Below are positions 1 through 64,000 of a stretch of DNA of 64,000 bases, in pieces. Origin of the DNA: Escherichia coli. GTDB lineage: Bacteria; Pseudomonadota; Gammaproteobacteria; Enterobacterales; Enterobacteriaceae. How positions within the stretch are numbered: the first letter of the stretch is position 1; every line of letters starts with the position of its first letter. Where the stretch lies: assembly GCA_031701365.1 (NCBI GenBank), contig GCA_031701365.1_4118.1. One strand, given 5' to 3'. Below the pieces are notes generated by a model. It ran no database searches. It saw only the letters and a program-made list of their open reading frames with translations, and was not told where the DNA came from. The translations under genes and the position numbers were made by a program.

Positions 1-88
1 GTATTCCACGCAGTAAGTACGAAAAAAGTAGTTGCCATTGATAGTAAAGTACTGTAATATAGTTTCATTAACTCAAGGAGTCAATACA

Positions 89-673
89 ATGCGTAACTAT
101 ACTAAATTCATCCGTTCACTTCATGCAATGGAAACTAATAAAGAGATCCTTACAGCTTGTCGGTTAGCTGGTCTGGAGATCGTCGGTGCGGGTTCTTCCC
201 GTATTGTATTCGCTTTAAATGATCGGTTAGTGATTAAGGTCGCTAATAGTGATGCTGGCGTAGATCAAAATGAAACTGAATGTAAGGTATGGAATTTTTT
301 AGATTATGACCGTCCGCACCTTAAACAGTACTTTGCAAAGGTGCATATGCATTTATGCGATCCTGATAATCTGTTTATTGTTATGGATCGTTTGAGTATT
401 GCAAGCAAAGGTAGTGCAAAGCACATAACGGCCTGTAATGAATTAAAGTACAATGCTAAACGTAAAACTATTGAACGCCAACACCATTTTGCCGATGCAC
501 TACAACACGTCGATGATACATTATCAACACTAACGATCATTGATATCAGCAAGACGAACATAGGCCAGGATCGCAACGGCTTGATTAAAGTACTTGATTA
601 CGGTTTAACCCGCAATATCTGGAATCAGTACTATAAAAAGCGTGATGTAAAAACCGTAACAATAACACGATAA
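89..673 (+). CDS. putative protein-kinase-fold protein (194 aa)
   Basis: Track ORF 32..673 trimmed to ATG 89 behind AAGGAG SD. Motifs GAGSSRIV (Gly loop), VIKV (Lys), DISKTNIG (D-x-K-x-x-N catalytic loop), LDYG (DFG-like). Confidence 0.55.
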   Translation: MRNYTKFIRSLHAMETNKEILTACRLAGLEIVGAGSSRIVFALNDRLVIKVANSDAGVDQNETECKVWNFLDYDRPHLKQYFAKVHMHLCDPDNLFIVMDRLSIASKGSAKHITACNELKYNAKRKTIERQHHFADALQHVDDTLSTLTIIDISKTNIGQDRNGLIKVLDYGLTRNIWNQYYKKRDVKTVTITR

Positions 674-685
674 AAAAGATTAAAA

Positions 686-715
686 AAGGGATTGACTCAG
701 GTCAGTCCCTTTGCT
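686..715 (+). terminator. rho-independent terminator-like hairpin
   Basis: Stem GGGATTGAC/GTCAGTCCC (one G.U), loop TCAG, followed by TTTGC; directly after the stop at 673. Confidence 0.55.
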
Positions 716-746
716 ATTATATATTCATTGAGAGATAACTCACTGA

Positions 747-770
747 CCCATAGGGTGCGGAAGTGTATCT
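747..770 (+). repeat. conserved intergenic box, copy 1 (CCCAYAGGGTGCRGA...TATCT)
   Basis: 19/24 nt identical to 2666..2689. Both copies lie between a terminator and an early promoter in homologous ~120-bp spacers. Confidence 0.6.
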
Positions 771-814
771 ATTATATAAGTATTCAGTACTGAAAACTAT
801 TTTATAAAAAGTAC

Positions 815-875
815 TTGCATTGTACTTAGAATCAAGTATAATGTTTTATATCGAGAGGGGGAAATGGTTCTCCCT
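815..875 (+). promoter_or_regulatory. early cassette P1: sigma70-type promoter + 5'UTR hairpin
   Basis: -35 TTGCAT 815-820, 16-nt spacer, -10 TATAAT 837-842, upstream AAAAAGTAC. Hairpin AGGGGGAA-ATGG-TTCTCCCT at 856-875. Confidence 0.7.
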
Positions 876-896
876 GGTACATTAAGGAATAAAATC

Positions 897-1118
897 ATGA
901 CTACGATGACTTGCGTTCACGCTTCAAATCTTCTGAATGATGCAGCATTTAAAGCAGGTGAAGAATATCAATGCTATCGGGATGAAAATAAAAAAGTTTT
1001 CGTCGTTGATGCTAACGGTTTCCATATTGAATTACAATCCGGCTTCACTGGTGTTGATGGTAAATCAGTATGGGGCGTACAGGACGATAACGGTACATAT
1101 CATTTTAAACGTAATTAA
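897..1118 (+). CDS. hypothetical small early protein (73 aa)
   Basis: Track ORF 864..1118 begins at an ATG inside the hairpin loop; trimmed to ATG 897 after AAGGAA SD. Confidence 0.7.
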   Translation: MTTMTCVHASNLLNDAAFKAGEEYQCYRDENKKVFVVDANGFHIELQSGFTGVDGKSVWGVQDDNGTYHFKRN

Positions 1119-1121
1119 GTA

Positions 1122-1180
1122 TTGACAAAGTATATCAGTACTGTATAATAGTTTACATCAAGGGGAGAATAGTTCTCCCC
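1122..1180 (+). promoter_or_regulatory. early cassette P2: promoter + 5'UTR hairpin
   Basis: -35 TTGACA 1122-1127, 16-nt spacer containing CAGTACTG, -10 TATAAT 1144-1149. Perfect hairpin GGGGAGAA-TAG-TTCTCCCC at 1162-1180. Confidence 0.75.
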
Positions 1181-1202
1181 ACCAATAAAAGGAAACAAAA
1201 TT

Positions 1203-1475
1203 ATGTCCAGCTACTCCGCTACTATGATTATTAAAGATATGAACGGTAATCCTACTTCTGCTGGTGGATCATTTGGTAACATTAACTTAGATGGTCGGTT
1301 ATCAATTGAATCAGCCATCAATGCCGCGAAAGAAGTTTTTAAGAATGAATGTACTGTAAGCAAGCTGGATTATATGGGCTTCGCTATCGAGAAAACTAAT
1401 CGTTTTGTGGACTACAAAAAACCACTGATGATCGATACTAACCTGAAAGCTAACGAAGTGGAATACTTATTATGA
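1203..1475 (+). CDS. hypothetical protein (90 aa)
   Basis: ATG after AAAGGAA SD, downstream of cassette P2. Confidence 0.75.
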   Translation: MSSYSATMIIKDMNGNPTSAGGSFGNINLDGRLSIESAINAAKEVFKNECTVSKLDYMGFAIEKTNRFVDYKKPLMIDTNLKANEVEYLL

Positions 1476-1663
1476 CAGTAGAAGAAGTTAAAAAAGTACT
1501 GGCAGTACTACGCTATCATAATCATTGTAAGGTGAAGAATGATCCTGATTATCTTGATTCATCGCTGGAAGAGGATACACTACAAGCAATAAGCCATATG
1601 CAAAAAATGCTTAAGCGTATGACCGAAAAGAATAGGCCGGACTATATAGGAAATAAAATTTAA
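1472..1663 (+). CDS. hypothetical protein (63 aa)
   Basis: ATGA start/stop overlap with the upstream gene (translational coupling). Confidence 0.7.
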   Translation: MTVEEVKKVLAVLRYHNHCKVKNDPDYLDSSLEEDTLQAISHMQKMLKRMTEKNRPDYIGNKI

Positions 1664-1670
1664 AAAGTAC

Positions 1671-1727
1671 TTGCATTGTAAGTAAAACAAAGTATAATGT
1701 TTTGCATAGGGGGAGATATCCTCCCCC
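1671..1727 (+). promoter_or_regulatory. early cassette P3: promoter + 5'UTR hairpin
   Basis: -35 TTGCAT 1671-1676, 16-nt spacer, -10 TATAAT 1693-1698. Hairpin GGGGGAG-ATATC-CTCCCCC at 1709-1727. Confidence 0.7.
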
Positions 1728-1746
1728 ACTAATAAGGAGTACTAAA

Positions 1747-1971
1747 ATGGCTAACTTTGATGAACTGATGCGGGAAGTAGCTACCCTGGCAGAAGAGAAG
1801 AAATCATTTGATTCTATCTATAACACCGCTTACAGTGATTCAGTACTGGCATGTACTCAGGATCAAAAAGATGAACTGATCGCCACCTATCATGAAGCAT
1901 GGAAGTATTACCGCCAATGGGAGAAAGAAGAAAGCGAGTCTACCATCAACGGCCTCAATAATCTAATCTAA
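1747..1971 (+). CDS. hypothetical protein (74 aa)
   Basis: Track ORF 1702 (non-ATG start upstream of the hairpin, reading through it) trimmed to ATG 1747 after AAGGAG SD. Confidence 0.75.
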   Translation: MANFDELMREVATLAEEKKSFDSIYNTAYSDSVLACTQDQKDELIATYHEAWKYYRQWEKEESESTINGLNNLI

Positions 1972-1981
1972 AGTTTTATTT

Positions 1982-2011
1982 CAGTACTATTATCATAGCG
2001 TGATAGTACTG
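1982..2011. repeat. inverted repeat CAGTACTAT-N12-ATAGTACTG
   Basis: 9-bp perfect arms at 1982-1990 and 2003-2011, each carrying AGTACT. Lies in the only early intergenic spacer lacking the standard promoter cassette. Confidence 0.6.
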
Positions 2012-2046
2012 TTGTGATAACTTTACTAACTACAAGGGGAAACATA

Positions 2047-2304
2047 ATGGAACAGTTTAAAACGTATCGGGTAAATCCAATCGCCACAGCCTACGTAGAA
2101 GACCATAAAACATTACCAGTACAGACACCAATCAAAGGCCGTATCTATCGTGCTATGCAGTGGAATAACGCCTATAATGGCTATAAAGCGGTATCCGCTG
2201 CAATGTACTTAGGGGATGGCGAATGGTTTGATCCAAATAATCCTGGTGCACTCGATAGTACTGAAAAAATGAAATGGGCCGACTATATCGAAGATATCTC
2301 ATAA
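2047..2304 (+). CDS. hypothetical protein (85 aa)
   Basis: Track ORF 2014 trimmed to ATG 2047 after AAGGGGA SD. Confidence 0.7.
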   Translation: MEQFKTYRVNPIATAYVEDHKTLPVQTPIKGRIYRAMQWNNAYNGYKAVSAAMYLGDGEWFDPNNPGALDSTEKMKWADYIEDIS

Positions 2305-2311
2305 AAACTAT

Positions 2312-2372
2312 TTGACAGTACTACAAGATAATGTATAATGTTTTACATAGAGCGGGGGAATAGTTCTCCCGC
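2312..2372 (+). promoter_or_regulatory. early cassette P4: promoter + 5'UTR hairpin
   Basis: -35 TTGACA 2312-2317, 16-nt spacer, -10 TATAAT 2334-2339. Hairpin GCGGGGGAA-TAG-TTCTCCCGC (one G.U) at 2352-2372. Confidence 0.75.
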
Positions 2373-2392
2373 ACCTTTAGGAGTAAAACATT

Positions 2393-2593
2393 ATGTCAAT
2401 CGCTAACGAATTGGTTGCAGTACTGAATGAAGCAAAAGCCAACTGCATCGATGTACAGATCAAAGAGCTTGGCAATGGCTTGATCGGCTGTACATGTTCA
2501 GTTCAAACGGCTACCGATTATCGGGAAGTGGAATCACTCGAATCACTGGTACGGTATATTAAAATCCTGGTAGAAGATTGGAGAATCATCTAA
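2393..2593 (+). CDS. hypothetical protein (66 aa)
   Basis: ATG after TAGGAG SD; terminator follows. Confidence 0.75.
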   Translation: MSIANELVAVLNEAKANCIDVQIKELGNGLIGCTCSVQTATDYREVESLESLVRYIKILVEDWRII

Positions 2594-2609
2594 CAAAAAA
2601 GAATAAAAA

Positions 2610-2640
2610 AAGGAGTTGACTTCGGTCCGCTCCTTTAGTA
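2610..2640 (+). terminator. rho-independent terminator-like hairpin
   Basis: Stem GGAGTTGAC/GTCCGCTCC (one mismatch, one G.U) with TTCG tetraloop, then TTT. Positional homolog of 686..715. Confidence 0.5.
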
Positions 2641-2665
2641 CTATATACGCATAGACAAAAACTAG

Positions 2666-2689
2666 CCCACAGGGTGCAGAGAAGTATCT
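2666..2689 (+). repeat. conserved intergenic box, copy 2
   Basis: CCCACAGGGTGCAGAGAAGTATCT; 19/24 identical to 747..770. Confidence 0.6.
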
Positions 2690-2766
2690 GTAAGATAGTT
2701 AATAACGGTGAGTAACTATCTGCTGGTGGATGTAATTCCAGTACTCAAAACTATTTCAAAAAAGTA

Positions 2767-2828
2767 TTGACAAAGTATAGCAGTACTGCAATAATGTATC
2801 TCGTAGGGCGGCAATGGTGCGACGGCCC
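2767..2828 (+). promoter_or_regulatory. early cassette P5: promoter + imperfect 5'UTR hairpin
   Basis: -35 TTGACA 2767-2772, 17-nt spacer with CAGTACTG, -10 AATAAT 2790-2795. GGGC...GCCC hairpin at 2806-2828 keeps the AATGG loop but has internal mismatches. Confidence 0.55.
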
Positions 2829-2848
2829 ACAAAGTTAGGAGCTTCATC

Positions 2849-3175
2849 ATGAGTACTTCAATCGCTATCGTTAAAGCTTTCATCCGTACCAATTTCGACC
2901 GCATTACTGTTGATGGTAATGATCGGGAAGTAGAATACTCTTTCATTGTTGCACAAACCGCAAACGGTGCACGCTATATCTTAAACGATAGTGAAGCTAA
3001 CCACTACTTCTATAATAAAGGATTACACTACATCCCTAGCGAAGTAGTCTACACTAAGATGAATAAGCTGGTAGACAAGATTAACGCTAAAGGTACTATC
3101 GATTTACAGTACTGGACCGAAACAGATCCAGAATACGGATCACATCGTTACCTGAATCCAGGTATTAAAATGTAA
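2849..3175 (+). CDS. hypothetical protein (108 aa)
   Basis: ATG after TAGGAG SD, downstream of cassette P5. Confidence 0.75.
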   Translation: MSTSIAIVKAFIRTNFDRITVDGNDREVEYSFIVAQTANGARYILNDSEANHYFYNKGLHYIPSEVVYTKMNKLVDKINAKGTIDLQYWTETDPEYGSHRYLNPGIKM

Positions 3176-3182
3176 AAAGTAC

Positions 3183-3244
3183 TTGCATAGTACTTAGAAT
3201 CAAGTATAATGTTTTACATAGAGAGGGGGAAATGGTTCTCCCTC
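3183..3244 (+). promoter_or_regulatory. early cassette P6: promoter + 5'UTR hairpin (near-duplicate of P1)
   Basis: -35 TTGCAT 3183-3188, 16-nt spacer, -10 TATAAT 3205-3210. Hairpin GAGGGGGAA-ATGG-TTCTCCCTC at 3223-3244. About 90% identical to 806-900 by eye. Confidence 0.75.
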
Positions 3245-3264
3245 CTAAATTAAGGAGTTTTATC

Positions 3265-3666
3265 ATGACCTTCTCAATCACTTCCTTCGCTGACGTTTTA
3301 GTACTGGCTCGGACTTTTGGTAAAGATGCACTGGAGTACGCTGTAAGTAATGGCACTCTCCAACCGGAACAATGCCGCATCATTGGAAACTGTAAACGTT
3401 GGGCGGTATCCAATACTATTGCACTAGAAAACTTCAACGATGGTAACAATGAGTATTCAGTTGATGCAGTATTCGAAGCCGTTGATCTTGGCGGTATCTA
3501 TAACACTAACCTAAATGATGTGCGTATCGTTCGCACGGGGTTCGGTGCTTATGATGTATCTATCCGTGAAGCTATGAACACCGGATACATTAGTAAGGAC
3601 TTACTTGCTCACATCATGCAGCTATGGACGGAACGTAACGAAGCACGCACTATCTTAGGACTATAA
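3265..3666 (+). CDS. hypothetical protein (133 aa)
   Basis: Track ORF 3232 starts at the hairpin-loop ATG; trimmed to ATG 3265 after AAGGAG SD. Confidence 0.75.
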   Translation: MTFSITSFADVLVLARTFGKDALEYAVSNGTLQPEQCRIIGNCKRWAVSNTIALENFNDGNNEYSVDAVFEAVDLGGIYNTNLNDVRIVRTGFGAYDVSIREAMNTGYISKDLLAHIMQLWTERNEARTILGL

Positions 3667-3690
3667 GCATTACACATCACCAAACATCAT

Positions 3691-3710
3691 AGGCCGCTCT
3701 CTAGCGGCCT
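3691..3710 (+). terminator. terminator-like hairpin (no strong U tract)
   Basis: Perfect stem AGGCCGCT/AGCGGCCT with loop CTCT, 25 nt after the stop. Confidence 0.45.
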
Positions 3711-3734
3711 TAACTATATCAGGAGGGCATACAT

Positions 3735-3944
3735 ATGTTCTATACAGTATACAGCGTTCTAGGTACGATTGCTGGCGTACATGATAACGTCGATGATGCT
3801 ATGCGTACAGTACTAACACAAGTCCCCCTCAAGCCTAAGACTGTTAAGCAGATGACAGCACGACTAACCAGGGCGGGCGATGGCGTGGAAGTATGGCAGG
3901 ACTACGGGGATACACAGATAATCGTTAGCGTAACGAAGGATTAA
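3735..3944 (+). CDS. hypothetical protein (69 aa)
   Basis: ATG after AGGAGGG SD. Confidence 0.7.
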   Translation: MFYTVYSVLGTIAGVHDNVDDAMRTVLTQVPLKPKTVKQMTARLTRAGDGVEVWQDYGDTQIIVSVTKD

Positions 3945-3972
3945 TGCGTAAAGGGATCTAGTACTGATTCAG

Positions 3973-4038
3973 AAAAAAGTCAAGGCGTTTTTAAAATTAT
4001 GCGTTAAAAAAATGCATAGGTAATCCCTTGACTTTTTT
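3973..4038. repeat. 13-bp inverted repeat AAAAAAGTCAAGG / CCTTGACTTTTTT
   Basis: Perfect arms at 3973-3985 and 4026-4038 with a 40-nt spacer. Embedded in the 250-bp non-coding spacer, which also has four TAAAGGG-type boxes and three ATGCGT motifs. Confidence 0.6.
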
Positions 4039-4135
4039 GAAATAAAAGGGATTGGACTATGGCAAAATGCGTAGGGGGCTAAAGGGCGGGTAACCTTAGC
4101 GACTTCGATAAAGGGGTATTACGAATAAAATGTTA

Positions 4136-4163
4136 TTGACTTTTTATACAATTCATATATTAT
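4136..4163 (+). promoter_or_regulatory. promoter of the family-A array
   Basis: -35 TTGACT 4136-4141, 16-nt spacer, -10 TATTAT 4158-4163. No other promoter-like site seen until ~9974. Confidence 0.55.
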
Positions 4164-4193
4164 ATGATTGATATTATTTTCAAGGGAGTCCCT

Positions 4194-4391
4194 ATGCGTA
4201 TTTTAACTCAAGCAGAACACCACGAAAGACTTATCAATAACATGGCTATGATAATGTATAAGTCACATGAACGTGGTATTGCCTATAAGCGTGAATTAAT
4301 TATGGCACTATTCATTGGAACTAACTTTCAGGAAAGGTATGTCAAGGATTGGATTTGGTATTTAATTGAAGATGTAACGAGTAAACTATGA
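4194..4391 (+). CDS. family-A small protein (GTNYQ motif), function unknown
   Basis: Track ORF 4164 trimmed to ATG 4194 after AAGGGAG SD; motif LFIGTNFQERYV; C-terminus SKL. Confidence 0.8.
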   Translation: MRILTQAEHHERLINNMAMIMYKSHERGIAYKRELIMALFIGTNFQERYVKDWIWYLIEDVTSKL

Positions 4392-4588
4392 AAATGCGTA
4401 AATTAACCGAAAAAGAATATCAATCACTGTTACGTAAAAACTACGTAAAGATTTACAATACAGACACACACGTAGAACGAATGGAGTTATACCTTTTGAT
4501 TACATTGGGAACTAACTATCAGGATGCATGGGTGATTCAATATATGGATGCATTGAAAAATGAAATATTGTCCACGAGGAAACAATGA
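4388..4588 (+). CDS. family-A small protein, function unknown
   Basis: ATGA overlap; motif LITLGTNYQDAWV. Confidence 0.8.
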   Translation: MKMRKLTEKEYQSLLRKNYVKIYNTDTHVERMELYLLITLGTNYQDAWVIQYMDALKNEILSTRKQ

Positions 4589-4794
4589 AAACTATAACAC
4601 GAACCCAATCATTCGGACTTATCTTGAAATACATGGACTTAATGGTGGATATCAGCAAAGACCTGCCTAAAACTGCAATTGAAGTTGCAAGAGCAGAGAT
4701 CCGCATGTTGGCTGTACTGAACACAAACCATCAGGAAGAGTATGTTGACGATTGGATTCGATTTTTAATAGAAGATATTAAGAGTAAACTATGA
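4585..4794 (+). CDS. family-A small protein, function unknown
   Basis: ATGA overlap; motif LAVLNTNHQEEYV; C-terminus KSKL. Confidence 0.8.
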   Translation: MKTITRTQSFGLILKYMDLMVDISKDLPKTAIEVARAEIRMLAVLNTNHQEEYVDDWIRFLIEDIKSKL

Positions 4795-5003
4795 TTATAT
4801 TAACACCTGAAGAATATAAGAAACGTTTTAAATCTGTCCAGGCTGAAATATTACTTATATACCTTTCAAATGCAGATCTTAACTTATCAAGGGTAATGGA
4901 GAAGGATTTACTTATGGGTGCATTTTTGGATACAGACTTTCAGGAGTATTATGTAGGAGAATACTTTATTGCACTTCAGAACCACATTAAGAGTAAACTA
5001 TGA
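4791..5003 (+). CDS. family-A small protein, function unknown
   Basis: ATGA overlap; motif GAFLDTDFQEYYV; C-terminus KSKL. Confidence 0.8.
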   Translation: MIILTPEEYKKRFKSVQAEILLIYLSNADLNLSRVMEKDLLMGAFLDTDFQEYYVGEYFIALQNHIKSKL

Positions 5004-5215
5004 TTATTCTAGAAAAATCATATCAATATACTGAACGCATCGCTGCCAGACAACTTGAAATCCTCATAATATACGAAGAGACTTCTGATTTAAACTTAGC
5101 CGAGGTATTGGAAAATGAAATACTTTTGGGTGCATTCTTGGGAACAGACTATCAGGAGTATTATGAGGAAAAGTATTTGTCATCTCTTGAGAAATACGTC
5201 AGGAGCAAACTATGA
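5000..5215 (+). CDS. family-A small protein, function unknown
   Basis: ATGA overlap; motif GAFLGTDYQEYYE. Confidence 0.8.
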   Translation: MIILEKSYQYTERIAARQLEILIIYEETSDLNLAEVLENEILLGAFLGTDYQEYYEEKYLSSLEKYVRSKL

Positions 5216-5439
5216 AACATTTAAGTAATATAGAGAAGAATAAAATTATCATTGCTGTAATAAACAAATATTTTACACTTCCACAAAAAGAATGTTTATC
5301 TATAAGGGAACACAGGATAAACACCACCGAGATTCGCATGTTGGCTGTACTGGGGACTAACTTCCAAGAAGGCTATGTTCATGAGCACATCGTTGCACTC
5401 ACTAATTACATAATGGACAAATGTAATGAACATCATTAA
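5212..5439 (+). CDS. family-A small protein, function unknown
   Basis: ATGA overlap; motif LAVLGTNFQEGYV. Confidence 0.8.
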   Translation: MKHLSNIEKNKIIIAVINKYFTLPQKECLSIREHRINTTEIRMLAVLGTNFQEGYVHEHIVALTNYIMDKCNEHH

Positions 5440-5650
5440 TAACTTTGAATACGAGGCCCGTGCTAAGAGTGCCAGAAAAAAAGAGAACACCATTTACTTC
5501 ACTATGATGTACTTACAATGGACTGAGATTGAAGAAAAGGTTGCTGAAGTATGGATGTTGGAATTCATGGGGACGCAGTATCAGAATAGGTTTGCGGGTG
5601 AGTATATCAATGTTCTTATGAAACAAATAGAAAGAAAGGAAAAGAACTAA
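5426..5650 (+). CDS. family-A small protein, function unknown
   Basis: Motif LEFMGTQYQNRFA. Confidence 0.8.
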   Translation: MNIINNFEYEARAKSARKKENTIYFTMMYLQWTEIEEKVAEVWMLEFMGTQYQNRFAGEYINVLMKQIERKEKN

Positions 5651-5808
5651 TGGTTTTCATTAACATATCTGACCAACTCGATACTAAACTAAAAGTCGAG
5701 AAGAGTGAGGGATGGATGCTGTACTTTCTTGGAACTTCTCATCAGAATTTTTATATCCATGAACACATAGTTGCACTCACAAATCTAATAAGGGATAAAT
5801 GCAAATGA
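5650..5808 (+). CDS. family-A small protein (52 aa, below ORF-track cutoff)
   Basis: Read by hand: TAATG overlap at 5650, MVFINISDQLDTKLKVEKSEGWMLYFLGTSHQNFYIHEHIVALTNLIRDKCK, stop TGA 5806-5808. Confidence 0.7.
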   Translation: MVFINISDQLDTKLKVEKSEGWMLYFLGTSHQNFYIHEHIVALTNLIRDKCK

Positions 5809-6062
5809 AACACTTAACACAAGATGAATATTCACTTAGAATTCGAAAGCTCACCCCAGAAGCAAGAGTAATCTACGATGACGATGCACTTTCATGGAAC
5901 GAGATGAAAGTTAAAGTTCATGAGCTATGGTTGCTGTACTTTGTGGGAACCCAATATCAAGAGAAATATTGTACCGATTATCTTGAACAACTAATGGATC
6001 TTATACAGATAAAACTAAATGAACGAATTGTGGAAAAATATGAAAACTTTATCAAGCACTGA
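5805..6062 (+). CDS. family-A small protein, function unknown
   Basis: ATGA overlap at 5805 (track start 5799 also possible); motif LYFVGTQYQEKYC. C-terminus extended past the usual IKL end by a 1-nt difference at ~6015. Confidence 0.75.
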   Translation: MKHLTQDEYSLRIRKLTPEARVIYDDDALSWNEMKVKVHELWLLYFVGTQYQEKYCTDYLEQLMDLIQIKLNERIVEKYENFIKH

Positions 6063-6291
6063 GTATCAAACTGCCCTCTTCTCCCTTCTAAACACTCTCC
6101 GCACGAACAATAAACTTTATAATTCCCGTGAAGCTGATATTGTCAACGGTGAACTTTATCTTATGAAATTCATTGGAACAAACTATCAAGATCTGTTCAT
6201 TCAACGATACCTGGCAGCATTGAGAAACGAAATATCAGATAAAACCCGCCAAGCCAGAAGAGAATGGAAGAAACAATGCGACAAAGACTAA
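6040..6291 (+). CDS. family-A small protein, function unknown
   Basis: Family-typical N-terminus MKTLSSTEY at 6040 (track start 6019 possible); motif MKFIGTNYQDLFI. Confidence 0.7.
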   Translation: MKTLSSTEYQTALFSLLNTLRTNNKLYNSREADIVNGELYLMKFIGTNYQDLFIQRYLAALRNEISDKTRQARREWKKQCDKD

Positions 6292-6527
6292 ATCACAAAA
6301 TGTATTGTAAACTATTACAGAATCTGGGACAAAAACACTATGATACAGTATCTGAAATATTACCCTATGATATCATGCGTTTAATTCATAGTGAGGCAGA
6401 GATGCTTGTACTGATGACAGGCACTGATAAAACAGCAATTACCAAATCTATAGATATGTTCATCGATGCACACTGCCAACACATTAGAACCGAGATATGG
6501 AGACGTGAGAATGAAAATCCTGACTGA
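6264..6527 (+). CDS. family-A small protein, divergent copy
   Basis: Motif position reads LVLMTGTDKTAIT; alternative start 6276 (MRQRL). Confidence 0.65.
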   Translation: MEETMRQRLNHKMYCKLLQNLGQKHYDTVSEILPYDIMRLIHSEAEMLVLMTGTDKTAITKSIDMFIDAHCQHIRTEIWRRENENPD

Positions 6528-6726
6528 GCATGAGTATTACAATAGGTTAAGAACGATACAAGGAAAAGTCTCGTGGACTTTTTTAGATAATTCTATTGCA
6601 GAAGCGGACCGATGTGTTATAATAGCTGAAATGAAGCTATTACTCTTCATTGGGACAAACTATCAAAGTATCTACATAGACGCATGGTTAAGCAGCTTAC
6701 GTCTGAAGTCGGTGAGTTTAAAATGA
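6511..6726 (+). CDS. family-A small protein, function unknown
   Basis: Track ORF 6466 trimmed to ATG 6511 (MKILTEHEY) after GGAGA SD; motif LLFIGTNYQSIYI. Confidence 0.75.
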   Translation: MKILTEHEYYNRLRTIQGKVSWTFLDNSIAEADRCVIIAEMKLLLFIGTNYQSIYIDAWLSSLRLKSVSLK

Positions 6727-6941
6727 GAAAATTAATAGGTTTCGAATATGTTAAGCTTCTACAAACCTGTGGAATCAGAAGGAGAATGATTCAAAAGGAT
6801 AAAAGAATTGCCGAAGAACGAAAGTATATAATGATAACTGAACTTTATGTCTTAACACTCTTAGGCACAAACTATCAACACACTTATGTAGACCTATGGA
6901 TCGATGCACTACAGAAAGAGGTTAAAAGTAAATGCAAATGA
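6723..6941 (+). CDS. family-A small protein, function unknown
   Basis: Track ORF 6684 trimmed to the ATGA overlap at 6723 (MRKLIGFEY); motif LTLLGTNYQHTYV. Confidence 0.75.
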   Translation: MRKLIGFEYVKLLQTCGIRRRMIQKDKRIAEERKYIMITELYVLTLLGTNYQHTYVDLWIDALQKEVKSKCK

Positions 6942-7150
6942 TTAATTTAAGTAAAGACGAATTTTATGTTATACTGGCGAAAACTTATCCAGCACGTAAG
7001 GCCGTTTATGATAGTCACATTATTGAACCCTCAAAGAAGTTGATTTTAGTAAATGAGATAAAGATGCTTTCAGTCTTAGGAACAAACTATCAAGAGAATG
7101 CGGTACTGATGTTAATTGATGCCCTCCAGCGAGAGGTTAAACGTAAATGA
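6938..7150 (+). CDS. family-A small protein, function unknown
   Basis: ATGA overlap at 6938 (track start 6932 possible); motif LSVLGTNYQENAV. Confidence 0.75.
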   Translation: MINLSKDEFYVILAKTYPARKAVYDSHIIEPSKKLILVNEIKMLSVLGTNYQENAVLMLIDALQREVKRK

Positions 7151-7392
7151 AAATGATTAATTTAACTTACCATGAATATCAAAAACGTTTAAATGCATCC
7201 AGAGATATAAGGATTCAAATATTCAATAACAAAAGATTGAAGCCTGATATCAGGAAAATCAAAATCATAGAAGCCGTGTTGTGCAACTTCCTAGGGACTA
7301 ACTATCAGGAAGGTAAGGTAGAAAACTATCTTATAGAACTCATGAATAGTATTGAAAATAAATGCGAGGATAATGATCATGAAAATGATTAA
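7147..7392 (+). CDS. family-A small protein, function unknown
   Basis: ATGA overlap; motif CNFLGTNYQEGKV. Confidence 0.8.
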   Translation: MKMINLTYHEYQKRLNASRDIRIQIFNNKRLKPDIRKIKIIEAVLCNFLGTNYQEGKVENYLIELMNSIENKCEDNDHEND

Positions 7393-7642
7393 TTTAAGTA
7401 AAGATGAATATACCGAGCGTATGACAAAAAATACTCTTAAACGTAATACAATCTATCACAACCCAGAAATTCAACACAGTAAGAAAATGATTATGATACG
7501 TGAGTTAAAGATGGGTGTATTCTTAGGAACAAACTATCAAGAGATGGAAGTAAATCGCTTAATCGCGGAGTTACTAATGGAAATCAAAGGTAAGCTGTAC
7601 TTTTATCAAATGACCCGTCCACTAAGGTGTACTGATCGATGA
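7379..7642 (+). CDS. family-A small protein with C-terminal extension
   Basis: Start ATGAAAATGATTAATTTAA at 7379 repeats the start of the 7147 gene (track start 7352); motif GVFLGTNYQEMEV. Confidence 0.7.
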   Translation: MKMINLSKDEYTERMTKNTLKRNTIYHNPEIQHSKKMIMIRELKMGVFLGTNYQEMEVNRLIAELLMEIKGKLYFYQMTRPLRCTDR

Positions 7643-7881
7643 ATATTGTGAATAACATCAGATTAGCAGAAAGATTTGATAGAATTGGGGAAGCACTGAG
7701 AAGATACGATAAAGAATATGGTCATTTGAGCTTTTCTATAGAAAAGAGATATGAACTTGAAGCAGAGTTTAAAATGCAGAGTCTCTTAGGCACACAGTAT
7801 CAAAACCAATATATTCAAACTTGGATTGATTGTTTAATCCAGACAATTTACGTAAGGAACATTAAATGCAAAATGAAATGA
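7639..7881 (+). CDS. family-A small protein, function unknown
   Basis: ATGA overlap; motif QSLLGTQYQNQYI. Confidence 0.8.
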   Translation: MNIVNNIRLAERFDRIGEALRRYDKEYGHLSFSIEKRYELEAEFKMQSLLGTQYQNQYIQTWIDCLIQTIYVRNIKCKMK

Positions 7882-8111
7882 TATACTTAACATATAATGA
7901 ATACGTCGAGAGATTAGTTAGTGCCAAGAGATATACAAATCAACTTCCTCACAACCCAAACCAAACCCCAGAGGAAAAGAATGCGGAAGCTCTATTCCAA
8001 GCACTACCATACCTTCTTGGAACTGATAGGCAGGAGTATCACGTTGAACGTATAATTAAATCTCTTAAAATCACTATTAAGGAAAAGATACATGAAGCAC
8101 TTGACAGATGA
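7878..8111 (+). CDS. family-A small protein, function unknown
   Basis: ATGA overlap at 7878 (track start 7866 possible); motif PYLLGTDRQEYHV. Confidence 0.75.
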   Translation: MIYLTYNEYVERLVSAKRYTNQLPHNPNQTPEEKNAEALFQALPYLLGTDRQEYHVERIIKSLKITIKEKIHEALDR

Positions 8112-8322
8112 TGAACATGGGCTTATAGTAATGGATGTAATCAACATCGAATACAAAAAGTTGATACGCTACCGTTGTTATGAAGATAAGCAACTAGTTC
8201 TAGCAGAACAGAAGTTGTTTCGACTCTTAAACACAAACTACCAAGCACAATACGAAGAATCGTATATGTACCTTTTGGCGAGGAAAGCAAAAAGAGATTA
8301 TGAAAATTTTAAGCAAAGGTGA
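8092..8322 (+). CDS. family-A small protein, function unknown
   Basis: AAGGA SD; motif FRLLNTNYQAQYE. Confidence 0.75.
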   Translation: MKHLTDDEHGLIVMDVINIEYKKLIRYRCYEDKQLVLAEQKLFRLLNTNYQAQYEESYMYLLARKAKRDYENFKQR

Positions 8323-8521
8323 TTCAGTAATATTACTTATAGAGAGTTCAAGTAAATTCTTAAACATAACACTGTCTGATATAGATGAAGATGATAAAGA
8401 AGTACTGAGAGCAGATTTAAGAGTACTGTTGCATCTCGGAACAAACCTACAAGAAGAATATGTAGAGTACTACATTGATGAACTTAAAGAATCAGTACTG
8501 AGAAGATGCAAATGCGAATGA
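8300..8521 (+). CDS. family-A small protein, function unknown
   Basis: Motif LLHLGTNLQEEYV. Confidence 0.75.
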   Translation: MKILSKGDSVILLIESSSKFLNITLSDIDEDDKEVLRADLRVLLHLGTNLQEEYVEYYIDELKESVLRRCKCE

Positions 8522-8733
8522 TTACCGACGAAGAATACCTAACAATTATAAATGGATTGTTTTTGAAGTTGTTTGTTATTAACACATCAGATATACCAGA
8601 TATGGATAAAATTATTAAGAGAAATGAAATCTATGTTCTAGCTACCCTGGGAACTAACTATCAAGAATACGATATTAATGATTATATTAATACACTTAAA
8701 CGAGCGATTGAACTAAAATGCCAAAACCACTAG
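8518..8733 (+). CDS. family-A small protein, function unknown
   Basis: ATGA overlap at 8518 (track start 8506 possible); motif LATLGTNYQEYDI. Confidence 0.75.
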   Translation: MITDEEYLTIINGLFLKLFVINTSDIPDMDKIIKRNEIYVLATLGTNYQEYDINDYINTLKRAIELKCQNH

Positions 8734-8933
8734 GAACAGCAGAATACATTGAACTCATGGGATTACACTTCTCATCCTTTCAGAAACTTATGCGAGAATC
8801 AAAGAATGATTTAGAATATACCATCAGAGGTTCAGATTTAAGAATGCTTCTCACCCTAGACACAGATTCCCAAGAGCGTTTTGTCAATGAGCACATTAGA
8901 GCACTTTTAATGGAAATTAAAAGTAAACTATGA
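8718..8933 (+). CDS. family-A small protein, function unknown
   Basis: Motif LLTLDTDSQERFV; C-terminus KSKL. Confidence 0.75.
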   Translation: MPKPLGTAEYIELMGLHFSSFQKLMRESKNDLEYTIRGSDLRMLLTLDTDSQERFVNEHIRALLMEIKSKL

Positions 8934-9145
8934 AGATAATATCAAATCAAGAGTACTTGGCACTATTCAGAAAGAATAATCACAAATTTATGGCACTTGA
9001 TTCAAGAACTGATATAAGTGAACTTGAAAAAAATCTTTTGCGTTCAGAGATGATAGTACTGACACTCTTAGGAACACAGCATCAAGAAAGAACTGTTAAT
9101 TCACACATAGAAATACTTAAGAAGCTTATACAGGAAAAGTTATGA
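8930..9145 (+). CDS. family-A small protein, function unknown
   Basis: ATGA overlap; motif LTLLGTQHQERTV. Confidence 0.8.
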   Translation: MKIISNQEYLALFRKNNHKFMALDSRTDISELEKNLLRSEMIVLTLLGTQHQERTVNSHIEILKKLIQEKL

Positions 9146-9363
9146 GAATCATAACACAACAAGATATTCTTAAGTTCACAAGGGTTCATGCATCTGAATT
9201 TGATGCTATATTATCAAAAAGTTACAACAACCCTTATACAGAAGATGTACACTACAATGAATTATGGATGTATATACTTTTAGGTACAGATCATCAAGAG
9301 CAAGCCGTACAGAGGTATTTGAGTGCTTTAAGTACTGCTACTGCTAATGGAGTATGTGTTTAA
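9142..9363 (+). CDS. family-A small protein, function unknown
   Basis: ATGA overlap; motif YILLGTDHQEQAV. Confidence 0.8.
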   Translation: MRIITQQDILKFTRVHASEFDAILSKSYNNPYTEDVHYNELWMYILLGTDHQEQAVQRYLSALSTATANGVCV

Positions 9364-9364
9364 T

Positions 9365-9607
9365 ATGAAAGTACTGACAGAATTAGAAATGTATCATAGA
9401 TTTAATAAGTACTATCATTTACTTAAACCTATACAGAGGATTAAGTGTCCCTTTGTAGTGAAACAGGTATTAATTTATGAGCATAAGTTATTTGTATCAT
9501 TAGGTACGAATGAACAAGAGTATTATTTGAAGTTGTACTTGATTACATTAATAGATTTAATTCACTATAAAACCAAACAAGCTAATAAAGAGAAATATGA
9601 AAACTAA
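9365..9607 (+). CDS. family-A small protein, function unknown
   Basis: Track ORF 9347 trimmed to ATG 9365 (MKVLTELE), just after the upstream stop; motif FVSLGTNEQEYYL. Confidence 0.75.
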   Translation: MKVLTELEMYHRFNKYYHLLKPIQRIKCPFVVKQVLIYEHKLFVSLGTNEQEYYLKLYLITLIDLIHYKTKQANKEKYEN

Positions 9608-9941
9608 TATACAACTCAAGGTATATAAATCATTTGAACATACATATATCAAAAGTAGTCTATGTAGAGATGTAATGGATTACAAGGGTAAGCCATTCAC
9701 AATTACCTATGATTCTTATGTTAGTGATTTATATATATCATTTGTTAATTACGAAAATAAAATATACAAGCACGTTGATATTAAAGATTTAAGTACTTTA
9801 TCACCAGAGGAATACTTTCAGGAATCATTAGTATGGGATTTAGAGTTCCCTATGCCATTAGTACATAAGATGATAGTACTAATGAAAGAATCTAAACAGG
9901 AGCCTAATAGTGGTTATGAAGAACACATTATTGAGTATTAA
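9597..9941 (+). CDS. family-B protein (short form), function unknown
   Basis: Core motif SPEEYFQESLVWD; 114 aa. Confidence 0.8.
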   Translation: MKTNIQLKVYKSFEHTYIKSSLCRDVMDYKGKPFTITYDSYVSDLYISFVNYENKIYKHVDIKDLSTLSPEEYFQESLVWDLEFPMPLVHKMIVLMKESKQEPNSGYEEHIIEY

Positions 9942-9973
9942 GAGTTCTGATAGTACTGAGAGTACAAATGTTC

Positions 9974-10002
9974 TTGACAGTACTTTTCATTACTGATATA
10001 GT
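9974..10002 (+). promoter_or_regulatory. sigma70-type promoter with extended -10
   Basis: -35 TTGACA 9974-9979, 17-nt spacer, TGa + TATAGT 9997-10002. Confidence 0.6.
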
Positions 10003-10031
10003 GCACCAACGTTAATCATAGGGTACAGATT

Positions 10032-10277
10032 ATGTTAAAATTTTTAAATTTCCTTATCGTCTTGTGTATTGTTCTTGGAATTGCACCGTTTGTATTAGCG
10101 TATCTGGATTCAGATGAAATGCAGAAGATGAATTGCACAAAGACAGGACAGAGTAGAGAAGAGACGGTTATGATGCCTGTAACGGTTATTGTGAATAACA
10201 TACCAATTACGAACATGATTCCTACCCTAACGACAACGTACCAGTACTCTTGTACAGATGGAGAGAGGTGGAGATGA
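10032..10277 (+). CDS. small membrane or secreted protein (81 aa)
   Basis: Hydrophobic N-terminus MLKFLNFLIVLCIVLGIAPFVLAYL; first gene after the 9974 promoter. Confidence 0.6.
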   Translation: MLKFLNFLIVLCIVLGIAPFVLAYLDSDEMQKMNCTKTGQSREETVMMPVTVIVNNIPITNMIPTLTTTYQYSCTDGERWR

Positions 10278-10594
10278 AATTTAATATAGCAAAAACATCT
10301 AATATATGTATATTTGGTTATGCCGAAGAGTTGGGTGATATTGACATTCTTTTGTACAAAAAGGATGGTGTTATGCATTTCAAGTACCAGGATGAAGAGG
10401 CAGACAATTATCCTTTACCTAATTTAGTACAAATGCAGGAAGAGGAATTATTCCAGTACAGCTTAGTATATGACATTGATATTTGCACGATGCCAGTACT
10501 AATTAATATTCAAAAAGTGATGCTCGATGTGTTTGATAGGCTAATACAAGGCACACAAGGAAGAACCATATATGTCAATGTACAAGACAATTAA
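10274..10594 (+). CDS. family-B protein (short form)
   Basis: Track ORF 10250 trimmed to the ATGA overlap at 10274 after GGTGGAG SD; motif QEEELFQYSLVYD. Confidence 0.8.
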   Translation: MKFNIAKTSNICIFGYAEELGDIDILLYKKDGVMHFKYQDEEADNYPLPNLVQMQEEELFQYSLVYDIDICTMPVLINIQKVMLDVFDRLIQGTQGRTIYVNVQDN

Positions 10595-10787
10595 TCAAGA
10601 ATGGAAGACCCAAAAGTACAGGGAATTCAGTACTAGTTTAACAAAAGATGCATTGAATTTAAAAAGAACAGAGTTTGATATGTTTATTTTTCTTGGAACA
10701 CGTTCCCAGGAACAATACATTCATTATTATATAAGTTCATTGCGAACGGAGATCGTATGCAAAACACAGGGTATTATAAAAAAGTAA
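10572..10787 (+). CDS. family-A small protein embedded in the B array
   Basis: Motif FIFLGTRSQEQYI. Confidence 0.75.
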   Translation: MSMYKTINQEWKTQKYREFSTSLTKDALNLKRTEFDMFIFLGTRSQEQYIHYYISSLRTEIVCKTQGIIKK

Positions 10788-11023
10788 ACCAATATTTGTA
10801 CGCTACAAAGTACAGGGATTTTTGTTTAAAGGGTGGTGATGAAGATTTTTCTTTGCGATTATCAGAATTTAATCTGTTATTTTATCTTGGTACATCGGAA
10901 CAAGAAGAAATGGCACAGAAATTTATCAAGCACCTTGAACAAAAAATTCATATGCAAATTTTGATGCTTAAGGTACATAATGAGATAAACAAATATGAAC
11001 CCAACAATAGTACAGGATCTTAA
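10757..11023 (+). CDS. family-A small protein embedded in the B array
   Basis: Motif LFYLGTSEQEEMA. Confidence 0.75.
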   Translation: MQNTGYYKKVNQYLYATKYRDFCLKGGDEDFSLRLSEFNLLFYLGTSEQEEMAQKFIKHLEQKIHMQILMLKVHNEINKYEPNNSTGS

Positions 11024-11384
11024 ACAAGTAATATTCCTTTTGAATACAAGAAGTGAAATGTATACAGAGTTTAAAGAGATTAATGCATTTTATCAGAATT
11101 TTGTAATTCAAGAGTTCAGTGATTTAATTACAGATGCATTATTTGAATTATCGGAAAAATACAAAGGAACAGAGTTCAGTGTTAAGAATGTATTACGTTC
11201 TTTATCAAAGCGTATAATAAAATTAGATCATTTTACATTTGACAATAAAGATTTATTCAGTCACAATCCAAGTACAGCTTTATATTTTATTCCTGATTCA
11301 GACAAAAATCATCCTATTCATTACGGATGGATTTTGTCGTACATAGTACAAGGAAAGGAGTATCCTATTAAATGGAACGATTAG
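10995..11384 (+). CDS. hypothetical protein (129 aa)
   Basis: Long ORF with no family motif. Confidence 0.65.
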   Translation: MNPTIVQDLKQVIFLLNTRSEMYTEFKEINAFYQNFVIQEFSDLITDALFELSEKYKGTEFSVKNVLRSLSKRIIKLDHFTFDNKDLFSHNPSTALYFIPDSDKNHPIHYGWILSYIVQGKEYPIKWND

Positions 11385-11533
11385 GGCGATTAGATTATTA
11401 CACAATTAATACAAATTATTTGTTGCGTAATATAAAATCCGATTACAAAATATGGATAAAGAACAGAGATAGTATGTGTTATGAATTTTATTTAGATTAT
11501 GCCATCAAACGCTTTTTAAGAGAAGAACATTAA
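11372..11533 (+). CDS. hypothetical mini-protein (53 aa, below track cutoff)
   Basis: Read by hand: ATG 11372 after AAGGAAAGGAG SD; MERLGRLDYYTINTNYLLRN...; TAATG overlap with the next ORF at 11533. Confidence 0.45.
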   Translation: MERLGRLDYYTINTNYLLRNIKSDYKIWIKNRDSMCYEFYLDYAIKRFLREEH

Positions 11534-11733
11534 TGCACACACCGCACAAAGAGCACACAGAGCACAAAAATACAAAAACGATAAATGTTTTAAATGATTC
11601 TTTATTGGTGAGTATAAATTTATATTATAAAATTCATTTAAATGGTGGTATTGAAAATTTTAGTTATTATTTGAGTACAATATCGCAAGAGCATTTAATA
11701 TACCAAGATCATTTATTGCACCCGAATCCATAA
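11533..11733 (+). CDS. hypothetical protein (66 aa)
   Basis: TAATG coupling to the upstream mini-ORF; His/Lys/Thr-rich N-terminus. Confidence 0.5.
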   Translation: MHTPHKEHTEHKNTKTINVLNDSLLVSINLYYKIHLNGGIENFSYYLSTISQEHLIYQDHLLHPNP

Positions 11734-11741
11734 GGCGAATT

Positions 11742-12287
11742 ATGAATGAGATAGAATTATTAGCACACAAGATTAGTACAATAATGCTTATCCTAAATAA
11801 CAACCATCCTATATCGCAGATAGATGGAATCCTGAGTCAGAGGACAGGTGGTAGTTTATATTTGACATTAACAGAGGTTATCGCAAGGAATTACATTGAT
11901 ATTGAAATCGAGAACAGTGATGCATCAGGAAAGGTTGATGTAGGTGCATTAATCAGTTCAAATCCAGTATCAGCATCCCCATTGACCAAAGGTGTTAGTA
12001 CAGGATTCGAAGGGTATTTGTGGTACAATACCAATGATGATTATTTTATATATCAGCATTCCAATACAAATTATGATGAAGACAAATTTCAGTTCATAGA
12101 CCCTTATGATGAAGCTGAAGTATTTCAAAAATCATTAATCACAAAACCGCATGAGATGATGTATCTAATGTTATTCAGTACAATGCATTTGAATCCATTA
12201 ATTAAAGGTTTAAAATTTTATATTCAATTGAAATTAGTCCATGTAGTTTATGATTTATTAATGCAAGGATATAGTTATGAAGTATAA
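11742..12287 (+). CDS. family-B protein (long form)
   Basis: Motif DEAEVFQKSLITK; 181 aa. Confidence 0.8.
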   Translation: MNEIELLAHKISTIMLILNNNHPISQIDGILSQRTGGSLYLTLTEVIARNYIDIEIENSDASGKVDVGALISSNPVSASPLTKGVSTGFEGYLWYNTNDDYFIYQHSNTNYDEDKFQFIDPYDEAEVFQKSLITKPHEMMYLMLFSTMHLNPLIKGLKFYIQLKLVHVVYDLLMQGYSYEV

Positions 12288-12588
12288 AATGATGTATACC
12301 CCAGATATGATTTATGTTGAATTAGAAGATGATGACGATGGGTGGAATTTGATTTATTCAAGAAGTTCAGGTTGGTACATGGCACATTTAAATGATTCGA
12401 TAGTTACAGATTATTTTGTAGATTTCAATACATTATCCGATGAAGAATTGTTCCAACAGCAATTAGTAATTGACACGGGTGGTTATGATGTTTTATTATT
12501 AAAAAAGATACAGAAAGCTGTTATTGATTTTAAGCCCAAGATGTTGCAAAGGAAATATTATGACCTCGAAGTACCGTACCAGCAATGA
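12277..12588 (+). CDS. family-B protein (short form)
   Basis: AAGGA SD; motif SDEELFQQQLVID. Confidence 0.8.
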   Translation: MKYKMMYTPDMIYVELEDDDDGWNLIYSRSSGWYMAHLNDSIVTDYFVDFNTLSDEELFQQQLVIDTGGYDVLLLKKIQKAVIDFKPKMLQRKYYDLEVPYQQ

Positions 12589-13126
12589 AATTCAGTACAC
12601 CTACGCTAATGCAATCATTATGGGACAAAAGTTAGCTTGTATTGTTGCAGCCTTATATAATGCCCAGAAATATCACAAGCGTCATTTCCACAAATGTATT
12701 GGTATTATTCCATCGAAGTACAATACATATATTGCGTGCACGAGTCATTTTGATAAACGATTCAATACACCTGATACCCCAAATGCCAGTAGTGTTATTG
12801 GTCTTTTGGATTTCGCACCTGGTGCTGTTATTGGAAAGAATGATTTAGAGTACGCATGGTATAATAAAAATGCACCGTTAGTAATGGTAAAATATGATAC
12901 AGAAACGAACAAAACAATAGAGTACAATACATATAAATCAGAGGAAGAATTTTTCCAAGGTTCATTGCTTGTGCCAGTGCGTTTGTTGTTTTATAATGTC
13001 CTTATTAGTACAGTACACAATAGTCCATTACACAAGAATCACAAAATTAATTTCAATTTTTGTGCTTATGCGATTGATGGTGTGTATGAGTGTTTAATGG
13101 AGGTATTGAGTTATGAAGCTGAATAA
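12560..13126 (+). CDS. family-B protein (long form)
   Basis: Track ORF 12524 trimmed to ATG 12560 after AAGGA SD; motif SEEEFFQGSLLVP. Confidence 0.75.
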   Translation: MTSKYRTSNEIQYTYANAIIMGQKLACIVAALYNAQKYHKRHFHKCIGIIPSKYNTYIACTSHFDKRFNTPDTPNASSVIGLLDFAPGAVIGKNDLEYAWYNKNAPLVMVKYDTETNKTIEYNTYKSEEEFFQGSLLVPVRLLFYNVLISTVHNSPLHKNHKINFNFCAYAIDGVYECLMEVLSYEAE

Positions 13127-13454
13127 TACATTTGATATTAATAAGTTAAGAGAATGGTTTTATAGTATTGAAATTGAAGCCATCCCGTATCATAGATATG
13201 AACAATATAATTTAACCAGTATTGATATCAGTGAGTTGTACGCGTATTATCAAAGTGCATTAGAGATGCATAAGTTATTTTTGAGTACAGATTTTGTTCT
13301 AAATTACAATTTTGAGGAATTTAATAATTATAATTTAGTACAGAAATATGTAGTAGCAAAGTATATGTACCTTCAAGGAATTACAAGTAATTTGGAATTC
13401 AATACAGTCCTTGCTTTAGTTGAGGTAATTTTATGCAGTACATGTATGATTTAG
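13113..13454 (+). CDS. hypothetical protein (113 aa)
   Basis: GGAGG SD; no family motif. Confidence 0.65.
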   Translation: MKLNNTFDINKLREWFYSIEIEAIPYHRYEQYNLTSIDISELYAYYQSALEMHKLFLSTDFVLNYNFEEFNNYNLVQKYVVAKYMYLQGITSNLEFNTVLALVEVILCSTCMI

Positions 13455-13939
13455 AGTTTAGTTTAGATGCTGCCTTTAAATTTGTTCACAAGATAGAAAC
13501 AATATACAGTACATTATGTGCAATAAAATCAGTAACAGAAGAGCTTGATGTTGGTGAAAAATATCAGGTATGGAATAATACATTTCTAAACAAAGAACGT
13601 TGCTCTACGGGGTTTAATATTTTAACATTTAATCCCAGCAATTGTTACCCAGAGAAGCATGAACGTTATCCGAATGACGACATGTGGTTTGATTACACAA
13701 AAGATGGTGATATGTCATCCCTTGTAGTTCCTGATGATTTTAATGCCGAAGATTTAACGGAAGAGTGGTGGTTTCAACAGAATTTAGTACACGATGATAT
13801 TGATTTATTTTTTTATGTAGTATTTAAAATGCTTTACCACAACAATATATTAAAAGATAGTGTGTTTTTTTCATGTCTATATATTGATGATTTGTACAAT
13901 GAAATCCAAATCAACATACCCAGAACGCCTGTATCGTAA
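13433..13939 (+). CDS. family-B protein (long form)
   Basis: Motif TEEWWFQQNLVHD. Confidence 0.8.
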   Translation: MQYMYDLEFSLDAAFKFVHKIETIYSTLCAIKSVTEELDVGEKYQVWNNTFLNKERCSTGFNILTFNPSNCYPEKHERYPNDDMWFDYTKDGDMSSLVVPDDFNAEDLTEEWWFQQNLVHDDIDLFFYVVFKMLYHNNILKDSVFFSCLYIDDLYNEIQINIPRTPVS

Positions 13940-13964
13940 GATATGGGCTTTTTTCGTTTTGGTA

Positions 13965-13993
13965 TTGACAAAGAAGTGCAAAGCTGTTATCAT
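13965..13993 (+). promoter_or_regulatory. sigma70-type promoter inside the B array
   Basis: -35 TTGACA 13965-13970, 17-nt spacer, -10 TATCAT 13988-13993; preceded by a T-rich tract. Confidence 0.55.
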
Positions 13994-14021
13994 GTGTAAT
14001 CATTTTAAAGGAGAACATATA

Positions 14022-14534
14022 GTGAGTTTCATAATCCCAAGTACATACGAAGATGCATCAAGTGCAGTTCATAAGATTCATTATATTTTTAATTTAATTA
14101 TTAGATCTGCAAAAATTAAAATGTATGCACCTCTTGTGACAAATAATCGAAATGAAGAAATTTTTATTAGCACAGACAAAATTATTTTTCCATATTTCAA
14201 TGAAGATAGATTGTGGTTCATACATTTAGCTGCATTACAAAAATATAAGATGTCAATTCGTAATAATTTGGATATACCGTTATATCATCCTGATATTGGA
14301 GAGGATGAATATTTTCAGTACAGTACAGTACACCGCCATGAAGATATCTTTGTTGCTATGCTTATTGCTAAATTGAATACCGTTGATTTGGAGCAGTACA
14401 AATACAATAATAAATCATGTAAGATCATAATCCCTGCATTCATAGCTCTTTATGATTATGTGGTGCATAACAAAAAAGATGATACATATGCTTTCAATGA
14501 AGAGTATTTGAATTTTTTTAAGGAGAACATATGA
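14022..14534 (+). CDS. family-B protein (long form)
   Basis: Track ORF 13860 runs through the promoter; trimmed to GTG 14022, 8 nt after AAAGGAG SD; motif GEDEYFQYSTVHR. Confidence 0.7.
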   Translation: MSFIIPSTYEDASSAVHKIHYIFNLIIRSAKIKMYAPLVTNNRNEEIFISTDKIIFPYFNEDRLWFIHLAALQKYKMSIRNNLDIPLYHPDIGEDEYFQYSTVHRHEDIFVAMLIAKLNTVDLEQYKYNNKSCKIIIPAFIALYDYVVHNKKDDTYAFNEEYLNFFKENI

Positions 14535-15058
14535 GCAGTGAAGTGCTGAAATCAATGACATTCAATGAAATTGGTACATTTAAAGATAAGATCATTGATT
14601 GCATTGAATACATGATTTGTAGTAATATCGAAAGTATCGAGATATTTAACAAGACAAATCGCTCTTACCATATGATGTACATTGCAAACAATAATGGTAT
14701 CATTCCATTTATTTCGGATAGTACAATATGGTACGCATGTGATACGAAAAAAACCACAATAGGTTTACATTCATTTGAGACACATTATGATCTAATTATT
14801 CCTGAACATTGTATGCAAGAAGAAGAATATTTTCAAATGCAATGTATACATTCACCATTAGTGTTGTTTAGTTTATATATTATACCTTATATCACCAAAT
14901 GTGTTCATGAGAATAAAGCTCCGTGGAATCATGAATTTGTATCGTTGAAGTTATTGTATAATGTATTAGTAGAATATTATGATTACAGGCACAATGGTAC
15001 AATCAGTGATGTATGGGATTTTGAATCGCTAAGGGTGAAAACATACACAGGTGAATGA
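14531..15058 (+). CDS. family-B protein (long form)
   Basis: ATGA overlap; motif QEEEYFQMQCIHS. Confidence 0.8.
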   Translation: MSSEVLKSMTFNEIGTFKDKIIDCIEYMICSNIESIEIFNKTNRSYHMMYIANNNGIIPFISDSTIWYACDTKKTTIGLHSFETHYDLIIPEHCMQEEEYFQMQCIHSPLVLFSLYIIPYITKCVHENKAPWNHEFVSLKLLYNVLVEYYDYRHNGTISDVWDFESLRVKTYTGE

Positions 15059-15059
15059 T

Positions 15060-15674
15060 ATGACCAGAATTAAAATGTATGATTTGATGCAGTACAGTAA
15101 AATTGCCATTCCAGTGCTTAATAAAGTGCTGGATGCATTCATTGCCAAATACCCTGAGAATTCAGTGTTATGTATTCCATTTAGTGTTCCAGATAAAGAT
15201 GATATATTCCAAGTGAATGTCAGTACACGTGGTATTACATTGCAGCAGAAATACATGGATACGGAATATTATGGAATAAAGTTGGATTCAGTACAGGGTT
15301 CAAAATCAGCCTATGATTTTTTTGTTCCTAATAACATCGAGTCATGGGAAACAAACATTTCAAAGAAAGATGAAAATGATGTTCCTATTAGTGGTGTGTT
15401 CAACAATAAAGTTTTTTATTATTACGAAACCGACAAATTCCCTGAAGAGTTATATTACAATTCAGAAATGAATGAAGATGTAGATGCATTCATGTTTCAA
15501 TTATCTTTAGTACATGATATCATTGATGTTCAAGAGTTAAGAGCAGAAATCAATTTAGCTAAAGAGTTATCGGACATGCTGCCACCGTTTAGTATGCTTT
15601 TTTGTGAAGGAGGTTATTTTTCAAAAGAAGTGTTTGAACATTTCGTAGATGTTGTAAAAGGGTTGGATATATAG
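15060..15674 (+). CDS. family-B protein (long form)
   Basis: First in-frame ATG at 15060 (track GTG 15051); motif DVDAFMFQLSLVHD. Confidence 0.75.
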   Translation: MTRIKMYDLMQYSKIAIPVLNKVLDAFIAKYPENSVLCIPFSVPDKDDIFQVNVSTRGITLQQKYMDTEYYGIKLDSVQGSKSAYDFFVPNNIESWETNISKKDENDVPISGVFNNKVFYYYETDKFPEELYYNSEMNEDVDAFMFQLSLVHDIIDVQELRAEINLAKELSDMLPPFSMLFCEGGYFSKEVFEHFVDVVKGLDI

Positions 15675-15675
15675 T

Positions 15676-15870
15676 ATGCTTATAATTGATATTAAACAAA
15701 AATACCGTAAGTTTGATTGGTTCACCGATAGTTTCCAGCTTGAATTATTACATATGAATATCAGTGAAACATTATGTGCAGAAACACAAGATGAATTTGA
15801 TGATAGAGTGATGAACATAGTAATGCTTTCTTGCTTTAAACATTTTGGTTATTTTTTCGGGCAGAATTGA
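15676..15870 (+). CDS. family-B remnant (64 aa, lacks the N-terminal two-thirds)
   Basis: Motif-like TDSFQLELLH sits near the N-terminus, so this looks like a truncated copy. Confidence 0.5.
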   Translation: MLIIDIKQKYRKFDWFTDSFQLELLHMNISETLCAETQDEFDDRVMNIVMLSCFKHFGYFFGQN

Positions 15871-15877
15871 GGTAAAA

Positions 15878-16393
15878 ATGCATCAACACAAGCATCATTC
15901 ATATGATTTTGCAATTAACATTATGAAGTTTATTCGAGCGTTGGAGGATGGGAAGCTTAGTCATAAGTACAGGAAAGAGGGTAACAATTGGTTCAGAAAT
16001 GATTCCGAGTTCAGTTGTCATAAAATCGTGTATAGTAATCAGTACAGTGCCAATTACCTACAAGATGTAGTGATGTGTTTTGAATACGTGTTGCAGTTCA
16101 GGGGTTCAATCCAAGATGAGTTGATGGAGAACATGTACATCCGATACCTTCCAATGCTCAAAGATGAAAATGTATTATTAAATTCAATATATCAACGAGT
16201 TCGTGAAATAGAGTGCAGGGATATATTAGATACAGAAGAATCGTATTTCCAGCAATCCCTGATTTATTCACCTGATTTATTACAGGTACATAATTTGTTT
16301 AATACATTACGTCAGAACATCAGTACAGACATATTTTTGTCATTATCGGATTATGATACATTTGTCAAAGATTTAGAGGAAATAGGTTTATGA
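15878..16393 (+). CDS. family-B protein (long form)
   Basis: Track ORF 15845 trimmed to ATG 15878 after GAGGT SD; motif TEESYFQQSLIYS. Confidence 0.75.
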   Translation: MHQHKHHSYDFAINIMKFIRALEDGKLSHKYRKEGNNWFRNDSEFSCHKIVYSNQYSANYLQDVVMCFEYVLQFRGSIQDELMENMYIRYLPMLKDENVLLNSIYQRVREIECRDILDTEESYFQQSLIYSPDLLQVHNLFNTLRQNISTDIFLSLSDYDTFVKDLEEIGL

Positions 16394-16734
16394 GTAGATT
16401 TTCAGTTTATATAGTAAACGTCAGTAAAGATGGTAGTTTAATTGAATTTGATGTAGTTGATAACAATGATAATTCATATGGTATTAAGGTACAGGACAAT
16501 GATGTGCAGTTCAGTACAAGAACAAATTTTGAAAATCCAGTCCAAGTTCCTAATTTCATAGAAGATGAAGCAGCACGTTTCCAATACGAAACGGCATATG
16601 ACAATGTACATATGCATATTATTATGCAAACGAGTTTAGTTCAATTAGTTCCTTTGTTCAGACAAAATATATATGTACATGAAGTGTCGATTAATGGCAT
16701 TCAAAGTTCCGTTTTGTTCGATACAAATATGTAA
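16390..16734 (+). CDS. family-B protein (short form)
   Basis: ATGA overlap; motif DEAARFQYETAYD. Confidence 0.8.
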   Translation: MSRFSVYIVNVSKDGSLIEFDVVDNNDNSYGIKVQDNDVQFSTRTNFENPVQVPNFIEDEAARFQYETAYDNVHMHIIMQTSLVQLVPLFRQNIYVHEVSINGIQSSVLFDTNM

Positions 16735-16744
16735 GGAAAGTACA

Positions 16745-17296
16745 ATGAGTTCAATGAGTTTATTAGATACATTAGAAAAAGACAGAAGTGCAATTAAGCG
16801 TTTAAAAGAGCAAGTACAAAAGATTGTATACAACGTTGATAAGTTTGAGGTTCCCGGAAGATTTGGTGATATTTCCCATACGGAGATCAAATCCCTTAAG
16901 TCAGATTTGTTGATTAAAAATAAAAATGGGTTGATTTTAGTTTTGAGTTCAGATATGATGGGGGCAACACATAGTTATAATGCCGTATCGGTGCGTTCCG
17001 AGTGTGAAGGTATATATCTATCACAGGGTTTCAATAGCGAGACACAGGTTTGTTTTTGTGATGCAGTACATGACCCTATGAAGTTCACGAGAAGTGAAGC
17101 CCAAGCGTTATTAGAGCTATCAGACGAGAGTTTGTTTCAGTACAGTACAATGTATGACAATGATAAGATTCGTTGTATGTACGCTGTAAAGCATTATACA
17201 CAGGAGTTTTCTGGATTTGCATACCTTTTAGTTAGAACCAATACCAGATATATTGATATGTTAGAAGATTACATCGATAAAGTTGTTAATGTATGA
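16745..17296 (+). CDS. family-B protein (long form)
   Basis: Track ORF 16673 trimmed to ATG 16745 after AAGGA SD; motif SDESLFQYSTMYD. Confidence 0.75.
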   Translation: MSSMSLLDTLEKDRSAIKRLKEQVQKIVYNVDKFEVPGRFGDISHTEIKSLKSDLLIKNKNGLILVLSSDMMGATHSYNAVSVRSECEGIYLSQGFNSETQVCFCDAVHDPMKFTRSEAQALLELSDESLFQYSTMYDNDKIRCMYAVKHYTQEFSGFAYLLVRTNTRYIDMLEDYIDKVVNV

Positions 17297-17308
17297 TTTT
17301 GTGATGGG

Positions 17309-17488
17309 ATGATGCTAATGAAAGAGTTATTTGAAGATCAGTTCAATACATATGTGGATAATATTCTTTATTCCAGTCGTGCCAGTCAACGAGGAAATCG
17401 TGCTTACAATATTGATTACCTATTAGTGGTGCTGAGTTCACAGTACACCAATGCGGTACAAAGGGTTTATTATGAAAAGTGCAAGTAA
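17309..17488 (+). CDS. hypothetical mini-protein (59 aa, below track cutoff)
   Basis: Read by hand: MMLMKELFEDQFNTYVDNILYSS...; fills an otherwise empty 150-bp gap. Confidence 0.4.
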   Translation: MMLMKELFEDQFNTYVDNILYSSRASQRGNRAYNIDYLLVVLSSQYTNAVQRVYYEKCK

Positions 17489-17681
17489 TAGTGATATTGC
17501 AAAGGAGAAGTTTAAGTGCAGTTTAGATTACGGTTTAAATAATTTTCTTACATGCACAATGTACAGGGATGATGATTATGAACAATCCGTAATTTCGTTG
17601 CACAGATATTTCGAAATAATTTACGCAAGATATCTTAGAAGGTTAGATGGGATAGGGGATTGGAATTATGATTACGTTTGA
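17472..17681 (+). CDS. hypothetical protein (69 aa)
   Basis: Track ORF 17451 trimmed to ATG 17472 (MKSASNS) after AAGGG. Confidence 0.5.
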   Translation: MKSASNSDIAKEKFKCSLDYGLNNFLTCTMYRDDDYEQSVISLHRYFEIIYARYLRRLDGIGDWNYDYV

Positions 17682-17892
17682 AGAGCCGGAAGTGGTATAT
17701 TGCTTTAGTGTGAAAGGTTTTGAATACATGATGGATTCGATTTTGAAGGATACATATTTGGTTCAGATTGCAGTTGCACATAATGCAGATAATGCATTAC
17801 AGCGAGTATTGAATATATACGAGAGGACGAGTCGAAGGCTTTGTGCAATGAAAAGGATTGAAGAAATAAAGGTTTCTAGGCTGAATAAATAG
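17668..17892 (+). CDS. hypothetical protein (74 aa)
   Basis: GGGGATTGGA upstream; last gene before a 200-bp non-coding gap. Confidence 0.6.
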   Translation: MITFEEPEVVYCFSVKGFEYMMDSILKDTYLVQIAVAHNADNALQRVLNIYERTSRRLCAMKRIEEIKVSRLNK

Positions 17893-18090
17893 AGACGTTT
17901 CATTTTGACAGGCCGCTGGAGGGGGTCAAAAAAATTTCCGCTGAAAAACATGCTAAGGTATATGTTTAATATAAAGTTTTATATTGTGTTTTTCAGAGTA
18001 CAGTTCATGTTTCCTTAAACAAAAAATACCCCGCCACCGAACGTGCTCTTTATATTGGAGTTTACCTTATTAATTATAGTAGAGATTGAG

Positions 18091-18468
18091 ATGGAAATAA
18101 AATATAATGAATTTTGTGCAAGGACATGGATGTACACTGGTGAGTTAGTTACGCACTCTAACTTATACAAGGGTGATTTAAACTACGCTAGGGACAAGAT
18201 TTTAAAGTACTGGAATGCTGACTTTTATTTGATGGATTTTAGTACTGGGTTTAGGGGTAAAGCAACCGAGATGTTGGACTATACAGTACTTGATGATGCT
18301 GCACTGTTTCAGGCGGCATTAGTATTTGATAAGAAGTACATCTGTACATTAGAAGAGATGATTGAATTACAGCGTAGAATTAAATGTATTCACAGGGAAT
18401 GTATAGATATCTGGTGCAGTACTGGTGAAGATGATTTTTGTAATCATTTCAATCTAGGGGAAGAGTGA
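18091..18468 (+). CDS. family-B protein (short form, triplet copy 1)
   Basis: Track ORF 18043 trimmed to ATG 18091; DDAALFQAALVFDKKYICTLEEM. Confidence 0.75.
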   Translation: MEIKYNEFCARTWMYTGELVTHSNLYKGDLNYARDKILKYWNADFYLMDFSTGFRGKATEMLDYTVLDDAALFQAALVFDKKYICTLEEMIELQRRIKCIHRECIDIWCSTGEDDFCNHFNLGEE

Positions 18469-18824
18469 TGGAATTTGATTTTTTAATATCAGTACATTCT
18501 TTTAAGCACAGTTTTCAGTACTTTTGTAATTTAAACAAAGGTGATTTAATGCACAGTGCGAATGAGTATATTCATTACACTCAGGGTAAATTTACATTCA
18601 TTGATTACAGTTCATTACAGTATCCACACCAAGATATGCCGGACTATACATTAATGGATACCGCAGAACTATTCCAAGAATCATTAGTATTTGATAAGAA
18701 GTACATATGTACCTTTGAAGAAGTAATTGCTATACAAAATGAAATGAAGAAGTATGCTGCTTTGAATAAACCCAATGCAAGTATTAATCAAGAATACAAA
18801 TTCAATTTAGGAATTCAAGAATGA
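18465..18824 (+). CDS. family-B protein (short form, triplet copy 2)
   Basis: ATGA overlap; DTAELFQESLVFDKKYICTFEEV. Confidence 0.8.
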   Translation: MMEFDFLISVHSFKHSFQYFCNLNKGDLMHSANEYIHYTQGKFTFIDYSSLQYPHQDMPDYTLMDTAELFQESLVFDKKYICTFEEVIAIQNEMKKYAALNKPNASINQEYKFNLGIQE

Positions 18825-19180
18825 CATATGATTATTCTATGTACTATTATAAGTTACCTAAAGGATGGGACTTGTGCTGTAATCTTATTAAGGGAGACTC
18901 GGAACATGAGTTGAGTTTATATATGCACTACAAAGATTCTTGTTTTAAATTTATTCATGTATTACATGATGGCTATGACTATGAATCTGAGAGTCTCATA
19001 GATTATACAGTACTGGACGATGGTGAACTATTTCAGGAAGCATTAGTGTTTGATAAGAATAAGTACTCCTGTACATTTGAAGAAATGGTTTCTTTGCAAA
19101 ATGAAATGAAGAGATTTGAAAAAGAAAACGTATTTAATCCATCCCCATCAAGAACGAATAATTATTATTTCAATATATGA
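18821..19180 (+). CDS. family-B protein (short form, triplet copy 3)
   Basis: ATGA overlap; DDGELFQEALVFDKNKYSCTFEEM. Confidence 0.8.
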   Translation: MTYDYSMYYYKLPKGWDLCCNLIKGDSEHELSLYMHYKDSCFKFIHVLHDGYDYESESLIDYTVLDDGELFQEALVFDKNKYSCTFEEMVSLQNEMKRFEKENVFNPSPSRTNNYYFNI

Positions 19181-19189
19181 GATTATAAA

Positions 19190-19660
19190 ATGACATTACA
19201 GAGTTCATTGGAAAAAGCAAAGAAGATTCATGAGTACATGAATATGGCAAAAGAAGGTTCAGTTTACGGTGTTTTCAAAGACACAAGTACTCAATATTAT
19301 GTACCGGATAACCTCCTTTATAATGACTGCTCAGATACAGAAACGTGCGTACTGGATACCGACCCTAATGATTATGAATGCTTCATTAATATGCATAATG
19401 AGTACATGGTCTATATTAATGATTCAGATACTATCTACAGTACTGACAGCGATTCCAATGACATTATAATTCCGAGTGAAGTACTGGAAGGTCCGTGGGA
19501 TAGTGAAGAGTATTACTTCCAACAAAGTACTGTATACGATAATGAAGTACTTGATGTTATTATAATTATGTGGTACTTTAAAAGTATTGGTTCTGGGAAC
19601 TTCTTTTTCGATTACAAATACGTAAAGAAAACTGTAGATAACGGTATTAACAGGGGTTAA
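19190..19660 (+). CDS. family-B protein (long form, quintet copy 1)
   Basis: N-terminus MTLQSSLEKAKKIHEY; VLEGPWDSEEYYFQQSTVYD; WYFK. Confidence 0.85.
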   Translation: MTLQSSLEKAKKIHEYMNMAKEGSVYGVFKDTSTQYYVPDNLLYNDCSDTETCVLDTDPNDYECFINMHNEYMVYINDSDTIYSTDSDSNDIIIPSEVLEGPWDSEEYYFQQSTVYDNEVLDVIIIMWYFKSIGSGNFFFDYKYVKKTVDNGINRG

Positions 19661-19661
19661 A

Positions 19662-20132
19662 ATGAGTTTAGAAAGAGCATTAGAGATTGCGAAGTTAATT
19701 GATTTATGCAGCAAAGAAATTGTATCAAATTGTCTCAATGGATATCTATTCAAGGAAGGTAAATCATATTGTCGAATGATATACGATGACAGTAGTGAAT
19801 ATATCCATATGTATGAAGAAAACTTAGATGATTCTGACATAGTACTCACAGGATGTGATGTTAATTTGGAAGATAATTACATGTACTTCTGCCGTGATGC
19901 TGATATTTTAATCCAAGATTCATTAATTCAAACAGGTGCACCAGAGGTATATCTTCCGTATTCAGTACTGGATAATAACTGGGGTAGTGAAGATTACTAT
20001 TTCCAGCAGAGTACTATATATAATGAAGATATACTTGACAAACTTGTTATTTCTTGGTACTTTCATAACACGGATTATAGTAGCTTCTACATAGACTTGG
20101 ATCTACTAAGAGTACTTAAAGAGGATATATGA
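19662..20132 (+). CDS. family-B protein (long form, quintet copy 2)
   Basis: MSLERALEIAK; NNWGSEDYYFQQSTIYN; WYFH. Confidence 0.85.
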   Translation: MSLERALEIAKLIDLCSKEIVSNCLNGYLFKEGKSYCRMIYDDSSEYIHMYEENLDDSDIVLTGCDVNLEDNYMYFCRDADILIQDSLIQTGAPEVYLPYSVLDNNWGSEDYYFQQSTIYNEDILDKLVISWYFHNTDYSSFYIDLDLLRVLKEDI

Positions 20133-20569
20133 GTTTAGAAAGAGCACTAGAACTAGCCAACAAAATACATCAGTACCATGATAAAATAAAAAGTGGGTTC
20201 TATGCTGATAAAGTACATGCATATGGGAATGAATATTATCTCACAGGAGTAAAGAGATACTCTAATGATATTTTACTTATGGGTCATGATAAAGACTATA
20301 CTATACAGTACTCTTCATGTAGTCAATATACTAGTTTTATGGTATATATTCCTGGTACTAAGATTACTTTTGACACATCAAATACACCTGTTGACTTCGG
20401 GGTACTTGATGGCCCGTGGGGTACTGAAGAGTATTACTTCCAACAGAGTCTCATTTTTAACCAAGAAATGCTTGATTCCTTGGTTGTGTTGTGGTACTTT
20501 AAGGAATTGAATTTTGAACCATTCTTTCTTGACTGGGGTTCATGTGAGTATTTAAGTTCAGGGGAATAA
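20129..20569 (+). CDS. family-B protein (long form, quintet copy 3)
   Basis: MSLERALELAN; GPWGTEEYYFQQSLIFN; WYFK. Confidence 0.85.
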   Translation: MSLERALELANKIHQYHDKIKSGFYADKVHAYGNEYYLTGVKRYSNDILLMGHDKDYTIQYSSCSQYTSFMVYIPGTKITFDTSNTPVDFGVLDGPWGTEEYYFQQSLIFNQEMLDSLVVLWYFKELNFEPFFLDWGSCEYLSSGE

Positions 20570-20571
20570 TA

Positions 20572-21060
20572 ATGTCATTACAAAGTGCATTGAAAGAAGC
20601 AAAGAAGATTCATGAGTACATGATTATGGTACAGGAAGGTTCAGTACCAGGTGTATACAAAACATCAGATACGGAATTCTTCGTTAAGGATAGAGATGAT
20701 TATGACGAATCAGAGGTATGTGCAGAAACATTAGTACTGCACACTGATACTGGTGACAGTGATAACTGTGAATATCATATGTACAACCAGTACATTAGTT
20801 ATTGCCGTAATGAAGATATTACCATCTACAACACAGATAGTGATGCTGATGACACTATCATTCCTTATTCAGTACTGGAAGGTCAGTGGGATAGTGAAGA
20901 ATATTACTTCCAGAATAGTACTATCTACAATGAAGAAGAACTGGATGTTATTGTGATTATGTGGTATTTCAAAAGTATTGACTCCAGTAGTTTCTATTTT
21001 GATTATGAATATGTAGAGAATACGATAGGAGAAGGTAATGTCATTACAAAGTGCTCTTGA
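20572..21060 (+). CDS. family-B protein (long form, quintet copy 4)
   Basis: MSLQSALKEAKKIHEY; GQWDSEEYYFQNSTIYN; WYFK. Confidence 0.85.
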   Translation: MSLQSALKEAKKIHEYMIMVQEGSVPGVYKTSDTEFFVKDRDDYDESEVCAETLVLHTDTGDSDNCEYHMYNQYISYCRNEDITIYNTDSDADDTIIPYSVLEGQWDSEEYYFQNSTIYNEEELDVIVIMWYFKSIDSSSFYFDYEYVENTIGEGNVITKCS

Positions 21061-21490
21061 AAAAGCAAAAGAACTACATGGATACGTTGAAGATATAAAG
21101 GCAGAAAAGTTCAAAGAAGTGTACAAAGCCGAGAACGGTAACTACTACAAAGATGAAATGTATAATAACTCCGTTGGAGTAAGGGTTATTCTTGGGTTGA
21201 ATTCCAATAGCCCAGTGTCGTATTCGGAATACAATAGAGATGCAGAATTCATTAGTTATGTTGAAAATGGTAGCATTCGTTTTATTAATAGACAAAAACC
21301 ATTAACATTGAATTGTGAAGTACTGAATGGTCCGTGGAATAGTGAAGAGTATTACTTCCAAAACAGTACTGTATATGATGATGAAGTACTTGAAGCATTA
21401 GTTATTATGTGGTACTTCAAGAGTGTTAGCTGTCCTCGATTTTATTTGGATTTCGAAGAACTTCGTAAAGATCCAGAAGGTATAGAATGA
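21038..21490 (+). CDS. family-B protein (long form, quintet copy 5)
   Basis: MSLQSALEKAKELHGY; GPWNSEEYYFQNSTVYD; WYFK. Confidence 0.85.
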   Translation: MSLQSALEKAKELHGYVEDIKAEKFKEVYKAENGNYYKDEMYNNSVGVRVILGLNSNSPVSYSEYNRDAEFISYVENGSIRFINRQKPLTLNCEVLNGPWNSEEYYFQNSTVYDDEVLEALVIMWYFKSVSCPRFYLDFEELRKDPEGIE

Positions 21491-21801
21491 AAAACTTATT
21501 CAGTGTTCAGTACGTCCCTGGTGAAATTGGTTTATTATATCTATTTGACCATGATAATTCATTATTACTAGTAGTGAAGAAATGCCAAGCTAGTTCGTTT
21601 GTTGAATACATTCACGATAGTGAATACATTCCTGATTTCCTAGAGTGTGATTATCACGATGAACATGAATCATTTATTTTTCAGGAATCACTAGTATGGG
21701 ATAAATCGATCAACTTCTTTACGTTAATTGAATTACAAAAGCAGGTGAAGTATTATTGGGATTACTTAATTACACAGGATTACATTGAGATTGAAACATA
21801 A
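21487..21801 (+). CDS. family-B protein (short form)
   Basis: ATGA overlap; motif HESFIFQESLVWD. Confidence 0.8.
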   Translation: MKNLFSVQYVPGEIGLLYLFDHDNSLLLVVKKCQASSFVEYIHDSEYIPDFLECDYHDEHESFIFQESLVWDKSINFFTLIELQKQVKYYWDYLITQDYIEIET

Positions 21802-22109
21802 TGACAAAAAATGAATTTGATTCACTTTGTACGGTTTATAATTCATTGACAGAAATACCTGACTTTATTAATTACATTTCAGCGTTAAATCATATTATGC
21901 ATAGTTTTGAACAATCGTTTGAAGAGAAATATGCAGGTAGAAAAGTTCTATGTCATATGTCAATGTACTTGGGAGATGGTGAGCCTTACACTACCAGTAC
22001 TACATGTGAAATAAAAAAATATAATATATTATTGGGCACAATAGAATTCACAGTATCCAATGGTGGTAGTTATATGTACTTTAGAGATGGAGTGGTTGAA
22101 TTATTATGA
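21801..22109 (+). CDS. family-C small protein inside the B array
   Basis: TAATG overlap; EEKYAGRKVLCHM followed by a beta-rich C-terminal half, as in the 53407 and 53664 genes. Confidence 0.7.
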   Translation: MTKNEFDSLCTVYNSLTEIPDFINYISALNHIMHSFEQSFEEKYAGRKVLCHMSMYLGDGEPYTTSTTCEIKKYNILLGTIEFTVSNGGSYMYFRDGVVELL

Positions 22110-22555
22110 GTTACGAAAGTGCAATCAAGAAAGCAAATGATATTCTAAAAGTTGTTCAGTTCTTCAAAGAAAATCCTGAATACCTAGATGATGAAAACCA
22201 TGATCACGATGAGAGATTGAGAAGAAAAATTGTCTCTTTATTTGACACTAATGCGGATAATTATAGTCTAATTGAGTTAGCATACGATTATATTTCATTG
22301 AACCGAAACGGACATTTAGTTAATATAGAAAGACATGCGAGTGAAGAATCTTTTAAAATTTCAGACATTTTATCCCTGAGTACTGAAGAAGGGTACTTCC
22401 AGGGTAGTACTGTTTATGAACAAGGAACACTTGACAATCTATGCACATTCAGTGTAATATATCAGAAATCAGTACTGGATGTATTTTATCTTGACACTGC
22501 TGAACTGGATACACTAATCAATTTTGTTACTACTGAAGAGGCCACATTTGAGTGA
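22106..22555 (+). CDS. family-B protein (long form)
   Basis: MSYESAIKKANDIL; motif TEEGYFQGSTVYE, which fits the TEV consensus E-x-x-Y-x-Q-G. Confidence 0.8.
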   Translation: MSYESAIKKANDILKVVQFFKENPEYLDDENHDHDERLRRKIVSLFDTNADNYSLIELAYDYISLNRNGHLVNIERHASEESFKISDILSLSTEEGYFQGSTVYEQGTLDNLCTFSVIYQKSVLDVFYLDTAELDTLINFVTTEEATFE

Positions 22556-23088
22556 TGAAAGTTAACATCAATGACTTTGATGCATTACAAGATTTATCAA
22601 AAAAGATTCGCATAATCGTACCAGTACTCAAAAAATGCAGTACTGGTTTAATTGATCCTAGTACTGTTGTTAATGAGAAGTACAATTTTCATCGTGTATT
22701 ACAGGGTACAGGTGCATTTCAGAAGTGTGATGTACGTGAGAAACACGTAATTGATACATCATTGTTTTCTATTGGTGCACCTGTGTCGAATAATTCTATT
22801 TTCCTGGATAACGCAGGAAATATTCAACAATTAACATTTAAGAAAAGGAAAAAGAACAATAACATTGGTGTGTACGCGATGAAGTGGGGTCAACCTGATT
22901 TGAAGCGTGAAATTCACATCCCTAAGTACAATTACAATGCATTTGACGAACAGTGTTTTCAACTATCGTGTACTGACCCTGACTATGCAATCATTCAGTT
23001 CTATATGGAATTGCAGATAGCATTTAACAGTAATTTATATATTAACTTGTTGGCAATGAACATCGATGAAGTATTCAAAAACATTTAA
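22552..23088 (+). CDS. family-B protein (long form, divergent)
   Basis: ATGA overlap; motif FDEQCFQLSCTDP. Confidence 0.75.
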   Translation: MMKVNINDFDALQDLSKKIRIIVPVLKKCSTGLIDPSTVVNEKYNFHRVLQGTGAFQKCDVREKHVIDTSLFSIGAPVSNNSIFLDNAGNIQQLTFKKRKKNNNIGVYAMKWGQPDLKREIHIPKYNYNAFDEQCFQLSCTDPDYAIIQFYMELQIAFNSNLYINLLAMNIDEVFKNI

Positions 23089-23284
23089 TCGAATTGAATA
23101 CATGAGAACTGTGAGTGCAGTGTGGGATATATGGTTCACTACTAAACCAAAAATGGATTACCATGACTTTAAGCTCTTGTTCTTCGTTGGCTCTAACAAA
23201 CAGGATGTTGCAATGAAGGGTTATATTCAGCACTTACAGGAACTAATTCAGAAGAGGGTTAATGAAAATAATAGACCAAGATGA
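23066..23284 (+). CDS. family-A small protein embedded in the B array
   Basis: Motif LFFVGSNKQDVAM. Confidence 0.7.
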   Translation: MKYSKTFNRIEYMRTVSAVWDIWFTTKPKMDYHDFKLLFFVGSNKQDVAMKGYIQHLQELIQKRVNENNRPR

Positions 23285-23453
23285 TATTGCTAAACTATTC
23301 AATATATATTCTACTAGAATGATGCAAACCGACTCATATGGTACGGAATTCAAAGAGTTGAAAGTACTGATGTACTTGGGAACCCAATATCAGGAACAAG
23401 TTATTTTGGAATATATTAATTCGTTGAAGAAGGATATCCGTTATGTACGATGA
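23262..23453 (+). CDS. family-A small protein embedded in the B array
   Basis: Motif LMYLGTQYQEQVI. Confidence 0.75.
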   Translation: MKIIDQDDIAKLFNIYSTRMMQTDSYGTEFKELKVLMYLGTQYQEQVILEYINSLKKDIRYVR

Positions 23454-24003
23454 TTTAGATCTTGCGTTTGAACGTATGGTAATTTTAATGCAATGTGCAG
23501 AAATGCATGAAACAATCCGTCGCACCAAAGGGATTGAATATACAAGTAAACTATTCTCATACGAAAGTCGTCGAGGGATGGATCATTTTTACTGCACTGA
23601 TTGTTCAAAGTTTTCAGTACTGAAATATTATCATCCTACTGTTTCCAATAATAGTTTAATATCCACATATGACGGTGATCTGTTTAGTGTAATGTATGAC
23701 ACATTACATCCATCAATTTCAATCTATAAAGATTGCGATAGTAGTTTATCGTATATAATTGAAGATTACTTATCTCCTAATACTGAAGAGAATATTTTTC
23801 AGAACAGTGTGTTGCATGATGAATTAAGTATAAAATGCATCTATATGTTCAATAAGTTAAAAGAGTACGCCGATAATAATTACTTCATTGATGATTTAGC
23901 GGTATTGTCTGTTTCCGTTTTTAATACAAATGATATTGATATGAAATACTATAATGAGATTTATAAAGTACATCATATGTATAAGGAACTATTATGTCAA
24001 TAA
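23443..24003 (+). CDS. family-B protein (long form)
   Basis: Motif TEENIFQNSVLHD. Confidence 0.8.
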   Translation: MYDDLDLAFERMVILMQCAEMHETIRRTKGIEYTSKLFSYESRRGMDHFYCTDCSKFSVLKYYHPTVSNNSLISTYDGDLFSVMYDTLHPSISIYKDCDSSLSYIIEDYLSPNTEENIFQNSVLHDELSIKCIYMFNKLKEYADNNYFIDDLAVLSVSVFNTNDIDMKYYNEIYKVHHMYKELLCQ

Positions 24004-24596
24004 ATGCAAATAAATGTTGTAGTGCAGATGTGCATTTGTTTTTTAAGAAATTGGCAAATGATATTATATATATGCAGGAAATGATTTATCACAAACGAGC
24101 GGATTTAGAAAAAGCATTAGTACAGTTCTCATTTATGCTTGATGGTGATATATTTCTAGAGAGTGATGCATTGCGAATAGTATTAGACAAAAATGCTAAA
24201 AGATTTTTATTTCATGTAGATAATAAATTATGTTCCTCCGTATGTCGTACTTTTTATAATCGTGATTCGGACTTATATCAATTCCTTTATTCTAAAGGTG
24301 CAGTAGAAGCATCATATGGTGATGGTTATGCCCTAGGAAAGAGTATTCCATTTATGAAATCATTTAAAATAGAACACATCAGTACTGATGAAGATGCAAT
24401 GTTCACAAATGATATAACTATGGGACGTGAAGATGCAATGCGATATATTACAAATTCTATGTATACATTCTTTCAACGAACAGAATTTGATAATGTATAT
24501 ATATCAAATGTAAATATTTTCAATGACCTGTGTCAGTACTTGAGAAGTGTTTGTAATTTCGATGAAAGCTATTGTAAGCTATATACTGAGGTATAA
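23994..24596 (+). CDS. family-B protein (long form, degenerate motif)
   Basis: Motif position reads TDEDAMFTNDITMG. Confidence 0.65.
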   Translation: MSINANKCCSADVHLFFKKLANDIIYMQEMIYHKRADLEKALVQFSFMLDGDIFLESDALRIVLDKNAKRFLFHVDNKLCSSVCRTFYNRDSDLYQFLYSKGAVEASYGDGYALGKSIPFMKSFKIEHISTDEDAMFTNDITMGREDAMRYITNSMYTFFQRTEFDNVYISNVNIFNDLCQYLRSVCNFDESYCKLYTEV

Positions 24597-24601
24597 AACA
24601 A

Positions 24602-24964
24602 ATGAACACATTAAGTATTACATACTATACAACTAAAAAATTAGTTACTTGTTTAATATCTTTGAAGACAAACCATGATGATATGTTTGATATGGCTGCA
24701 TATGAATTAGAATTATCAGAAGATGGCTTCAAGAGCTATGAAGTATATAGCTATGTCCGTGAAGATGTAATTGACACTACACTAATGCAAGAGGATGAGT
24801 TATTCCAAGAAAGTTTAGTATGGGATAATAAGTACGATTGTAACTTTGATTTCTTATGTTTAATCCAGAAAGAAATGAAAAGAATCTTTGATAATTATCC
24901 AATCAAACGTTTCAGTACTGCACCTGAGCAATATAAAAGGATTATATTCACCTATGAAGATTGA
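24602..24964 (+). CDS. family-B protein (short form)
   Basis: Motif QEDELFQESLVWD. Confidence 0.8.
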   Translation: MNTLSITYYTTKKLVTCLISLKTNHDDMFDMAAYELELSEDGFKSYEVYSYVREDVIDTTLMQEDELFQESLVWDNKYDCNFDFLCLIQKEMKRIFDNYPIKRFSTAPEQYKRIIFTYED

Positions 24965-25331
24965 ATTTGAAGTTATTACATATAGTATAGGTGATGGTAT
25001 CCGTTGCTATGTACAAGCAAGGCATATGGTTCCTGATGATAAACTGTCACCAAAAAGCTTCTGTATCACACAAGATCTCTTAGATATCAACGGAGAGAAC
25101 AAGTACATATATTATCTTACTAAGGGTTATTGTAGTACACGTGGTTTTAATATTGTAGCTGTTTCTAGAGATGAAATTGATGATTTAACTGAGTACGGGG
25201 AAGAAGAGATGTTCCAGTACAGTACTGTTTTTAATGAACTGGATGTGTTTCTGTTACGAAAAATACAACACATTATGCAAGAATGTTTGCATCATAAGAG
25301 AGGTATGGTATGCGACGTGAATCTGAATTAG
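24954..25331 (+). CDS. family-B protein (short form)
   Basis: Track ORF 24888 trimmed to ATG 24954 (MKIEFEV); motif GEEEMFQYSTVFN. Confidence 0.7.
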   Translation: MKIEFEVITYSIGDGIRCYVQARHMVPDDKLSPKSFCITQDLLDINGENKYIYYLTKGYCSTRGFNIVAVSRDEIDDLTEYGEEEMFQYSTVFNELDVFLLRKIQHIMQECLHHKRGMVCDVNLN

Positions 25332-25651
25332 TTAAAGTAATGTACGCTACTCATATTAAACTACTACTTGTTAAATTTGATTATAATAAAAAACATAATG
25401 ATTTCTATACTTTAATTCGTGATGAAAATACATTCTCCTTGCGATGCAACAATATACCCTTGAAGATAAATGATTTTACTTCACTTGACGAGGGGGAATT
25501 ATTTCAAGAATCATTAGTTTTTAATAGTAATATAAAAATTGATATAGAAGTTATTAAAAAATACCAGATTCTATTGAACAAAATTATGAATTGTTATCCA
25601 TGTGAAATAGGTGGTCATATGCAGTTCAAATCAAAAATGTATGAATTATGA
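25310..25651 (+). CDS. family-B protein (short form)
   Basis: GAGAGG SD; motif DEGELFQESLVFN. Confidence 0.75.
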   Translation: MRRESELVKVMYATHIKLLLVKFDYNKKHNDFYTLIRDENTFSLRCNNIPLKINDFTSLDEGELFQESLVFNSNIKIDIEVIKKYQILLNKIMNCYPCEIGGHMQFKSKMYEL

Positions 25652-25658
25652 GGTTTAT

Positions 25659-26195
25659 ATGTTAGATAAAAAAATGAACTCTGGAACCCAATATAATCAT
25701 CTTAAGTTGGATACATTCGAATCAGCTATCAGTACAGCACAAGATATAATTGATATTATCAAGTTCATTAAAGAAGATAAGTTCAAATGTTTGAAAATAC
25801 TAAATCGTTCAATGTACCGTGATAAAAATATTCATGTATCAGTACGTAGACCGAAAGATCAAGAAAGTGGGAGAGATTTCTATAACAACAGTGAGCAGTT
25901 CGAATGTGAATATGATCCAGAATTTAGAGGTGGTTTCATGTGTTACTGTATGAAGGATACCTCACACATTGAGATACGTTCATCGAAAGGTGGCATACGT
26001 ACATTAGAGTTTATTGATATAGTTTTAAATCAGGAATACTACTTTCAACTATCATTATTGTTTCCTGCATACGATTTAGGAGTTCTATTCATGTATAAGT
26101 ACTTTCATGAGCACTGGAATGAAGACTTCTATCTGGACTTAGAAGATTACCACTTAGTTTGGAAAGAAATGGTAAAACTTCGCAACCCATCTTGA
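25659..26195 (+). CDS. family-B protein (long form)
   Basis: Track ORF 25611 trimmed to ATG 25659 after GAGG SD; FESAISTAQDII; motif NQEYYFQLSLLFP; FYLDL. Confidence 0.75.
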   Translation: MLDKKMNSGTQYNHLKLDTFESAISTAQDIIDIIKFIKEDKFKCLKILNRSMYRDKNIHVSVRRPKDQESGRDFYNNSEQFECEYDPEFRGGFMCYCMKDTSHIEIRSSKGGIRTLEFIDIVLNQEYYFQLSLLFPAYDLGVLFMYKYFHEHWNEDFYLDLEDYHLVWKEMVKLRNPS

Positions 26196-26221
26196 CACCC
26201 TCCGATTCTTTGTGATATAAT
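26192..26221 (+). promoter_or_regulatory. TRTG-extended -10 promoter
   Basis: -35 TTGACA 26192-26197, 18-nt spacer ending TGTGA, -10 TATAAT 26216-26221. Confidence 0.65.
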
Positions 26222-26254
26222 CTCTTTATATTAATTGTAAAGGGTTATATCACA

Positions 26255-26731
26255 ATGTCCAAAGACCTATCATTTAGCAATGCACAAAAAATAGCAAAAG
26301 ACATTATCAGGGTTTATAAATTCCTTACAAATGTTACTGAAGATTTTTCCGTAGGCAAACATACAGTCAAAAAACGAAATGGATACCTTTCCTTTATGGA
26401 TGGGTTACTCTATAGTTCAGATGAATCAACTTGTAGTATTAGAGTGCTTGATGAAGTACCAAGTGGTGATTTTATTTCATACCATTTCCCAAGTTCAGAT
26501 AATTTCAAATACTACAATCATCATCTTATAAATGAAGGATTTGATACGGCTGAAATTAACACTGAAGAAGAGTTCTTCCAGTACAGTACTGTGTATCCAG
26601 AGAGGATTGTTTTCAGTTCAGTGATTTACACTGCCCTTAAAAATGAACTAAATTCAGATAGTGATCATTTCTACTTGGACCTGAACAATATCGATTGTAT
26701 TATTGAGTACCTGGAGAAAAATGGTTTATGA
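26255..26731 (+). CDS. family-B protein (long form)
   Basis: FSNAQKIAKDII; motif TEEEFFQYSTVYP; FYLDL. Confidence 0.8.
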   Translation: MSKDLSFSNAQKIAKDIIRVYKFLTNVTEDFSVGKHTVKKRNGYLSFMDGLLYSSDESTCSIRVLDEVPSGDFISYHFPSSDNFKYYNHHLINEGFDTAEINTEEEFFQYSTVYPERIVFSSVIYTALKNELNSDSDHFYLDLNNIDCIIEYLEKNGL

Positions 26732-27222
26732 TTACTACAGAATATGATTACGATGGTGTTTTAGAATTTGCAGACAATATCTATCGCATTGCAAAGGAGT
26801 TCAGAAGTCCTGACCCATTTGGTGGTATGTTCGAATACGATGAGTTTAGTTCATCCAAAGGAAGACTTGCGTTTACTAATGTAAGAGGTAATCAAATCTA
26901 TGCCGAGTACTTTGATGACAATGACTTTCATTACAAAGCCGGATACATTTCATATTGCCCTGGGTCTGATTTGAAGATTAATATTGACAATTATAGAGAA
27001 GCAGTATTTGTTAAGTATGATGATTTAGTGTTCATGTCAGAGGAAATGTACTTTCAGGGTTCTTGTATTCATGATGTAAAAGTACTTAATGCTATGTTAT
27101 TTTATGGTGCACTACTTCATCATTACAAATACAAACAACGATTCTTTTTAGATTTAGTAGTATACTATAAATGCGTGGATTATTTGAATGCAAAATACGA
27201 CAACAATTCAGTACATGACTGA
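26728..27222 (+). CDS. family-B protein (long form)
   Basis: ATGA overlap; motif SEEMYFQGSCIHD; FFLDL. Confidence 0.8.
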   Translation: MITTEYDYDGVLEFADNIYRIAKEFRSPDPFGGMFEYDEFSSSKGRLAFTNVRGNQIYAEYFDDNDFHYKAGYISYCPGSDLKINIDNYREAVFVKYDDLVFMSEEMYFQGSCIHDVKVLNAMLFYGALLHHYKYKQRFFLDLVVYYKCVDYLNAKYDNNSVHD

Positions 27223-27550
27223 TGGTACTGAATACTTTGTTTCAAGATATGTAATCAACCACAACCATTATGTAACCTATATTCCAGAATACAATCAATT
27301 TTATATCCAGATTTATCAATATAATGGAAAGATAAATGATATATATTCAGAAATAAAAATCCCTGATTATAGTACTTTATCAGAAGAGGAATTGTTTCAG
27401 CAGAGCACTATCAGTACTGAAGATGTGTACGAAATAATGGAATACCAGAAGGTACTTAAACATTTTCATGAAGTACAGGATATACAAATAGATATTCTTA
27501 CTGCATGGAGTTATATCACACACGAGGTAAATTATGTTCGAAATGATTAA
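27188..27550 (+). CDS. family-B protein (short form)
   Basis: Motif SEEELFQQSTIST; alternative start 27215. Confidence 0.75.
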   Translation: MQNTTTIQYMTDGTEYFVSRYVINHNHYVTYIPEYNQFYIQIYQYNGKINDIYSEIKIPDYSTLSEEELFQQSTISTEDVYEIMEYQKVLKHFHEVQDIQIDILTAWSYITHEVNYVRND

Positions 27551-27947
27551 AATTATACAACGATGTGTTGTTGACAAACACGGGATATATGGATATCGTT
27601 TAAGTGCTCCTATTGACAAAAATAAAACAACCTATGTAAGCTATAATGCTGTACAAGGATTTGATATATTCATTAGTACTAAAGTTCAAATCAAACAAGC
27701 TAAAGATGTGTCTATGATGACTCCTGAAGAGATATTTCAATACAGCTTAGTTCTGCCTACATGTATCGATTTACAACGTCTAGGAGCGATACAGAAGGTT
27801 TTACGCGAACATAAAGTACAACCCAATAAAGTTACACACCTTCCAGAAACATTCTTCAAAACAATAGAAGTAGAAACTCCTGATTATATGTTAAGTGATG
27901 ATGAGTACTACGAGAAACACTTCCCTGGTAAAGATTGGAGAGATTGA
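27534..27947 (+). CDS. family-B protein (short form)
   Basis: Motif TPEEIFQYSLVLP. Confidence 0.8.
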   Translation: MFEMIKIIQRCVVDKHGIYGYRLSAPIDKNKTTYVSYNAVQGFDIFISTKVQIKQAKDVSMMTPEEIFQYSLVLPTCIDLQRLGAIQKVLREHKVQPNKVTHLPETFFKTIEVETPDYMLSDDEYYEKHFPGKDWRD

Positions 27948-28438
27948 TGAACCGAAAGTACAGAGAAACTATGAAGTTTGCTAGGGAGTGTTTAGAAGTG
28001 TTTGAGTTCATCAATGCTCATAAAGATTTACTCCATAGATACATTGCAATCAGTGAGACAGATGACCATAGGTACATATGTTCTCGAATTCAAGATAAGA
28101 TATATAAGATTGTGTTCTCGGAAACATACACAGATACATCTAATTCACTATATGATTTTGCACGTACTGATTACGTTTCATACAAATCTTGGTCTGATAG
28201 TATTAAAATTGTGCACAAGCAAAATACATTTTATTCTTTTCTTACGGACATTTCCGAAGAAAGTTACTTTCAAAACAGTTTAATTTATACAGAAAAAGAA
28301 CTCAAAATGTTATATATTATGTCGTACTTTAAAAAGTACTGCAAATTTAATACATTATCTTTTGAGATTTCTGCAATGAAAGTATTCATTAAAAATGTAA
28401 AAGAATTAAAGAGGGCTTTTAATGTACATAGAAAATGA
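27947..28438 (+). CDS. family-B protein (long form)
   Basis: Track TTG 27935 trimmed to the TGATG overlap at 27947; motif SEESYFQNSLIYT. Confidence 0.75.
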   Translation: MNRKYRETMKFARECLEVFEFINAHKDLLHRYIAISETDDHRYICSRIQDKIYKIVFSETYTDTSNSLYDFARTDYVSYKSWSDSIKIVHKQNTFYSFLTDISEESYFQNSLIYTEKELKMLYIMSYFKKYCKFNTLSFEISAMKVFIKNVKELKRAFNVHRK

Positions 28439-28964
28439 GAATGTAAAATGCATTACTGAAATTTGTATAAAATTAATGAAAATTTTCATTAACCCAAAAT
28501 ACAAAAAACGTTCATTACATCATAATATTGATGAGCATTGTACCATTAATATACTAGGTAGTATTCTTGATGTAAAATATGATGGTAGAATGTTATTTGG
28601 CATAAGAGAAGAGAAAATAGATGATGCATTCTTTTCCTGTAAAGATAAATTTGAACCTTCTGATTATAAAGTAATTATTCGTGATGATAGCATCTACATT
28701 AGTAGTGATTATTCAAATTACTTCGATAAAATATACACTGAAAACGTTGACTACCATTATGAAATGATAGATTTACCAGTAACAGACATTGATATGGAGA
28801 GAATCAAATTTTCATTATCAGATAATGAGTACTTAGGTATACAAACATATTATTCACTACAAGGAAAGATTCCACCTGCTATGTATATAAGGATTGAGAT
28901 TGGTAATGTATTCAATGATAAGGTTATATCTATTGCTGATAAAATATTGAGGGTTGAATTATGA
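28422..28964 (+). CDS. family-B protein (long form, degenerate motif)
   Basis: Motif position reads DMERIKFSLSDN. Confidence 0.65.
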   Translation: MYIENENVKCITEICIKLMKIFINPKYKKRSLHHNIDEHCTINILGSILDVKYDGRMLFGIREEKIDDAFFSCKDKFEPSDYKVIIRDDSIYISSDYSNYFDKIYTENVDYHYEMIDLPVTDIDMERIKFSLSDNEYLGIQTYYSLQGKIPPAMYIRIEIGNVFNDKVISIADKILRVEL

Positions 28965-29524
28965 ATATCAATGATTACCAATTTCATAGGCTTGAATTTC
29001 GTCATTGTGTTGCATTTGCAAAAACATTGATGTGCATCATTGACACTCTTTCATCCAAACAATTTCGTAAGGATAATGATTTATTTCTGAAAAAAGGTCG
29101 TGTAACATCAACCGATATCGGTATTGAACTATTTGTTGATATCAGTGTTGATACCGGAGACAGTACAAGGGTTGGTTGTATAGGTCATATTGGTACACAT
29201 TGCTTCACATGGAATCCAAATACAAGTCAAGTACGAATTGATTATAGAAATTCACGTTGGGTTGATCTTAGTACTGAATCAGATTTAGAATCAGCTATGT
29301 TCCAGCTAAGTTTAATTCACAATCCTAATGAACTTCTTTACATTATTACTTTCAGTTATCTGTTACAAAACTACAATAAACCATCAGGTTTTTTTATAGA
29401 ATCAGATATAGATGAAATTATGGAAGAGATTCCCAGTTTAAAGGATATTCTGGAAGAAAAAGATTTCTATGAAGACTTCATAGATTTATACGACATGCAC
29501 TTGGAGTTATTTAAGAATGGATAA
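28961..29524 (+). CDS. family-B protein (long form)
   Basis: ATGA overlap; motif DLESAMFQLSLIHN. Confidence 0.8.
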   Translation: MNINDYQFHRLEFRHCVAFAKTLMCIIDTLSSKQFRKDNDLFLKKGRVTSTDIGIELFVDISVDTGDSTRVGCIGHIGTHCFTWNPNTSQVRIDYRNSRWVDLSTESDLESAMFQLSLIHNPNELLYIITFSYLLQNYNKPSGFFIESDIDEIMEEIPSLKDILEEKDFYEDFIDLYDMHLELFKNG

Positions 29525-30035
29525 AGATGATATTCTAATTAGACTAATTAATAGTTTAATAAAGTTCTCAAATAATGATGTCGATACATACAAAGTGGGG
29601 GATATTGAATTTAAATCATTTGGTATGTACGGTGAGGATAAAACATATTATGCGTCAATGAAATTTCAAGATTTTCACGAGATGTTAATATCGTTATCAT
29701 ATGAAGATGTTGATCCAAGATGGAGTTCCAGTATTTCACTATCGAGAATGGTAATTCGTAGTAAGCATCGTTATATTTCGTCAAAGAATACTCCTAACTT
29801 GATTAATATTGTGTTGAATGAAAATACAAATCCCCTATCTAAACATGATATCGTACCGTTAACCGATGAAGTTCTTTTTCAATTGAGTACCATTTGTGAT
29901 GAAGATGTGATATCATGTATGAAAATTTATGAGAAGGTTGGGAGTGATATTCCCATGAACTATTACCTAACTATAGATGGAACGTACCTTCGAGATGAGG
30001 TTCTAGCGTACATTGACAGTGTTTTACCAAAATAA
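29517..30035 (+). CDS. family-B protein (long form)
   Basis: Motif TDEVLFQLSTICD (compare the HRV-3C site LEVLFQ). Confidence 0.8.
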   Translation: MDKDDILIRLINSLIKFSNNDVDTYKVGDIEFKSFGMYGEDKTYYASMKFQDFHEMLISLSYEDVDPRWSSSISLSRMVIRSKHRYISSKNTPNLINIVLNENTNPLSKHDIVPLTDEVLFQLSTICDEDVISCMKIYEKVGSDIPMNYYLTIDGTYLRDEVLAYIDSVLPK

Positions 30036-30058
30036 AGACCCGTATGGGTCTTTTTGTG
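30034..30058 (+). terminator. rho-independent terminator
   Basis: Stem AAAGACCC/GGGTCTTT, loop GTAT, then TTGTGTTT. Confidence 0.7.
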
Positions 30059-30066
30059 TTTATGGC

Positions 30067-30095
30067 TTTACAAGAGCATTCAGGTGTGTTATACT
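30067..30095 (+). promoter_or_regulatory. extended -10 promoter
   Basis: -35 TTTACA 30067-30072, 17-nt spacer ending TGt, -10 TATACT 30090-30095. Confidence 0.6.
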
Positions 30096-30122
30096 TGATT
30101 TTAACTAGAGTTGGAGGAATCT

Positions 30123-30689
30123 ATGAGTACTGAATTAATTAAAGAAGTCACATTACTTCTGAAGCATTGTTTTAAGTTCATTCCTGATACTGGCTCACGC
30201 CAGTACATTAAAGTTAATGAGAAATATAACATCAATATCCTTGTATCTGAAACTGCGAGCAGTTATGCTAACATTGAGTTGGATTCTGAAGAAAAATATA
30301 CAGTATTACAAATCATAGCAGATGTACAACGTAAACAAGATTATCGTTCTTCATTTTACAACGATTATCTGTGTGTTTGCTCAAACTTCAGTGAGAATAA
30401 AATTGTGTATAAGAATTTATACACACATGAAGTGATTGATACATATAATTATAAAATTTCATCTGATGAATACAATGTTCTAATGTTCAACGCAAACCTT
30501 TTGTATGATGCCAGTACTGTACGCTGTTTAGAGTTAGCATATAAAATTCCAAAGATCATGGAAAGAAAAGATTTGATTCACTTTAAAACTATTTTAAAAT
30601 ACAGTACAAAAGAATTAGAGGATTTAGTACAGGCTCTTAAGAATTTCATTAATGAACATGTACCTGTTAAATTCGAGGATGCACAATGA
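30123..30689 (+). CDS. family-B protein (long form, degenerate motif)
   Basis: Track TTG 30111 trimmed to ATG 30123 after GGAGG SD; motif position reads EYNVLMFNANLLYD. Confidence 0.7.
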   Translation: MSTELIKEVTLLLKHCFKFIPDTGSRQYIKVNEKYNINILVSETASSYANIELDSEEKYTVLQIIADVQRKQDYRSSFYNDYLCVCSNFSENKIVYKNLYTHEVIDTYNYKISSDEYNVLMFNANLLYDASTVRCLELAYKIPKIMERKDLIHFKTILKYSTKELEDLVQALKNFINEHVPVKFEDAQ

Positions 30690-31270
30690 ACCATATCAGA
30701 ACTAAAATTTTGAGACTCATGCATGACATTGCAGAACTTTCAGAGATTCATGACATTACGGAAATTGTTGAATTTGATAATTATCGACTGAAAATTGAAA
30801 ACAAATCCAAACATCGTTTTGGTTCAGTTCAGTTGGATGTATATAAAACTTATGAATTTTCTAAAAAAATTAAAAGTTCATGGGATACGATTACTATGTA
30901 CATTCGCACATCCAGAAATCGTGAACGTATTGGTTCTATTTCTTCTAATATGGTATTTGCGAATGCATTACATGAAAAAATGAATAAAATTGTAGAATCT
31001 GATTTCAGTGAAGATGATGGTTTTATTGGGTTGGATGTTCCACCAGAATTAGACCAAAGTGAAGATATTCGAGATGCATTCATTTTCCAGAAATCATTGT
31101 TGGACAATTACAAAGAATTCGAGTACTTAATGCTTTGTTACGATACTGCAAAAATTCTTGATTGTGGTGAACTAGTTATGTACAATGATTTTATCAATTG
31201 CAAGACTGATGTTCTGAATACACTACTTCAAAATATAGAATCTGTTAAGGAAAAATATGAACGCTTATAG
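30686..31270 (+). CDS. family-B protein (long form)
   Basis: ATGA overlap; motif IRDAFIFQKSLLDN. Confidence 0.8.
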   Translation: MNHIRTKILRLMHDIAELSEIHDITEIVEFDNYRLKIENKSKHRFGSVQLDVYKTYEFSKKIKSSWDTITMYIRTSRNRERIGSISSNMVFANALHEKMNKIVESDFSEDDGFIGLDVPPELDQSEDIRDAFIFQKSLLDNYKEFEYLMLCYDTAKILDCGELVMYNDFINCKTDVLNTLLQNIESVKEKYERL

Positions 31271-31838
31271 TTATATGACAGAACGCCATCAGTTATTATA
31301 TGATATCAGTAAAAAAATGCTATCAATTGTTGGTAGTGCGAAAGAAATTGAAAAACAATATCTCATCCGTGATGTATCAATTTCATCTAAATGTTGGTCA
31401 AATGAATATTACGACCACGGTATTCTTACTATTTCTGGGGCCAGAAATATTTGTATTGTAAAAAATAAAAGTAAAAGTAATGAAGAGTGTGAGATTAGAA
31501 CCGATATACAAATTAAGGATGATGGAAGTTTTTCACATCACCCATTCCATATTAGTACTGTTGGTGTTTTATATAATATTAAAGTACTATTCGGTGATGA
31601 AGAGTATGTGTTAAAAGCTATCAATCCAGATTCAAGTACAGTTGAAGAAGAACTGTTCCAGATGAGCACTGTTATACCTGAAGAGGTTCTTAGTACTGTT
31701 GTTTTTTGTAGTTTAATTTATCATGAATACAAAAAGAACCAATTCGATTTCCACATTTTAGGAACGTACATCTTCAATACTTTGAATGTTGATCGTTTAA
31801 AAGCATTAAATGCAGCAATGGATAAGGTGCTACAATGA
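31257..31838 (+). CDS. family-B protein (long form)
   Basis: Motif VEEELFQMSTVIP. Confidence 0.8.
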   Translation: MNAYSYMTERHQLLYDISKKMLSIVGSAKEIEKQYLIRDVSISSKCWSNEYYDHGILTISGARNICIVKNKSKSNEECEIRTDIQIKDDGSFSHHPFHISTVGVLYNIKVLFGDEEYVLKAINPDSSTVEEELFQMSTVIPEEVLSTVVFCSLIYHEYKKNQFDFHILGTYIFNTLNVDRLKALNAAMDKVLQ

Positions 31839-32263
31839 CAAGAGATGATTGTTTGTACATATGGGATATAATTGAAACTACACTTTCAAATCCAGAAAAT
31901 TATAAAACAAAAAAAAGACAACGACACAAAATATGGATAGATTTGTTCGTTGAGGGCATACACGCAGTGACTATTTGGGATTCACCGAGGGCATCAGCAT
32001 CTACTCTATTGGACAATGAATGCATTGATTGCATTAATTCCACTTTTCATCTCTACGGTACTACATTTTTCGGTACATTTCTGGATATTGAAAGTAAAGA
32101 TGATATTGATTCACTTGCGTTACAATACCAAGTACTGTATAATACTAAATTAATTTACGATTTAGTACTAGCTTCTTATGTGTATAAATTAATGATGAAA
32201 TATAATCATATTTCTGTTTCAGTTTATACTAAGGATATTCTTTCATTAAGAGACAAAACATGA
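31835..32263 (+). CDS. family-B protein (degenerate motif)
   Basis: ATGA overlap; motif position reads DSLALQYQVLYN. Confidence 0.65.
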   Translation: MTRDDCLYIWDIIETTLSNPENYKTKKRQRHKIWIDLFVEGIHAVTIWDSPRASASTLLDNECIDCINSTFHLYGTTFFGTFLDIESKDDIDSLALQYQVLYNTKLIYDLVLASYVYKLMMKYNHISVSVYTKDILSLRDKT

Positions 32264-32769
32264 GTTTATTAAATGCACGCGAATTAGTTGAGATGTATGA
32301 GATTTTGTCTTCATATAAAAATTCTCATGGAGATGTGATTCTCGACAAAAAGTTCCATGTCAGTGTTGAACATATATCAAATATAGATATGATTTCTTTG
32401 GTGGAAAGTAATAAGTCAGGTCTTGAACGCGATATCATGCGTTTGATTTATATTCCCAAACCATCATATACTAATGATAGTTCAATTAGTAATGAGACAT
32501 TTATGTATAGTCCTGGTACGGATTCTACTATAGTATCGCTGTCCAATAAATCAATGGGTACTTTCCAATTCATCTATACCAGTACTGATAACATTGAAGA
32601 AATTGAATTTCAAAACAATACATTAAGTCCATGTAGTAGTGTTATAACCTTTATGTCATATCTATGGTCAACTAAAACAAGTGCTGTTGTATATAGTTCA
32701 AATTATACACAAGATAGTATTGTTGAATCATATAAAGTTCTAAAGGAATACTATGAAAATAACAAATGA
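32260..32769 (+). CDS. family-B protein (long form)
   Basis: ATGA overlap; motif IEEIEFQNNTLSP. Confidence 0.75.
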   Translation: MSLLNARELVEMYEILSSYKNSHGDVILDKKFHVSVEHISNIDMISLVESNKSGLERDIMRLIYIPKPSYTNDSSISNETFMYSPGTDSTIVSLSNKSMGTFQFIYTSTDNIEEIEFQNNTLSPCSSVITFMSYLWSTKTSAVVYSSNYTQDSIVESYKVLKEYYENNK

Positions 32770-33334
32770 TTTTATTAAAAGTGTAGTACACCCTATGCTT
32801 AGTATTATGAAAAAAATACAGAATCTACCGGAAGATAACGATTACAAGTTTAATCGTTTTGATTCAGATGTGTTTTGTATTGAAATTGAAATTAATAACA
32901 ATCGCAATTTACATTTAAAATTCAAAGAATCGTCAAGTCCGTACTACAACTTTGATATGAATTTTAAAATAGATACTGACATTGAAGAAAACGTAATATC
33001 AAATCATACTAGCAAAAATGGTTTTATGCATAGAACTACTATGTACAATAATAAAAATAGTATTATATCTAAATGGAATCATCAATTCACTAAAATTTGT
33101 GAAATTGAATATAGTGATTTTGGTGAAGAGAATTACTTTCAGTTAAGTACAATTCATGAACTTCCACCGTATGATTATGTTAAAACATGGTTTGATATTC
33201 ATAATATAATTGATGATGCAATCAAACTTCCATTTGGTGTGTCAATATCATATACTGCTCCTAAAACATTTGTTTTTACTGAAGATATGATTATGAAAAA
33301 GATATGGGCAATTATCCCACTTATGATGGATTAA
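32753..33334 (+). CDS. family-B protein (long form)
   Basis: Motif GEENYFQLSTIHE. Confidence 0.8.
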   Translation: MKITNDFIKSVVHPMLSIMKKIQNLPEDNDYKFNRFDSDVFCIEIEINNNRNLHLKFKESSSPYYNFDMNFKIDTDIEENVISNHTSKNGFMHRTTMYNNKNSIISKWNHQFTKICEIEYSDFGEENYFQLSTIHELPPYDYVKTWFDIHNIIDDAIKLPFGVSISYTAPKTFVFTEDMIMKKIWAIIPLMMD

Positions 33335-33339
33335 ATTCG

Positions 33340-33366
33340 TACCAGGGGTTGACTCTGGTATTTTTG
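33340..33366 (+). terminator. weak terminator hairpin overlapping a promoter
   Basis: Stem TACCAG/CTGGTA, 9-nt loop containing TTGACT, then TTTTTG. Confidence 0.45.
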
Positions 33367-33377
33367 TATGATACATT
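33349..33377 (+). promoter_or_regulatory. extended -10 promoter
   Basis: -35 TTGACT 33349-33354, 17-nt spacer ending TGa, -10 TACATT 33372-33377. Confidence 0.45.
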
Positions 33378-33395
33378 GTCCTAAAGGAGAATTTT

Positions 33396-33947
33396 ATGAA
33401 CTACAATCATGATCTTTTTACATTATGTGCATCCAAATGTGTTGATGGATGGACAGATAAAATCAATACCATAATTCATCGATATCTGGTCTTTAGTTCT
33501 CGTGCTCGAAGTGAGGGGGCTATGGATTTCAAATATACACTATCTATTGATGGTGTAACTATCCATGCAGACGAAGAACGTCTGAGCATTAATTTGTATG
33601 ATTCCTGTGTATTTGCTATTCACCAAAAGATGGGGAAAGGATGGGGTTGTAATAACATTAACTCAAAAGCTATCTTTTGGGTTGGTCACCACCAGACAGT
33701 ACTTGATCCTTCAATCAAATCTAATCTTTTAACCGACAACATCGTTTATGATTTAGCGTACCCTGAAGAACTACATTTCCAGTTGAGTACATTACATAAT
33801 TTGGCACACTACGATGATTGTTATAAAACATTAGAACTATGCCATTCCCTTGATCTTAAAGATAAATTGATACAAGTTTACCCTTCATTCTTTCATGAAG
33901 AAGTACAAAGTACACTAGATCATATTTTATATGGATACGATAAATGA
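33396..33947 (+). CDS. family-B protein (long form)
   Basis: AAAGGAG SD; motif PEELHFQLSTLHN. Confidence 0.8.
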   Translation: MNYNHDLFTLCASKCVDGWTDKINTIIHRYLVFSSRARSEGAMDFKYTLSIDGVTIHADEERLSINLYDSCVFAIHQKMGKGWGCNNINSKAIFWVGHHQTVLDPSIKSNLLTDNIVYDLAYPEELHFQLSTLHNLAHYDDCYKTLELCHSLDLKDKLIQVYPSFFHEEVQSTLDHILYGYDK

Positions 33948-34546
33948 GAAAAAGTTATCAAGAAGCTATTGACTTAATTCGTGAAGTTATCAAGGTGGCT
34001 CCTGCTGCTATTGAGTTCAAGAAGTCCATATACAAGAAGTATGGTCCAATGTCGAGTATGTGCTTTCAAAAGAAACGTAGTGCATATACTACACAGTACT
34101 GGAATGATTCTATCATCCTGAGCAATGAGACTCAGCGTATTTTATCTCTAGAATCTGAACCTACTGATTACGGGGAAGGGAACATTTGTGTACCTGATTA
34201 TGATGAAATTAACTTCAACTGCGGTGATTTTGAAACAACATTATTACTTCATGAGGGTTATCCAGAAGGTGATGTATTAGCTGAGTACAATCCAAAAACT
34301 AAAATTCTCAAAAGTGGAATCCAGTTCACTATTAATAACAAAGATGATGTTCAAGCAGCACTGATGCAACTGAGTACAAGTGAACCTATCACTATTAGTG
34401 TAGAAGAGTTATGGGGAATTATTTCAGTACTCAATGAGTGCTACAAAGTAAAATCATTGCGTAAACACAGCATTATATTACATACCAATATGGCAAATAT
34501 AAAATGTAAGCACATTCAAGAAATGGTGGTTCCAGATGGACTTTAA
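33944..34546 (+). CDS. family-B protein (long form, weak motif)
   Basis: ATGA overlap; motif position reads VQAALMQLSTSEP. Confidence 0.7.
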   Translation: MRKSYQEAIDLIREVIKVAPAAIEFKKSIYKKYGPMSSMCFQKKRSAYTTQYWNDSIILSNETQRILSLESEPTDYGEGNICVPDYDEINFNCGDFETTLLLHEGYPEGDVLAEYNPKTKILKSGIQFTINNKDDVQAALMQLSTSEPITISVEELWGIISVLNECYKVKSLRKHSIILHTNMANIKCKHIQEMVVPDGL

Positions 34547-35120
34547 AGAAATTGAAAGTAAATTAAAGTACTTCAAAGATATCAAACTTCTTTGGAAAAA
34601 GTATAAAGTTGATTACAATTTCAGTGATGATGAGACAATAAAATACATTGAGATTAATATCAAAATCAAGTTCAAGAATAATAATTATGGTGAAGTAACC
34701 TTAAATCATACTGGTATATCACTCAAGGACTATGATGGTACAACACTCGCATATTTTGACTTCACACCAGAACCAGGTGAAACACTACTTAGTGAGATAA
34801 ATTCCTATGACATGGAAGTGTTCGGCGGGAATCCGTTACTGTTCCGACTTTCTGAAGAGTGGAGTGAAGAGTACTACACTTACAAAGATGGTGTAGTACT
34901 TGACATTCATGGAGAAGTTGTGAATGACTTGGAAGAACGTTTGTTCCAAGAATTGTGTGTTTCAAATACTTCATATGCATACAATCATATCCTTGACATG
35001 TTTGATTTATATAGTAAAATAGATGCTGAAATGAAGGCACATGGTATTCATTACCTTACAATTAACGACTATGCTCAACTCGAAACCGCTGTGAAAGCAT
35101 TGACTAAAGTACTGAAATAG
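34536..35120 (+). CDS. family-B protein (long form)
   Basis: Motif LEERLFQELCVSN. Confidence 0.75.
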   Translation: MDFKEIESKLKYFKDIKLLWKKYKVDYNFSDDETIKYIEINIKIKFKNNNYGEVTLNHTGISLKDYDGTTLAYFDFTPEPGETLLSEINSYDMEVFGGNPLLFRLSEEWSEEYYTYKDGVVLDIHGEVVNDLEERLFQELCVSNTSYAYNHILDMFDLYSKIDAEMKAHGIHYLTINDYAQLETAVKALTKVLK

Positions 35121-35129
35121 GAATGAAAT

Positions 35130-35543
35130 ATGAAACTGTATCATGCGAGTACTGTAAAAATTGATAACTTTTATATCCCGTATGGTGGTCTTCATATGGG
35201 AGGTAAACACAGTGCTTTGGAAGCTGCATTACGCAAGCTGAGAAGCCCACTGAACGTAGTAGACGCATGTACAGTATACTTGCATACCTTAGAAGTTGAT
35301 GTTGATAACGTGCTTCTGTGTGAAGATTTAGGCAGTGATGATGAGTGGCGTTCACTTATTGAGAATTGCACTGCTCAAGGTTATGATGCTGTTCAGTACA
35401 AAAATGACTACGAGCCTGATAATGTTCCTAGTTATATGATTTGGGATGCATCTAAAGTTCGCATCATTGAAGTTGATGCTATGCATATGGATGAAGCTGA
35501 AATAATTATCGAAGATTTTCTTGATGAATATGAAGGTGTATAA
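35130..35543 (+). CDS. hypothetical protein interrupting the B array (137 aa)
   Basis: No family-B motif. LYHAS...GGLHMGG...QYKNDYE...SYMIWD; acidic C-terminus. Any enzymatic assignment is speculative. Confidence 0.7.
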   Translation: MKLYHASTVKIDNFYIPYGGLHMGGKHSALEAALRKLRSPLNVVDACTVYLHTLEVDVDNVLLCEDLGSDDEWRSLIENCTAQGYDAVQYKNDYEPDNVPSYMIWDASKVRIIEVDAMHMDEAEIIIEDFLDEYEGV

Positions 35544-36079
35544 TGACTGACCCGATGGTAGCACTGGCACGTACTAAGTTACTATTAAAGATTGGTGAGA
35601 TTTTTACGGTTCTTCTGTCCAATAATATTGATATTACTGAGCTAGATATTAAGCAACCGTGGGAAGTGACTATGTTCTCGGCGTTCCACCGATTGTCATA
35701 TAAAGGTGAAAGTGTTCTTGATTTTAACCCTAAAGCAAAATTCATAGATTATGCTGCGTTGTACAGAGAGTTGCACCGAAATATTTATTCCGGTTGTATA
35801 ACCAATAACTTCAAAGAAATTAAAGTTCAAACTGCATCACATGAGTTCAATGATTTACTTTATCCAGAATTTAATCTAACTGAAGAATTACTCTTTCAGT
35901 ACTCGTTAATTCTCACAAATCTCGAAACGTTAGAGTACTACAAAGAGTTAGTAGATATTTTTATGAATACACGACTTTCAAAAGATATTGTGATATTCTG
36001 GTATACAGAGCATGTTACGGAGGAATTGCTTACTGAATTTCTTCTAAATATGACAGCTATAAAGGAGAAGTTATGTTAG
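35543..36079 (+). CDS. family-B protein (long form)
   Basis: TAATG overlap; motif TEELLFQYSLILT. Confidence 0.8.
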   Translation: MTDPMVALARTKLLLKIGEIFTVLLSNNIDITELDIKQPWEVTMFSAFHRLSYKGESVLDFNPKAKFIDYAALYRELHRNIYSGCITNNFKEIKVQTASHEFNDLLYPEFNLTEELLFQYSLILTNLETLEYYKELVDIFMNTRLSKDIVIFWYTEHVTEELLTEFLLNMTAIKEKLC

Positions 36080-36546
36080 ATATTTTAGGAAACATTGATA
36101 CTGCAAATTATTTTATCCAGGACGCACTGTTCAATACAGTTCAACATGGATTAGAAGTTCGTCATAACGTTTACCAAGGTGATGGTTATTTCGTTGATAT
36201 TGTTGAGGCACGAAAGAATACGTTTAATGTTAACATTACAACACTGGGTAGACAGAACATTGCACGAATTTTAGTAAGTAAAGATGAAATTGTATTGAGA
36301 TACAGTGCTAAGTTTATGTTGACTTATAAGAAAAAAACTGATATGTTCAGTACTAATTTATTTGATGAGCCATTTGACCTTGAAGATATTGAAGCTACTT
36401 TCTTTACTCAAAGTACTATGGTAAAATACACTGATGTTCAATTTTCTGCTGATGTAATGTCAGAAACATTACAAATGATCAAGGTATTATTTTATGCATT
36501 TGAGCAATTTAGAGAAGAAAGAAACAAGGTTAACAACCACAGATGA
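36073..36546 (+). CDS. family-B protein (weak motif)
   Basis: Motif position reads IEATFFTQSTMVK. Confidence 0.7.
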   Translation: MLDILGNIDTANYFIQDALFNTVQHGLEVRHNVYQGDGYFVDIVEARKNTFNVNITTLGRQNIARILVSKDEIVLRYSAKFMLTYKKKTDMFSTNLFDEPFDLEDIEATFFTQSTMVKYTDVQFSADVMSETLQMIKVLFYAFEQFREERNKVNNHR

Positions 36547-36907
36547 ACTAATAGAGGCGATCACTAAGGAGTCAAAATACCACAAAGGGATTCGTCTATA
36601 TTTTATAGATATTGGTTCAATGGAAGGCATATACATTTATGGTTCACAATCTTTATCTTATGATGTAATGCCAAAAAAACATGTAAAAATCTTTTTAGGT
36701 TCAGATAAAAAAACTTTCTTGACAATTAATGATAAAAACGTTATTATGAATTCGTTGGGTCATGATAAGGTGGAAATTGATCTAAACACACTGGAGGATA
36801 TTGATTTTTTTCAATACGAGTGTTTAGGTGTTGACTTACATGGCATTAGTAGCGATATGATAAAATCATTAATCAAATATTTCGAAGGTGTTCATAAATG
36901 TATCTAA
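36494..36907 (+). CDS. family-B protein (short form)
   Basis: Motif EDIDFFQYECLGV; 53-nt overlap with the upstream gene, so the start is uncertain. Confidence 0.65.
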   Translation: MHLSNLEKKETRLTTTDELIEAITKESKYHKGIRLYFIDIGSMEGIYIYGSQSLSYDVMPKKHVKIFLGSDKKTFLTINDKNVIMNSLGHDKVEIDLNTLEDIDFFQYECLGVDLHGISSDMIKSLIKYFEGVHKCI

Positions 36908-37395
36908 CTAAATCAATGAAAAATTCATTTGATAAAATCAAGAGTTGTCTTGATGGGGAAAATATTACAAGTGTTACACAAACTGCTGACCAAATTCAAA
37001 GCAGTTCAAGTGATTGTACTGTTATTTTAGGTTTACATAGTCTACGTTTATCAATAGTAAATAATATTGACAACACTGCTATTGTAATCACACCATGCAA
37101 TATTCAAAATGAGAATGGTGTATATCTTCATCACATGGGAACAGTATTTCATATTTTCAATACAAACGAAAACATTGTTAAGGAATACAAATCTCTTAAT
37201 ATTGATTCAGGTGAATTATTTCAAATGAGTACTTTGTACTCATGTAATTTCACAGATACTTCATGCATTTTGCCATTTTTCTTGGAAATTATTAAGAAAA
37301 TGGAAAATTTAAAACGTGAATACAATAAAGAAATGGTTCCTGAAGCTATATTAAATATTACTAATGCTATAGAGAAGTATAATGCAGTGACTTAA
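36898..37395 (+). CDS. family-B protein (long form)
   Basis: Motif DSGELFQMSTLYS. Confidence 0.8.
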   Translation: MYLTKSMKNSFDKIKSCLDGENITSVTQTADQIQSSSSDCTVILGLHSLRLSIVNNIDNTAIVITPCNIQNENGVYLHHMGTVFHIFNTNENIVKEYKSLNIDSGELFQMSTLYSCNFTDTSCILPFFLEIIKKMENLKREYNKEMVPEAILNITNAIEKYNAVT

Positions 37396-37437
37396 TAAAA
37401 ACGCACATGGAGTGCATTAGAAGATCAAGGATAGATC

Positions 37438-37911
37438 ATGGAGATTAAAACTGTTGAAAATGGGAAAATTGATGACATTTTAGAGTTGGACGCATTCAAA
37501 GTTCATGATATAATGTTTAATGTGAAGGACATTATTCAATGTCTATTTTTGTGTAGCAAGACAATGCATGATTTTTTTCACAACCCAAATACTAACGTTT
37601 TTATACTAACAATCAGTACTGAAAACTCGTTTATCATGGGTATGCCTATGAGTACAAATGAACAATATATTGATTGTGTTATTCGTAATAACGATAGTAT
37701 TACGCCACAATCTGAAGTACGTAAAAAGAAAAACACCTACACAATCAAAGATGATAAAATTATGATGTGCTGTAGTAAAGGGTTTATATTAGATAATTTT
37801 ATCGTCAAAGACAGTTATCACGACTTTAAAGTGTCTGAAAATCAATCCAATGTAGTTCTTTATGCGAGTGACATAGAAAGTCTAACAGTTAAAGATCCCA
37901 GTTTGGAGTAA
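37438..37911 (+). CDS. hypothetical protein (157 aa)
   Basis: AAGGA SD; no family motif. Confidence 0.7.
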   Translation: MEIKTVENGKIDDILELDAFKVHDIMFNVKDIIQCLFLCSKTMHDFFHNPNTNVFILTISTENSFIMGMPMSTNEQYIDCVIRNNDSITPQSEVRKKKNTYTIKDDKIMMCCSKGFILDNFIVKDSYHDFKVSENQSNVVLYASDIESLTVKDPSLE

Positions 37912-37913
37912 GT

Positions 37914-38045
37914 ATGGCTAAGAAAGTAAACAATTTCGTACAGAAACACATGAATGAGTTTAACAAGCCTCAGACACATGTGGATCGTAAAAAAGAAATG
38001 AAAAATGGTAAAGTAAAACACAAGTCGAGATTTATTCTCGACTAA
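37914..38045 (+). CDS. K/R-rich mini-protein (43 aa), weak ArfA-like resemblance
   Basis: Read by hand: GGAG SD + 5 nt + ATG; MAKKVNNFVQKHMNEFNKPQTHVDRKKEMKNGKVKHKSRFILD. The last 7 codons lie in the terminator stem-loop. Confidence 0.5.
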   Translation: MAKKVNNFVQKHMNEFNKPQTHVDRKKEMKNGKVKHKSRFILD

Positions 38046-38052
38046 TTTTTTG
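38024..38052 (+). terminator. rho-independent terminator overlapping the 3' end of the mini-ORF
   Basis: Stem GTCGAGA/TCTCGAC, loop TTTAT, then TAA (stop) TTTTTTG. Confidence 0.7.
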
Positions 38053-38074
38053 TCTAAATTTATGAGGATTGTAT

Positions 38075-38923
38075 ATGTTAGATATTTCAGATTTTCTTAA
38101 TTTTAAAAAGTATTCAGTACTTGAACATATCAACGAATTTCTGAATTCTACTACACCATTTGGTATCAGTACATCAGATGCATACGATGGATATACAATC
38201 TTCCCATACAATGACTTTCAAATTTCCGTCAAAAAAGGTTTTACAAAAGAAGTTGCAATTCGTGATGTAGTAATGTATAGCGATTCTTCTATTTCTTACT
38301 GTCATGACGTGAACAAGTTTGAATCTCTTTCAACACCTAATTGTTCATACTACAAATCCCATGACACGATGATGTATAAAGAACAACATATTAATGGTGT
38401 TTCGTTCTATAAAACTAGCAGTGATAAATCATATACATCTAGAGATGATTTTGGAAAATACACATGTACTATGCACACGGATAATGAAAAAACAAATTAC
38501 ACTCATTCATTCGAGTCCAAATTCCAAGAGAGTGAAGTTTCAAATATCACTATACAAGAACAGGTTTCAGAAGGCATTGTATATCGTAGTACTGCATTCT
38601 TTCGCATGAAAGATATTGCCACAGGCAGACCAATGATGTACAATATTGACATATACATGAAAGGTGATATATCCGAAGTAGTGATTAGTACTGGTTATCG
38701 TGAAAAATATACAGTTACAATGGAATCACCAGATGCATCATTAGTTCACCTCTTTAACAATTTATATACATTCCAATTCGAACTTAGTTTCGATCCAAAT
38801 GAATATCAAATATTTGATATATTAAAAAGTAATATTATTAATAAGTTAGAATATTACTACAAGTTAGGTGGTAAGATGTGCATAGTTAATACTATGTTAC
38901 ATAACATAAAAGAAACATTATAA
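38075..38923 (+). CDS. family-B-related protein (282 aa, long divergent)
   Basis: Track TTG 38069 trimmed to ATG 38075 after GAGGA SD; C-terminal NLYTFQFELSFDP. Confidence 0.7.
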   Translation: MLDISDFLNFKKYSVLEHINEFLNSTTPFGISTSDAYDGYTIFPYNDFQISVKKGFTKEVAIRDVVMYSDSSISYCHDVNKFESLSTPNCSYYKSHDTMMYKEQHINGVSFYKTSSDKSYTSRDDFGKYTCTMHTDNEKTNYTHSFESKFQESEVSNITIQEQVSEGIVYRSTAFFRMKDIATGRPMMYNIDIYMKGDISEVVISTGYREKYTVTMESPDASLVHLFNNLYTFQFELSFDPNEYQIFDILKSNIINKLEYYYKLGGKMCIVNTMLHNIKETL

Positions 38924-38939
38924 ATCTGGAGGATTTGGT

Positions 38940-39233
38940 ATGGATACTAAATTCAAAATTATTTTTAAAACTAAGCCGTATATTCCACATACAGCAGAAC
39001 GTTTTATACCACATGGTGCTGAGGAAATTATTCACCAAGATGGTACTAAGTTATACCTTGTTCCTTGTTCTTATGAACGTGCAGTAGAAATGTTACTAAT
39101 GAATGCTAGACTATGCAAAAACAAGTACATTAGTTACCTATACAATGAACATATTTTAGATTTCAATGATGAAAATATGTTCATTCTAGCAATTGAGGAT
39201 TTTGATAACTGGTACAATATTATTAAAATCTAA
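38940..39233 (+). CDS. hypothetical protein (97 aa)
   Basis: GGAGG SD. Confidence 0.7.
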   Translation: MDTKFKIIFKTKPYIPHTAERFIPHGAEEIIHQDGTKLYLVPCSYERAVEMLLMNARLCKNKYISYLYNEHILDFNDENMFILAIEDFDNWYNIIKI

Positions 39234-39242
39234 TGAAAATAA

Positions 39243-39290
39243 TGTGAACATATTAGATTCTTGTGATATAATGTTCACATCTTTTTTTGA
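39243..39290 (+). terminator. terminator hairpin with a promoter embedded in its loop
   Basis: Arms TGTGAACAT 39243-39251 and ATGTTCACA 39271-39279, then TCTTTTTTT. Confidence 0.65.
39244..39272 (+). promoter_or_regulatory. TRTG-extended -10 promoter inside the terminator hairpin
   Basis: -35-like GTGAAC 39244-39249, 17-nt spacer ending TGTGA, -10 TATAAT 39267-39272. The predicted start site falls at the end of the 3' arm. Confidence 0.55.
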
Positions 39291-39304
39291 TAACGGAGAT
39301 ATAG

Positions 39305-39691
39305 ATGAATACAAGTTCAGTCCTAAAAGCAATTGGTGGTGTTTTACTCATTGAAGTAAAAGGTGAGCCAAAGCTATGCTGTTTAGAAGATATGAAGAAT
39401 ACAAAACACTTCAGTACTGGTCAGATTTTCAATGCCATTCGTATTCTAAATGACAAATCCATTGCTGATTATGGAAAAGTTTGGCCTGTATATCAAAATG
39501 CTGATGGTGATATCAGTACTGATTGGAAAACAATTGAGGCGGTACGACAAAGTTGTGAGAGTGATTGGGACTTCATTGTTGAAGTTTGTGATCAACTACA
39601 AGAAGATGTTCCAGAAATTGTTGAACGAAAAGAAGTTCTAGCACGACTTGAAAAATTCCGTCACGGAACACTACAGTATGACACAATCTAA
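39305..39691 (+). CDS. hypothetical protein (128 aa)
   Basis: ACGGAGA SD; first gene after the 39244 promoter. Confidence 0.7.
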   Translation: MNTSSVLKAIGGVLLIEVKGEPKLCCLEDMKNTKHFSTGQIFNAIRILNDKSIADYGKVWPVYQNADGDISTDWKTIEAVRQSCESDWDFIVEVCDQLQEDVPEIVERKEVLARLEKFRHGTLQYDTI

Positions 39692-39740
39692 TCTGCTTAT
39701 TAAAAATATCTAATTAACATTATATAAAAGGAATTTAAAA

Positions 39741-40046
39741 ATGGAAGACAATGGAATGAAATTTGATATGTTTGAAGGTGTACCAGAGTTCGATTTCAAC
39801 AAACTTGAAGAAGGTGAGGAATCAGAACTAGTTAGTGTTACACTTAAAGCAGATTCTAAAAAGAAATATTCATCATCAGTACGTTCACGTTCACAAGAAG
39901 AATACGAAACATTTATTGAAAGTATTCATTATGAAACATTCCATCACGCAGATGGAACTCCATATGAAGTACGTGTAACAGTACTGAAGCCTGAAGTAAA
40001 TCCAATGGAAAATCTACGTCCTGTTTACTGCTGGGCAAGTCACTAA
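39741..40046 (+). CDS. hypothetical acidic protein (101 aa)
   Basis: AAGGA SD; strong terminator follows. Confidence 0.7.
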   Translation: MEDNGMKFDMFEGVPEFDFNKLEEGEESELVSVTLKADSKKKYSSSVRSRSQEEYETFIESIHYETFHHADGTPYEVRVTVLKPEVNPMENLRPVYCWASH

Positions 40047-40052
40047 TAAACC

Positions 40053-40086
40053 AAAGGACGGGATTTGTTATCTCGTCCTTTTTTTG
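40053..40086 (+). terminator. rho-independent terminator
   Basis: 11-bp stem AAAGGACGGGA/TCTCGTCCTTT (one G.U), loop TTTGTTA, T-run. Confidence 0.8.
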
Positions 40087-40097
40087 TCTGGAGATGT

Positions 40098-40952
40098 ATG
40101 AAACTTTATCTAATCGTTGACTACAATAAGGATTATGCTGGTAACTTCACCGAAGATTCGGATGGATATTGCACATCGACTAATGTCAATGTACGTAGCA
40201 GTAGTGCTCATGAACATGAATCTTGTAAAAATCTAAAAGATTTTATCGCATACCGAGCATTTGAAAAGAACTTCTGCCGCAGTAGATATTCGAAGTTTGA
40301 GTACCCGTTAATTGATGTTCCTGATGATTTAATGTTCCAGTTAATGCTGACTGGAGTTCAAGATTATGATTACATAGCGTATAATCATATTACTAAGAAA
40401 ATTTATATTGGTACATCATCACATGACACTTCTATGTATGCATCATGCCCAGATGATCGAATGAATGATAGAAAATCATACTATAGTGGGTCAGTTGGTT
40501 TAAATGATTCATTAAATAAAAATTCATTCTTTGAGTATGTTTATGATTACCATCATGAGAAAAAAGAACGTGAAGATTACTGTATAGCAATTGATAGTAC
40601 TAATGGTTATGAAGACGTGAAAGAAGCACTTATGCCGTACATTATTGAAAAGTACTACAAAGATTTTCAGTACTGTAGTAATTTTCTAATCAGAAATTCT
40701 ATTATAATCGGTCGCCAATCTAGTGCATACTCTCAGTACTACAACGATTCACCAGTAGCATCGGCAAATGAAATGTGTGATATTTTACAAATTCCACGTG
40801 AAGATATGACATTTATTTTTACGTCTTTTATTGAAGATGATGAGTTGTATATTAAAAATAAACACCGTTTCATGCCAAGCAAGATTGAGGTTATTCGAAG
40901 TTTTAGTGTTGATATACTAACAAATTTCACAGAAAAAACCGAATATAACTGA
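40098..40952 (+). CDS. family-B-related protein (284 aa)
   Basis: Track TTG 40065 lies inside the terminator; trimmed to ATG 40098 after GGAG; motif PDDLMFQLMLTGV. Confidence 0.7.
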   Translation: MKLYLIVDYNKDYAGNFTEDSDGYCTSTNVNVRSSSAHEHESCKNLKDFIAYRAFEKNFCRSRYSKFEYPLIDVPDDLMFQLMLTGVQDYDYIAYNHITKKIYIGTSSHDTSMYASCPDDRMNDRKSYYSGSVGLNDSLNKNSFFEYVYDYHHEKKEREDYCIAIDSTNGYEDVKEALMPYIIEKYYKDFQYCSNFLIRNSIIIGRQSSAYSQYYNDSPVASANEMCDILQIPREDMTFIFTSFIEDDELYIKNKHRFMPSKIEVIRSFSVDILTNFTEKTEYN

Positions 40953-40969
40953 GACAAATGATAAGTTAA

Positions 40970-40978
40970 TGATATAAT
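40970..40978 (+). promoter_or_regulatory. extended -10 element TGATATAAT
   Basis: TGa+TATAAT at 40970-40978. The predicted start site (~40985) falls inside the 5' arm of the following terminator hairpin. It would drive the ORF-free region downstream. Confidence 0.45.
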
Positions 40979-40980
40979 AT

Positions 40981-41014
40981 AAGGTGACAACATAATATGT
41001 TAGTCACCTTTTTT
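40981..41014 (+). terminator. rho-independent terminator
   Basis: AAGGTGAC-AACAT-AAT-ATGTT-A-GTCACCTT, then TTTT. Confidence 0.7.
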
Positions 41015-41540
41015 AATCCTGAAAGGTTCCCATAAGGAAATGATTAAAAGCCTAATCCACTCGAAAATGTAGAGGGTAGATGAGTAGTCCTTTCAGTACG
41101 AACAGCAGATGAAACCCGTTAGATGATGGCATAGTTTGAACCACTCACGGCAATGCGGCTGTATAAAGAACTCCAATAGGATAAAGAGAGTTCCTCGATA
41201 GACATATAAGGATCGCACCTTACCAATTATCTAAGGGAGATTTCATAAGAAATATGCGGTCGGAATTATACAATATAGTTGCGTCCAAATTTTGTGAAAT
41301 CAAATACAAGTACTGGTCATATGGTATTTGTATTATGTGTCGGGATGTTTAAGACCGACGACCGTTGCTACAAGAACCGCGATAGAGAGAAACAGAGCAA
41401 CCCGCTTTCGTCTCGTAAGAGAATTCGTGATATGAACTATGTGAAGGCCACCAGCGTCAAATTTTTTTGTTCTTTCCCCTGCGGGGGGATGAAATATGCT
41501 CAAGCAAACCCCGTCAATATTAATTAAAAGAAAATAGTAC
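41015..41540 (+). ncRNA. candidate structured non-coding RNA region (family unknown)
   Basis: ~0.5 kb with no credible ORF and higher GC than its flanks. Many local helices: CTGAAAGG/CCTTTCAG, GAACTC/GAGTTC, GTCGG/CCGAC, GTTGCT/AGCAAC, TCTC-GTAA-GAGA (GNRA loop), CCCC-TGC-GGGG. Confidence 0.3.
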
Positions 41541-41632
41541 TTGTAGAATTAAACATGCGTAGCATGATAATTCTACTGATGTTGATGCAATCAACGTCAC
41601 GTATATTCATTGATGTTTCCATAGGAATAATG

Positions 41633-42175
41633 ATGGCATTTATTAGAAAAGAAAAAACTGTTACTTATAAAACTTTGAATTTTGATGATTGCATTAATCA
41701 ATCACAAGACGAAGATATCTTTACTGGATATGTGGTTATTAAAGAAAAAGGATGCATTTCTTATATAAAGGAATTACAAAATGGAATTGAAGTGACTTCA
41801 GTTAAATTACTTCCTACTCAAAAACCAACAATATCAAAAGCCCAGTATGGTAATTATTTTGAAGAAAGATATAGTAATAATTCAATAAGTGTTAAGGCTC
41901 ATATTATTAAAGGAGAACTAGAAGGAGAATATAGAAAATACAACCCACAAGGAAAATGTGTTTGGGTTAAATACTTCAATTCAGGATATGATGTAACATC
42001 TGAAATTATAGAATTCTTGGGTTTAAAATGTACCCCTGAGACTATTCATGATTACAAGTTCAATACTGAAGAAGAGTTTAATCTGATGATGCGTTACGGT
42101 TCACATTTTAAATTTTTATATGAATATAACATTGACAGTAGTACTTTTGATAAGATAGTACACAACTGTCTCTAA
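41633..42175 (+). CDS. hypothetical protein with MORN/YwqK-like repeat (about 180 aa)
   Basis: Track ORF 41555 trimmed to ATG 41633 (or 41630) after AGGAA; GELEGEYRKYNPQGKCVWVKYFNSG repeat pattern. Confidence 0.55.
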   Translation: MAFIRKEKTVTYKTLNFDDCINQSQDEDIFTGYVVIKEKGCISYIKELQNGIEVTSVKLLPTQKPTISKAQYGNYFEERYSNNSISVKAHIIKGELEGEYRKYNPQGKCVWVKYFNSGYDVTSEIIEFLGLKCTPETIHDYKFNTEEEFNLMMRYGSHFKFLYEYNIDSSTFDKIVHNCL

Positions 42176-42191
42176 CAAAAGGAATTATATA

Positions 42192-42713
42192 ATGTCGAAG
42201 AAGGATGCTTCGAAAAAACATTCAGTACATTTCAGTACTGGAAAGGACAACTGGACAACTCCCAAAGATTTCTTTGAAGATTTGGATGAGTTATGGGGAT
42301 TTACACTTGATGCTGCTTGTGTTGATGAGACTGCATTGTGTGATAACTATTTTACACCTGATGATAATTCTCTTGAACAAGACTGGGGAAAAAATATTGT
42401 TTGGTTAAATCCCCCATATAGTGATTTAAAAACTTGGTTAGCCAAGGCAGTAGATGCGTATAATAAAGGTGCTACAGTACTGATTCTAGTACCATCCAGG
42501 ACTGATACAATAGCATTTCAGGAATATGCAGCCAAAATATGTGATTGTATTTGTTTTATCAAAGGTAGATTACGTTTTGGTATTCCAGAAGAACCTGATA
42601 AGAAAACAGATTCAGCACCATTTCCTTCGTGTCTTATAGTCCTTGATAAGTACCTCACTACTGCTAAAATTAATTATCTTAAATCTCTCGGATTGGTGAT
42701 GAAGAATCTATGA
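42192..42713 (+). CDS. phage Dam-type DNA N6-adenine methyltransferase
   Basis: WTTP...LDAAC...WLNPPYS...LVPSRTDT...IKGRLRFG, the order of motifs typical of the small phage N6A-MTase family (Pfam Dam, PF05869). Confidence 0.85.
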   Translation: MSKKDASKKHSVHFSTGKDNWTTPKDFFEDLDELWGFTLDAACVDETALCDNYFTPDDNSLEQDWGKNIVWLNPPYSDLKTWLAKAVDAYNKGATVLILVPSRTDTIAFQEYAAKICDCICFIKGRLRFGIPEEPDKKTDSAPFPSCLIVLDKYLTTAKINYLKSLGLVMKNL

Positions 42714-43243
42714 AAGAAACATGTGTATTAACGTTTGGTCGTATTAATCCTGTACATCGTGGACATGGTTTAGTTTTTGAAAAGGCCAAAACATTACAAG
42801 AACAGTACAATGCTGATTTAAAAATATATCTAAGCACCAGTACTGACAATATAAAAAACCCACTCCCACCTGAACTAAAAATGTATTATACAGAGGGATT
42901 CTATCCTTCAGTGCAAGAGAACATCTACACAGAAGACAATCTATTTGATATAATGAGAGAACTGGATGGAAAGTACTTAGATGTTCTTTTCATTTGTGGT
43001 TCTGACCGTATTGATTCTTTTCAAAAAACTCTTGACATGTACAATGGTAAGTTGTATAATTTTTGTAGTATAAAAGCAATTCAGGCAGGTATTGACCGTA
43101 ATGTAAGTCAATATAGCTCAACACAAATGCGTAACTTCGCAAAAAATGAAGATTTTGATAGTTTTCGTGAGTTTTTACCTGGAAATGACGAGGACTTAAA
43201 AATACAATTATTTGAAGACGTTATAAAATACATGAGGAAATAA
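42710..43243 (+). CDS. nucleotidyltransferase, NMN adenylyltransferase-like
   Basis: ATGA overlap with the MTase; FGRINPVHRGH (HxGH motif) and SSTQMR (ISSTxxR-like motif). Confidence 0.6.
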   Translation: MKETCVLTFGRINPVHRGHGLVFEKAKTLQEQYNADLKIYLSTSTDNIKNPLPPELKMYYTEGFYPSVQENIYTEDNLFDIMRELDGKYLDVLFICGSDRIDSFQKTLDMYNGKLYNFCSIKAIQAGIDRNVSQYSSTQMRNFAKNEDFDSFREFLPGNDEDLKIQLFEDVIKYMRK

Positions 43244-43245
43244 TT

Positions 43246-43539
43246 ATGTCAGTACTGTTCAAAACCAATCCAGTACTTTGGGATCAAAATGAGCAATCAG
43301 GATTTCGTTCCATCCATGTTGAATACAAAGGTAATACTGTAGTTGCAATTATTGCTAACAAAACTCTAGGAAACTGGACTGCACAGGTTGTTCCTATGGG
43401 ATATTCTTACACATCTGATGAGGTACAATTCTTGGCTGAACTATATCGCCAAGTGCCGTTTATCATTAATGTACTAGAAGGTAATGATACATTATCACAT
43501 GCAGATGTGATTAATTTTCTTGGAAACTTGCATGTGTGA
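43246..43539 (+). CDS. hypothetical protein (97 aa)
   Basis: GAGGAAA SD. Confidence 0.7.
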   Translation: MSVLFKTNPVLWDQNEQSGFRSIHVEYKGNTVVAIIANKTLGNWTAQVVPMGYSYTSDEVQFLAELYRQVPFIINVLEGNDTLSHADVINFLGNLHV

Positions 43540-43819
43540 TGAAATAAATCTTACAGGATATTTTTTACAAGAATCAATGATTAAATTTAGTGAAAAATTT
43601 TCAGTACTGGATGGTATCGAAATGTGGCATGTCAAACCACTGTTCCACACTTTCAGTAAAGAGCACAAAATGTTATTGACTGAAGCGAGTAAATCAAATA
43701 ACATATGTGAAATCAAAATTGGTGTAAATGTCTATAAAGGGATGGTTATCTTTTTTGACAATAACAGCAACTACTTTTATATTGTTAAGGAGCATTACGT
43801 TGACAAATACAAATACTAA
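43532..43819 (+). CDS. hypothetical protein (95 aa)
   Basis: Track TTG 43520 trimmed to ATG 43532. Confidence 0.6.
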   Translation: MCDEINLTGYFLQESMIKFSEKFSVLDGIEMWHVKPLFHTFSKEHKMLLTEASKSNNICEIKIGVNVYKGMVIFFDNNSNYFYIVKEHYVDKYKY

Positions 43820-44414
43820 TACATACTTCCGTTATCTTCGCTTAGGTCTTTCCCTACGTCCGATCCGTGGAAAGTGCGATTCACTCGCTGATCTTGACTA
43901 TGCATATGCATTACATCATGAAGGTGTACAGTATGTATTGGGTGATTATGGTGAATTTGAAGAAACAAATGACAGTACTGGAATTAATGCTGGTGTAGAA
44001 AATCTTAACAACATTGCTAACAGTTCTCGCCATGACATTGTGTTACAGATTCAAAACTTTATTGAGCAGCACACAGGTAAACGTGTTTGGTGCTATGTCG
44101 GTACTGATGCACAAATGTCAATTTCATTCGGTAACGATGAAGGATATGTTGCACAGCTTATTATGGATTTTGAATCTGAAGAGAAGTTTTTAGAATTCAA
44201 AGAAAAGATTATTCAGTCACTTGTTGATATGGGTATCCCCGAAGATAAAATGCCAGAAGTTCAAAACATTGATGAATTTGTTTTGATTCCATCTGATGAG
44301 AAATATGATGCAATGTTTACTGCCCTTAATATTCCAGGAGTTATTGTGGAGTACTTTGATGATGGTGATGATAGTATCTATATCGATCTAGATGACGATG
44401 ACGACGATGAATAA
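43800..44414 (+). CDS. highly acidic protein with poly-Asp tail (204 aa)
   Basis: Track ORF 43728 overlaps the upstream gene; trimmed to TTG 43800, 7 nt after a perfect AAGGAG. TNTNTNT N-terminus; C-terminus YIDLDDDDDDE. Confidence 0.65.
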   Translation: MTNTNTNTYFRYLRLGLSLRPIRGKCDSLADLDYAYALHHEGVQYVLGDYGEFEETNDSTGINAGVENLNNIANSSRHDIVLQIQNFIEQHTGKRVWCYVGTDAQMSISFGNDEGYVAQLIMDFESEEKFLEFKEKIIQSLVDMGIPEDKMPEVQNIDEFVLIPSDEKYDAMFTALNIPGVIVEYFDDGDDSIYIDLDDDDDDE

Positions 44415-44419
44415 TGTAC

Positions 44420-44449
44420 ATAGCCCGACATAAGTTCGGGCTATTTTTG
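44420..44449 (+). terminator. rho-independent terminator
   Basis: Perfect 9-bp stem ATAGCCCGA/TCGGGCTAT, loop CATAAGT, then TTTTG. Confidence 0.8.
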
Positions 44450-44460
44450 TAAGGGGATAT

Positions 44461-44736
44461 ATGAATTATAAAGTTCTACAATATACATACAGTGTTTTGT
44501 TTGATTTACATCACAATGGAAGATATCTCAATACAATACGAGAAAACACATTCACTCATACTATCTGGATTAATCACTTAATAATGATACGTGAATATTT
44601 TGTTAATAGTGAGATAATCATTCGTGGTAAAAAACATAAGATAGAACAAGTTAATAGTTTTGGTGGTAAATTAGTACTATCATTTATAGATAGTAATACT
44701 AATGAAAGATATAGTATAGATTTGGTGGACATATGA
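44461..44736 (+). CDS. family-C small protein
   Basis: AAGGGGA SD; MNYKVLQYTYSVLFDL...IIIRGKKHKIEQV. Confidence 0.75.
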   Translation: MNYKVLQYTYSVLFDLHHNGRYLNTIRENTFTHTIWINHLIMIREYFVNSEIIIRGKKHKIEQVNSFGGKLVLSFIDSNTNERYSIDLVDI

Positions 44737-44999
44737 ATTATAAAGATTTCCTACTAACATACAAGATTATTCGAGATTTAGCACACGACAATGATAGCCC
44801 TAGTCTAGAAGACACATGCACTGAAATGATTCATACGATTCGTGGTAAGATTAAAAAAAAATTCAGTACTGTTATTATTGGTGATGACCATGCAGAATTT
44901 TCTGATATAATCATTAGACGTGATGGTAAAGTTGAGGTTCAGTACTACACTGATTTTGGATTTACCAGTATTCCGTTGGAGATATTCCCTTGGGATTAA
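44733..44999 (+). CDS. family-C small protein
   Basis: ATGA overlap; MNYKDFLLTYKIIRDL. Confidence 0.75.
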   Translation: MNYKDFLLTYKIIRDLAHDNDSPSLEDTCTEMIHTIRGKIKKKFSTVIIGDDHAEFSDIIIRRDGKVEVQYYTDFGFTSIPLEIFPWD

Positions 45000-45301
45000 A
45001 TTTAAATGATATACAATTCACTTATAAGATCCTATATGATTTGTATGATGTATACCTTGTTAGTAACAAAATAGGTTCACATAACCCATACAAAGAACAA
45101 CCATTTATTGATTTATATATTGAGTACTTAGATTCAGTAGGTGAATATATAAAAAAGAATTACAGTACTTTTATCGACGGAAATGATATATTCGAGTTCT
45201 CTGGAGTTAAATCATACAATGGGATTATCCATGTTGAATTTCTTGAAATAACCGATAGGGGATTTATCGAGATTAAAGTTGTGAAGTTGGTGAATTTATA
45301 A
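44990..45301 (+). CDS. family-C small protein
   Basis: TTG start (no in-frame ATG); LNLNDIQFTYKILYDLY parallels the next gene. Confidence 0.65.
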   Translation: MGLNLNDIQFTYKILYDLYDVYLVSNKIGSHNPYKEQPFIDLYIEYLDSVGEYIKKNYSTFIDGNDIFEFSGVKSYNGIIHVEFLEITDRGFIEIKVVKLVNL

Positions 45302-45311
45302 GAGGTTACAT

Positions 45312-45623
45312 ATGTTATTAAATGATATACAATTCACATACAAATTTTTGTATATCCAATACGCTACGGTTGATGCTGGAGAATATCTCTACGGTGAAAT
45401 CTATCGTTCGGTATGGATAAAGTTTTTGGATGAATTACATGAATATTACCATGATTTGTGTATAGTTCGTGATAATAAAATATACAAATTCCGCGATATT
45501 GTTAGTCATAGCGGTAAGCTACGATTGGAATTAAGTACTGATAGTGATGTTGATTGGATTGGTGTAAATTTACTGGAGTTGGAGAATGAAAAACAACTTA
45601 AAGGAAATACAAGTATTTTATAA
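45312..45623 (+). CDS. family-C small protein
   Basis: GAGGT SD; MLLNDIQFTYKFLYIQY. Confidence 0.75.
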   Translation: MLLNDIQFTYKFLYIQYATVDAGEYLYGEIYRSVWIKFLDELHEYYHDLCIVRDNKIYKFRDIVSHSGKLRLELSTDSDVDWIGVNLLELENEKQLKGNTSIL

Positions 45624-45870
45624 ATTCTTATACTTGTCATATGTAAAAGATGAGTACTATGAAAGTGTGTATTATTTTTTATGGCAACATTACCGTACTA
45701 TAGTAAGAGATTTATATATAGGAAAATCTATCATATCCAATGGTGAAAGATGTATATGTACTGATGTTGTTAGTTTTAATGGTTCTTTAACACTGTGTTT
45801 CAGATGCGATAATAATAGTGGGTCATTTTCATTAAACGTATATCAGTTAGAAGGAATAAATTTTGAATAA
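45586..45870 (+). CDS. family-C small protein
   Basis: MKNNLKEIQVFYKFLYLSY...LYIGKSIISNG. Confidence 0.75.
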   Translation: MKNNLKEIQVFYKFLYLSYVKDEYYESVYYFLWQHYRTIVRDLYIGKSIISNGERCICTDVVSFNGSLTLCFRCDNNSGSFSLNVYQLEGINFE

Positions 45871-46063
45871 ATGTCCATATTGTAACAGTACTCAATTAGC
45901 TCGTTTCCGTTTAGATTCAGACTGGGCGACGGGTGCTGGTGATTTCTTCCCTATCAATGATGATGCAGAATACACCGAAGAACAACACAAAGATTTTGAT
46001 AAATCATGGCGACCTGACATTGAGTGCATTTATTGCCTTAATTGTGAGCGTGTTCATGACTAA
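45863..46063 (+). CDS. zinc-ribbon mini-protein (66 aa)
   Basis: TTG start 7 nt after AAGGA; CPYC...(44 aa)...CLNC cysteine pairs. Confidence 0.6.
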   Translation: MNKCPYCNSTQLARFRLDSDWATGAGDFFPINDDAEYTEEQHKDFDKSWRPDIECIYCLNCERVHD

Positions 46064-46319
46064 AGCTGAACTAATAGTTCATACATATAAAATGATATCA
46101 AGTACTGAGTTATCATATAGTGCAGATAATCCAGTACTGGATTATTTTGTTGAATTATTGAAAGAGCATTATATTGGTAAATCACTGATTCTTAATAATA
46201 TTAATTTCACGGTAAAGGATGTAGCACCTGGAAAAAACGTACTAATAGTATGTGTTACTTCATCTGATAACCCAGTATACCCAATATCAATAATTTTTGA
46301 GATATTAGGAGATTTATGA
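46056..46319 (+). CDS. family-C small protein
   Basis: Track ORF 45933 trimmed to ATG 46056 (MTKAELIVHTYKM); KEHYIGKSLIL. Confidence 0.7.
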   Translation: MTKAELIVHTYKMISSTELSYSADNPVLDYFVELLKEHYIGKSLILNNINFTVKDVAPGKNVLIVCVTSSDNPVYPISIIFEILGDL

Positions 46320-46606
46320 ATATCATTTTAATGCAGAAAACATATGCTATATTGGTGAAAGATTATTCCATTACTTTCGATTCACAAGAAAGTGCTCTAC
46401 ATAACCTATACAAAAACGTAACACAAGAATACAGAAATATGTTTTCTGACTTAGTAGTAGGAAGGTATTTCAGTACTAGAAAATACCCAAAACTTCAAAT
46501 AGTTGATGTTTCTTTTTATTTCAATGGTCATATTACTATTCATAGTTTAGACCAAGATTCAACAACGTACTTAAACTTTTCATTTGATGAGGTAACATTT
46601 TTATGA
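46316..46606 (+). CDS. family-C small protein
   Basis: ATGA overlap; MNIILMQKTYAILVKDY...DLVVGRYF. Confidence 0.75.
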   Translation: MNIILMQKTYAILVKDYSITFDSQESALHNLYKNVTQEYRNMFSDLVVGRYFSTRKYPKLQIVDVSFYFNGHITIHSLDQDSTTYLNFSFDEVTFL

Positions 46607-46785
46607 GAACAGTATTTTTTATCTGGAGTCTTTTTTCATTGGCAGTACTGACAGTTTCAGGTGCTTATTCATTTTTAACAATGAACACATGGTATGTTAA
46701 TTTACTATTCCCAATTGTTGGTGTTGGTTTAGGATTTACTTTACATAGTGTATGTAAGGATTACAATGACAAATACAACAAATGA
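46603..46785 (+). CDS. small membrane protein (60 aa, two predicted TM helices)
   Basis: ATGA overlap; FFIWSLFSLAVLTVSGAYSF and LLFPIVGVGLGFTLHSV hydrophobic segments. Confidence 0.65.
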   Translation: MRTVFFIWSLFSLAVLTVSGAYSFLTMNTWYVNLLFPIVGVGLGFTLHSVCKDYNDKYNK

Positions 46786-47050
46786 AGTTCTTATTGCTGA
46801 AACAATGAAGATGATTTACTTTATTACTACGGCACAGGATTTGTCTTATCCAGTAAAATCGTTACTTAGGTCAATGTATCTTGATATTGTAAAAGAATAT
46901 TATAAATCTAAACACAGAAGCATTATTAGTGTTTATCGTGATTATGAAAGGATTCGTATTTTATTCTGGAACAAGAATCGAGTACGTTCTGAATGTGATC
47001 TAGTAGATTTTAAATTAGAGAATCTTTATTGCTATAAACAGGGACAATAG
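46766..47050 (+). CDS. family-C-like small protein
   Basis: Track GTG 46748 trimmed to ATG 46766, 7 nt after AAGGA. Confidence 0.65.
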   Translation: MTNTTNEVLIAETMKMIYFITTAQDLSYPVKSLLRSMYLDIVKEYYKSKHRSIISVYRDYERIRILFWNKNRVRSECDLVDFKLENLYCYKQGQ

Positions 47051-47059
47051 TCTAATTCA

Positions 47060-47068
47060 TGATATAAT
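47060..47068 (+). promoter_or_regulatory. extended -10 element TGATATAAT
   Basis: TGa+TATAAT at 47060-47068 in the 58-bp gap before the 47109 gene; weak -35. Confidence 0.45.
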
Positions 47069-47108
47069 AATGGGTAAGGAACAATAATTAACACAAGGAG
47101 TGTGTGAA

Positions 47109-47837
47109 ATGCTTGACCGTATCCGTTTCGCTACAGAGATGGCGAATGAATTAAACATGGCAAATTTCCAAATGTTAACATCAGTAATGGCTGAACATGC
47201 ATGTGCTTATTCTGTAAGTGGTGTGCAGTGTGGTCAGGAGAATATGTTAGCAGATGTTTATAGTGAAGTACAAAGTAAGCAATATAGTGTAAAGACATAT
47301 AAGGATAAGTTTGTTAGTCTTTATATGAACGAAGATATTGCCGAAGACCGCAAATTCACTGATTTTATTATTGAACGCCGAGTATCAGGTGTATCTAATC
47401 CTAATGCATCAAGCGATGAAGTTTTTGCAGAAGTACTGAAAGATATATACGAAAATGAATTAAAAAGTAAGAATCATTACAATGTACGTGAAACTAACAC
47501 AGTGCTCTTGGGATATGATGAAGACGAAGAATACTATTATTTTCGTATGACTGAAGTTCCTTTTGAATACAAATCTCCATATACAACTACAGTGAAAGAA
47601 TTTACTGAAAAAAGTAAAAACTTTATGAAGCATGAAGGAAATCGTTGTAGTATAAATGGTTATGACGAAAATGGCATTCACATTTATGAATGGGTTCACC
47701 CAAATTGTCAGACATACACTCGTTGCTTGAAAAAACGTTATAATTTAGAAGAGCATGAATCATTCTATTTTAAAGTTAAGAAGCAAGGTTATACTCGCCC
47801 CGCCGATTCTGAATTGATGGGTATGATATATTTCTAA
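47109..47837 (+). CDS. hypothetical protein (242 aa)
   Basis: Track GTG 47100 overlaps the SD; trimmed to ATG 47109, 8 nt after AAGGAG. Confidence 0.75.
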   Translation: MLDRIRFATEMANELNMANFQMLTSVMAEHACAYSVSGVQCGQENMLADVYSEVQSKQYSVKTYKDKFVSLYMNEDIAEDRKFTDFIIERRVSGVSNPNASSDEVFAEVLKDIYENELKSKNHYNVRETNTVLLGYDEDEEYYYFRMTEVPFEYKSPYTTTVKEFTEKSKNFMKHEGNRCSINGYDENGIHIYEWVHPNCQTYTRCLKKRYNLEEHESFYFKVKKQGYTRPADSELMGMIYF

Positions 47838-47847
47838 GGAAACTGCT

Positions 47848-48129
47848 ATGGATTTTTATCTACACACATGGACATACGAACAATATATTACATTATATCT
47901 TGAAATTATTAACACAGAACCTAGGTGTGGTTGTTGGTTCGCAGATATCATAAAAGAGTATGCGGACGAATTTGAGTTCGTGTATCTTGGTACTGATATA
48001 TTTGTAAAAAGTGTAGGTAAAACCGGACGAATCACTGATATAGATTACGACACTGTTAGTGTGAATTTCTATGTTGATTTTCCTGATGCTGGCGTTGATG
48101 GTGTATATTGTCTTTATGAAATAATTTAA
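47848..48129 (+). CDS. family-C-like small protein
   Basis: AAGGAAA SD; 93 aa with a beta-rich C-half. Confidence 0.65.
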   Translation: MDFYLHTWTYEQYITLYLEIINTEPRCGCWFADIIKEYADEFEFVYLGTDIFVKSVGKTGRITDIDYDTVSVNFYVDFPDAGVDGVYCLYEII

Positions 48130-48136
48130 ATTTTTA

Positions 48137-48160
48137 GGCCAGCGTTTGCTGGTCTTTTTT
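48137..48160 (+). terminator. rho-independent terminator
   Basis: Stem GGCCAGC/GCTGGTC (one G.U), loop GTTT, then TTTTTT. Confidence 0.75.
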
Positions 48161-48173
48161 CGCAGGTACAAAG

Positions 48174-48476
48174 ATGTTCAGTATAGATTTAATTAACAGT
48201 ACTATCAAAATGTTGGCAGATTTGGTGAGACAATCCAATGGAACTTTATATTCTGCAATGTATAAAATGTTTGACCGATATATCAAGGATTGTAACATAT
48301 CATTATATGGACTTGCTGTTGATATAGACGATTACTATGGAATTAATACTTCATATAAAACAGGAATTTTAATTGGTATTAATATAAAGATGGGGTATTT
48401 CCCTTATTACTGTATAGGATTACCAGATAATACTTTGGTAGAATATCCAGCCAGTACTATAAAAATAAGAGGATAA
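48174..48476 (+). CDS. hypothetical protein (100 aa)
   Basis: ORF after the terminator; weak SD (AGG). Confidence 0.6.
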   Translation: MFSIDLINSTIKMLADLVRQSNGTLYSAMYKMFDRYIKDCNISLYGLAVDIDDYYGINTSYKTGILIGINIKMGYFPYYCIGLPDNTLVEYPASTIKIRG

Positions 48477-48483
48477 AACTAAA

Positions 48484-49062
48484 ATGAATGTATTAGAATT
48501 AAGTACTAAGCTGATTACTATGCGTAACGAGTGGTACGATTGGTTTTATAATGGTACTGATATGGATTTTTCAAAATATCCATTTATGGAATCAGGATGT
48601 GATGCAAGATACCGCTGGTTGAGCAAAGATTGTTCTGGTTTACATATTCTAGTTGACGATAGTGGTCAGGGAATTATAAAAGATTTACTTCAAGTTGAAC
48701 AACTCGTCCATGATAATTGGTGTGATAACGATCCATACCTTGGAAATATGATTTATGTAAGTGAAGATGATTGCATATTCGTTATCCAGCGTCATGGTAA
48801 TTCTATGTTTTATGTAGCAGACAGCAGTACTCCAGAAGGTGCAGCAGCCGATGGTCTTATGCCTAAGATTGATATATTGGAATTTGGATTACCTGAGCAC
48901 TTCCAGATTAGTACTTTATACGATATTCCACCACTTGAGTTCTTTGAAGAATTTAAATTGTACTACAATGATCTTCAAAAATTGAGTACTGAGAGTCGCC
49001 TTGAAATAACCGTCAAGTACATGGACGGAACGAAATTAACCGATACGGGGATAGAATTTTGA
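48484..49062 (+). CDS. family-B protein (long form, outlier copy)
   Basis: Motif LPEHFQISTLYD. Confidence 0.75.
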   Translation: MNVLELSTKLITMRNEWYDWFYNGTDMDFSKYPFMESGCDARYRWLSKDCSGLHILVDDSGQGIIKDLLQVEQLVHDNWCDNDPYLGNMIYVSEDDCIFVIQRHGNSMFYVADSSTPEGAAADGLMPKIDILEFGLPEHFQISTLYDIPPLEFFEEFKLYYNDLQKLSTESRLEITVKYMDGTKLTDTGIEF

Positions 49063-49748
49063 TTAAAGATTTAGATAGAATTTTATATGTACTAAGGGGT
49101 GTAATTACATTACATCCACAAATCAATCGAATTGAAAGTACATTTCAGTTGGAGTCAAGAGAAACTCCATATTCACATATATCAAATGTAGTTGGTTCAC
49201 TCAGTACTGAAGACTCGTCTTACGATATTTGTGTATGTGAAGTTCAACCAAGTTCGGATCTTGGATTTGCTATTTTTGATAAAGAACAAAATCTCATTAG
49301 TATGTTTCAGTGCAATAATCCTTTTTGGAAAACATGCCTGTATCCAGAGTGGGCTATGCTTGATCCAACCAAGAGTACCATTAAAGTTTATGACTCTAAA
49401 AATGATGAAGTCGCTATTGATTTGGATGAGTCAATGTCAGAGGAAGAACACTTTCAGCTAATGATGATGCGTGCTATGCCTGAGTACAATGCAATGATTA
49501 ACACTGTGCAATACATTAAGGATACTATGCCATCATTGCGTACACATGAGTTTTGTCATCCTGTATTGTATGAACATTTGGATTTAGATTTCAGTACTAT
49601 TAAATTCAAAGATAGTATTATAAAATATATTCAAGAAAATGTTAAATTTAATTTCATTAGTACTATGAACAATAATCCAAAAACGAATTTTAGGCATCAG
49701 TACAATGAATCTTTTTCTAATGGTCGTGATACCAGTTGGTGGAAATAA
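49059..49748 (+). CDS. family-B protein (long form, outlier copy)
   Basis: TTG start overlapping the upstream TGA (no nearby ATG); motif SEEEHFQLMMMRA. Confidence 0.65.
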   Translation: MIKDLDRILYVLRGVITLHPQINRIESTFQLESRETPYSHISNVVGSLSTEDSSYDICVCEVQPSSDLGFAIFDKEQNLISMFQCNNPFWKTCLYPEWAMLDPTKSTIKVYDSKNDEVAIDLDESMSEEEHFQLMMMRAMPEYNAMINTVQYIKDTMPSLRTHEFCHPVLYEHLDLDFSTIKFKDSIIKYIQENVKFNFISTMNNNPKTNFRHQYNESFSNGRDTSWWK

Positions 49749-49749
49749 C

Positions 49750-50013
49750 ATGAATATCCAAGATAGATTACAATTACTGTACACACTTGAACAGGCTGCT
49801 TTTGAACTTGTTCGAAAAATATCAGATGAACTACCTAAAGGAACTAAAGTTCGTGTACGTGAGATGAATTATTTTTCTGGAGTAATTGAAGAACAAGTAC
49901 TAACAGTGAATAAAGTAACATACTATGAATCTGAGTTGTCTATTCAGTGTGAATCGGATGATGGATTAATATCATATTATGGAACTGATGTAGATATAGA
50001 GGTAATAAAATGA
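49750..50013 (+). CDS. family-C small protein
   Basis: Track ORF 49705 trimmed to ATG 49750 after GGTGGAAA; SDELPKGTKVRVRE. Confidence 0.7.
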   Translation: MNIQDRLQLLYTLEQAAFELVRKISDELPKGTKVRVREMNYFSGVIEEQVLTVNKVTYYESELSIQCESDDGLISYYGTDVDIEVIK

Positions 50014-51152
50014 CCCTTTTACAAATATATGAAGATTTAATGCACTTATGTAATACAAACGATGCATTCTTTTATGTGGATCATAAAAGTCCTGCTGGTG
50101 GCACGTATCGTGTATTCAGTTATCGCCTAGCATCATACACTGATTTCATGCAACCAAATGCGTTGGAAACCCGTGGCTCTATGTGGGAAATTGATGAAGA
50201 AGGTGACATGATACGTTGTGCAGCACGTACAATGAAAAAGTTCTTCAATGCTTACGAGAATCCTGCTACAATGTTCCCTGCTAACACCACATGCGATGAC
50301 ATTGCGGTCGTGATGCCTAAGTTGGATGGTTCGATTATCAGTACTTATCGTGATAATGATGGTGAGATTCGTTGTAAATCACATACTGCATTGTATTCTG
50401 ACCATGCGATTAACAGTACTCGACTTATTAACGAGAACCAGAATTTGTATCAGTACATCGACGAAGCGGAACGTTTAGGTTACACAGTTAATATGGAGTA
50501 TACAAGCCCAGAGTACCGAATTGTATTACCATATCAGGTAGAACAACTGTTTGTACTGAACGTTCGACATCGTGTGAGTGGTGAGTTGCTATGTGGTAAA
50601 GCACTACGTGATAAGTTTCCATGTCTTGCACAGTACAGTACTAATATGACCGGAAAAGATATTCATCACACTTTTCCGGTACGAAATACCTTCCGTGAAA
50701 GCGTGGAGGAAGTTCATAAAATGCTTGATATTGAGGGTTTTGTGTGCATCCTAAATAATGGGACAATGTGTAAAATAAAAACTGACTGGTACAGTTCATT
50801 ACATCTTACAAAAGATAGTATTATTATTGATTCTCATTTATATGAAGCCGTATTAAATGGTTCAAGTGATGATTTAAAACAATTGTTCAGTACTGATGAA
50901 TATGCTATGCAAAAGATATTAAGAATGGAACATTTGGTATTTTCGTGCTATAATGCATTACAAGATGAAGTAGAAAGCTTCGTCAAGGAACACAAGCACT
51001 TGGAGCGAAAGGAATTCGCAATGAAGGTTCAGGAGTGTTTAACTAATGAACTGAATCGTCAGGGCTTGGCCTTTGCAATGTATAACAATAAGAAAGTTGA
51101 TTACAAAGAGACTCTTATAAAATACATGAAAATTGTACTAAAGGATTTTTAG
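50010..51152 (+). CDS. rnlA: RNA ligase 1 (T4 RnlA-like)
   Basis: 380 aa. The N-terminus parallels T4 Rnl1 (GGTYRVFSY...ALETRG...KFFN). Adenylylation motif I is PKLDGS; EGFV and KIKTDWY motifs follow. Confidence 0.9.
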   Translation: MTLLQIYEDLMHLCNTNDAFFYVDHKSPAGGTYRVFSYRLASYTDFMQPNALETRGSMWEIDEEGDMIRCAARTMKKFFNAYENPATMFPANTTCDDIAVVMPKLDGSIISTYRDNDGEIRCKSHTALYSDHAINSTRLINENQNLYQYIDEAERLGYTVNMEYTSPEYRIVLPYQVEQLFVLNVRHRVSGELLCGKALRDKFPCLAQYSTNMTGKDIHHTFPVRNTFRESVEEVHKMLDIEGFVCILNNGTMCKIKTDWYSSLHLTKDSIIIDSHLYEAVLNGSSDDLKQLFSTDEYAMQKILRMEHLVFSCYNALQDEVESFVKEHKHLERKEFAMKVQECLTNELNRQGLAFAMYNNKKVDYKETLIKYMKIVLKDF

Positions 51153-51182
51153 TACTATCTAGCCTAAGCACAAGGAGAAGTG

Positions 51183-51437
51183 ATGGCTAAACCTAAGTAT
51201 AAAAATGACGGTTCCCTTTCTCCGACTGAGTTCAGGAAAATACAAGAAGAAATCGATGAATTACAGCACAAACGCTCAATGAAAGGTGTGAAGATAAGTA
51301 AGAAACGAATCGAGAATACCTTCGGATGTAGTAGTACTGAATACAAGAAGAAAAGGAAACCAAAAGGTGTTAAGCCGAGAATACATGATGTAACTCGCTA
51401 TACATCGAAACGTGAAAATAAATTTGATCCACTATAA
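51183..51437 (+). CDS. highly basic small protein (84 aa)
   Basis: ATG 5 nt after AAGGAG (track GTG 51180); K/R-rich, KKKRKPKGVKPR. Confidence 0.7.
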   Translation: MAKPKYKNDGSLSPTEFRKIQEEIDELQHKRSMKGVKISKKRIENTFGCSSTEYKKKRKPKGVKPRIHDVTRYTSKRENKFDPL

Positions 51438-51446
51438 GGAGTTCAT

Positions 51447-51677
51447 ATGAAAGTTGAAGTTCAGCATAGTATTGTTCAGGATATGTCAGTAGTTAAATTT
51501 CTTTCTCTGAAAGATTACTTCAGATGTATCAAGTTCCTAGAAGAATCTCAATTACAGTGGACCCCATTAAAGTACAGTTCATCCAATGATACAGCTAGTA
51601 TTCGTTGTGATGAATCTGTACTTGTGAAAATCTCCAAACGATTTGGAGTAGGAAAAGTTAATGAGCACAGTAAGTGA
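51447..51677 (+). CDS. hypothetical protein (76 aa)
   Basis: AAGGAG SD. Confidence 0.7.
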   Translation: MKVEVQHSIVQDMSVVKFLSLKDYFRCIKFLEESQLQWTPLKYSSSNDTASIRCDESVLVKISKRFGVGKVNEHSK

Positions 51678-51915
51678 CCTAAAATACTACAACAAAACTG
51701 CGGATACGTTTATTACTCATTTATATGAAGAATTTAGTCGTATCCGTAAGGAATATACAGGTAAATGTATTTTATATAGTTCTTATCATAGTGGTGGAAT
51801 TGAAAGTGCTTACATTACTAAAGTGAAGTTTTCTGATGACTATCAATTACTCTTTGAATTAGATGATTGTTTCGTTATTGAAGCTTGTTTGATAGTGGAT
51901 GTTCTAGATAATTGA
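51661..51915 (+). CDS. family-C small protein
   Basis: RKEYTGKCILYS. Confidence 0.7.
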   Translation: MSTVSDLKYYNKTADTFITHLYEEFSRIRKEYTGKCILYSSYHSGGIESAYITKVKFSDDYQLLFELDDCFVIEACLIVDVLDN

Positions 51916-51921
51916 GGACAT

Positions 51922-52236
51922 ATGAATAAAGAACTTGCATTTGAGAGGATCGAAAAGTTAAAGTACATTGAAAAGGAACTAATAGAATCTGTCGAATCAA
52001 TGGTCGAAGATTACGTTTTCGATTTTAAGAAAACATTGATTGGATGTAAAGTTAAATGCTGGGATCATACAATCAGAGAATGGTTCAGTACTATAATTCT
52101 TGATGTTAAAGTATCGCGTACTGCTATTGGTAATTTAGTAAATGGTGAATGCTTTGTATACACTGAATACAATAACGGAACAAGAAACCTTTCAAGAGGA
52201 TGGCACAAACTCGAAGATGTAGAATTCATTGAGTAA
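51922..52236 (+). CDS. family-C small protein
   Basis: GAGGA SD; KKTLIGCKVKCW. Confidence 0.7.
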   Translation: MNKELAFERIEKLKYIEKELIESVESMVEDYVFDFKKTLIGCKVKCWDHTIREWFSTIILDVKVSRTAIGNLVNGECFVYTEYNNGTRNLSRGWHKLEDVEFIE

Positions 52237-52248
52237 CAAGGAGTAATA

Positions 52249-53181
52249 ATGCCAACTATTACACTAACAGTTGGATTACCTGGGTGTGGAAAAACCACAT
52301 GGGCAGTTCAAGAAATTAAAAATGCCAAATCGAAGACTATCAACATTAACCGTGATGACATTCGAGAATCAATGGCAGGGTCACATGATGCATACAAATT
52401 CAACGACGCTAATGAGCAGTACGTAACTAAAATGCAGTTCAGTGCAGCAAATTCAGCAGCAGAGAATGGTTGGAACATCATTGTGTCCGATACGAACCTT
52501 AAACAACATTTCCGTGATGAATGGAAACGTTGGGCTAAAGATAATGAATACGACTACAAAGAAAAGAACTTCTACGAAGATTTTGTACCGAATGAAGATC
52601 GTGGTGCAGATGTTCATGTTTTCTTTAAGATTAAAGAGTTCGTAAAACTTTGTAAGAAACGTAACCTCATGCGTGAGCGTTCAGTACAAGATAATATCAT
52701 TGACACTATGGCAGATACGTACTATTATAGTAAGGCCATGCACATTGGTTACTATGGTAATTCACGAGAAGCTGCTATCATCGTTGATATCGATGGAACT
52801 CTTGCTCATAAATGGGGGCGTAACCCGTTCGATGAAAGTACTGTTCTTCAGGATACACCTGATGAAGAAGTTATTTTGTCTATTATCGCTGAAGCAGTTT
52901 TTCATAAACGCAAGATTATCGTCATGAGTGGGCGTACTGAAGGGTGTCGTGCTGATACCGAACAGTGGCTTAAGAATTGGGGTGTTCCTTACGATGCATT
53001 GTTTATGCGAGATATCGATGATAAACGTCCTGATGATGTTGTAAAATTCGACCTGTACATGAAAAATGTGGTTGATCATTACGATGTTAAAAAGGTATAT
53101 GATGACCGAGCACAAGTCGTATTCATGTGGCGTAAGCTACTTGGCTTGAAAGTTTTTCAAGTTGCAGAAGGAAATTTCTAA
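52249..53181 (+). CDS. pseT: polynucleotide 5'-kinase/3'-phosphatase (T4 Pnk-like)
   Basis: P-loop GLPGCGKTT, INRDD, SDTN, then HAD phosphatase DIDGTL...SGR...DDR...WQVAxGxF-type C-terminus. Collinear with T4 PseT. Confidence 0.92.
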   Translation: MPTITLTVGLPGCGKTTWAVQEIKNAKSKTININRDDIRESMAGSHDAYKFNDANEQYVTKMQFSAANSAAENGWNIIVSDTNLKQHFRDEWKRWAKDNEYDYKEKNFYEDFVPNEDRGADVHVFFKIKEFVKLCKKRNLMRERSVQDNIIDTMADTYYYSKAMHIGYYGNSREAAIIVDIDGTLAHKWGRNPFDESTVLQDTPDEEVILSIIAEAVFHKRKIIVMSGRTEGCRADTEQWLKNWGVPYDALFMRDIDDKRPDDVVKFDLYMKNVVDHYDVKKVYDDRAQVVFMWRKLLGLKVFQVAEGNF

Positions 53182-53185
53182 TACA

Positions 53186-53218
53186 AAAGGGATCATATGT
53201 TGGTCCCTTTTTCTTTTA
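53186..53218 (+). terminator. rho-independent terminator
   Basis: Stem AAAGGGATCA/TGGTCCCTTT (one G.U), loop TATGT, then TTCTTTT. Confidence 0.75.
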
Positions 53219-53230
53219 AGGTATATTATA

Positions 53231-53407
53231 ATGAATGTAAAAACACAGATGTTGTTACAAAAAGAATACTTAGAAAATATAGAAATGTTCTATAGATTGT
53301 CTTTATACGAAAATAAAGATAAAAAATATAACTTTTCTAAACAACTAAACACAAGTACTAATGATTATCTATTTTCATCAATGTTTTATGTGAGAGGTTT
53401 ATTATAA
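53231..53407 (+). CDS. hypothetical mini-protein (58 aa)
   Basis: Track TTG 53162 starts inside pseT and crosses the terminator; trimmed to ATG 53231. Confidence 0.45.
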   Translation: MNVKTQMLLQKEYLENIEMFYRLSLYENKDKKYNFSKQLNTSTNDYLFSSMFYVRGLL

Positions 53408-53667
53408 TGGATAAATTTCACACAGATATAACACAGATAGGTAATCTTATCAATAGTCTAATTACTGATTTAGAAGAAAAGTATTTAGGTCGAAATGTAT
53501 ACGTAGAAATGTATGAAACATATGGTGTTATTGATATGATTTATTACAGTGCATTGAAGTGTGAAATACGTTTAACAGTATGTTTGTTTGAAAAAAATAC
53601 ATTCAACAGAAGTACTGCAATTCGCCAAGTTGGAGTTGATGATATAGAATTATACGAGGAACAATGA
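53407..53667 (+). CDS. family-C small protein
   Basis: TAATG overlap; EEKYLGRNVYVE. Confidence 0.75.
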   Translation: MDKFHTDITQIGNLINSLITDLEEKYLGRNVYVEMYETYGVIDMIYYSALKCEIRLTVCLFEKNTFNRSTAIRQVGVDDIELYEEQ

Positions 53668-53918
53668 TGTTTGAGCAGGACTTAGAGATATTCAAAAGTC
53701 ATATTGATTACTTGACTATATTAGAAAATGATTTAACTACAAAGTACAAAGGTATTCGTGTTCTGTGCTGGTATGATGATTGGGATTATAAACGTGAACT
53801 CACTATTGATCGAATTTATTTCAGTGACGGTGTACTAAATGTACATGGTGTAAATGATTTTGGTCATTCATATACATATTCTAATAATGCTAAATTTAAA
53901 AGGATCTACAATGAATGA
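53664..53918 (+). CDS. family-C small protein
   Basis: ATGA overlap; TTKYKGIRVLCW. Confidence 0.75.
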   Translation: MMFEQDLEIFKSHIDYLTILENDLTTKYKGIRVLCWYDDWDYKRELTIDRIYFSDGVLNVHGVNDFGHSYTYSNNAKFKRIYNE

Positions 53919-54213
53919 ATATTATCATAATTTATTCGATTACATAAAACTAATAGATGATCTTTCTTTTGAATTTCTCAGTACTGAAAAAGTTCTTGAA
54001 CCTCTCTATTATGATTGTATTAGTTCACTATCTTTAGATGAAAAAGAGATATTATCAAATAATTTACCGTCAACCGTCTGTGTAATCAATGGTTCCAAGG
54101 CTGTGGTGTCTGAGGTTAATTTTCATAAATCACTTAATACAATTGTTTACAAGTTCGATAACACTTGGTTTAATCATGTAACTAGTAATATTAAATCTGT
54201 GAGATTTTTATGA
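53911..54213 (+). CDS. family-C-like small protein
   Basis: Track ORF 53854 trimmed to ATG 53911 after AAGGA. Confidence 0.65.
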   Translation: MNEYYHNLFDYIKLIDDLSFEFLSTEKVLEPLYYDCISSLSLDEKEILSNNLPSTVCVINGSKAVVSEVNFHKSLNTIVYKFDNTWFNHVTSNIKSVRFL

Positions 54214-54506
54214 ATATAAAAAAATTATTTGAACAAGTAAATTTATTGTACTGGTGTTCAGACGGTTCAGATAAGGAATATAGTGAAGTTTATTTAGAAC
54301 TGTTTAGAACTGAAATTCATTATATTCGAAGATACTTAATTGATAACAAAACTAAAGTACAAGTAAGATACCATAATGGTACTTTAAAGGATGGTATAAT
54401 TATTGGATTGATAGTTGCACGATGGTCTAGTAATATTAAAGTTGCAGTAAGATTAATGTCTGATGATGGTGTCTACACAATAGAAGCTAGTGAGATTATA
54501 TATTAA
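54210..54506 (+). CDS. family-C small protein
   Basis: ATGA overlap; IDNKTKVQVRYHNG. Confidence 0.7.
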   Translation: MNIKKLFEQVNLLYWCSDGSDKEYSEVYLELFRTEIHYIRRYLIDNKTKVQVRYHNGTLKDGIIIGLIVARWSSNIKVAVRLMSDDGVYTIEASEIIY

Positions 54507-54812
54507 ATGGATATACAAACATTCAATAAGCTAAAGTACTATGATAATGGTTTTGCATTAATAATTAACGAACTTGATGGGATACCATACGAATATCATA
54601 ATCAATTAATGAAGATAGTAAAATGTATATGTGAAGAATTAAAAAGTATGTTTAAAAATGAATATGTTTATGATTTAGGTAATAGTAGCAAAAAACTATA
54701 CATAAAGAAATTCTGGGGAACGCATTGTGGTTTAATGGTCGATTTAGGTTTAAGTTTAGACGATAATTCTGAATCATGTTCATTATATATAGATGAAATG
54801 CGAATATCATGA
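54507..54812 (+). CDS. family-C-like small protein
   Basis: Starts immediately after the upstream TAA. Confidence 0.65.
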   Translation: MDIQTFNKLKYYDNGFALIINELDGIPYEYHNQLMKIVKCICEELKSMFKNEYVYDLGNSSKKLYIKKFWGTHCGLMVDLGLSLDDNSESCSLYIDEMRIS

Positions 54813-54827
54813 GACGTATCAGAATTC

Positions 54828-54853
54828 GGTGATATAATTTGATTACATCACCA
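54828..54853 (+). promoter_or_regulatory. extended -10 element (GGTGATATAAT) inside a small hairpin
   Basis: TGa+TATAAT at 54830-54838; arms GGTGAT/ATCACC flank it. Confidence 0.45.
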
Positions 54854-54869
54854 ATGTGGAGAAGTTGAA

Positions 54870-55196
54870 GTGAATGGTTCGTTTTTAACAATTTTAGAAA
54901 AGACATCCGAGATGCTTTCTAGTTCGTTAATGCACATTTTCAGTACTAATAATTTATACAATACCCAGGTGTTAGATTCAATTAGTAATAACTATGTGGT
55001 AAGTATATCTGATGAAATATGTCCATTTAATGCGTATACGAATTATAGTGTAGAAGAGTTTCATATATCCGAGATTCGATGTGGTTTTGGTGCTTGGTTA
55101 GTTCTAAATGAACGTTCAGGGACGTCTTTATACATCGAAGAAATTGATAAATTTATATACAAAGGAGTAGAATATGTTAACCCCAATCATTCTTAG
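54870..55196 (+). CDS. hypothetical protein (108 aa)
   Basis: GTG start 8 nt after GGAG. Confidence 0.5.
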   Translation: MNGSFLTILEKTSEMLSSSLMHIFSTNNLYNTQVLDSISNNYVVSISDEICPFNAYTNYSVEEFHISEIRCGFGAWLVLNERSGTSLYIEEIDKFIYKGVEYVNPNHS

Positions 55197-55803
55197 CAGT
55201 GCATATGTAATCGGTATTATTATTTCTGGTATGCTTGCATATAACTATAACAGAAGTGTTATAGGTTATGTAGTACTTGGTACAGTACTAAGTCCAGTGA
55301 TTGCTATTGGTCTTCTTGTTATGCTAGGTGAGAAAAATACAAGCTTCTTTATTACTAAAGAACTTGATAAAATCACCCCAGCACCAGAAACAGTTATTCC
55401 AGAAGTTAAAGAAGAAGTTAAAGAAGTTGAAGTTCAAATGCAAGTTAAAGTGTATAATACACTTGAAGAAACTGACCCTAAAGTTGTAGTGAATGTAGTT
55501 CCAGTCGTTGAAGAGGTGAAACCAAAAGCTCCTAAAGTACAGAAAAATACTAAAACTGCAAAGAAAGCTCGTTACACTAAAGGTAAGAACAAAGGTAAAT
55601 CTAAGGATGAACCACAACTAGGTGTTCATGACCATACTGCACAAATTGCAACGGCAGCGACCGCAGCAGCAATCGTAACATCACCAATCTACAACAATGA
55701 TGATTACAGTGATTATAGCCGTCACAGCAGTTCTTCCTCTGATTCTTGTTCCTATGATAGCTCTAGTTCTGATTCAAGTTCATCTTCTGGAAGTTGTGAT
55801 TAA
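55174..55803 (+). CDS. membrane protein with K/E/V-repeat linker and Ser-rich tail (209 aa)
   Basis: Two N-terminal hydrophobic helices, EVKEEVKEVEVQMQVKV repeats, basic KKARYTKGKNKGKSK, and C-terminus SSSSSDSCSYDSSSSDSSSSSGSCD. Confidence 0.7.
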   Translation: MLTPIILSSAYVIGIIISGMLAYNYNRSVIGYVVLGTVLSPVIAIGLLVMLGEKNTSFFITKELDKITPAPETVIPEVKEEVKEVEVQMQVKVYNTLEETDPKVVVNVVPVVEEVKPKAPKVQKNTKTAKKARYTKGKNKGKSKDEPQLGVHDHTAQIATAATAAAIVTSPIYNNDDYSDYSRHSSSSSDSCSYDSSSSDSSSSSGSCD

Positions 55804-56132
55804 TGTCAATGAAACCACTAATTCAACATAATATTTTTTATAGGTCATTATTCAAAATTCAAGATGATTTTTATCAGACGTTGAGTAATGATCTTATAGG
55901 TAAAACTGTACGATATTCGGAACAATACATCAAACGTATGACAAGTCAGTATATTGACCCTGAATACGAATACGACATTGAACACATTAATCCCAATACT
56001 AGAATGAAAATCATTGAGATATTTAAGAATGGGAGAACTATAGGTGCTGAAATTGAGTACTTGAATTGTGATTGTTACATAGATACAGAGTTGAGTTTGG
56101 ATTATCTTGTTTTAGTGGATGATGAGGAATAA
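55803..56132 (+). CDS. family-C small protein
   Basis: TAATG overlap; SNDLIGKTVRYS. Confidence 0.7.
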   Translation: MSMKPLIQHNIFYRSLFKIQDDFYQTLSNDLIGKTVRYSEQYIKRMTSQYIDPEYEYDIEHINPNTRMKIIEIFKNGRTIGAEIEYLNCDCYIDTELSLDYLVLVDDEE

Positions 56133-56134
56133 TT

Positions 56135-56350
56135 ATGATAACATTTTTCGCAATATATGGATTTGTAGCATTTGTTACATTTATAACCAACTTTCTAGTA
56201 CTTAATTGGGGTTGTTTTAAAGATGAAATCATGATTATCATGAATCTCCAAACAGCAGCACTGATGGCTATTATTTGGCCTGTAACGTTAGTATATATTT
56301 TTATTTCACTTACCCAAGATATTATTAACAAATATAAGAGAAAGAAATAA
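56135..56350 (+). CDS. small membrane protein (71 aa)
   Basis: Two hydrophobic segments (FFAIYGFVAFVTFITNFLVL; AALMAIIWPVTLVYIFISL). Confidence 0.65.
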   Translation: MITFFAIYGFVAFVTFITNFLVLNWGCFKDEIMIIMNLQTAALMAIIWPVTLVYIFISLTQDIINKYKRKK

Positions 56351-56601
56351 TGTTCAACAACGACTTATCACATTTGCGATATCTTATGTCTTTGGCTGAT
56401 GATTTTATAAATGATCTGAAGCCAAAATATATTGGTCAAGAAGTACGATTAATAAACTCCAGAGGGTATGGAAAATATATTATTACTGATATGTATATTA
56501 GTGGTGGTGAATGGCGTTTTAAAATTAATACTTATCTTAAAGATGGTTCTTTTGCTGGAACACAAGTTACTAAACACACTAATATTATATGGTTGGAGTA
56601 A
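56350..56601 (+). CDS. family-C small protein
   Basis: TAATG overlap; KPKYIGQEVRLI. Confidence 0.75.
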   Translation: MFNNDLSHLRYLMSLADDFINDLKPKYIGQEVRLINSRGYGKYIITDMYISGGEWRFKINTYLKDGSFAGTQVTKHTNIIWLE

Positions 56602-56603
56602 TA

Positions 56604-57347
56604 ATGAAACATTTCTTAGAAGTAACCGTACCTGATGATAAAGATTTATACATTGTAGGTGATTTGCATGGTAATGGTAAACTATGGGATGCTACAGTGA
56701 AAGAATTTGGTATTACACACAATGATTATGTTTTCAGTGTAGGTGATATTATCGACCGTGGAGAACAAAATTCAAAGCTCCTTTTTGAATTTTTGTTCGG
56801 AGAAAATCGTTACATGATTGCGGGTAATCATGAGATGATGTGCGTTGATTCGGAAACACTTCGAGATTGGTATCATTGTTGGATAAGTAATGGTGGTGAT
56901 AAATTCCTTGATGAAGTTGGAGGAACAGGCATTCAATTCTTTCGTCAGTACTTAAAAGATCTCCCTATGATTATCCAAATCAATCACCGAGGCTTGAAGA
57001 TTGGGTTAGTTCATGCTGGAGTTCCGTTGGAATATACAACATGGGAACGATTTGTTAATGGGACAAAATCACTTAGTGCTGATATAATTGATAAGTGCTT
57101 GTGGGATAGGAAAACATTCGATTATTGTAGAACGAATAATACCTATTATGCACCTAAGTTAGATGGAGTGCATTGTGTCTTTAGTGGACATACAGCAGTT
57201 ACTGATCCACTCATTTATGGTAATCGCATTTGGATTGATAGTCAATTCTTGACGGGTGACTTAACTCTCGCTACTCCACAAAGTGGTGGGATGAGATACT
57301 TACGTAAAGAAAAAGATGAGTACTCATTCAATCGTTTCAAAAGGTAA
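56604..57347 (+). CDS. Ser/Thr protein phosphatase (lambda PPase / PrpA-like metallophosphatase)
   Basis: Track ORF 56589 trimmed to ATG 56604 after GGAG; GDLHGN, GDIIDRG, GNHE, and HAG/GHT motifs in canonical order. Confidence 0.85.
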   Translation: MKHFLEVTVPDDKDLYIVGDLHGNGKLWDATVKEFGITHNDYVFSVGDIIDRGEQNSKLLFEFLFGENRYMIAGNHEMMCVDSETLRDWYHCWISNGGDKFLDEVGGTGIQFFRQYLKDLPMIIQINHRGLKIGLVHAGVPLEYTTWERFVNGTKSLSADIIDKCLWDRKTFDYCRTNNTYYAPKLDGVHCVFSGHTAVTDPLIYGNRIWIDSQFLTGDLTLATPQSGGMRYLRKEKDEYSFNRFKR

Positions 57348-57352
57348 TAATT

Positions 57353-57622
57353 ATGCATGATGAAGTTAAAAAATATTTGAATGATAGATATATTATGAAA
57401 AAATCTATTAATTCTATCCTAAAAGATCATGCTAATCAAATACGTGAGATTCTATCAAATAAACTTATTGGTTGTTCAGTTGAGTTCAATTACAAAAAGA
57501 ATGTAGTGAAGATTGGAGTTATTAAACGTGTAGTTGCTGTTTATGACCAAAATGTATATGTTGAAATTGAATATGATGGTAAATTATCACAATTAAGTAC
57601 TGAAGATTTAACATTTTTATAA
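57353..57622 (+). CDS. family-C small protein
   Basis: SNKLIGCSVEFN. Confidence 0.7.
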   Translation: MHDEVKKYLNDRYIMKKSINSILKDHANQIREILSNKLIGCSVEFNYKKNVVKIGVIKRVVAVYDQNVYVEIEYDGKLSQLSTEDLTFL

Positions 57623-57632
57623 GGAAATAGAA

Positions 57633-57860
57633 ATGAAAGTAATTCAAGTTATGGTAGAAAAATACCAAACTGAAGATGGTCGTATTTTTGATTCAGCTAA
57701 ACAAGCTGAACACCATGAACGTATTATTTCGGGTGCACGTAAAGTGTGTCCTACATGTAGTGGAACACAACAAGTACCGTCAGAAGATTACCGCAGCTTT
57801 TATGCTTGTCCACACTGTGATGGGAAAGGCTATGTAGAAAAACAAGAGGTATGGAAATGA
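57633..57860 (+). CDS. DnaJ-type zinc-finger mini-protein (75 aa)
   Basis: CPTCSGTQ and CPHCDGKG (CxxCxGxG repeats). Confidence 0.6.
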   Translation: MKVIQVMVEKYQTEDGRIFDSAKQAEHHERIISGARKVCPTCSGTQQVPSEDYRSFYACPHCDGKGYVEKQEVWK

Positions 57861-58270
57861 AATTGTATTGCTTAACTAATATGTACTGTCAAGGTGTCCA
57901 AGCTGGTATTCAAGCATTCCATGCTGGTGTTAAACTAATTAAAGAATATGAAGGTACTGCTTTCAGTACTATTATTGATGAATGGTACTATGAACACGAA
58001 ACTATTGTAGTACTAAATGCTGGTGGACATGATAAATTAAATTCTTATTATAACAACCTTAGCAAACAGGGGAAAGTTCCGTTTGCCAAATTCAATGAAG
58101 CTGGGTTGAATGATGCTATTACCTGTGTAGCAGTACTGTGTACGTCTGAAATGATTGAAGACATGGCTGTTATGCGTATGAATCTTCCTGCTGGTGATCA
58201 ACTAATGCAAGTAAAATATGGTGCATTGTTTGACACACTAAAAGCAATCAGTACAATGAGGACTATTTGA
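57857..58270 (+). CDS. PTH2-like (peptidyl-tRNA hydrolase 2 fold) protein
   Basis: ATGA overlap at 57857 (track start 57851). QAGIQAFHAGV, W..E.TIVVLN and VPFAKFNEAGLNDAITCVAVL parallel archaeal/eukaryotic Pth2 blocks (AAQxxHAAV, W...KIVLK, LPxxxIxDAG.T....T.TxLxIGP). Confidence 0.5.
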   Translation: MKLYCLTNMYCQGVQAGIQAFHAGVKLIKEYEGTAFSTIIDEWYYEHETIVVLNAGGHDKLNSYYNNLSKQGKVPFAKFNEAGLNDAITCVAVLCTSEMIEDMAVMRMNLPAGDQLMQVKYGALFDTLKAISTMRTI

Positions 58271-59469
58271 TGGATTTTCCAGAGAAGTTATTTGTTGCAC
58301 GTTCCTATGTAAACCACAACCAAGTTGATGGTTTTATTATCGATGCAACAAAATCACATACAAAAGCGTTTGAAACAAAGAAAGAGAGAGCAGAGTACTG
58401 GGCAAAGAAGAACAATCTTCCATCGTTATATATTGACAACGTTCCAACTACTGGATTTTGTGTAGTTGATAAATTAACAATTCATGCACGAGAAACATAT
58501 TTCACAATCCGTCACCCAGAAGGATTTGAATTTATGATTAGTGCCAAAAACATGAATGATTTAATTATCAATAACGATATAATCAAAGGTGTTTTTGTAG
58601 ACCCAATGTTTTTCAACAATAACTTAGAATTAATTAATGGTAAAACAAAAACATTTGCTAAGTTAGTTGAAAAAGAAAATAAAAAAGAACAACAAAAAGA
58701 AACTGTAGCAGGTCTTAAAGTTGGTGATGGTTTCACGTATCTCAAAGAAGATTACTATTACTGCGGTAAAGTACATGCAATTTGTATAAAGAAAACTAAA
58801 GAATTTGCATACCCCGACAAAAGTTCTGTTTATCATTTACTTTTTAACAGTACTCGTGGAACTTATGCATTGAATCAACGTTTGGATAATTACAATCTTG
58901 AACCTCGTGCACTCTTGAATAAGAAGACTACGGCAGATGAAGAAATTAAACTTGCTAATGAATTTTGGCAAAGCTATAGAACAAACAGACATAACCCATT
59001 AGGTGAATCTAACATTCCAGTACTGGTACACAATAAATCATTTAAAGCAAAAGACCTAAAAATTAAATATGAAGAAATAAATGTTGATGATCTTATGAAT
59101 AATGGACGTTTCAACGAGAACGTACCATTTATGACTAAAGATAATGAACAATCTTATCGCGTATTTTTTGGTGTAAGTAATAATACAACACGTAGTTATT
59201 ATGGACGTAGCGGGGATTATAATATTCATTATAATGATAAATTTGAACGCTTTAGTGCATACCCAGTTCAAATTGATGATAATGGAATTATGTCAATGGA
59301 TGTTGATATTAATGAGCACACATCATTTAGTACATGGAACGGTTATCGTTCACCATTCTTTCCACCAAATGAACGAAAAACATCAAGTTCTCGTTACTAC
59401 CAAGATAAGCCGTGTCACGTTCAACTATCAATTAGTAATCCACTTTATATTGGAAAGTATTATCTATAA
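58270..59469 (+). CDS. hypothetical protein (399 aa)
   Basis: TGATG overlap at 58270 (track TTG 58267); no recognisable motif. Confidence 0.75.
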   Translation: MDFPEKLFVARSYVNHNQVDGFIIDATKSHTKAFETKKERAEYWAKKNNLPSLYIDNVPTTGFCVVDKLTIHARETYFTIRHPEGFEFMISAKNMNDLIINNDIIKGVFVDPMFFNNNLELINGKTKTFAKLVEKENKKEQQKETVAGLKVGDGFTYLKEDYYYCGKVHAICIKKTKEFAYPDKSSVYHLLFNSTRGTYALNQRLDNYNLEPRALLNKKTTADEEIKLANEFWQSYRTNRHNPLGESNIPVLVHNKSFKAKDLKIKYEEINVDDLMNNGRFNENVPFMTKDNEQSYRVFFGVSNNTTRSYYGRSGDYNIHYNDKFERFSAYPVQIDDNGIMSMDVDINEHTSFSTWNGYRSPFFPPNERKTSSSRYYQDKPCHVQLSISNPLYIGKYYL

Positions 59470-59480
59470 AGGAATATACA

Positions 59481-60899
59481 ATGAGCATTTTAGCAATTCT
59501 TGAAAGCATTAAAAATACTAGCAGTACTCTAGGCAAAAAAGCTATTCTTGAACAAAATAAAGATAATGTAACTTTGCAAAAAGTACTGAAATATACACTC
59601 GATCCTAGTATTGTAAGTGGGTATAAAAAGCTACCAGACGCTGATAACGTGTATCAACATATGACATTGGATGAAGCTATTGATAAACTAGAATGCATCT
59701 ATAAGCGTGCATTGACGGGACATACAGGGCGTGATTTCATTGCTTCAGTACTAGGTAGTGTGAGTCCAGATGATGCTGAAGTTCTTCGTAAGATGCTTAC
59801 AAAGAACTTAGATTGTGGTATTCAAGAAAAGAACTGCAATGATGTATTTGGTAAAGGATTTATTAAAGATGAACCATATATGCGTTGTTCTTTGCTTGAT
59901 AAAAAGACTGTTAAGAACATCAACTTCAAAGGTCATGGTTATGCTGTCTCCGAGGTCAAGATGGATGGTCAGTACTTAAACCATGTAGTCATTAATGGTG
60001 CTCTTACCTCTTCCTCCCGTAATGGTAAACTATATGACTTCTTAGGTTGTCGTGATGGTGAGATGGCAGGTCTTGCACATCAAATTCAAATGAATGATGA
60101 ACGTTTTAGTAGTGGTGTCGTCTTTATGGGTGAAGGTCTAGTACTTGATAATGACGGTGAAACTATTCTTCCACGAACAACTGGTAATGGTATCATTCAG
60201 AAGGCTGGTAAAGATAGTATTAGTCAGAATGAAGCAATGCGTACTGTATTTGTACTATGGGATGTTGTTCCGTATGATGCATTCTGTGAAGGTACATGGA
60301 ATGTAAAACGTAAAGAACGTCGCGAACTTCTTGAATCTGCCATCAATGTATTGGGTAGTGATTTTGTACGTATGGTGAAATACCGTAAGGTTCAAAACAT
60401 TAAAGAAGCATTTGAGTACAATAACGAACTCATGGTTCAGGGTGAAGAAGGATCAGTACTGAAATGTGAAGATGGTATCTGGAAATCACATACATCTCCT
60501 AAGCAGTTGAAAGTAAAACTAAAAATGCAATTGGATTTGCGTATTGTTGGTTTCAACGAAGGTGAAGGTAAGCGTAAAGGTTCACTTGGTTCTTTACAAC
60601 TTGAAAGTGCATGTGGCACACTGAAGGTAAATGTAGGAACAGGTATTAAAGAGAAAGATGCAGAGTGGACGTTCAAAACCATTTGGGAACGAATGCAAGA
60701 ACTAATTGGTAAAGTCGTTACCGTTGAGTGCAATGAGATTGTAATCGACAAGCGTACAGGTGAACCATCACTATTTTTACCAGTGTTTATTGAATTTAGA
60801 TTTGACAAGAACACATGTGACGATTATACTCGTATTTTAGAAATTCGTGATAGTGCTGTTGAGGTATTCTCGAACAGTATCATTGAAGCACTTAGCTAA
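59481..60899 (+). CDS. ATP-dependent DNA ligase (T4 gp30-like)
   Basis: 472 aa. The N-terminus ILAILESIKNTSSTLGKKAILEQNKDN parallels T4 ligase. Motif I is EVKMDGQ; EGSVLK, LKVKL and a C-terminal OB region follow. Confidence 0.92.
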   Translation: MSILAILESIKNTSSTLGKKAILEQNKDNVTLQKVLKYTLDPSIVSGYKKLPDADNVYQHMTLDEAIDKLECIYKRALTGHTGRDFIASVLGSVSPDDAEVLRKMLTKNLDCGIQEKNCNDVFGKGFIKDEPYMRCSLLDKKTVKNINFKGHGYAVSEVKMDGQYLNHVVINGALTSSSRNGKLYDFLGCRDGEMAGLAHQIQMNDERFSSGVVFMGEGLVLDNDGETILPRTTGNGIIQKAGKDSISQNEAMRTVFVLWDVVPYDAFCEGTWNVKRKERRELLESAINVLGSDFVRMVKYRKVQNIKEAFEYNNELMVQGEEGSVLKCEDGIWKSHTSPKQLKVKLKMQLDLRIVGFNEGEGKRKGSLGSLQLESACGTLKVNVGTGIKEKDAEWTFKTIWERMQELIGKVVTVECNEIVIDKRTGEPSLFLPVFIEFRFDKNTCDDYTRILEIRDSAVEVFSNSIIEALS

Positions 60900-60918
60900 T
60901 CATTTATTGGAGGTAATT

Positions 60919-61710
60919 ATGAAATTTGTTGTAACATCTGACGTACACGGTGGAACTGATTACCTCCATAGCGGTGATTACAGTGATGTAGTACTGATCA
61001 TTGCTGGTGACTTTGATGAAGTTAAACGCAGTCGTTATCGTACTGGGATCGAAGAACTGTGTAAGCAGTTCTATAAGGTAGTACTGGTTCCAGGAAATCA
61101 CGAATACTACGGTTCCAATATCCAAAAGACGCATCAAGTACTATCCAATATGCAGGATGAGATTCCTAATTTTATCTTTTTGCAAAACAAATTTGTATGG
61201 CTGGATGGAGTACTGCTTGTTGGTAGTACTCTGTGGACAGACTTCGATAAAGGTAATTCTTTGACGAAGTTTGATGCTCGTCAGAAGATGAACGATTACA
61301 AACATATCCGTCATGGAACAACATCAGAGCCTTGGCGTAAGAAACTGACACCTGATGATACTGAGTTTATGCATCACAAAGATAAACAATTTATCAAAAA
61401 TTCTATTGACACAGTTCGCTTTATGCATGATAATGATTTCAAGGTCATCGTGATTACTCATCACGCACCAAGTTATCAAAGTGTTTCACCAAAATATAAA
61501 AATGATTCACTAAATGGTTGTTACTGTTCCGATATGGATCAGTACATTGAAGATTTGGGTGCTGATGTTTGGATTCATGGTCATGTTCATAGTAGCTTTG
61601 ACTACCACATTGGTAAGACACGTATCATTTGTAATCCACGAGGCTATGAATCGTATAGTGGAGCTTGTGAGAATTTTGATTACAATCCTAAATTTGTATT
61701 TGAAATTTAA
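60919..61710 (+). CDS. calcineurin-like metallophosphoesterase
   Basis: Track ORF 60847 trimmed to ATG 60919 after GGAGGT; SDVHGG, AGDFDE, GNHEYY, THHAP, HGHVH motifs. Confidence 0.85.
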   Translation: MKFVVTSDVHGGTDYLHSGDYSDVVLIIAGDFDEVKRSRYRTGIEELCKQFYKVVLVPGNHEYYGSNIQKTHQVLSNMQDEIPNFIFLQNKFVWLDGVLLVGSTLWTDFDKGNSLTKFDARQKMNDYKHIRHGTTSEPWRKKLTPDDTEFMHHKDKQFIKNSIDTVRFMHDNDFKVIVITHHAPSYQSVSPKYKNDSLNGCYCSDMDQYIEDLGADVWIHGHVHSSFDYHIGKTRIICNPRGYESYSGACENFDYNPKFVFEI

Positions 61711-61722
61711 TGTGAGGATACA

Positions 61723-62106
61723 GTGTCATTGATTTATTTTGAACTACCAGAATATACCAATTATCCAAGCCGAGTTATTTGCTCAGTTTATAGTAATGCA
61801 TATCATCACTTGTTAGTGAATAGTAATAAAGCTGTGCATTATTATCGAAATAAAGAACCACGTACATTAAAGAATCGTTATGGTTTTGACCCAACTAACA
61901 CTGAAGTTGAACTCTGTGATCTGTTTGGGGAAGTAATGGTGGTGTTGAAACGAGATATTCATCTTTTCCATACATACAAACTTAATCAGTACTTTATGGA
62001 AACACTGTCTATACGTTCCCATGCTCCGATGATTAAAGTTGATTTGAATTTTGTTGATGATAAATTGAAATATGATTTCATAAATTCACTTGTTTATTTG
62101 GAGTAA
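61723..62106 (+). CDS. hypothetical protein (127 aa)
   Basis: GTG start 4 nt after GAGGA. Confidence 0.55.
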   Translation: MSLIYFELPEYTNYPSRVICSVYSNAYHHLLVNSNKAVHYYRNKEPRTLKNRYGFDPTNTEVELCDLFGEVMVVLKRDIHLFHTYKLNQYFMETLSIRSHAPMIKVDLNFVDDKLKYDFINSLVYLE

Positions 62107-62107
62107 T

Positions 62108-62512
62108 ATGAATATACGTTCAGTACGAATATTTTCATTTGTTGATATGAATGAAAAACACTCTTATGTGTTTGAAACTGTCAATAAGTTAAATCCTCAT
62201 ACGGCAAAAATGATTGAAACCATGAAGATCTTGAGTTTGCATATAGAAGTTTACTATCTTCATGACGATTCTGTTTTTGTATATGATGATGGATGGTATG
62301 ACGGTGTGTTTTATGATGACATTAGCACTACTGCTGATTACTACTTTCTAGTGAGTAACCCACTATTCAGTACTAAAACTTTGTTTGACATTACCGATAC
62401 AAGCGTGTATGATACAAGTCATGTTGAGTTACTTAAGTTTGATCCAGTATTATTCAACAAAGAAACGGCGTATTGGATGACTGATTTCTTTTCAAATATT
62501 CCAGTAAAATAG
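62108..62512 (+). CDS. hypothetical protein (134 aa)
   Basis: Track ORF 62090 trimmed to ATG 62108 after GGAG. Confidence 0.65.
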   Translation: MNIRSVRIFSFVDMNEKHSYVFETVNKLNPHTAKMIETMKILSLHIEVYYLHDDSVFVYDDGWYDGVFYDDISTTADYYFLVSNPLFSTKTLFDITDTSVYDTSHVELLKFDPVLFNKETAYWMTDFFSNIPVK

Positions 62513-62513
62513 T

Positions 62514-62542
62514 TTGGACATTTTAAATCTTAGTGATATAAT
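62514..62542 (+). promoter_or_regulatory. extended -10 promoter upstream of clpP
   Basis: -35 TTGGAC 62514-62519, 17-nt spacer ending AGTGA, -10 TATAAT 62537-62542. Confidence 0.6.
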
Positions 62543-62576
62543 ACTCACTACAACGAAATAATAGAGGAAATTAACA

Positions 62577-63272
62577 ATGGTTGAACAATTCATGTTTGGT
62601 GGTTATGCTAATGGCGAAGTACGTAACATTTCTATTCCTTACGTAGTTGAGAAAGTTAATGGTTCAGAACGTACATATGATCTAGCATCTCGTATGATGC
62701 AAGACCGTATCATTTTCCTTGATACTGATTTCAATGATCAAATGGCACATATCATCAAACAACAATTGGTGTGGTTAGACTCACAAGGTGATTCCCCTAT
62801 TACATTCTACATTAGTTCACCAGGTGGTTCAGTACACGCAGGTTTGGGTATTGCAGACGTTGCTAAGTCTTGTATTTCCCCAATCCGCACTGTAGTTATG
62901 GGTTATGCGGCATCAATGGGTTGCTATACACAATCTGTTATTGGAACTAAAGGTTTCCGTTTAGGTGGTAAACGCTCATACTTCATGTGTCACCAAGTAA
63001 GTTCTGGTACACAAGGTCTAATTACAGACCAGAAGATTTCCCTACAACATTCTGATGCACTGAATACATTGTTGACCAAAGAAATTGCAGAAGCAGTAGG
63101 CGTATCACATGAACAATTACTAAAAGATGCTGACCGCGATTTGTGGTTAAATGCAGAAGAAGCACTTGAATATGGTGAACATGGTTTCATTGATGGTATT
63201 ATTCTTGGACCACGTAACGAAGAAGGCAAGTACTTAGTTAAGCGTCGCGGCGGTGTGGAAGAGTGGGTGTAA
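62577..63272 (+). CDS. clpP: ATP-dependent Clp protease proteolytic subunit (ClpP family)
   Basis: RIIFL...SSPGGSV...GYAASMG (Ser), MCHQVSSG (His), DRDLWLNAEEALEYG (Asp). All three catalytic residues are present. Confidence 0.9.
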   Translation: MVEQFMFGGYANGEVRNISIPYVVEKVNGSERTYDLASRMMQDRIIFLDTDFNDQMAHIIKQQLVWLDSQGDSPITFYISSPGGSVHAGLGIADVAKSCISPIRTVVMGYAASMGCYTQSVIGTKGFRLGGKRSYFMCHQVSSGTQGLITDQKISLQHSDALNTLLTKEIAEAVGVSHEQLLKDADRDLWLNAEEALEYGEHGFIDGIILGPRNEEGKYLVKRRGGVEEWV

Positions 63273-63281
63273 GATAGATTT

Positions 63282-63310
63282 TGATGCCTCAATATGGGGC
63301 ATCATCTTTG
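63282..63310 (+). terminator. terminator-like hairpin
   Basis: Stem TGATGCC/GGCATCA, 9-nt loop, then TCTTTG. Confidence 0.45.
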
Positions 63311-63320
63311 TGGAGATTAT

Positions 63321-63611
63321 ATGAAAGTACTAGTACGTAATAATACGGAAGTAGCAAATGTATTAGAAGATTCCGATTTTATTAATGTTGCGTTCGATCA
63401 AATTAGTGCAGTAGCACTTGAGTTAAAAAATGTGGATGAATCTGAGCGTGTACTAAATGGTTTTGCAATTGTACTTGAATTAATGAAAGAAGTACTAATT
63501 AAAAAGAACATTAATCCAGTTGATGCGGTTCAACATGCAGAAGCTGTGCGTAAAGAACACGGTACATTCTCTGACAAAAAATACATTCAAACTGATGAGG
63601 TAAAAGAATAA
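63321..63611 (+). CDS. hypothetical protein (96 aa)
   Basis: Track ORF 63294 crosses the hairpin; trimmed to ATG 63321 after GGAG. Confidence 0.65.
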   Translation: MKVLVRNNTEVANVLEDSDFINVAFDQISAVALELKNVDESERVLNGFAIVLELMKEVLIKKNINPVDAVQHAEAVRKEHGTFSDKKYIQTDEVKE

Positions 63612-63612
63612 T

Positions 63613-64000
63613 ATGTCCAATGCACAATATAAAGATGGTTATGACGCATACAAAGCAAAAGTAGTTCTAAGTGCTGAACAGCTAAAAATGCAGCATCCAT
63701 TATATCGTCAGGGCTATCGTGCAGCACAAGCAGAAGCAATGAAGAAAAATAATGTAACTTTCCCTACTACGCTATATGATATTCCAAAACGTCCACACAT
63801 TTTTAAAGCTGAATGGACTGATATTATGGCAGCGACAAAGCGTCCACGTTTTGCTAAATTACACACCGATGAAGGTCGCTGGTTGCTAATGGGGATTATG
63901 AAAGCAGTTGAGAATCAATCTCATAAGATTGTTCGTTATAAAGATGTTGTTGCTATGGTTGATAAAGCATTTGACCTTGTACTTCAATATGGTTATGATG
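63613..64000 (+). CDS. hypothetical protein, 3'-truncated by the window end
   Basis: Read by hand: ATG 63613 just after the upstream TAA; open for 129 codons to the window edge (MSNAQYKDGYDAYKAKVVLSAEQLKMQH...). Confidence 0.6.
   Translation, partial: MSNAQYKDGYDAYKAKVVLSAEQLKMQHPLYRQGYRAAQAEAMKKNNVTFPTTLYDIPKRPHIFKAEWTDIMAATKRPRFAKLHTDEGRWLLMGIMKAVENQSHKIVRYKDVVAMVDKAFDLVLQYGYD

Follow-up and report, generated by a model that had tools for sequence, protein, structure and literature searches.

Why does the palindrome AGTACT recur so often in this 64,000-nucleotide stretch of DNA (hereafter the window), and what could keep it there? The window is part of an Asteriusvirus (121Q/PBECO4-like) jumbo coliphage. 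An exact count gives 200 copies of AGTACT (positions 48 to 63496), top-ranked among all hexamers, together with 537 copies of GTAC and 44 of CAGTACTG; in this giant coliphage, and in related phages too, AGTACT is the commonest hexamer. The original prediction had placed sites at 48, 327, 589, 627, 786 and 810, each of which is exact, and nine more within 19141–20160, which the count reproduces; the promoter-spacer and AAAAAGTACTTG contexts that it quoted are found in the window, and its inverted repeat at 1982–2011 carries sites at 1983 and 2005. The core is dyad-symmetric, and sequence logos extend it to (C)AGTACT(G), with information added solely by positions -1 and +1 (about 0.33 bit each; C at -1 in 44–45% of sites, G at +1 in 45–47%). 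Symmetric flanks of this kind are an automatic outcome for any signal selected on both strands.

Against the 200 copies observed, base composition predicts 20–21, a dinucleotide (order-1 Markov) model 16.6 and an order-3 Markov model 77. Shuffling synonymous codons within genes, which leaves all protein sequences and the codon usage of each gene unchanged, yields 48 ± 6 copies inside ORFs where 174 are observed (z about 21). The excess in the window is therefore 9–12-fold when base composition or dinucleotides set the expectation and 3.6-fold when codon usage is preserved. The roughly 20-fold excess of the original prediction was an overstatement: that magnitude (21–22-fold) is confined to positions 1–3965 and 8401–10634. 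In phage Sharanji, 337 copies are counted over 200 kb of genes for replication, structure and metabolism, and the protein-preserving shuffle gives 95 ± 9.

Coding sites fall in all three reading frames (76/39/59), and sites are also present in non-coding DNA. The dipeptide S-T is written AGT-ACT in 56 of 92, 13 of 14, 3 of 3 and 3 of 5 cases by block, where about 15% is expected, and in x-V-L contexts AGTACT is used in 41–88% of cases (synonymous opportunities, by block); the word takes up 40–90% of its synonymous opportunities. Compared with Sharanji, 185 of 197 sites are conserved, more than the 168 ± 5 found for frame-matched hexamers, and gains equal losses, at 12 each. Third-codon-position divergence between the two is 1.45% inside sites and 6.0% outside, although biased repair would likewise lower divergence within sites. 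In CBB, a phage of a different genus, 6 of 18 sites in orthologous genes lie at the same aligned codon, where 0.07 would be expected by chance. Since the word occurs in all frames and in non-coding DNA, exceeds the codon-preserving shuffle, nearly saturates its opportunities and diverges fourfold less at third positions, selection acts on the DNA word and not on a peptide, as had been proposed, even though some coding sites fall at the conserved FQxSTV motif of a large paralog family. Natural selection thus maintains AGTACT at the DNA level, for a putative DNA-level function.

The trait is genome-wide, with 902 copies in Sharanji, and the excess is common to Mimasvirus, Alcyoneusvirus and phage Munch (16-fold in CBB, 7-fold in RaK2, 9.8-fold in Munch). 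The AGTACT-rich phages infect Escherichia, Salmonella, Klebsiella and Pectobacterium, and the excess is a clade trait, independent of host genus. The Pseudomonas phage PA5oct has no excess (1 copy, 8 expected).

Within the window, contrary to the original prediction, the density is not similar throughout: there is no AGTACT in 3961–8400 or in 10635–18205, and outside these empty blocks the density drops along the window from about 7/kb to about 3/kb. The two site-free blocks and the ACT-free nature of the larger one had been overlooked, as had the inner edge of a 20.7-kb terminal repeat, at which the window lies. The features identified are listed in the table.

Table. Features of the window that bear on the distribution of AGTACT.
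Feature	Position	Strand	Basis or remarks
Final 4.1 kb of 20,668-bp direct terminal repeat	1..4096	+	G17 record ends mapped to window
Early promoter, AAAAAGTAC-TTGCAT type	805..845	+	Site 810-815 overlaps upstream edge of -35 hexamer
Early promoter TTGACA-N9-AGTACT-G-TATAAT	1122..1149	+	Promoter scan; site 1137-1142
Intergenic inverted repeat CAGTACTATTATCA-TAGCG-TGATAGTACTG	1983..2010	.	One AGTACT per arm, 22 bp apart
Second TTGACA-N9-AGTACT-G-TATAAT promoter	2767-2795		Promoter scan; site at 2782
Block B, 4.3-kb motif desert	4097..8400	+	Starts at first unique base after terminal repeat
Block C, dense stretch	8401..10634	+	16 AGTACT, about 7/kb
Block D, 7,504 bp ACT-free on sense strand	10633..18135	+	Trinucleotide counts
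Tandem AGTACAGTACAGTACA encoding QYSTVH of paralog-family motif	14318..14333	+	S-T written AGT-ACA, not AGT-ACT
Block E, paralogous genes of 120-180 aa	18206..24000	+	32 AGTACT, 5.5/kb
Block F, early and metabolic genes	24001..64000	+	125 AGTACT, 3.1/kb, 9.3-fold
Dam-family (PF05869) N6-adenine DNA methyltransferase	42192..42713	+	Pfam E = 6.6e-32

At its two ends the G17 record carries an exact direct repeat, whose inner boundary falls between window positions 4096 and 4097. The part of the repeat in the window comprises early genes under sigma70-type promoters; it has 27 AGTACT (about 7/kb), 13 of them non-coding. Across the whole repeat in G17, 34 of the 36 strong early promoters carry AGTACT, mostly at two set positions with a 20-bp separation, namely the -35 edge and just upstream of -10. 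The TTGACA-N9-AGTACT-G-TATAAT arrangement is found in 17 promoters of this repeat, and the AAAAAGTAC-TTGCAT type 18 times, with more copies of the latter in the window at 1666 and 3178. This apparent promoter-operator arrangement favours a binding site as the mechanism, but the stereotypy and the 20-bp spacing could partly reflect duplicated promoter cassettes rather than operator function. Chi is separately enriched in the terminal repeat.

Block B encodes tandem paralogous genes of about 70 aa each. It contains neither AGTACT nor AGTAC by count, none of its 15 synonymous AGTACT opportunities is used, and GTAC is at the base-composition level (11, against 13.6 expected). Further members of the same paralog family lie in 8300–9607, with 9 AGTACT in 1.3 kb. 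Several block D genes belong to the family found in block E, and the genes of block F include Rnl1, Pnkp, DNA ligase and ClpP.

Block D holds about 15 co-oriented genes with no assigned function and is conserved in 121Q, SP27, G17, Sharanji and TH47. Its sense strand has no ACT where about 136 would be expected, AGT being normal; the ban covers all frames, every gene and the intergenic parts (counts and codon tables), and ACT alone is missing, ACA and ACG being at normal levels. The last ACT preceding the block lies inside (A/T)GTACT in all four boundary versions. I know of no natural multi-gene operon free of a trinucleotide. AGTACA occurs here 39 times, 14-fold enriched, in all frames and with the C..G flanks kept, at the density that AGTACT has elsewhere, and it is the sole enriched variant (AGTACG and AGTACC occur once each). 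De novo gains are seen relative to TH47, the S-T reading frame accounts for 16 copies, the S-T dipeptides numbering 18, and AGTACA has been driven up to saturation, amino-acid changes included. AGTACA is thus tolerated where ACT is forbidden, and it fits a duplex site with one weakened half-site.

The palindromes of these genomes are otherwise purged: Sharanji has no GCGC and wholly lacks 22 of the 64 six-bp palindromes, which strengthens the contrast that the original prediction drew with palindrome avoidance. Among palindromic 4-mers, only GTAC and TGCA are well above expectation, with ACGT and CATG at expectation, a pattern that in a palindrome-depleting genome would fit protective methylation. 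The Dam-family methyltransferase in the window is, judging from its domain match, a candidate enzyme for marking GTAC or AGTACT. Orthologs are found in CBB and Munch, and its closest homologs outside the clade are only about 43% identical. An adenine methyltransferase, a second methyltransferase and a HaeIII-type modification methylase are listed for Sharanji (PMC11895373).

I tentatively read AGTACT, weakly extended to CAGTACTG, as a selected double-stranded DNA recognition site for a protein encoded by the clade. The reader would most likely be a dimeric, phage-encoded protein binding duplex DNA, possibly with a cognate methyltransferase, although Pfam searches of the 144 window ORFs gave no helix-turn-helix or other DNA-binding domain, and no candidate reader. 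Selection has spread the site to nearly every position that the proteins permit, and for this reason its function would depend on genome-wide site density. The sites may form a genome-wide mark or coat of the phage DNA, HIP1-like in kind, and a protein bound at the terminal-repeat promoter sites would also control early transcription; binding might repress early promoters, or mark or protect the DNA. This reading leaves the site-free 4.3 kb adjoining the repeat boundary unexplained. The original prediction had offered a binding or nicking site, a modification target, or a packaging or condensation signal; nothing supports nicking or condensation.

A primase start site is an unlikely alternative. 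The T4-type primase of the clade (gp61 homolog) would read 5'-ACT-3', and AGTACT would be the best possible template for a primer of five ribonucleotides (pppGUACU, with a cryptic T), its palindromic form offering a start to both strands simultaneously. Block D would have lost priming on the + strand, which has no ACT, but retained it on the - strand through TGTACT. A strand-specific ban on one trinucleotide is indeed the format in which known primases read DNA (GTT/GCT for T4, GTC for T7, CTG for DnaG), ACT is one base away from the T4 site GCT, and RaK2 encodes gp61 and gp41 homologs. The hexamer has the length of a 5-nt primer plus one cryptic base, and the substitution in block D hits the base that would template the last primer nucleotide on the opposite strand; a 5-nt requirement does not, however, predict that the sixth base is A in 95% of block D cases. 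ACT already occurs about 18–20 times per kb, making an enriched hexamer unneeded, and non-palindromic GTACT is enriched only about 1.75-fold against 7.6-fold for the palindrome (calculated from counts). A primase also gives no reason to expect a density gradient towards the terminal repeat, or sites at set places in promoters, and I know of no primase-site enrichment in T4 or T7.

It is rather improbable that the signal acts in RNA, with AGUACU favoured as a target by an endoribonuclease or RNA-binding protein specific for ACU. T4 RegB cuts GGAG in early mRNAs; similarly, site-rich early mRNAs would be switched off fast and block D mRNAs would be immune. The palindrome is present in RNA from either transcribed strand, early regions have the highest density, and the absence of sense-strand ACU throughout block D, genes and intergenic parts alike, as well as the (A/T)GTACT context at all four boundary versions, fits this reading. 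Yet the saturating AGUACA of block D, gained at the cost of amino-acid changes, is left without a reason, late structural genes are enriched as well, promoter DNA that is not transcribed, upstream of the start site, has fixed sites too, and Pfam shows no RNase domain among the window ORFs.

About as doubtful is a functionless by-product, in which AGTACT, protected by a phage methyltransferase, escapes the purge, or very-short-patch-type repair creates it from near-cognate words. Biased repair shifts oligonucleotide frequencies in E. coli. The sparing of GTAC and TGCA among purged palindromes and the methyltransferases encoded in the window and listed for Sharanji speak for such an origin, and biased repair has been discussed in connection with HIP1 (PMC4390886, PMC5861425). 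Escape from a purge would however give a ratio near 1, not 8–16-fold, and single-substitution neighbours are not depleted, except AGGACT (0.46). A genome-wide drive would not leave members of one paralog family site-free in block B and at 7/kb in block C, nor can a drive towards AGTACT yield the de novo, S-T-saturating AGTACA of block D.

Recruitment or titration of an Enterobacterales host protein, such as SlmA or LexA, is very unlikely. SlmA is a nucleoid-occlusion factor whose binding site, GTGAGTACTCAC, has an AGTACT core identical to the phage word, and the trait occurs in phages of Escherichia, Salmonella, Klebsiella and Pectobacterium and not in PA5oct. But the window has no GTNAGTACTNAC and 350 kb of Sharanji two copies, position -1 is G less often than any other base, the flanks differ by genus (C..G here, A..T in CBB), and the LexA-box spacing of 18 bp is not a preferred spacing. 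An artefact of codon pairs, amino-acid composition or a conserved paralog peptide is scarcely credible: about 13 sites adjoin the FQ motif shared by a family of 18 or more members, and sites are commonest at 50–80% of ORF length, but the shuffles that preserve protein and codon usage refute it in the window and in the non-paralogous core genes of Sharanji, the site occurs in every frame and outside genes, and the same word is enriched across genera at 33–61% protein identity (six genes compared).

Several known systems resemble parts of this picture. MazF, T4 RegB and primases are, like the putative reader of block D, strand-specific readers of 3–4-nt words, to which word-less sequences are immune; ACA-less mRNAs escape MazF, and RNA phages avoid ACA (PMC12151602). 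MazF and ChpB were rejected as the block D reader, the word being ACU only, with ACA and ACG normal. ScaI (AGTACT), RsaI (GTAC) and TatI (WGTACW) recognize the same words, and the degeneracy of TatI matches the W-flank tolerance seen in block D (AGTACA); phages however deplete restriction targets, whereas AGTACT is enriched here, with no linked restriction enzyme gene beside it. Chi, KOPS and DNA uptake sequences are likewise over-represented, selected, present at about one per kb or more, and act at the DNA level, but, unlike the palindrome AGTACT, they are asymmetric and strand-skewed; the sole bias among one-base variants of AGTACT is towards the sense strand, is related to codons and reverses when gene orientation does.

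SPO1 is a large virulent phage whose long direct terminal repeat is crowded with genes for host takeover and with strong promoters of the host type, an organization that the window phage shares. The SPO1 protein TF1, of the HU type, prefers sites overlapping early promoters in the terminal redundancy, and also binds along the genome; it depends on hydroxymethyluracil DNA and has a loose sequence preference, whereas neither an HU-like gene nor a modified base is known here.

HIP1 (GCGATCGC) of cyanobacteria (PMC5861425, PMC4390886) differs from AGTACT, which is a 6-bp, AT-rich, sequence-unrelated word in a viral rather than a cellular chromosome, set at fixed positions in early promoters and in 8–16-fold excess against 15–300-fold. 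Both are nevertheless short, hyper-abundant palindromes found between genes and inside them in all frames, orphan methyltransferases are suspected partners of both, and both are kept between genomes by selection rather than neutral replenishment, for a putative function.

AGTACT is the commonest hexamer in the window, with 200 copies, alongside 537 copies of its GTAC core and 44 of CAGTACTG. An exact check found every AGTACT position quoted in the original prediction to be correct. The roughly 20-fold excess proposed there is real and large, but amounts to 9–12-fold overall and to 3.6-fold against the most conservative null, with 20-fold reached only locally. At a G+C content of 33%, base composition predicts 20 copies, a dinucleotide-preserving model 16.6, an order-2 Markov model 37, and an order-3 model 77, the last of these already including the GTAC excess. 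Inside ORFs, 174 copies are observed, against 48 ± 6 after a shuffle preserving each protein and the codon usage of each gene, and the excess therefore persists under both the order-3 and the codon-shuffle null. The motif falls in all three reading frames (76, 39 and 59 copies), as had been noted, and in non-coding DNA at about 4 per kb; 26 copies lie outside ORFs of the + strand, which carries nearly all genes. The only informative flanking bases are the adjacent ones, C at −1 and G at +1, each at about 45% of sites. An even density along the window, as originally perceived, was not found: there is no AGTACT in 10635–18205, nor from 4097 to about 8300.

The window is placed in the genus Asteriusvirus, with megablast identities of 92–98% to the jumbo coliphages 121Q, PBECO4, G17, SP27 and Sharanji; the alignment to Sharanji covers 63.0 of its 64 kb, at 96.5% identity. 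In the 350-kb Sharanji genome AGTACT is also the top hexamer (902 copies, 7.6-fold), and CAGTACTG stands 58-fold above expectation. The density of AGTACT there is about 6 per kb in the terminal repeat, about 5 per kb in the adjoining region and about 2 per kb elsewhere. Enrichment extends to the Pectobacterium phage CBB (Mimasvirus; 266 copies in 50 kb, 16-fold, with A..T flanks), RaK2 (Alcyoneusvirus; 58 copies in 25 kb, 7-fold) and the Salmonella phage Munch (98 copies in 30 kb, 9.8-fold), while in the distant Pseudomonas relative PA5oct the word is depleted (1 copy, 8 expected).

Short palindromes are normally purged by phages. GCGC is absent from the window (0 vs 46 expected) and from Sharanji (0 vs 292), as well as from RaK2 and Munch, and is at a normal level in PA5oct. 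Of the 64 six-bp palindromes, 22 are missing altogether from Sharanji, where together they would be expected 533 times; GGTACC and CGTACG, both built on the GTAC core, are among them. Among palindromic 4-mers, only GTAC and TGCA are well above expectation, with ACGT and CATG at expectation. Host restriction might lie behind this purge of palindromes, or a phage nuclease that leaves the phage's own DNA intact. Avoidance as a restriction site would appear as depletion, and AGTACT is 7.6–16-fold enriched. The usual rule is thus reversed, in a clade that purges so many palindromes yet retains about 900 copies of this one. Neutrality is very hard to accept for such a number amid such avoidance, which points instead to some phage function that needs the word on DNA at the maximum density that coding permits. 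Full-text literature searches found no publication on AGTACT or GTAC in connection with these phages, and a 2026 jumbo-phage review does not mention the motif. AGTACT is a genuine, strongly selected genome signature of Rak2-like jumbo phages, apparently undescribed, and would serve as a compact marker by which to recognise the clade in metagenomes.

That selection acts on the DNA word rather than on a peptide, as the original prediction held, is borne out by synonymous saturation, low third-position divergence and deep conservation, in addition to the shuffle excess. In four parts of the window, AGT-ACT encodes 56/92, 13/14, 3/3 and 3/5 of the S-T dipeptides, against ∼15% under independent codon use. 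The motif is used in 41–88% of x-V-L contexts and in 29–50% of those of the form [Q/E/K]-Y-[codon starting with T]. Of 197 sites that align to Sharanji, 185 are unchanged there, against 168 ± 5 for frame-matched random hexamers, and third-codon-position divergence is 1.45% within sites and 6.0% outside; gains and losses of AGTACT are equal, at 12 each. In six genes orthologous to those of CBB (33–61% protein identity), 6 of 18 window sites share the exact aligned codon (0.07 by chance). Some sites are housed in a conserved paralog-family motif (FQxSTV, xSVLEG). The effect is nevertheless equally present in 200 kb of Sharanji replication, structural and metabolic genes, with 337 sites against 95 ± 9 after synonymous shuffling, and with AGT-ACT as the spelling of 195 of 370 S-T dipeptides. 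A paralog family of 120–200-aa proteins, with at least 18 members by BLASTP, carries the motif [E/D]-x-x-[F/Y]-F-Q-x-S-[T/L]-V at ∼70% of protein length, also in genes of the ACT-free block described below.

The ends of the G17 record form an exact direct terminal repeat of 20,668 bp, whose inner boundary falls between window positions 4096 and 4097, so that the window opens on the final portion of the repeat and unique sequence begins at 4097. Published descriptions agree with this mapping: G17 is reported to have a redundancy of ∼20 kb (PMC6563267), and Sharanji a repeat of 20,668 bp (PMC11895373). The start of the Sharanji record, near the downstream end of the ACT-free block, was considered as a physical end of the genome and rejected: the choice of start is arbitrary, and the repeat spans ∼15.8–36.4 kb of the record.

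The G17 repeat contains 132 AGTACT and 36 strong near-consensus sigma70-type promoters (one every ∼570 bp over 20.7 kb), and in 34 of the 36 an AGTACT lies no more than 75 bp upstream of the −10 hexamer. Two cassettes recur. In one, AAAAAGTAC followed by TTGCA(A/T), the motif overlaps the upstream edge of the −35 hexamer and starts at −27 relative to the first base of the −10 hexamer (18 promoters); in the other, TTGACA-N9-AGTACT-G-TATAAT, it starts at −7 or −8 and ends 1–2 bp before the −10 hexamer (17 promoters). Where the two coexist, as they do in several promoters, they are 20 bp apart, which accounts for a modest excess of site pairs spaced 18–23 bp. Among comparable promoters outside the repeat, only 4 of 18 possess the motif. 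Such fixed positions, overlapping −35 or −10 across a set of promoters, appear operator-like, though duplication clearly links the promoters to one another. The repeat cassettes are often preceded by repeated terminator hairpins.

The extreme end of the terminal repeat includes a stretch lacking TTT, with a G+C of 0.43–0.48, which differs in composition from its surroundings and is kept in 121Q, SP27, G17 and TH47. The E. coli Chi octamer GCTGGTGG is 15–35-fold over-represented, and clusters in one orientation within the terminal repeat (9 vs 1 in Sharanji, 7 vs 2 in CBB); in this orientation it would be active for RecBCD entering from the right genome end.

Positions of the features discussed, with lengths of the ACT-free block in each phage
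Feature	Sequence	Position	Detail
Final portion of terminal repeat	Window	1–4096	
Repeat promoters	G17 (L003)	1–20668	reverse strand
Counterpart of repeat promoters	Window	692–3200	
Promoter copies of AGTACT	Window	810, 1137, 1666, 2782, 3178	
Chi copies	Window	1260, 2722, 50094, 58019	
Chi cluster	CBB (L012)	9311–21020	
TTT-free stretch	Window	3316–3988	672 bp
120–200-aa paralog family	Window	9597–9941, 18043–28438, and ORFs of the ACT-free block	
Dam-family methyltransferase, candidate cognate enzyme	Window	42192–42713	
RNA ligase 1 and polynucleotide kinase-phosphatase	Window	50010–51152 and 52249–53181	T4-type RNA repair set
ACT-free block, + (sense) strand	Window	between 10632 and 18136	7,504 bp
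ACT-free block	121Q		7,511 bp
ACT-free block	SP27		7,632 bp
ACT-free block	G17 and Sharanji		7,649 bp
ACT-free block	TH47 (13% diverged)		6,976 + 1,130 bp
Last ACT before block	Window	10629	
Last ACT before block	SP27 (L002)	16840	
Last ACT before block	TH47 (L013)	20504	
Last ACT before block	Munch (L016)	13610	

The first of the two regions devoid of the motif starts exactly at the terminal-repeat boundary. Both AGTACT and AGTAC are absent from it, and GTAC is at the base-composition level. It is an array of ∼70-aa paralogs, whose family extends into 8300–9607 with 9 sites in 1.3 kb (∼7 per kb). A young duplication array was considered and rejected: the 25 paralogs are only ∼36% identical, and the members further downstream are site-rich, so age does not explain the difference in sites between the two stretches. 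None of the 15 synonymous opportunities in the array is used, where neutrality predicts ∼13% and usage elsewhere is 40–90%; this fits neutrality but not the usage elsewhere, and the array's own Markov expectation gives no word ban. It includes 8 TGTACT, all in paralogous codon contexts. I also rejected a mirror-polar arrangement of the Chi/KOPS type, with TGTACT only in this array and AGTACA only in the ACT-free block, around an origin in the dense region between them, because the block bans every ACT, the TGTACT copies are paralogous and the intervening region is coding. A polar motif would be an asymmetric word whose strand skew is linked to replication or DNA ends; AGTACT is a palindrome, and the AGTACA/TGTACT bias tracks gene orientation only.

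Following up the motif exposed a second, stranger feature, an operon from which the trinucleotide ACT is missing. Its sense strand has none of the ∼136 copies expected (Poisson ∼1e-59), and no other ACT gap in the window exceeds 494 bp. This ban spans all frames and the intergenic parts, with the complement AGT at a normal level. The Thr codon ACT is used in 0 of 97 cases, against 42% in neighbouring paralogs, and a NAC codon is followed by T in 0 of 111, against 24%. TCT and CTC are also about 3-fold low (for CTC, after a rough correction for the missing ACT-containing words). The ∼15 genes are all co-oriented and some are paralogous to the neighbouring family; Pfam and PHROGs returned for their proteins only clade-specific families without known function. 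The block is unique within the 350-kb genome, where no other ORF is ACT-free, and is conserved in five Asteriusvirus relatives (121Q, SP27, G17, Sharanji and TH47).

A sequencing or assembly artefact is excluded for the site-free blocks, as they are seen in six independently sequenced genomes, at up to 13% divergence. Munch possesses a shorter ACT-free version (1,955 bp), also with a TCT-free stretch and raised AGTACA. The first 50 kb of CBB have no ACT-free block, and a search of IMG/VR for more divergent loci returned only 121Q itself. The final ACT before the block sits in (A/T)GTACT in all four distinct boundary versions (chance ∼0.4%), which is suggestive but weak.

Within 10635–18205, GTAC is still 3-fold enriched, and the next base is A in 56 of 64 cases and T in none. 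AGTACA is present in 39 copies (14-fold), in three frames and with the C and G flanks retained, while AGTACG and AGTACC have one copy each. Sixteen AGTACA are in the S-T frame, for 18 S-T dipeptides, so that nearly all are written AGT-ACA. In two of the frames, AGTACA demands amino acids other than those of AGTACT, and the variant is therefore no silent relic. Relative to TH47, 23 copies persist, 11 have disappeared and 8 have arisen de novo, all gains being AGTACA and none AGTACT. The persistence of the motif as AGTACA under the ban indicates two superimposed constraints, a local strand-specific ban and a genome-wide GTAC-centred demand that tolerates, as a less favoured option, an A/T swap at one outer position. 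Such rewriting fits a symmetric duplex-DNA site with one weakened half-site, and is hard to square with AGUACU as a mere RNA cleavage site.

The reading favoured here, with limited confidence, is that AGTACT is a duplex-DNA site for a putative clade-specific protein. This protein, probably dimeric, would read AGTACT on double-stranded DNA, where the sites would serve a density-dependent, genome-wide role, and the same sites would act as operators at early promoters within the repeat. A cognate methyltransferase may take part, which is suspected because GTAC and TGCA are elevated among 4-mers and a Dam-family enzyme is encoded in the window; comparison of its homologs allowed no target specificity to be inferred. 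A Pfam search found no DNA-binding domain among the 144 window ORFs. Digestion with ScaI or RsaI, or methylation calling at AGTACT, would be a one-day test of DNA modification, and the identity of the reader would show by what means the genome of a 350-kb jumbo phage that forms no nucleus is marked, organised or regulated.

The main rival is a T4-type primase with ACT as its recognition word and a 5-nt primer synthesised on AGTACT, which would link both phenomena. A gp61 homolog is annotated in RaK2, and the trinucleotide ban would be elegantly explained. However, the hexamer enrichment would not be, since ACT occurs every ∼50 nt, nor would the preference for the palindrome over a one-strand GTACT, or the fixed promoter positions of the sites. 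None of the RNA-level, repair-drive, host-factor and coding-artefact explanations passes every test. SlmA (GTGAGTACTCAC, with outer GT...AC around the AGTACT core) was rejected, as GTNAGTACTNAC is found 0 times in the window and twice in Sharanji and G is the rarest base at −1, and a LexA site was rejected on flanks and spacing.

The ACT ban needs a strand-specific, three-base reader, for which an ACU-specific endoribonuclease, a primase or a single-strand DNA endonuclease are candidates; because the genes of the block share one orientation, the three are inseparable by sequence alone. As in an immune transcript, the target word is wholly absent from the sense strand of whole units. The E. coli toxins MazF, ChpB and MqsR target ACA, ACD and GCU, respectively (PMC12151602); ACA and ACG are at normal levels in the block and not avoided, which speaks against MazF and ChpB. 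Pfam found no RNase domain among the 144 ORFs. The window also encodes a T4-type RNA repair set, and one further ORF matches a PTH2-like peptidyl-tRNA hydrolase, which hints that the phage may anticipate an RNA-level attack by its host.

A combined picture, which I regard as possible rather than probable, has two programming layers: a clade-wide AGTACT mark that is read by a putative phage protein and saturated by selection, and an embedded ∼15-gene operon recoded without ACU. If true, an ACU-specific endoribonuclease, whether a defence toxin of the host or a shut-off enzyme of the phage, would act in infection while the operon stays translated, making the latter a natural counterpart of engineered ACA-less 'single protein production'. 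Were the ban instead recognised at the DNA level, with a primase or single-strand nuclease as its reader, it would programme one strand to stay unprimed or uncut over 7.5 kb. The block is an independent lead to a trinucleotide-specific enzyme that would act on RNA or single-stranded DNA during infection, and singles out ∼15 genes whose expression or integrity the phage would be protecting at a visible coding cost.

For the proposed promoter role of AGTACT, the model, by likeness, is TF1 of SPO1. The ACT-free operon resembles the ACA-less mRNAs that are immune to MazF, of which it would be a natural analogue, predicted here from its sequence; it may also be compared with the ACA avoidance that occurs in RNA phages (PMC12151602). 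As a genome-wide word, AGTACT is likened in its working to HIP1 of cyanobacteria (PMC5861425, PMC4390886), in that it shows a many-fold excess over the nulls, occurrence in all frames and in intergenic DNA, and conservation beyond neutral expectation. Once its reader is found, AGTACT would let the unsolved HIP1 problem be approached in a tractable viral system.

Follow-up and report, generated by a model that had tools for sequence, protein, structure and literature searches.

Promoter-early stem-loops (PeSLs) have been described in the T4-type phages RB49/phi1, T4/PST and KVP40/nt-1 (PMC2839356; Comeau et al. 2014, PMC4122927), and their defining features were set out by Arbiol et al. 2010 (PMC2839356). 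The stop codon of the preceding ORF is placed in an AT-rich stretch that leads into a consensus sigma70 promoter, a G(n)-loop-C(n) stem-loop with G-T pairs belongs to the unit, and the SD and ATG of a small ORFan follow. PeSLs number in the dozens and cluster in variable early regions, and copies border ORFan insertions/deletions between close relatives. We analysed a stretch of 64,000 nucleotides (the window) in which small early cassettes share these properties. At the sequence level, all defining features of PeSLs were found, making PeSLs the closest known kind; the cassette type is already known from T4-type phages, and the finding is real but mostly ordinary. It is highly probable that these are PeSL-type cassettes with a real RNA hairpin. 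The original prediction for this locus contained neither this known class nor its gene-shuffling role.

The cassettes also differ from described PeSLs. Most RB49 stem-loops lie between -35 and -10 or over the -10, and those of PST and nt-1 lie upstream of the promoter and are read as terminators, whereas the hairpins of the window are mostly in their own 5' UTR, lack a U tract and keep a fixed ~20 nt to the start codon. Among the RB49 cassettes whose sequences were read directly, that of ORF207 has the same 5'-UTR-type layout, with the stem-loop ~12 nt past the -10. Unlike T4-type PeSLs, the cassettes belong to a Rak2-like jumbo phage with a 350-kb genome, and their array lies in a long terminal repeat.

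A second parallel is the A1 promoter of phage T7, which shares the AAAAAG-GTA UP-like element, the TTGAC -35, the 7-nt discriminator, a transcript start (AUCGAGAGGG) identical to that of cassette 1, and a G-rich/C-rich leader hairpin directly after the start. The 121Q, Munch and Muenster arrays also have in common with T7 a downstream A1-A2 leader element. However, the A1 hairpin differs in being longer and interrupted, with its start at +2, and in T7 three promoters feed one long RNase III-processed transcript, not per-gene cassettes. We know of no function for the T7 A1 leader hairpin.

Early-promoter cassettes in the terminal repeat of a 121Q-like phage

With 95.7% identity to phage 121Q, the window can be assigned by sequence to Asteriusvirus, the 121Q-like / Rak2-like jumbo coliphages. 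Its six cassettes are the tail end of a 121Q-like array of ~31 early promoters. A PWM scan of 121Q returned 32 promoters of the cassette type on the + strand and 1 on the - strand, with 31/32 of the + strand promoters falling within 135.8-154.8 kb. The array is co-oriented and lies within the long terminal repeat. The phage G17 record carries two identical end copies, and homology to these placed the inner boundary of this repeat at 4090-4100 (~4096) of the window, which is supported by the annotated 20,030-bp repeat of the phage Muenster record, and the cassettes lie on the repeat side. The region is a terminal repeat in both Muenster and G17, and high early transcription of terminal-repeat genes was reported for the relative PA5oct (PMC7318152).

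In each cassette, the stop codon of the upstream ORF lies in an AT-rich UP-like element. A sigma70 promoter close to consensus comes next, and its transcript opens with a short conserved sequence (AUCGAG, AUCAAG or AUAGAG). This initial transcribed sequence is followed by a hairpin of 7-9 bp, whose 5' arm is rich in purines and whose 3' arm is rich in pyrimidines, and then by an A/U-rich spacer of ~8 nt, the SD and the AUG of a small ORF; all downstream ORFs are ORFans. Six near-identical cassettes with strong sigma70-type early promoters had been predicted. Indeed, -35, -10 and spacer could be read at all six predicted sites. The near-identity held for five (-35 starts at 815, 1122, 1671, 2312 and 3183), in which 16 nt separate TTGCAT or TTGACA from TATAAT, with AAAAAGTA upstream and GTTTTACAT(A/C)(G/A)AG downstream. 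The promoter at 2767 is divergent, with a 17-nt spacer, an AATAAT -10, an initial transcribed sequence unlike the other five and a weak hairpin. All six belong to the end of a much larger family.

Transcription starts (TSS) were placed by the start AUCGAGAGGG, for which the T7 record annotates A1 at 498; the 8th nucleotide past the -10 is A in 45/46 leaders. All cassettes are on the + strand. Cassette 1 (801-899) carries the UP-like sequence AAAAAGTAC, TTGCAT at 815-820 and TATAAT at 837-842; from the inferred TSS at A850, it has exactly the initial transcribed sequence of T7 A1 (ATCGAGAGGG), and the SD AAGGAA (884-889) precedes ATG 897 (ORF 897-1118). Cassette 2 (1108-1205) has TTGACA at 1122-1127, the -10 at 1144-1149, inferred TSS A1157 and ATG 1203 (ORF 1203-1475), and cassette 3 (1657-1749) has TTGCAT at 1671-1676, the -10 at 1693-1698, inferred TSS A1706 and ATG 1747 (ORF 1747-1971). 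In cassette 4 (2298-2395), TTGACA at 2312-2317 and the -10 at 2334-2339 are followed by inferred TSS A2347 and ATG 2393 (ORF 2393-2593). The divergent cassette 5 (2753-2851) has TTGACA at 2767-2772, AATAAT at 2790-2795 and ATG 2849 (ORF 2849-3175). Cassette 6 (3169-3267) has TTGCAT at 3183-3188, the -10 at 3205-3210, inferred TSS A3218, the SD AAGGAG and ATG 3265 (ORF 3265-3666).

Two further + strand elements of the window represent the other PeSL subclass, where stem-loop and -35 overlap. The first, a terminator-like stem-loop with promoter at 685-720, reads AAAGGGATTGAC-tcag-GTCAGTCCCTTT, with the -35 TTGACT (692) in its 5' arm and a TATTAT -10. The second terminator-promoter composite (2610-2644) reads AAGGAGTTGAC-ttcg-GTCCGCTCCTT, with TTGACT at 2616 and TACTAT at 2639.

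The leader hairpin is a selected sense-strand RNA structure

Hairpin 1 (856-875, + strand, as are all leader hairpins) is AGGGGGAA-atgg-TTCTCCCT, with 8 bp including one G·U and -11.0 kcal/mol, and leaves SD and AUG unpaired. Hairpin 2 (1162-1180; GGGGAGAA-tag-TTCTCCCC) has 8 bp and -13.3 kcal/mol (z = -2.6), and hairpin 3 (1709-1727; GGGGGAG-atatc-CTCCCCC) has 7 bp, -15.0 kcal/mol and 3 unpaired 5' nucleotides. Hairpin 4 (2352-2372; GCGGGGGAA-tag-TTCTCCCGC) has 9 bp including one G·U and -14.9 kcal/mol (z = -2.65). The stem of cassette 5 (2806-2828; GGGC...GCCC) is weak and irregular at -9.6 kcal/mol (z = +0.74). Hairpin 6 (3223-3244; GAGGGGGAA-atgg-TTCTCCCTC) has 9 bp and -15.9 kcal/mol and can be extended to +2, leaving 1 unpaired 5' nucleotide. 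Cassette 5 aside, the single-sequence z-scores are modest (-0.7 to -2.65).

The comparative evidence comes from 50 hairpins (36 distinct) from 5 genomes. Their stems contain 276 Watson-Crick pairs, 19 G(5')·U(3') pairs and 0 U·G pairs, and the sense strand is the more stable strand in 14/36 distinct hairpins and the less stable in 0/36. Stem cells were paired in 95.9% of cases vs 80.0% in shuffles, none of 500 of which reached the observed value, and slid controls gave 57-70%. Compensatory changes on both sides were found at 6/7 stem pairs. A covariance-model search of 533 kb on both strands gave matches on the + strand only, confined to the early arrays. In the window it recovered four cassettes (847, 1154, 2344 and 3215), those of hairpin 1 (847-891), hairpin 2 (E = 3e-7), hairpin 4 and hairpin 6; cassettes 3 and 5 fall outside its loop-3 geometry. 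The hairpin is kept in four jumbo-phage lineages with different stem sequences, those of Muenster, Munch and Hallingskeid among them, and is conserved by position, not by sequence. The hairpin is a selected sense-strand structure. The original prediction that the stems differ yet keep pairing, pointing to a function in RNA, was supported by the compensatory changes and by the G·U pairs, all with G on the 5' arm.

These data also bear on a purely DNA-level element, an inverted repeat serving as recombination hot spot or operator with an incidental RNA fold. The cassette-bounded insertions/deletions at cassettes 2, 3 and 5 (see below) would suit such an element, as would an RB49 crossover mapped within the loop (PMC2839356). 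However, all 19/19 wobbles are G·T on the sense strand and become A·C mismatches on the other, and the diversity of the stem sequences is too great for an operator of one protein. Moreover, recombination homology needs no inverted repeat, yet compensatory changes maintain the pairing. We therefore regard this explanation as very doubtful.

As predicted, three copies (815, 2767 and 3183) have an A-ATG-G loop, and the ORF list wrongly starts at the false ATGs 864 and 3232 in the loops of hairpins 1 and 6. The SD-led starts are 897 and 3265, and PHROG profiles agree with the shorter proteins from both, the cassette 6 product being a 133-aa protein. The idea that the loop AUG acts as a decoy was not upheld; it is incidental, as the loops vary (UAG 11, AUGG 8, ACAAC 6, plus others).

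Possible functions of the leader hairpin

The PeSL authors proposed an attenuator or terminator. Transcription reaching the stem-loop from upstream cassettes, and in the present case from its own promoter as well, would be halted or reduced there. The output of very strong promoters would be limited in this way, and transcription would not accumulate along the array. The hairpins do share a GC-rich 7-9-bp stem and a short loop with intrinsic (Rho-independent) terminators, and at 121Q 150417 the same stem type with a T tract acts as an ordinary terminator. Wild-type PeSL promoters were too strong for cloning (PMC2839356), and the assays described by Arbiol et al. (PMC2839356) include one RB49 stem-loop reported to lower lacZ as much as rrnB T1. 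The U tail of that stem-loop is similarly poor, which counts against a non-terminating reading; upstream of ORF210, too, the stem-loop of RB49 is followed by a poor U tail (TATACTAC). Many hairpin-less early promoters have a stem-loop inside the promoter instead, and the two arrangements are mutually exclusive (Fisher p = 4e-7), as an attenuator would allow. This exclusivity could reflect a shared role unrelated to the cassette's own mRNA, or alternatively just two cassette lineages.

Unlike intrinsic terminators, however, the hairpins stand between a promoter and the gene it drives, inside the sole transcript able to express the downstream ORF. The original prediction that no U tract follows the stems was correct: no T run >3 was found after the stem in any copy, and the 8 nt past the stem hold a mean of 2.2 T vs 4.5 T for other GC-rich hairpins of 121Q. 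A U tract would be free to evolve between stem and SD, yet is absent in four lineages. Finally, T7 A1 has a comparable leader hairpin although no host promoter is annotated upstream in the stretch examined. Attenuation is thus rather unlikely.

A further alternative is that a phage or host factor recognises the hairpin specifically, as in boxB-like antitermination, translational repression or the tagging of early mRNAs for a shut-off nuclease. The boxB of lambda nut is likewise a small hairpin of an early phage transcript just past a strong early promoter, but it has a 5-bp stem, a conserved N-bound pentaloop and a boxA partner and occurs once per operon, whereas the cassette hairpins have 7-9 bp and variable loops and sequences, occur once per gene and lack boxA. 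The fixed position relative to the inferred TSS and the start codon would fit such a site, as would the stem top of Asteriusvirus, which is often GAA-loop-UUC. In cassette 6 (3242-3257) and some other copies, the pyrimidines of the 3' arm could pair with the SD once the 5' arm is removed. On the other hand, even in a single genome stems and loops differ freely from copy to copy (with UAG, AUGG, AUGA, CAC and AUAUC loops), and between genera they differ completely. The hairpin is present on only about half of early mRNAs, a boxA-like partner was not seen, the array holds few terminators in need of override, and Rfam gave no match. A recognition site is improbable overall, and the boxB-like site of the original prediction is unlikely because neither loops nor stems are conserved in sequence, be it within a genome or between genomes.

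Another conceivable role is that of a co-transcriptional aid: forming just behind RNA polymerase, the hairpin would block backtracking and speed clearance of very strong promoters. It might even assist the polymerase in drawing the genome into the cell, as at T7 A1-A3. The identity of the initial transcribed sequence to that of T7 A1, which has a similar leader hairpin, the further conserved A1-A2 leader element and the co-oriented array within the terminal repeat are all consistent with this. However, early promoters without the hairpin also have the conserved ACATCAA at the start of their initial transcribed sequence, and escape from them needs no purine-rich 5' arm. We consider such an aid quite improbable.

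The best explanation overall, with a probability of roughly 0.5, is that these are PeSL-type cassettes whose hairpin is a non-terminating decay barrier and whose repeats provide recombination homology. The decay-barrier mechanism is itself tentative, with somewhat less than an even chance. The hairpin would be a constitutive cis barrier to RNA decay at cassette boundaries. On its own mRNA, it would slow attack that depends on the 5' end; in RNA reading through from upstream promoters, it would halt 3'-to-5' exonucleases behind the upstream ORF; and where RNA is cut within the AU-rich promoter-derived part, it would cap the downstream fragment.

Comparable elements are the 5'-terminal stabiliser stem-loops of the E. 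coli ompA (hp1) and papA mRNAs (Emory, Bouvet, Bricker and Belasco, as cited in PMC3997798), which likewise combine a stable near-5' hairpin, pairing that matters more than sequence and an open RBS. In the cassettes, the minimum-energy fold leaves SD and AUG open, with 15-24 nt (median 20) from stem end to start codon. The ompA and papA stabilisers, however, act by leaving RppH and RNase E with fewer unpaired 5' nucleotides than these enzymes need; they require only 2 and prefer >=3 (PMC8833179). The cassette hairpins begin 0-7 nt past the inferred TSS, and 37/46 leaders keep 3-7 unpaired nucleotides counted from it, above the published requirement. A hairpin at the extreme 5' end, as originally predicted, therefore applies only to the 9/46 leaders with <=2. 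In addition, scanning RNase E bypasses simple/orthogonal stem-loops (PMC9943677). Because of both, protection from the 5' side would be at best partial. Nor does every early mRNA carry the hairpin: it is found at ~20/31 promoters of the 121Q array and about half across five genomes, and the half without it speaks against a decay barrier.

Cassettes border ORFan insertions and deletions

Under the preferred explanation, the repeated cassettes of ~75-100 bp would also provide homology for recombination that adds or removes ORFans. Three ORFan insertions/deletions are bounded by cassettes 2, 3 and 5. Cassettes 2 and 3 are junctions of insertions/deletions relative to phage A4, in which two cassette 2 copies flank A4_306 and two cassette copies flank A4_309. 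Cassette 5 is chimeric, joining the two 121Q cassettes on either side of gp315, with the crossover between 'gtatagcagtactg' and 'caataat'.

Five of six early cassettes in the window share one layout

The original prediction described six near-identical early cassettes, each made of a promoter, a leader hairpin, a Shine-Dalgarno (SD) sequence and a small ORF. Reading of window positions 1-4500 and a pattern scan confirmed all six promoters, with -35 hexamers starting at 815, 1122, 1671, 2312, 2767 and 3183, and the cassettes are real and significant. Near-identity held for five of the six, which combine TTGCAT or TTGACA, a 16-nt spacer and TATAAT. In these five, the promoter is preceded by (T)AAAAAGTA, which holds the stop codon of the upstream gene, and GTTTTACAT(A/C)(G/A)AG lies downstream of the -10. 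It did not hold for the cassette at 2767 (cassette 5), which has a 17-nt spacer, an AATAAT -10 and other sequence downstream. A generic promoter scan showed no enrichment (15 matches vs 15.9 in shuffles); only the extended family-specific motif is informative.

The SD sequence, AAGGAG or AAGGAA, stands 6-8 nt ahead of the ATG. All downstream ORFs (66-133 aa) are ORFans; they fall into PHROGs of unknown function, and Pfam gave no domain above threshold in them. As had been noticed before, the mechanical ORF list starts two of these genes too early, at 864 and 3232. The SD-led starts are 897 and 3265, and the shorter proteins read from there are matched end to end by PHROG profiles. The same error is exposed in Escherichia phage 121Q, where the RefSeq start of gp317 (154774-155208) is the ATG within the hairpin loop (window 3232). 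The SD-led ATG 33 nt downstream (window 3265) appears the more likely start of gp317, with the PHROG profile covering residues 1-131 of 132.

The cassettes end a larger array that probably lies in the terminal repeat

The window is 95.7% identical to 121Q, and ~20 further Asteriusvirus jumbo phages are 88-91% identical to it. The whole 121Q genome was assembled and scanned with a PWM built from the cassette promoters. This gave 32 matches on the + strand and one on the - strand, and 31 of the 32 lay between 135.8 and 154.8 kb. Because the matches cluster in this one 19-kb region, the six cassettes of the window represent the downstream end of a far larger array. A G-rich hairpin stands behind ~20 of the 31 promoters, and the proposal that every early mRNA carries one was thus too broad. 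In a promoter-independent hairpin scan of 121Q, GC-rich hairpins without a T tract sat behind early promoters, and those elsewhere in the genome were nearly all T-tract terminators.

By homology, the array appears to be part of the long direct terminal repeat. In Klebsiella phage Muenster, the region of the homologue of a kinase-like ORF (window 89-673) is inside a 20,030-bp terminal repeat annotated from PhageTerm. The G17 record has the repeat at both ends; its copies are 100% identical up to the point matching window 4096, beyond which only one copy continues. By homology to these end copies, the inner boundary would fall at ~4096, in a 220-bp non-coding stretch, and a new promoter (4136-4163) follows just after it. 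Early transcription of the terminal-repeat genes is high in PA5oct, a more distant relative that depends on host RNA polymerase (PMC7318152).

The kinase-like ORF itself (194 aa) has a promoter at 32-60 without a leader hairpin. Homologues with 36-39% amino acid identity are found in Klebsiella phages RaK2, K64-1 and Muenster, Salmonella phage Munch and Erwinia phage Hallingskeid. The protein is labelled a putative protein kinase in Muenster and Munch, belongs to a PHROG of unknown function and has no Pfam match. Right past the repeat boundary, in window 4164-6062 and beyond, nine or more paralogous ORFs of ~52-87 aa stand in tandem, with a common motif like LGTNFQE-Y...I...L...I..K and overlapping stop and start codons (ATGA). 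These paralogues lack cassettes of their own, in contrast to the one promoter per gene of the array upstream.

The leader stem is a selected structure on the sense strand

When the leader between the predicted transcription start and the start codon is folded, a single hairpin (-11 to -15.9 kcal/mol) results in each of cassettes 1-4 and 6, with the SD and AUG left unpaired; an example of a leader stem is GGGGAGAA/TTCTCCCC. The fold of cassette 5 is weak (-9.6, z = +0.74). Against dinucleotide shuffles, the single-sequence z-scores reach modest values (-0.7 to -2.65) because the shuffles retain the G and C runs, and the evidence for the stem is comparative. The same architecture recurs in Muenster, Munch and Hallingskeid with other stem sequences, such as GGGGATAC/GTATCCCC, GGGAATGAA/TTCATTCCC, AGAGATTCCA/TGGAATCTCT, GGGGGAA/TTCCCCC and GGGGAGAG/CTCTCCCC.

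Fifty hairpins, 36 of them distinct, contain 276 Watson-Crick pairs and 19 G·U pairs with the G always on the 5′ arm, and no U·G pair; purines make up 89% of the 5′ arm. In 14 of the 36 distinct hairpins the sense strand folds more stably than the antisense strand, and in none less stably. The earlier proposal that the stems function at the RNA level was right in outline, as compensatory changes are kept and the wobble G is confined to one arm. A purely DNA-level role conflicts with these one-sided wobble pairs and is very unlikely. Three further candidates were ruled out: an opposite-strand terminator (wobbles become mismatches, and in no case does the antisense strand fold more stably), a single-protein operator (the stems are too diverse) and an RNase III site (the stems have only 7-9 bp).

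A MAFFT alignment of all hairpin leaders was inconsistent with the structure, and a covariance model was built instead from 16 loop-anchored copies. Searched against both strands of 533 kb, the model gave 34 matches at E <= 1, all on the + strand and all inside early arrays, and none in the part of 121Q that lies outside 100-200 kb (248.5 kb). On the alignment fitted to this model, which leans somewhat towards the structure, 95.9% of cells were paired vs 80.0% in shuffles (0 of 500 shuffles reached 95.9%), and slid controls gave 57-70%. On the same model-fitted alignment, six of seven pairs changed on both sides, with 28 doubly changed cells vs 5.2 expected. Taken together, cross-lineage conservation, pair types, strand, specificity and covariation lead us to conclude that the leader stem is a selected structure working on the sense strand. 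Rfam scans found no match anywhere in the window at the gathering threshold, nor in window 1-4500 at E <= 1, and the window has no tRNAs.

The elements resemble the PeSL cassettes of T4-type phages

Promoter-early stem-loops (PeSLs) have been described in T4-type phages by Arbiol et al. (PMC2839356) and Comeau et al. (PMC4122927). According to these accounts, a PeSL begins with an AT-rich region holding the upstream stop codon. A sigma70 promoter of consensus type comes next, then a stem-loop of the form G(n)-loop-C(n) with G-T pairs, and finally an SD with an ORFan ATG. Dozens of copies occur in hyperplastic regions, with ORFan shuffling by recombination, and one of five subclasses defined by stem-loop location is "downstream of the -10" (PMC2839356; PMC4122927). 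Circular mini-circles of an ORFan plus a cassette also count among the traits of the class.

In the window, the cassettes likewise have a near-consensus sigma70 promoter behind an AT-rich region with the upstream stop codon, a stable G tract-loop-C tract stem with G-T pairs (the 19 G·U pairs) and compensatory change, and a 3′ end formed by an SD and a small ORFan's start codon. Cassette copies also flank ORFan insertions and deletions between close phages. In 121Q, gp315 lies between two copies of cassette 5; it is absent from the window, where the lone cassette 5 is a chimera of both. A4_306 and A4_309 of phage A4 each lie between two cassette copies and are absent from the window, which has a single copy at cassette 2 and at cassette 3, respectively. 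Judged from sequence, every defining PeSL feature of that level is present, and the elements are most probably PeSL cassettes, here in Rak2-like jumbo phages.

In the RB49 sequence, most stem-loops lie in the spacer, as TTGACAGGGG...CCCCTATAAT, or over the -10; ORF207 of RB49 has the 5′-UTR stem-loop layout of the window cassettes. RB49 leaders (ATACCGAAACGA...AGGAG) resemble the hairpin-less leaders of Munch and Hallingskeid. The RaK2 genome paper contains no promoter or hairpin analysis, and the CBB paper predicted RpoD-like promoters, with hairpins absent from its analysis. The assignment would extend the idea of PeSLs as mobile regulatory cassettes from T4-type phages of 170-250 kb to the ~350-kb Rak2-like jumbo phages, whose terminal-repeat early region would be filled with them. 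It would also account for the ORFan content that differs among otherwise 90-95% identical Asteriusvirus genomes.

The hairpin probably lies near the 5′ end and is not followed by a U tract

No transcription-start map for Rak2-like phages was found in the literature, and the start was predicted here by sequence likeness to the T7 early promoter A1. The A1 start is annotated at 498 in the T7 record, with a 7-nt discriminator and a transcript beginning AUCGAGAGGG. Cassette 1 has the same discriminator length and identical first ten nucleotides, and 45 of 46 distinct leaders have A as the eighth nucleotide past the -10. With this start, cassettes 1-4 and 6 have 6, 5, 3, 5 and 1 unpaired 5′ nucleotides. 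Among all 46 leaders, nine have 0-2, 13 have 3 and 24 have 4-7. RppH and RNase E require two unpaired 5′ nucleotides and favour three or more (PMC8833179). Since most leaders exceed this requirement, the hairpin is near but not at the 5′ end, and the extreme 5′ position first suggested applies at most to the nine leaders with two or fewer unpaired nucleotides. In the ompA/papA type of 5′-terminal stabiliser, the stem starts within ~0-2 nt of the 5′ end and thereby keeps RppH and RNase E from engaging; with the predicted start, the leaders as a group do not fit this type. On the predicted start, strict 5′-end protection cannot be the general design.

The end of the stem is 15-24 nt (median 20) from the start codon. 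At least 21 different loops occur: UAG 11 times, AUGG 8 times, ACAAC 6 times and many singletons. Because the loops are so diverse, the AUG of the A-ATG-G loop in three window cassettes is incidental, and the idea of a decoy AUG is not supported. The same diversity of stems and loops makes a specific binding site, either boxB-like or a tag for a nuclease, unlikely. The lambda nut boxB offers an N-like protein a conserved loop and stem with a boxA partner, whereas the stems here differ within and between genomes and no conserved boxA-like motif was seen in the flanks.

The absence of a U tract, by contrast with these proposals, was borne out: no window stem has more than three consecutive T behind it (longest T run in the first 8 nt, 1-3). 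The cassette hairpins differ in this from intrinsic terminators, in which a U tract immediately follows a GC-rich hairpin, and a terminator scan of the window did not flag them. The first position after the stem is T in only 2 of 45, which was dropped as evidence because a T there would just lengthen the stem as defined. At the end of gene 304 in 121Q (150417-150435; 409-451 of working piece L002), a leader-type stem, GGCGGGAA-tat-TTCCCGCC, is followed by TTTTTT; with a T tract behind it, the hairpin module thus seems to serve as an ordinary terminator.

These data bear on the model of the PeSL authors, in which the stem-loop is an attenuator or terminator. This remains a serious rival, if a doubtful one, because an RB49 stem-loop with a similarly poor U tail is reported to act like rrnB T1 (PMC2839356). 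Against it stand the missing U tract and the odd design of a terminator within the only transcript of the downstream gene. In addition, T7 A1 has a leader hairpin, yet no host promoter is annotated upstream in the stretch read; a literature search on that hairpin gave nothing useful. A transcribed stem-loop without a U tract that is selected across genera would clash with the simple view of the PeSL stem-loop as a terminator.

A possible barrier to RNA decay is the best reading of the hairpin

The sense-strand hairpin lacks a U tract, and its position, with a conserved initial transcribed sequence ahead of it and the RBS behind it, is fixed; the SD and AUG are open, and the cassettes are located at borders of ORFan insertions and deletions. 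Our best reading, with a probability of roughly 0.4, is that the hairpin acts as a non-terminating barrier to RNA decay at cassette boundaries. In its own mRNA it would be 5′-proximal, in read-through RNA it would stop 3′ exonucleases behind the upstream ORF, and it would cap fragments cut in AU-rich promoter-derived RNA. The repeated cassette would double as recombination homology. An anti-backtracking role is conceivable, though we consider it improbable.

The stem-loop could also be a distinct PeSL subclass, an SD/anti-SD mimic that serves as a collective off-switch for early genes, which we regard as a long shot. In this reading, a pyrimidine-rich, anti-SD-like 3′ arm would be masked by the purine-rich 5′ arm (GGAG- or GAGG-like). 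Once a phage factor of the middle phase had cut or captured the 5′ leader, the 3′ arm would become available for pairing with the SD. The SD is 8-10 nt downstream of the 3′ arm, and CTCCT/AGGAG pairing is possible at 3242-3257. If true, all hairpin-bearing early mRNAs would be silenced at once. Less likely still is a tie of the T7 A1-like start sequence and hairpin to transcription-driven genome entry. The unit of T7 A1-like promoter, hairpin and RBS may serve as a synthetic expression part.

A second stem-loop position and repeated motifs

Many early promoters without a leader hairpin have a strong stem-loop within the promoter, e.g. CCAGTACTATTGAC...TGATAGTACTGG (-15 to -23 kcal/mol). Among 101 cassettes having an SD and ATG, 44 had only the leader stem-loop, 27 only the promoter-embedded one, two had both and 28 neither, showing that the two positions are mutually exclusive (Fisher p = 3.8e-7). 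The exclusivity may mean that each intergenic cassette has a single stem-loop, which can play its role without being part of that cassette's mRNA; two cassette lineages would explain it equally well. Terminator-like stem-loops overlapping the -35, another PeSL subclass, are at window 685-720 and 2610-2644.

The promoter-embedded stems centre on the palindrome AGTACT, which is strongly over-represented in the window (200 vs 21 expected) and in 121Q (903 vs 118 expected); CAGTACTG has 194 copies in 121Q vs 3.4 expected. AGTACT is found in both coding and non-coding DNA and reaches its highest density in the early array, with no copy in window 4000-8000 and 12000-16000. Most early promoters have it flanking their -35, and the stems of many terminators are made of it.

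Both terminator-promoter composites (685-800 and 2610-2760) lead into a non-coding leader with CCCAYAGGGTGC (~747-758 and ~2670-2681). The motif also stands behind early promoters in 121Q (~136.5-141 kb, both strands, and 146.6 kb), Munch (L009 ~7390) and Hallingskeid (L010 ~5470 and ~11880). This leader may be a small RNA; it has no Rfam match.

The T7 leader between promoters A1 and A2 (AAGTAGACAGCCTGATAAGTCGCACGAAAAACAGG; L012 165-205) is absent from the window and had no Rfam match (T7 leader scanned to E <= 1). It is conserved between two tandem early promoters in 121Q (L001 48800-48850 and 38830-38880), Munch (L009 ~3610-3650) and Muenster (L008 ~5310-5350), and its flanking stem covaries (CCUG/CAGG, GGAG/CUCC, CCAG/CUGG).
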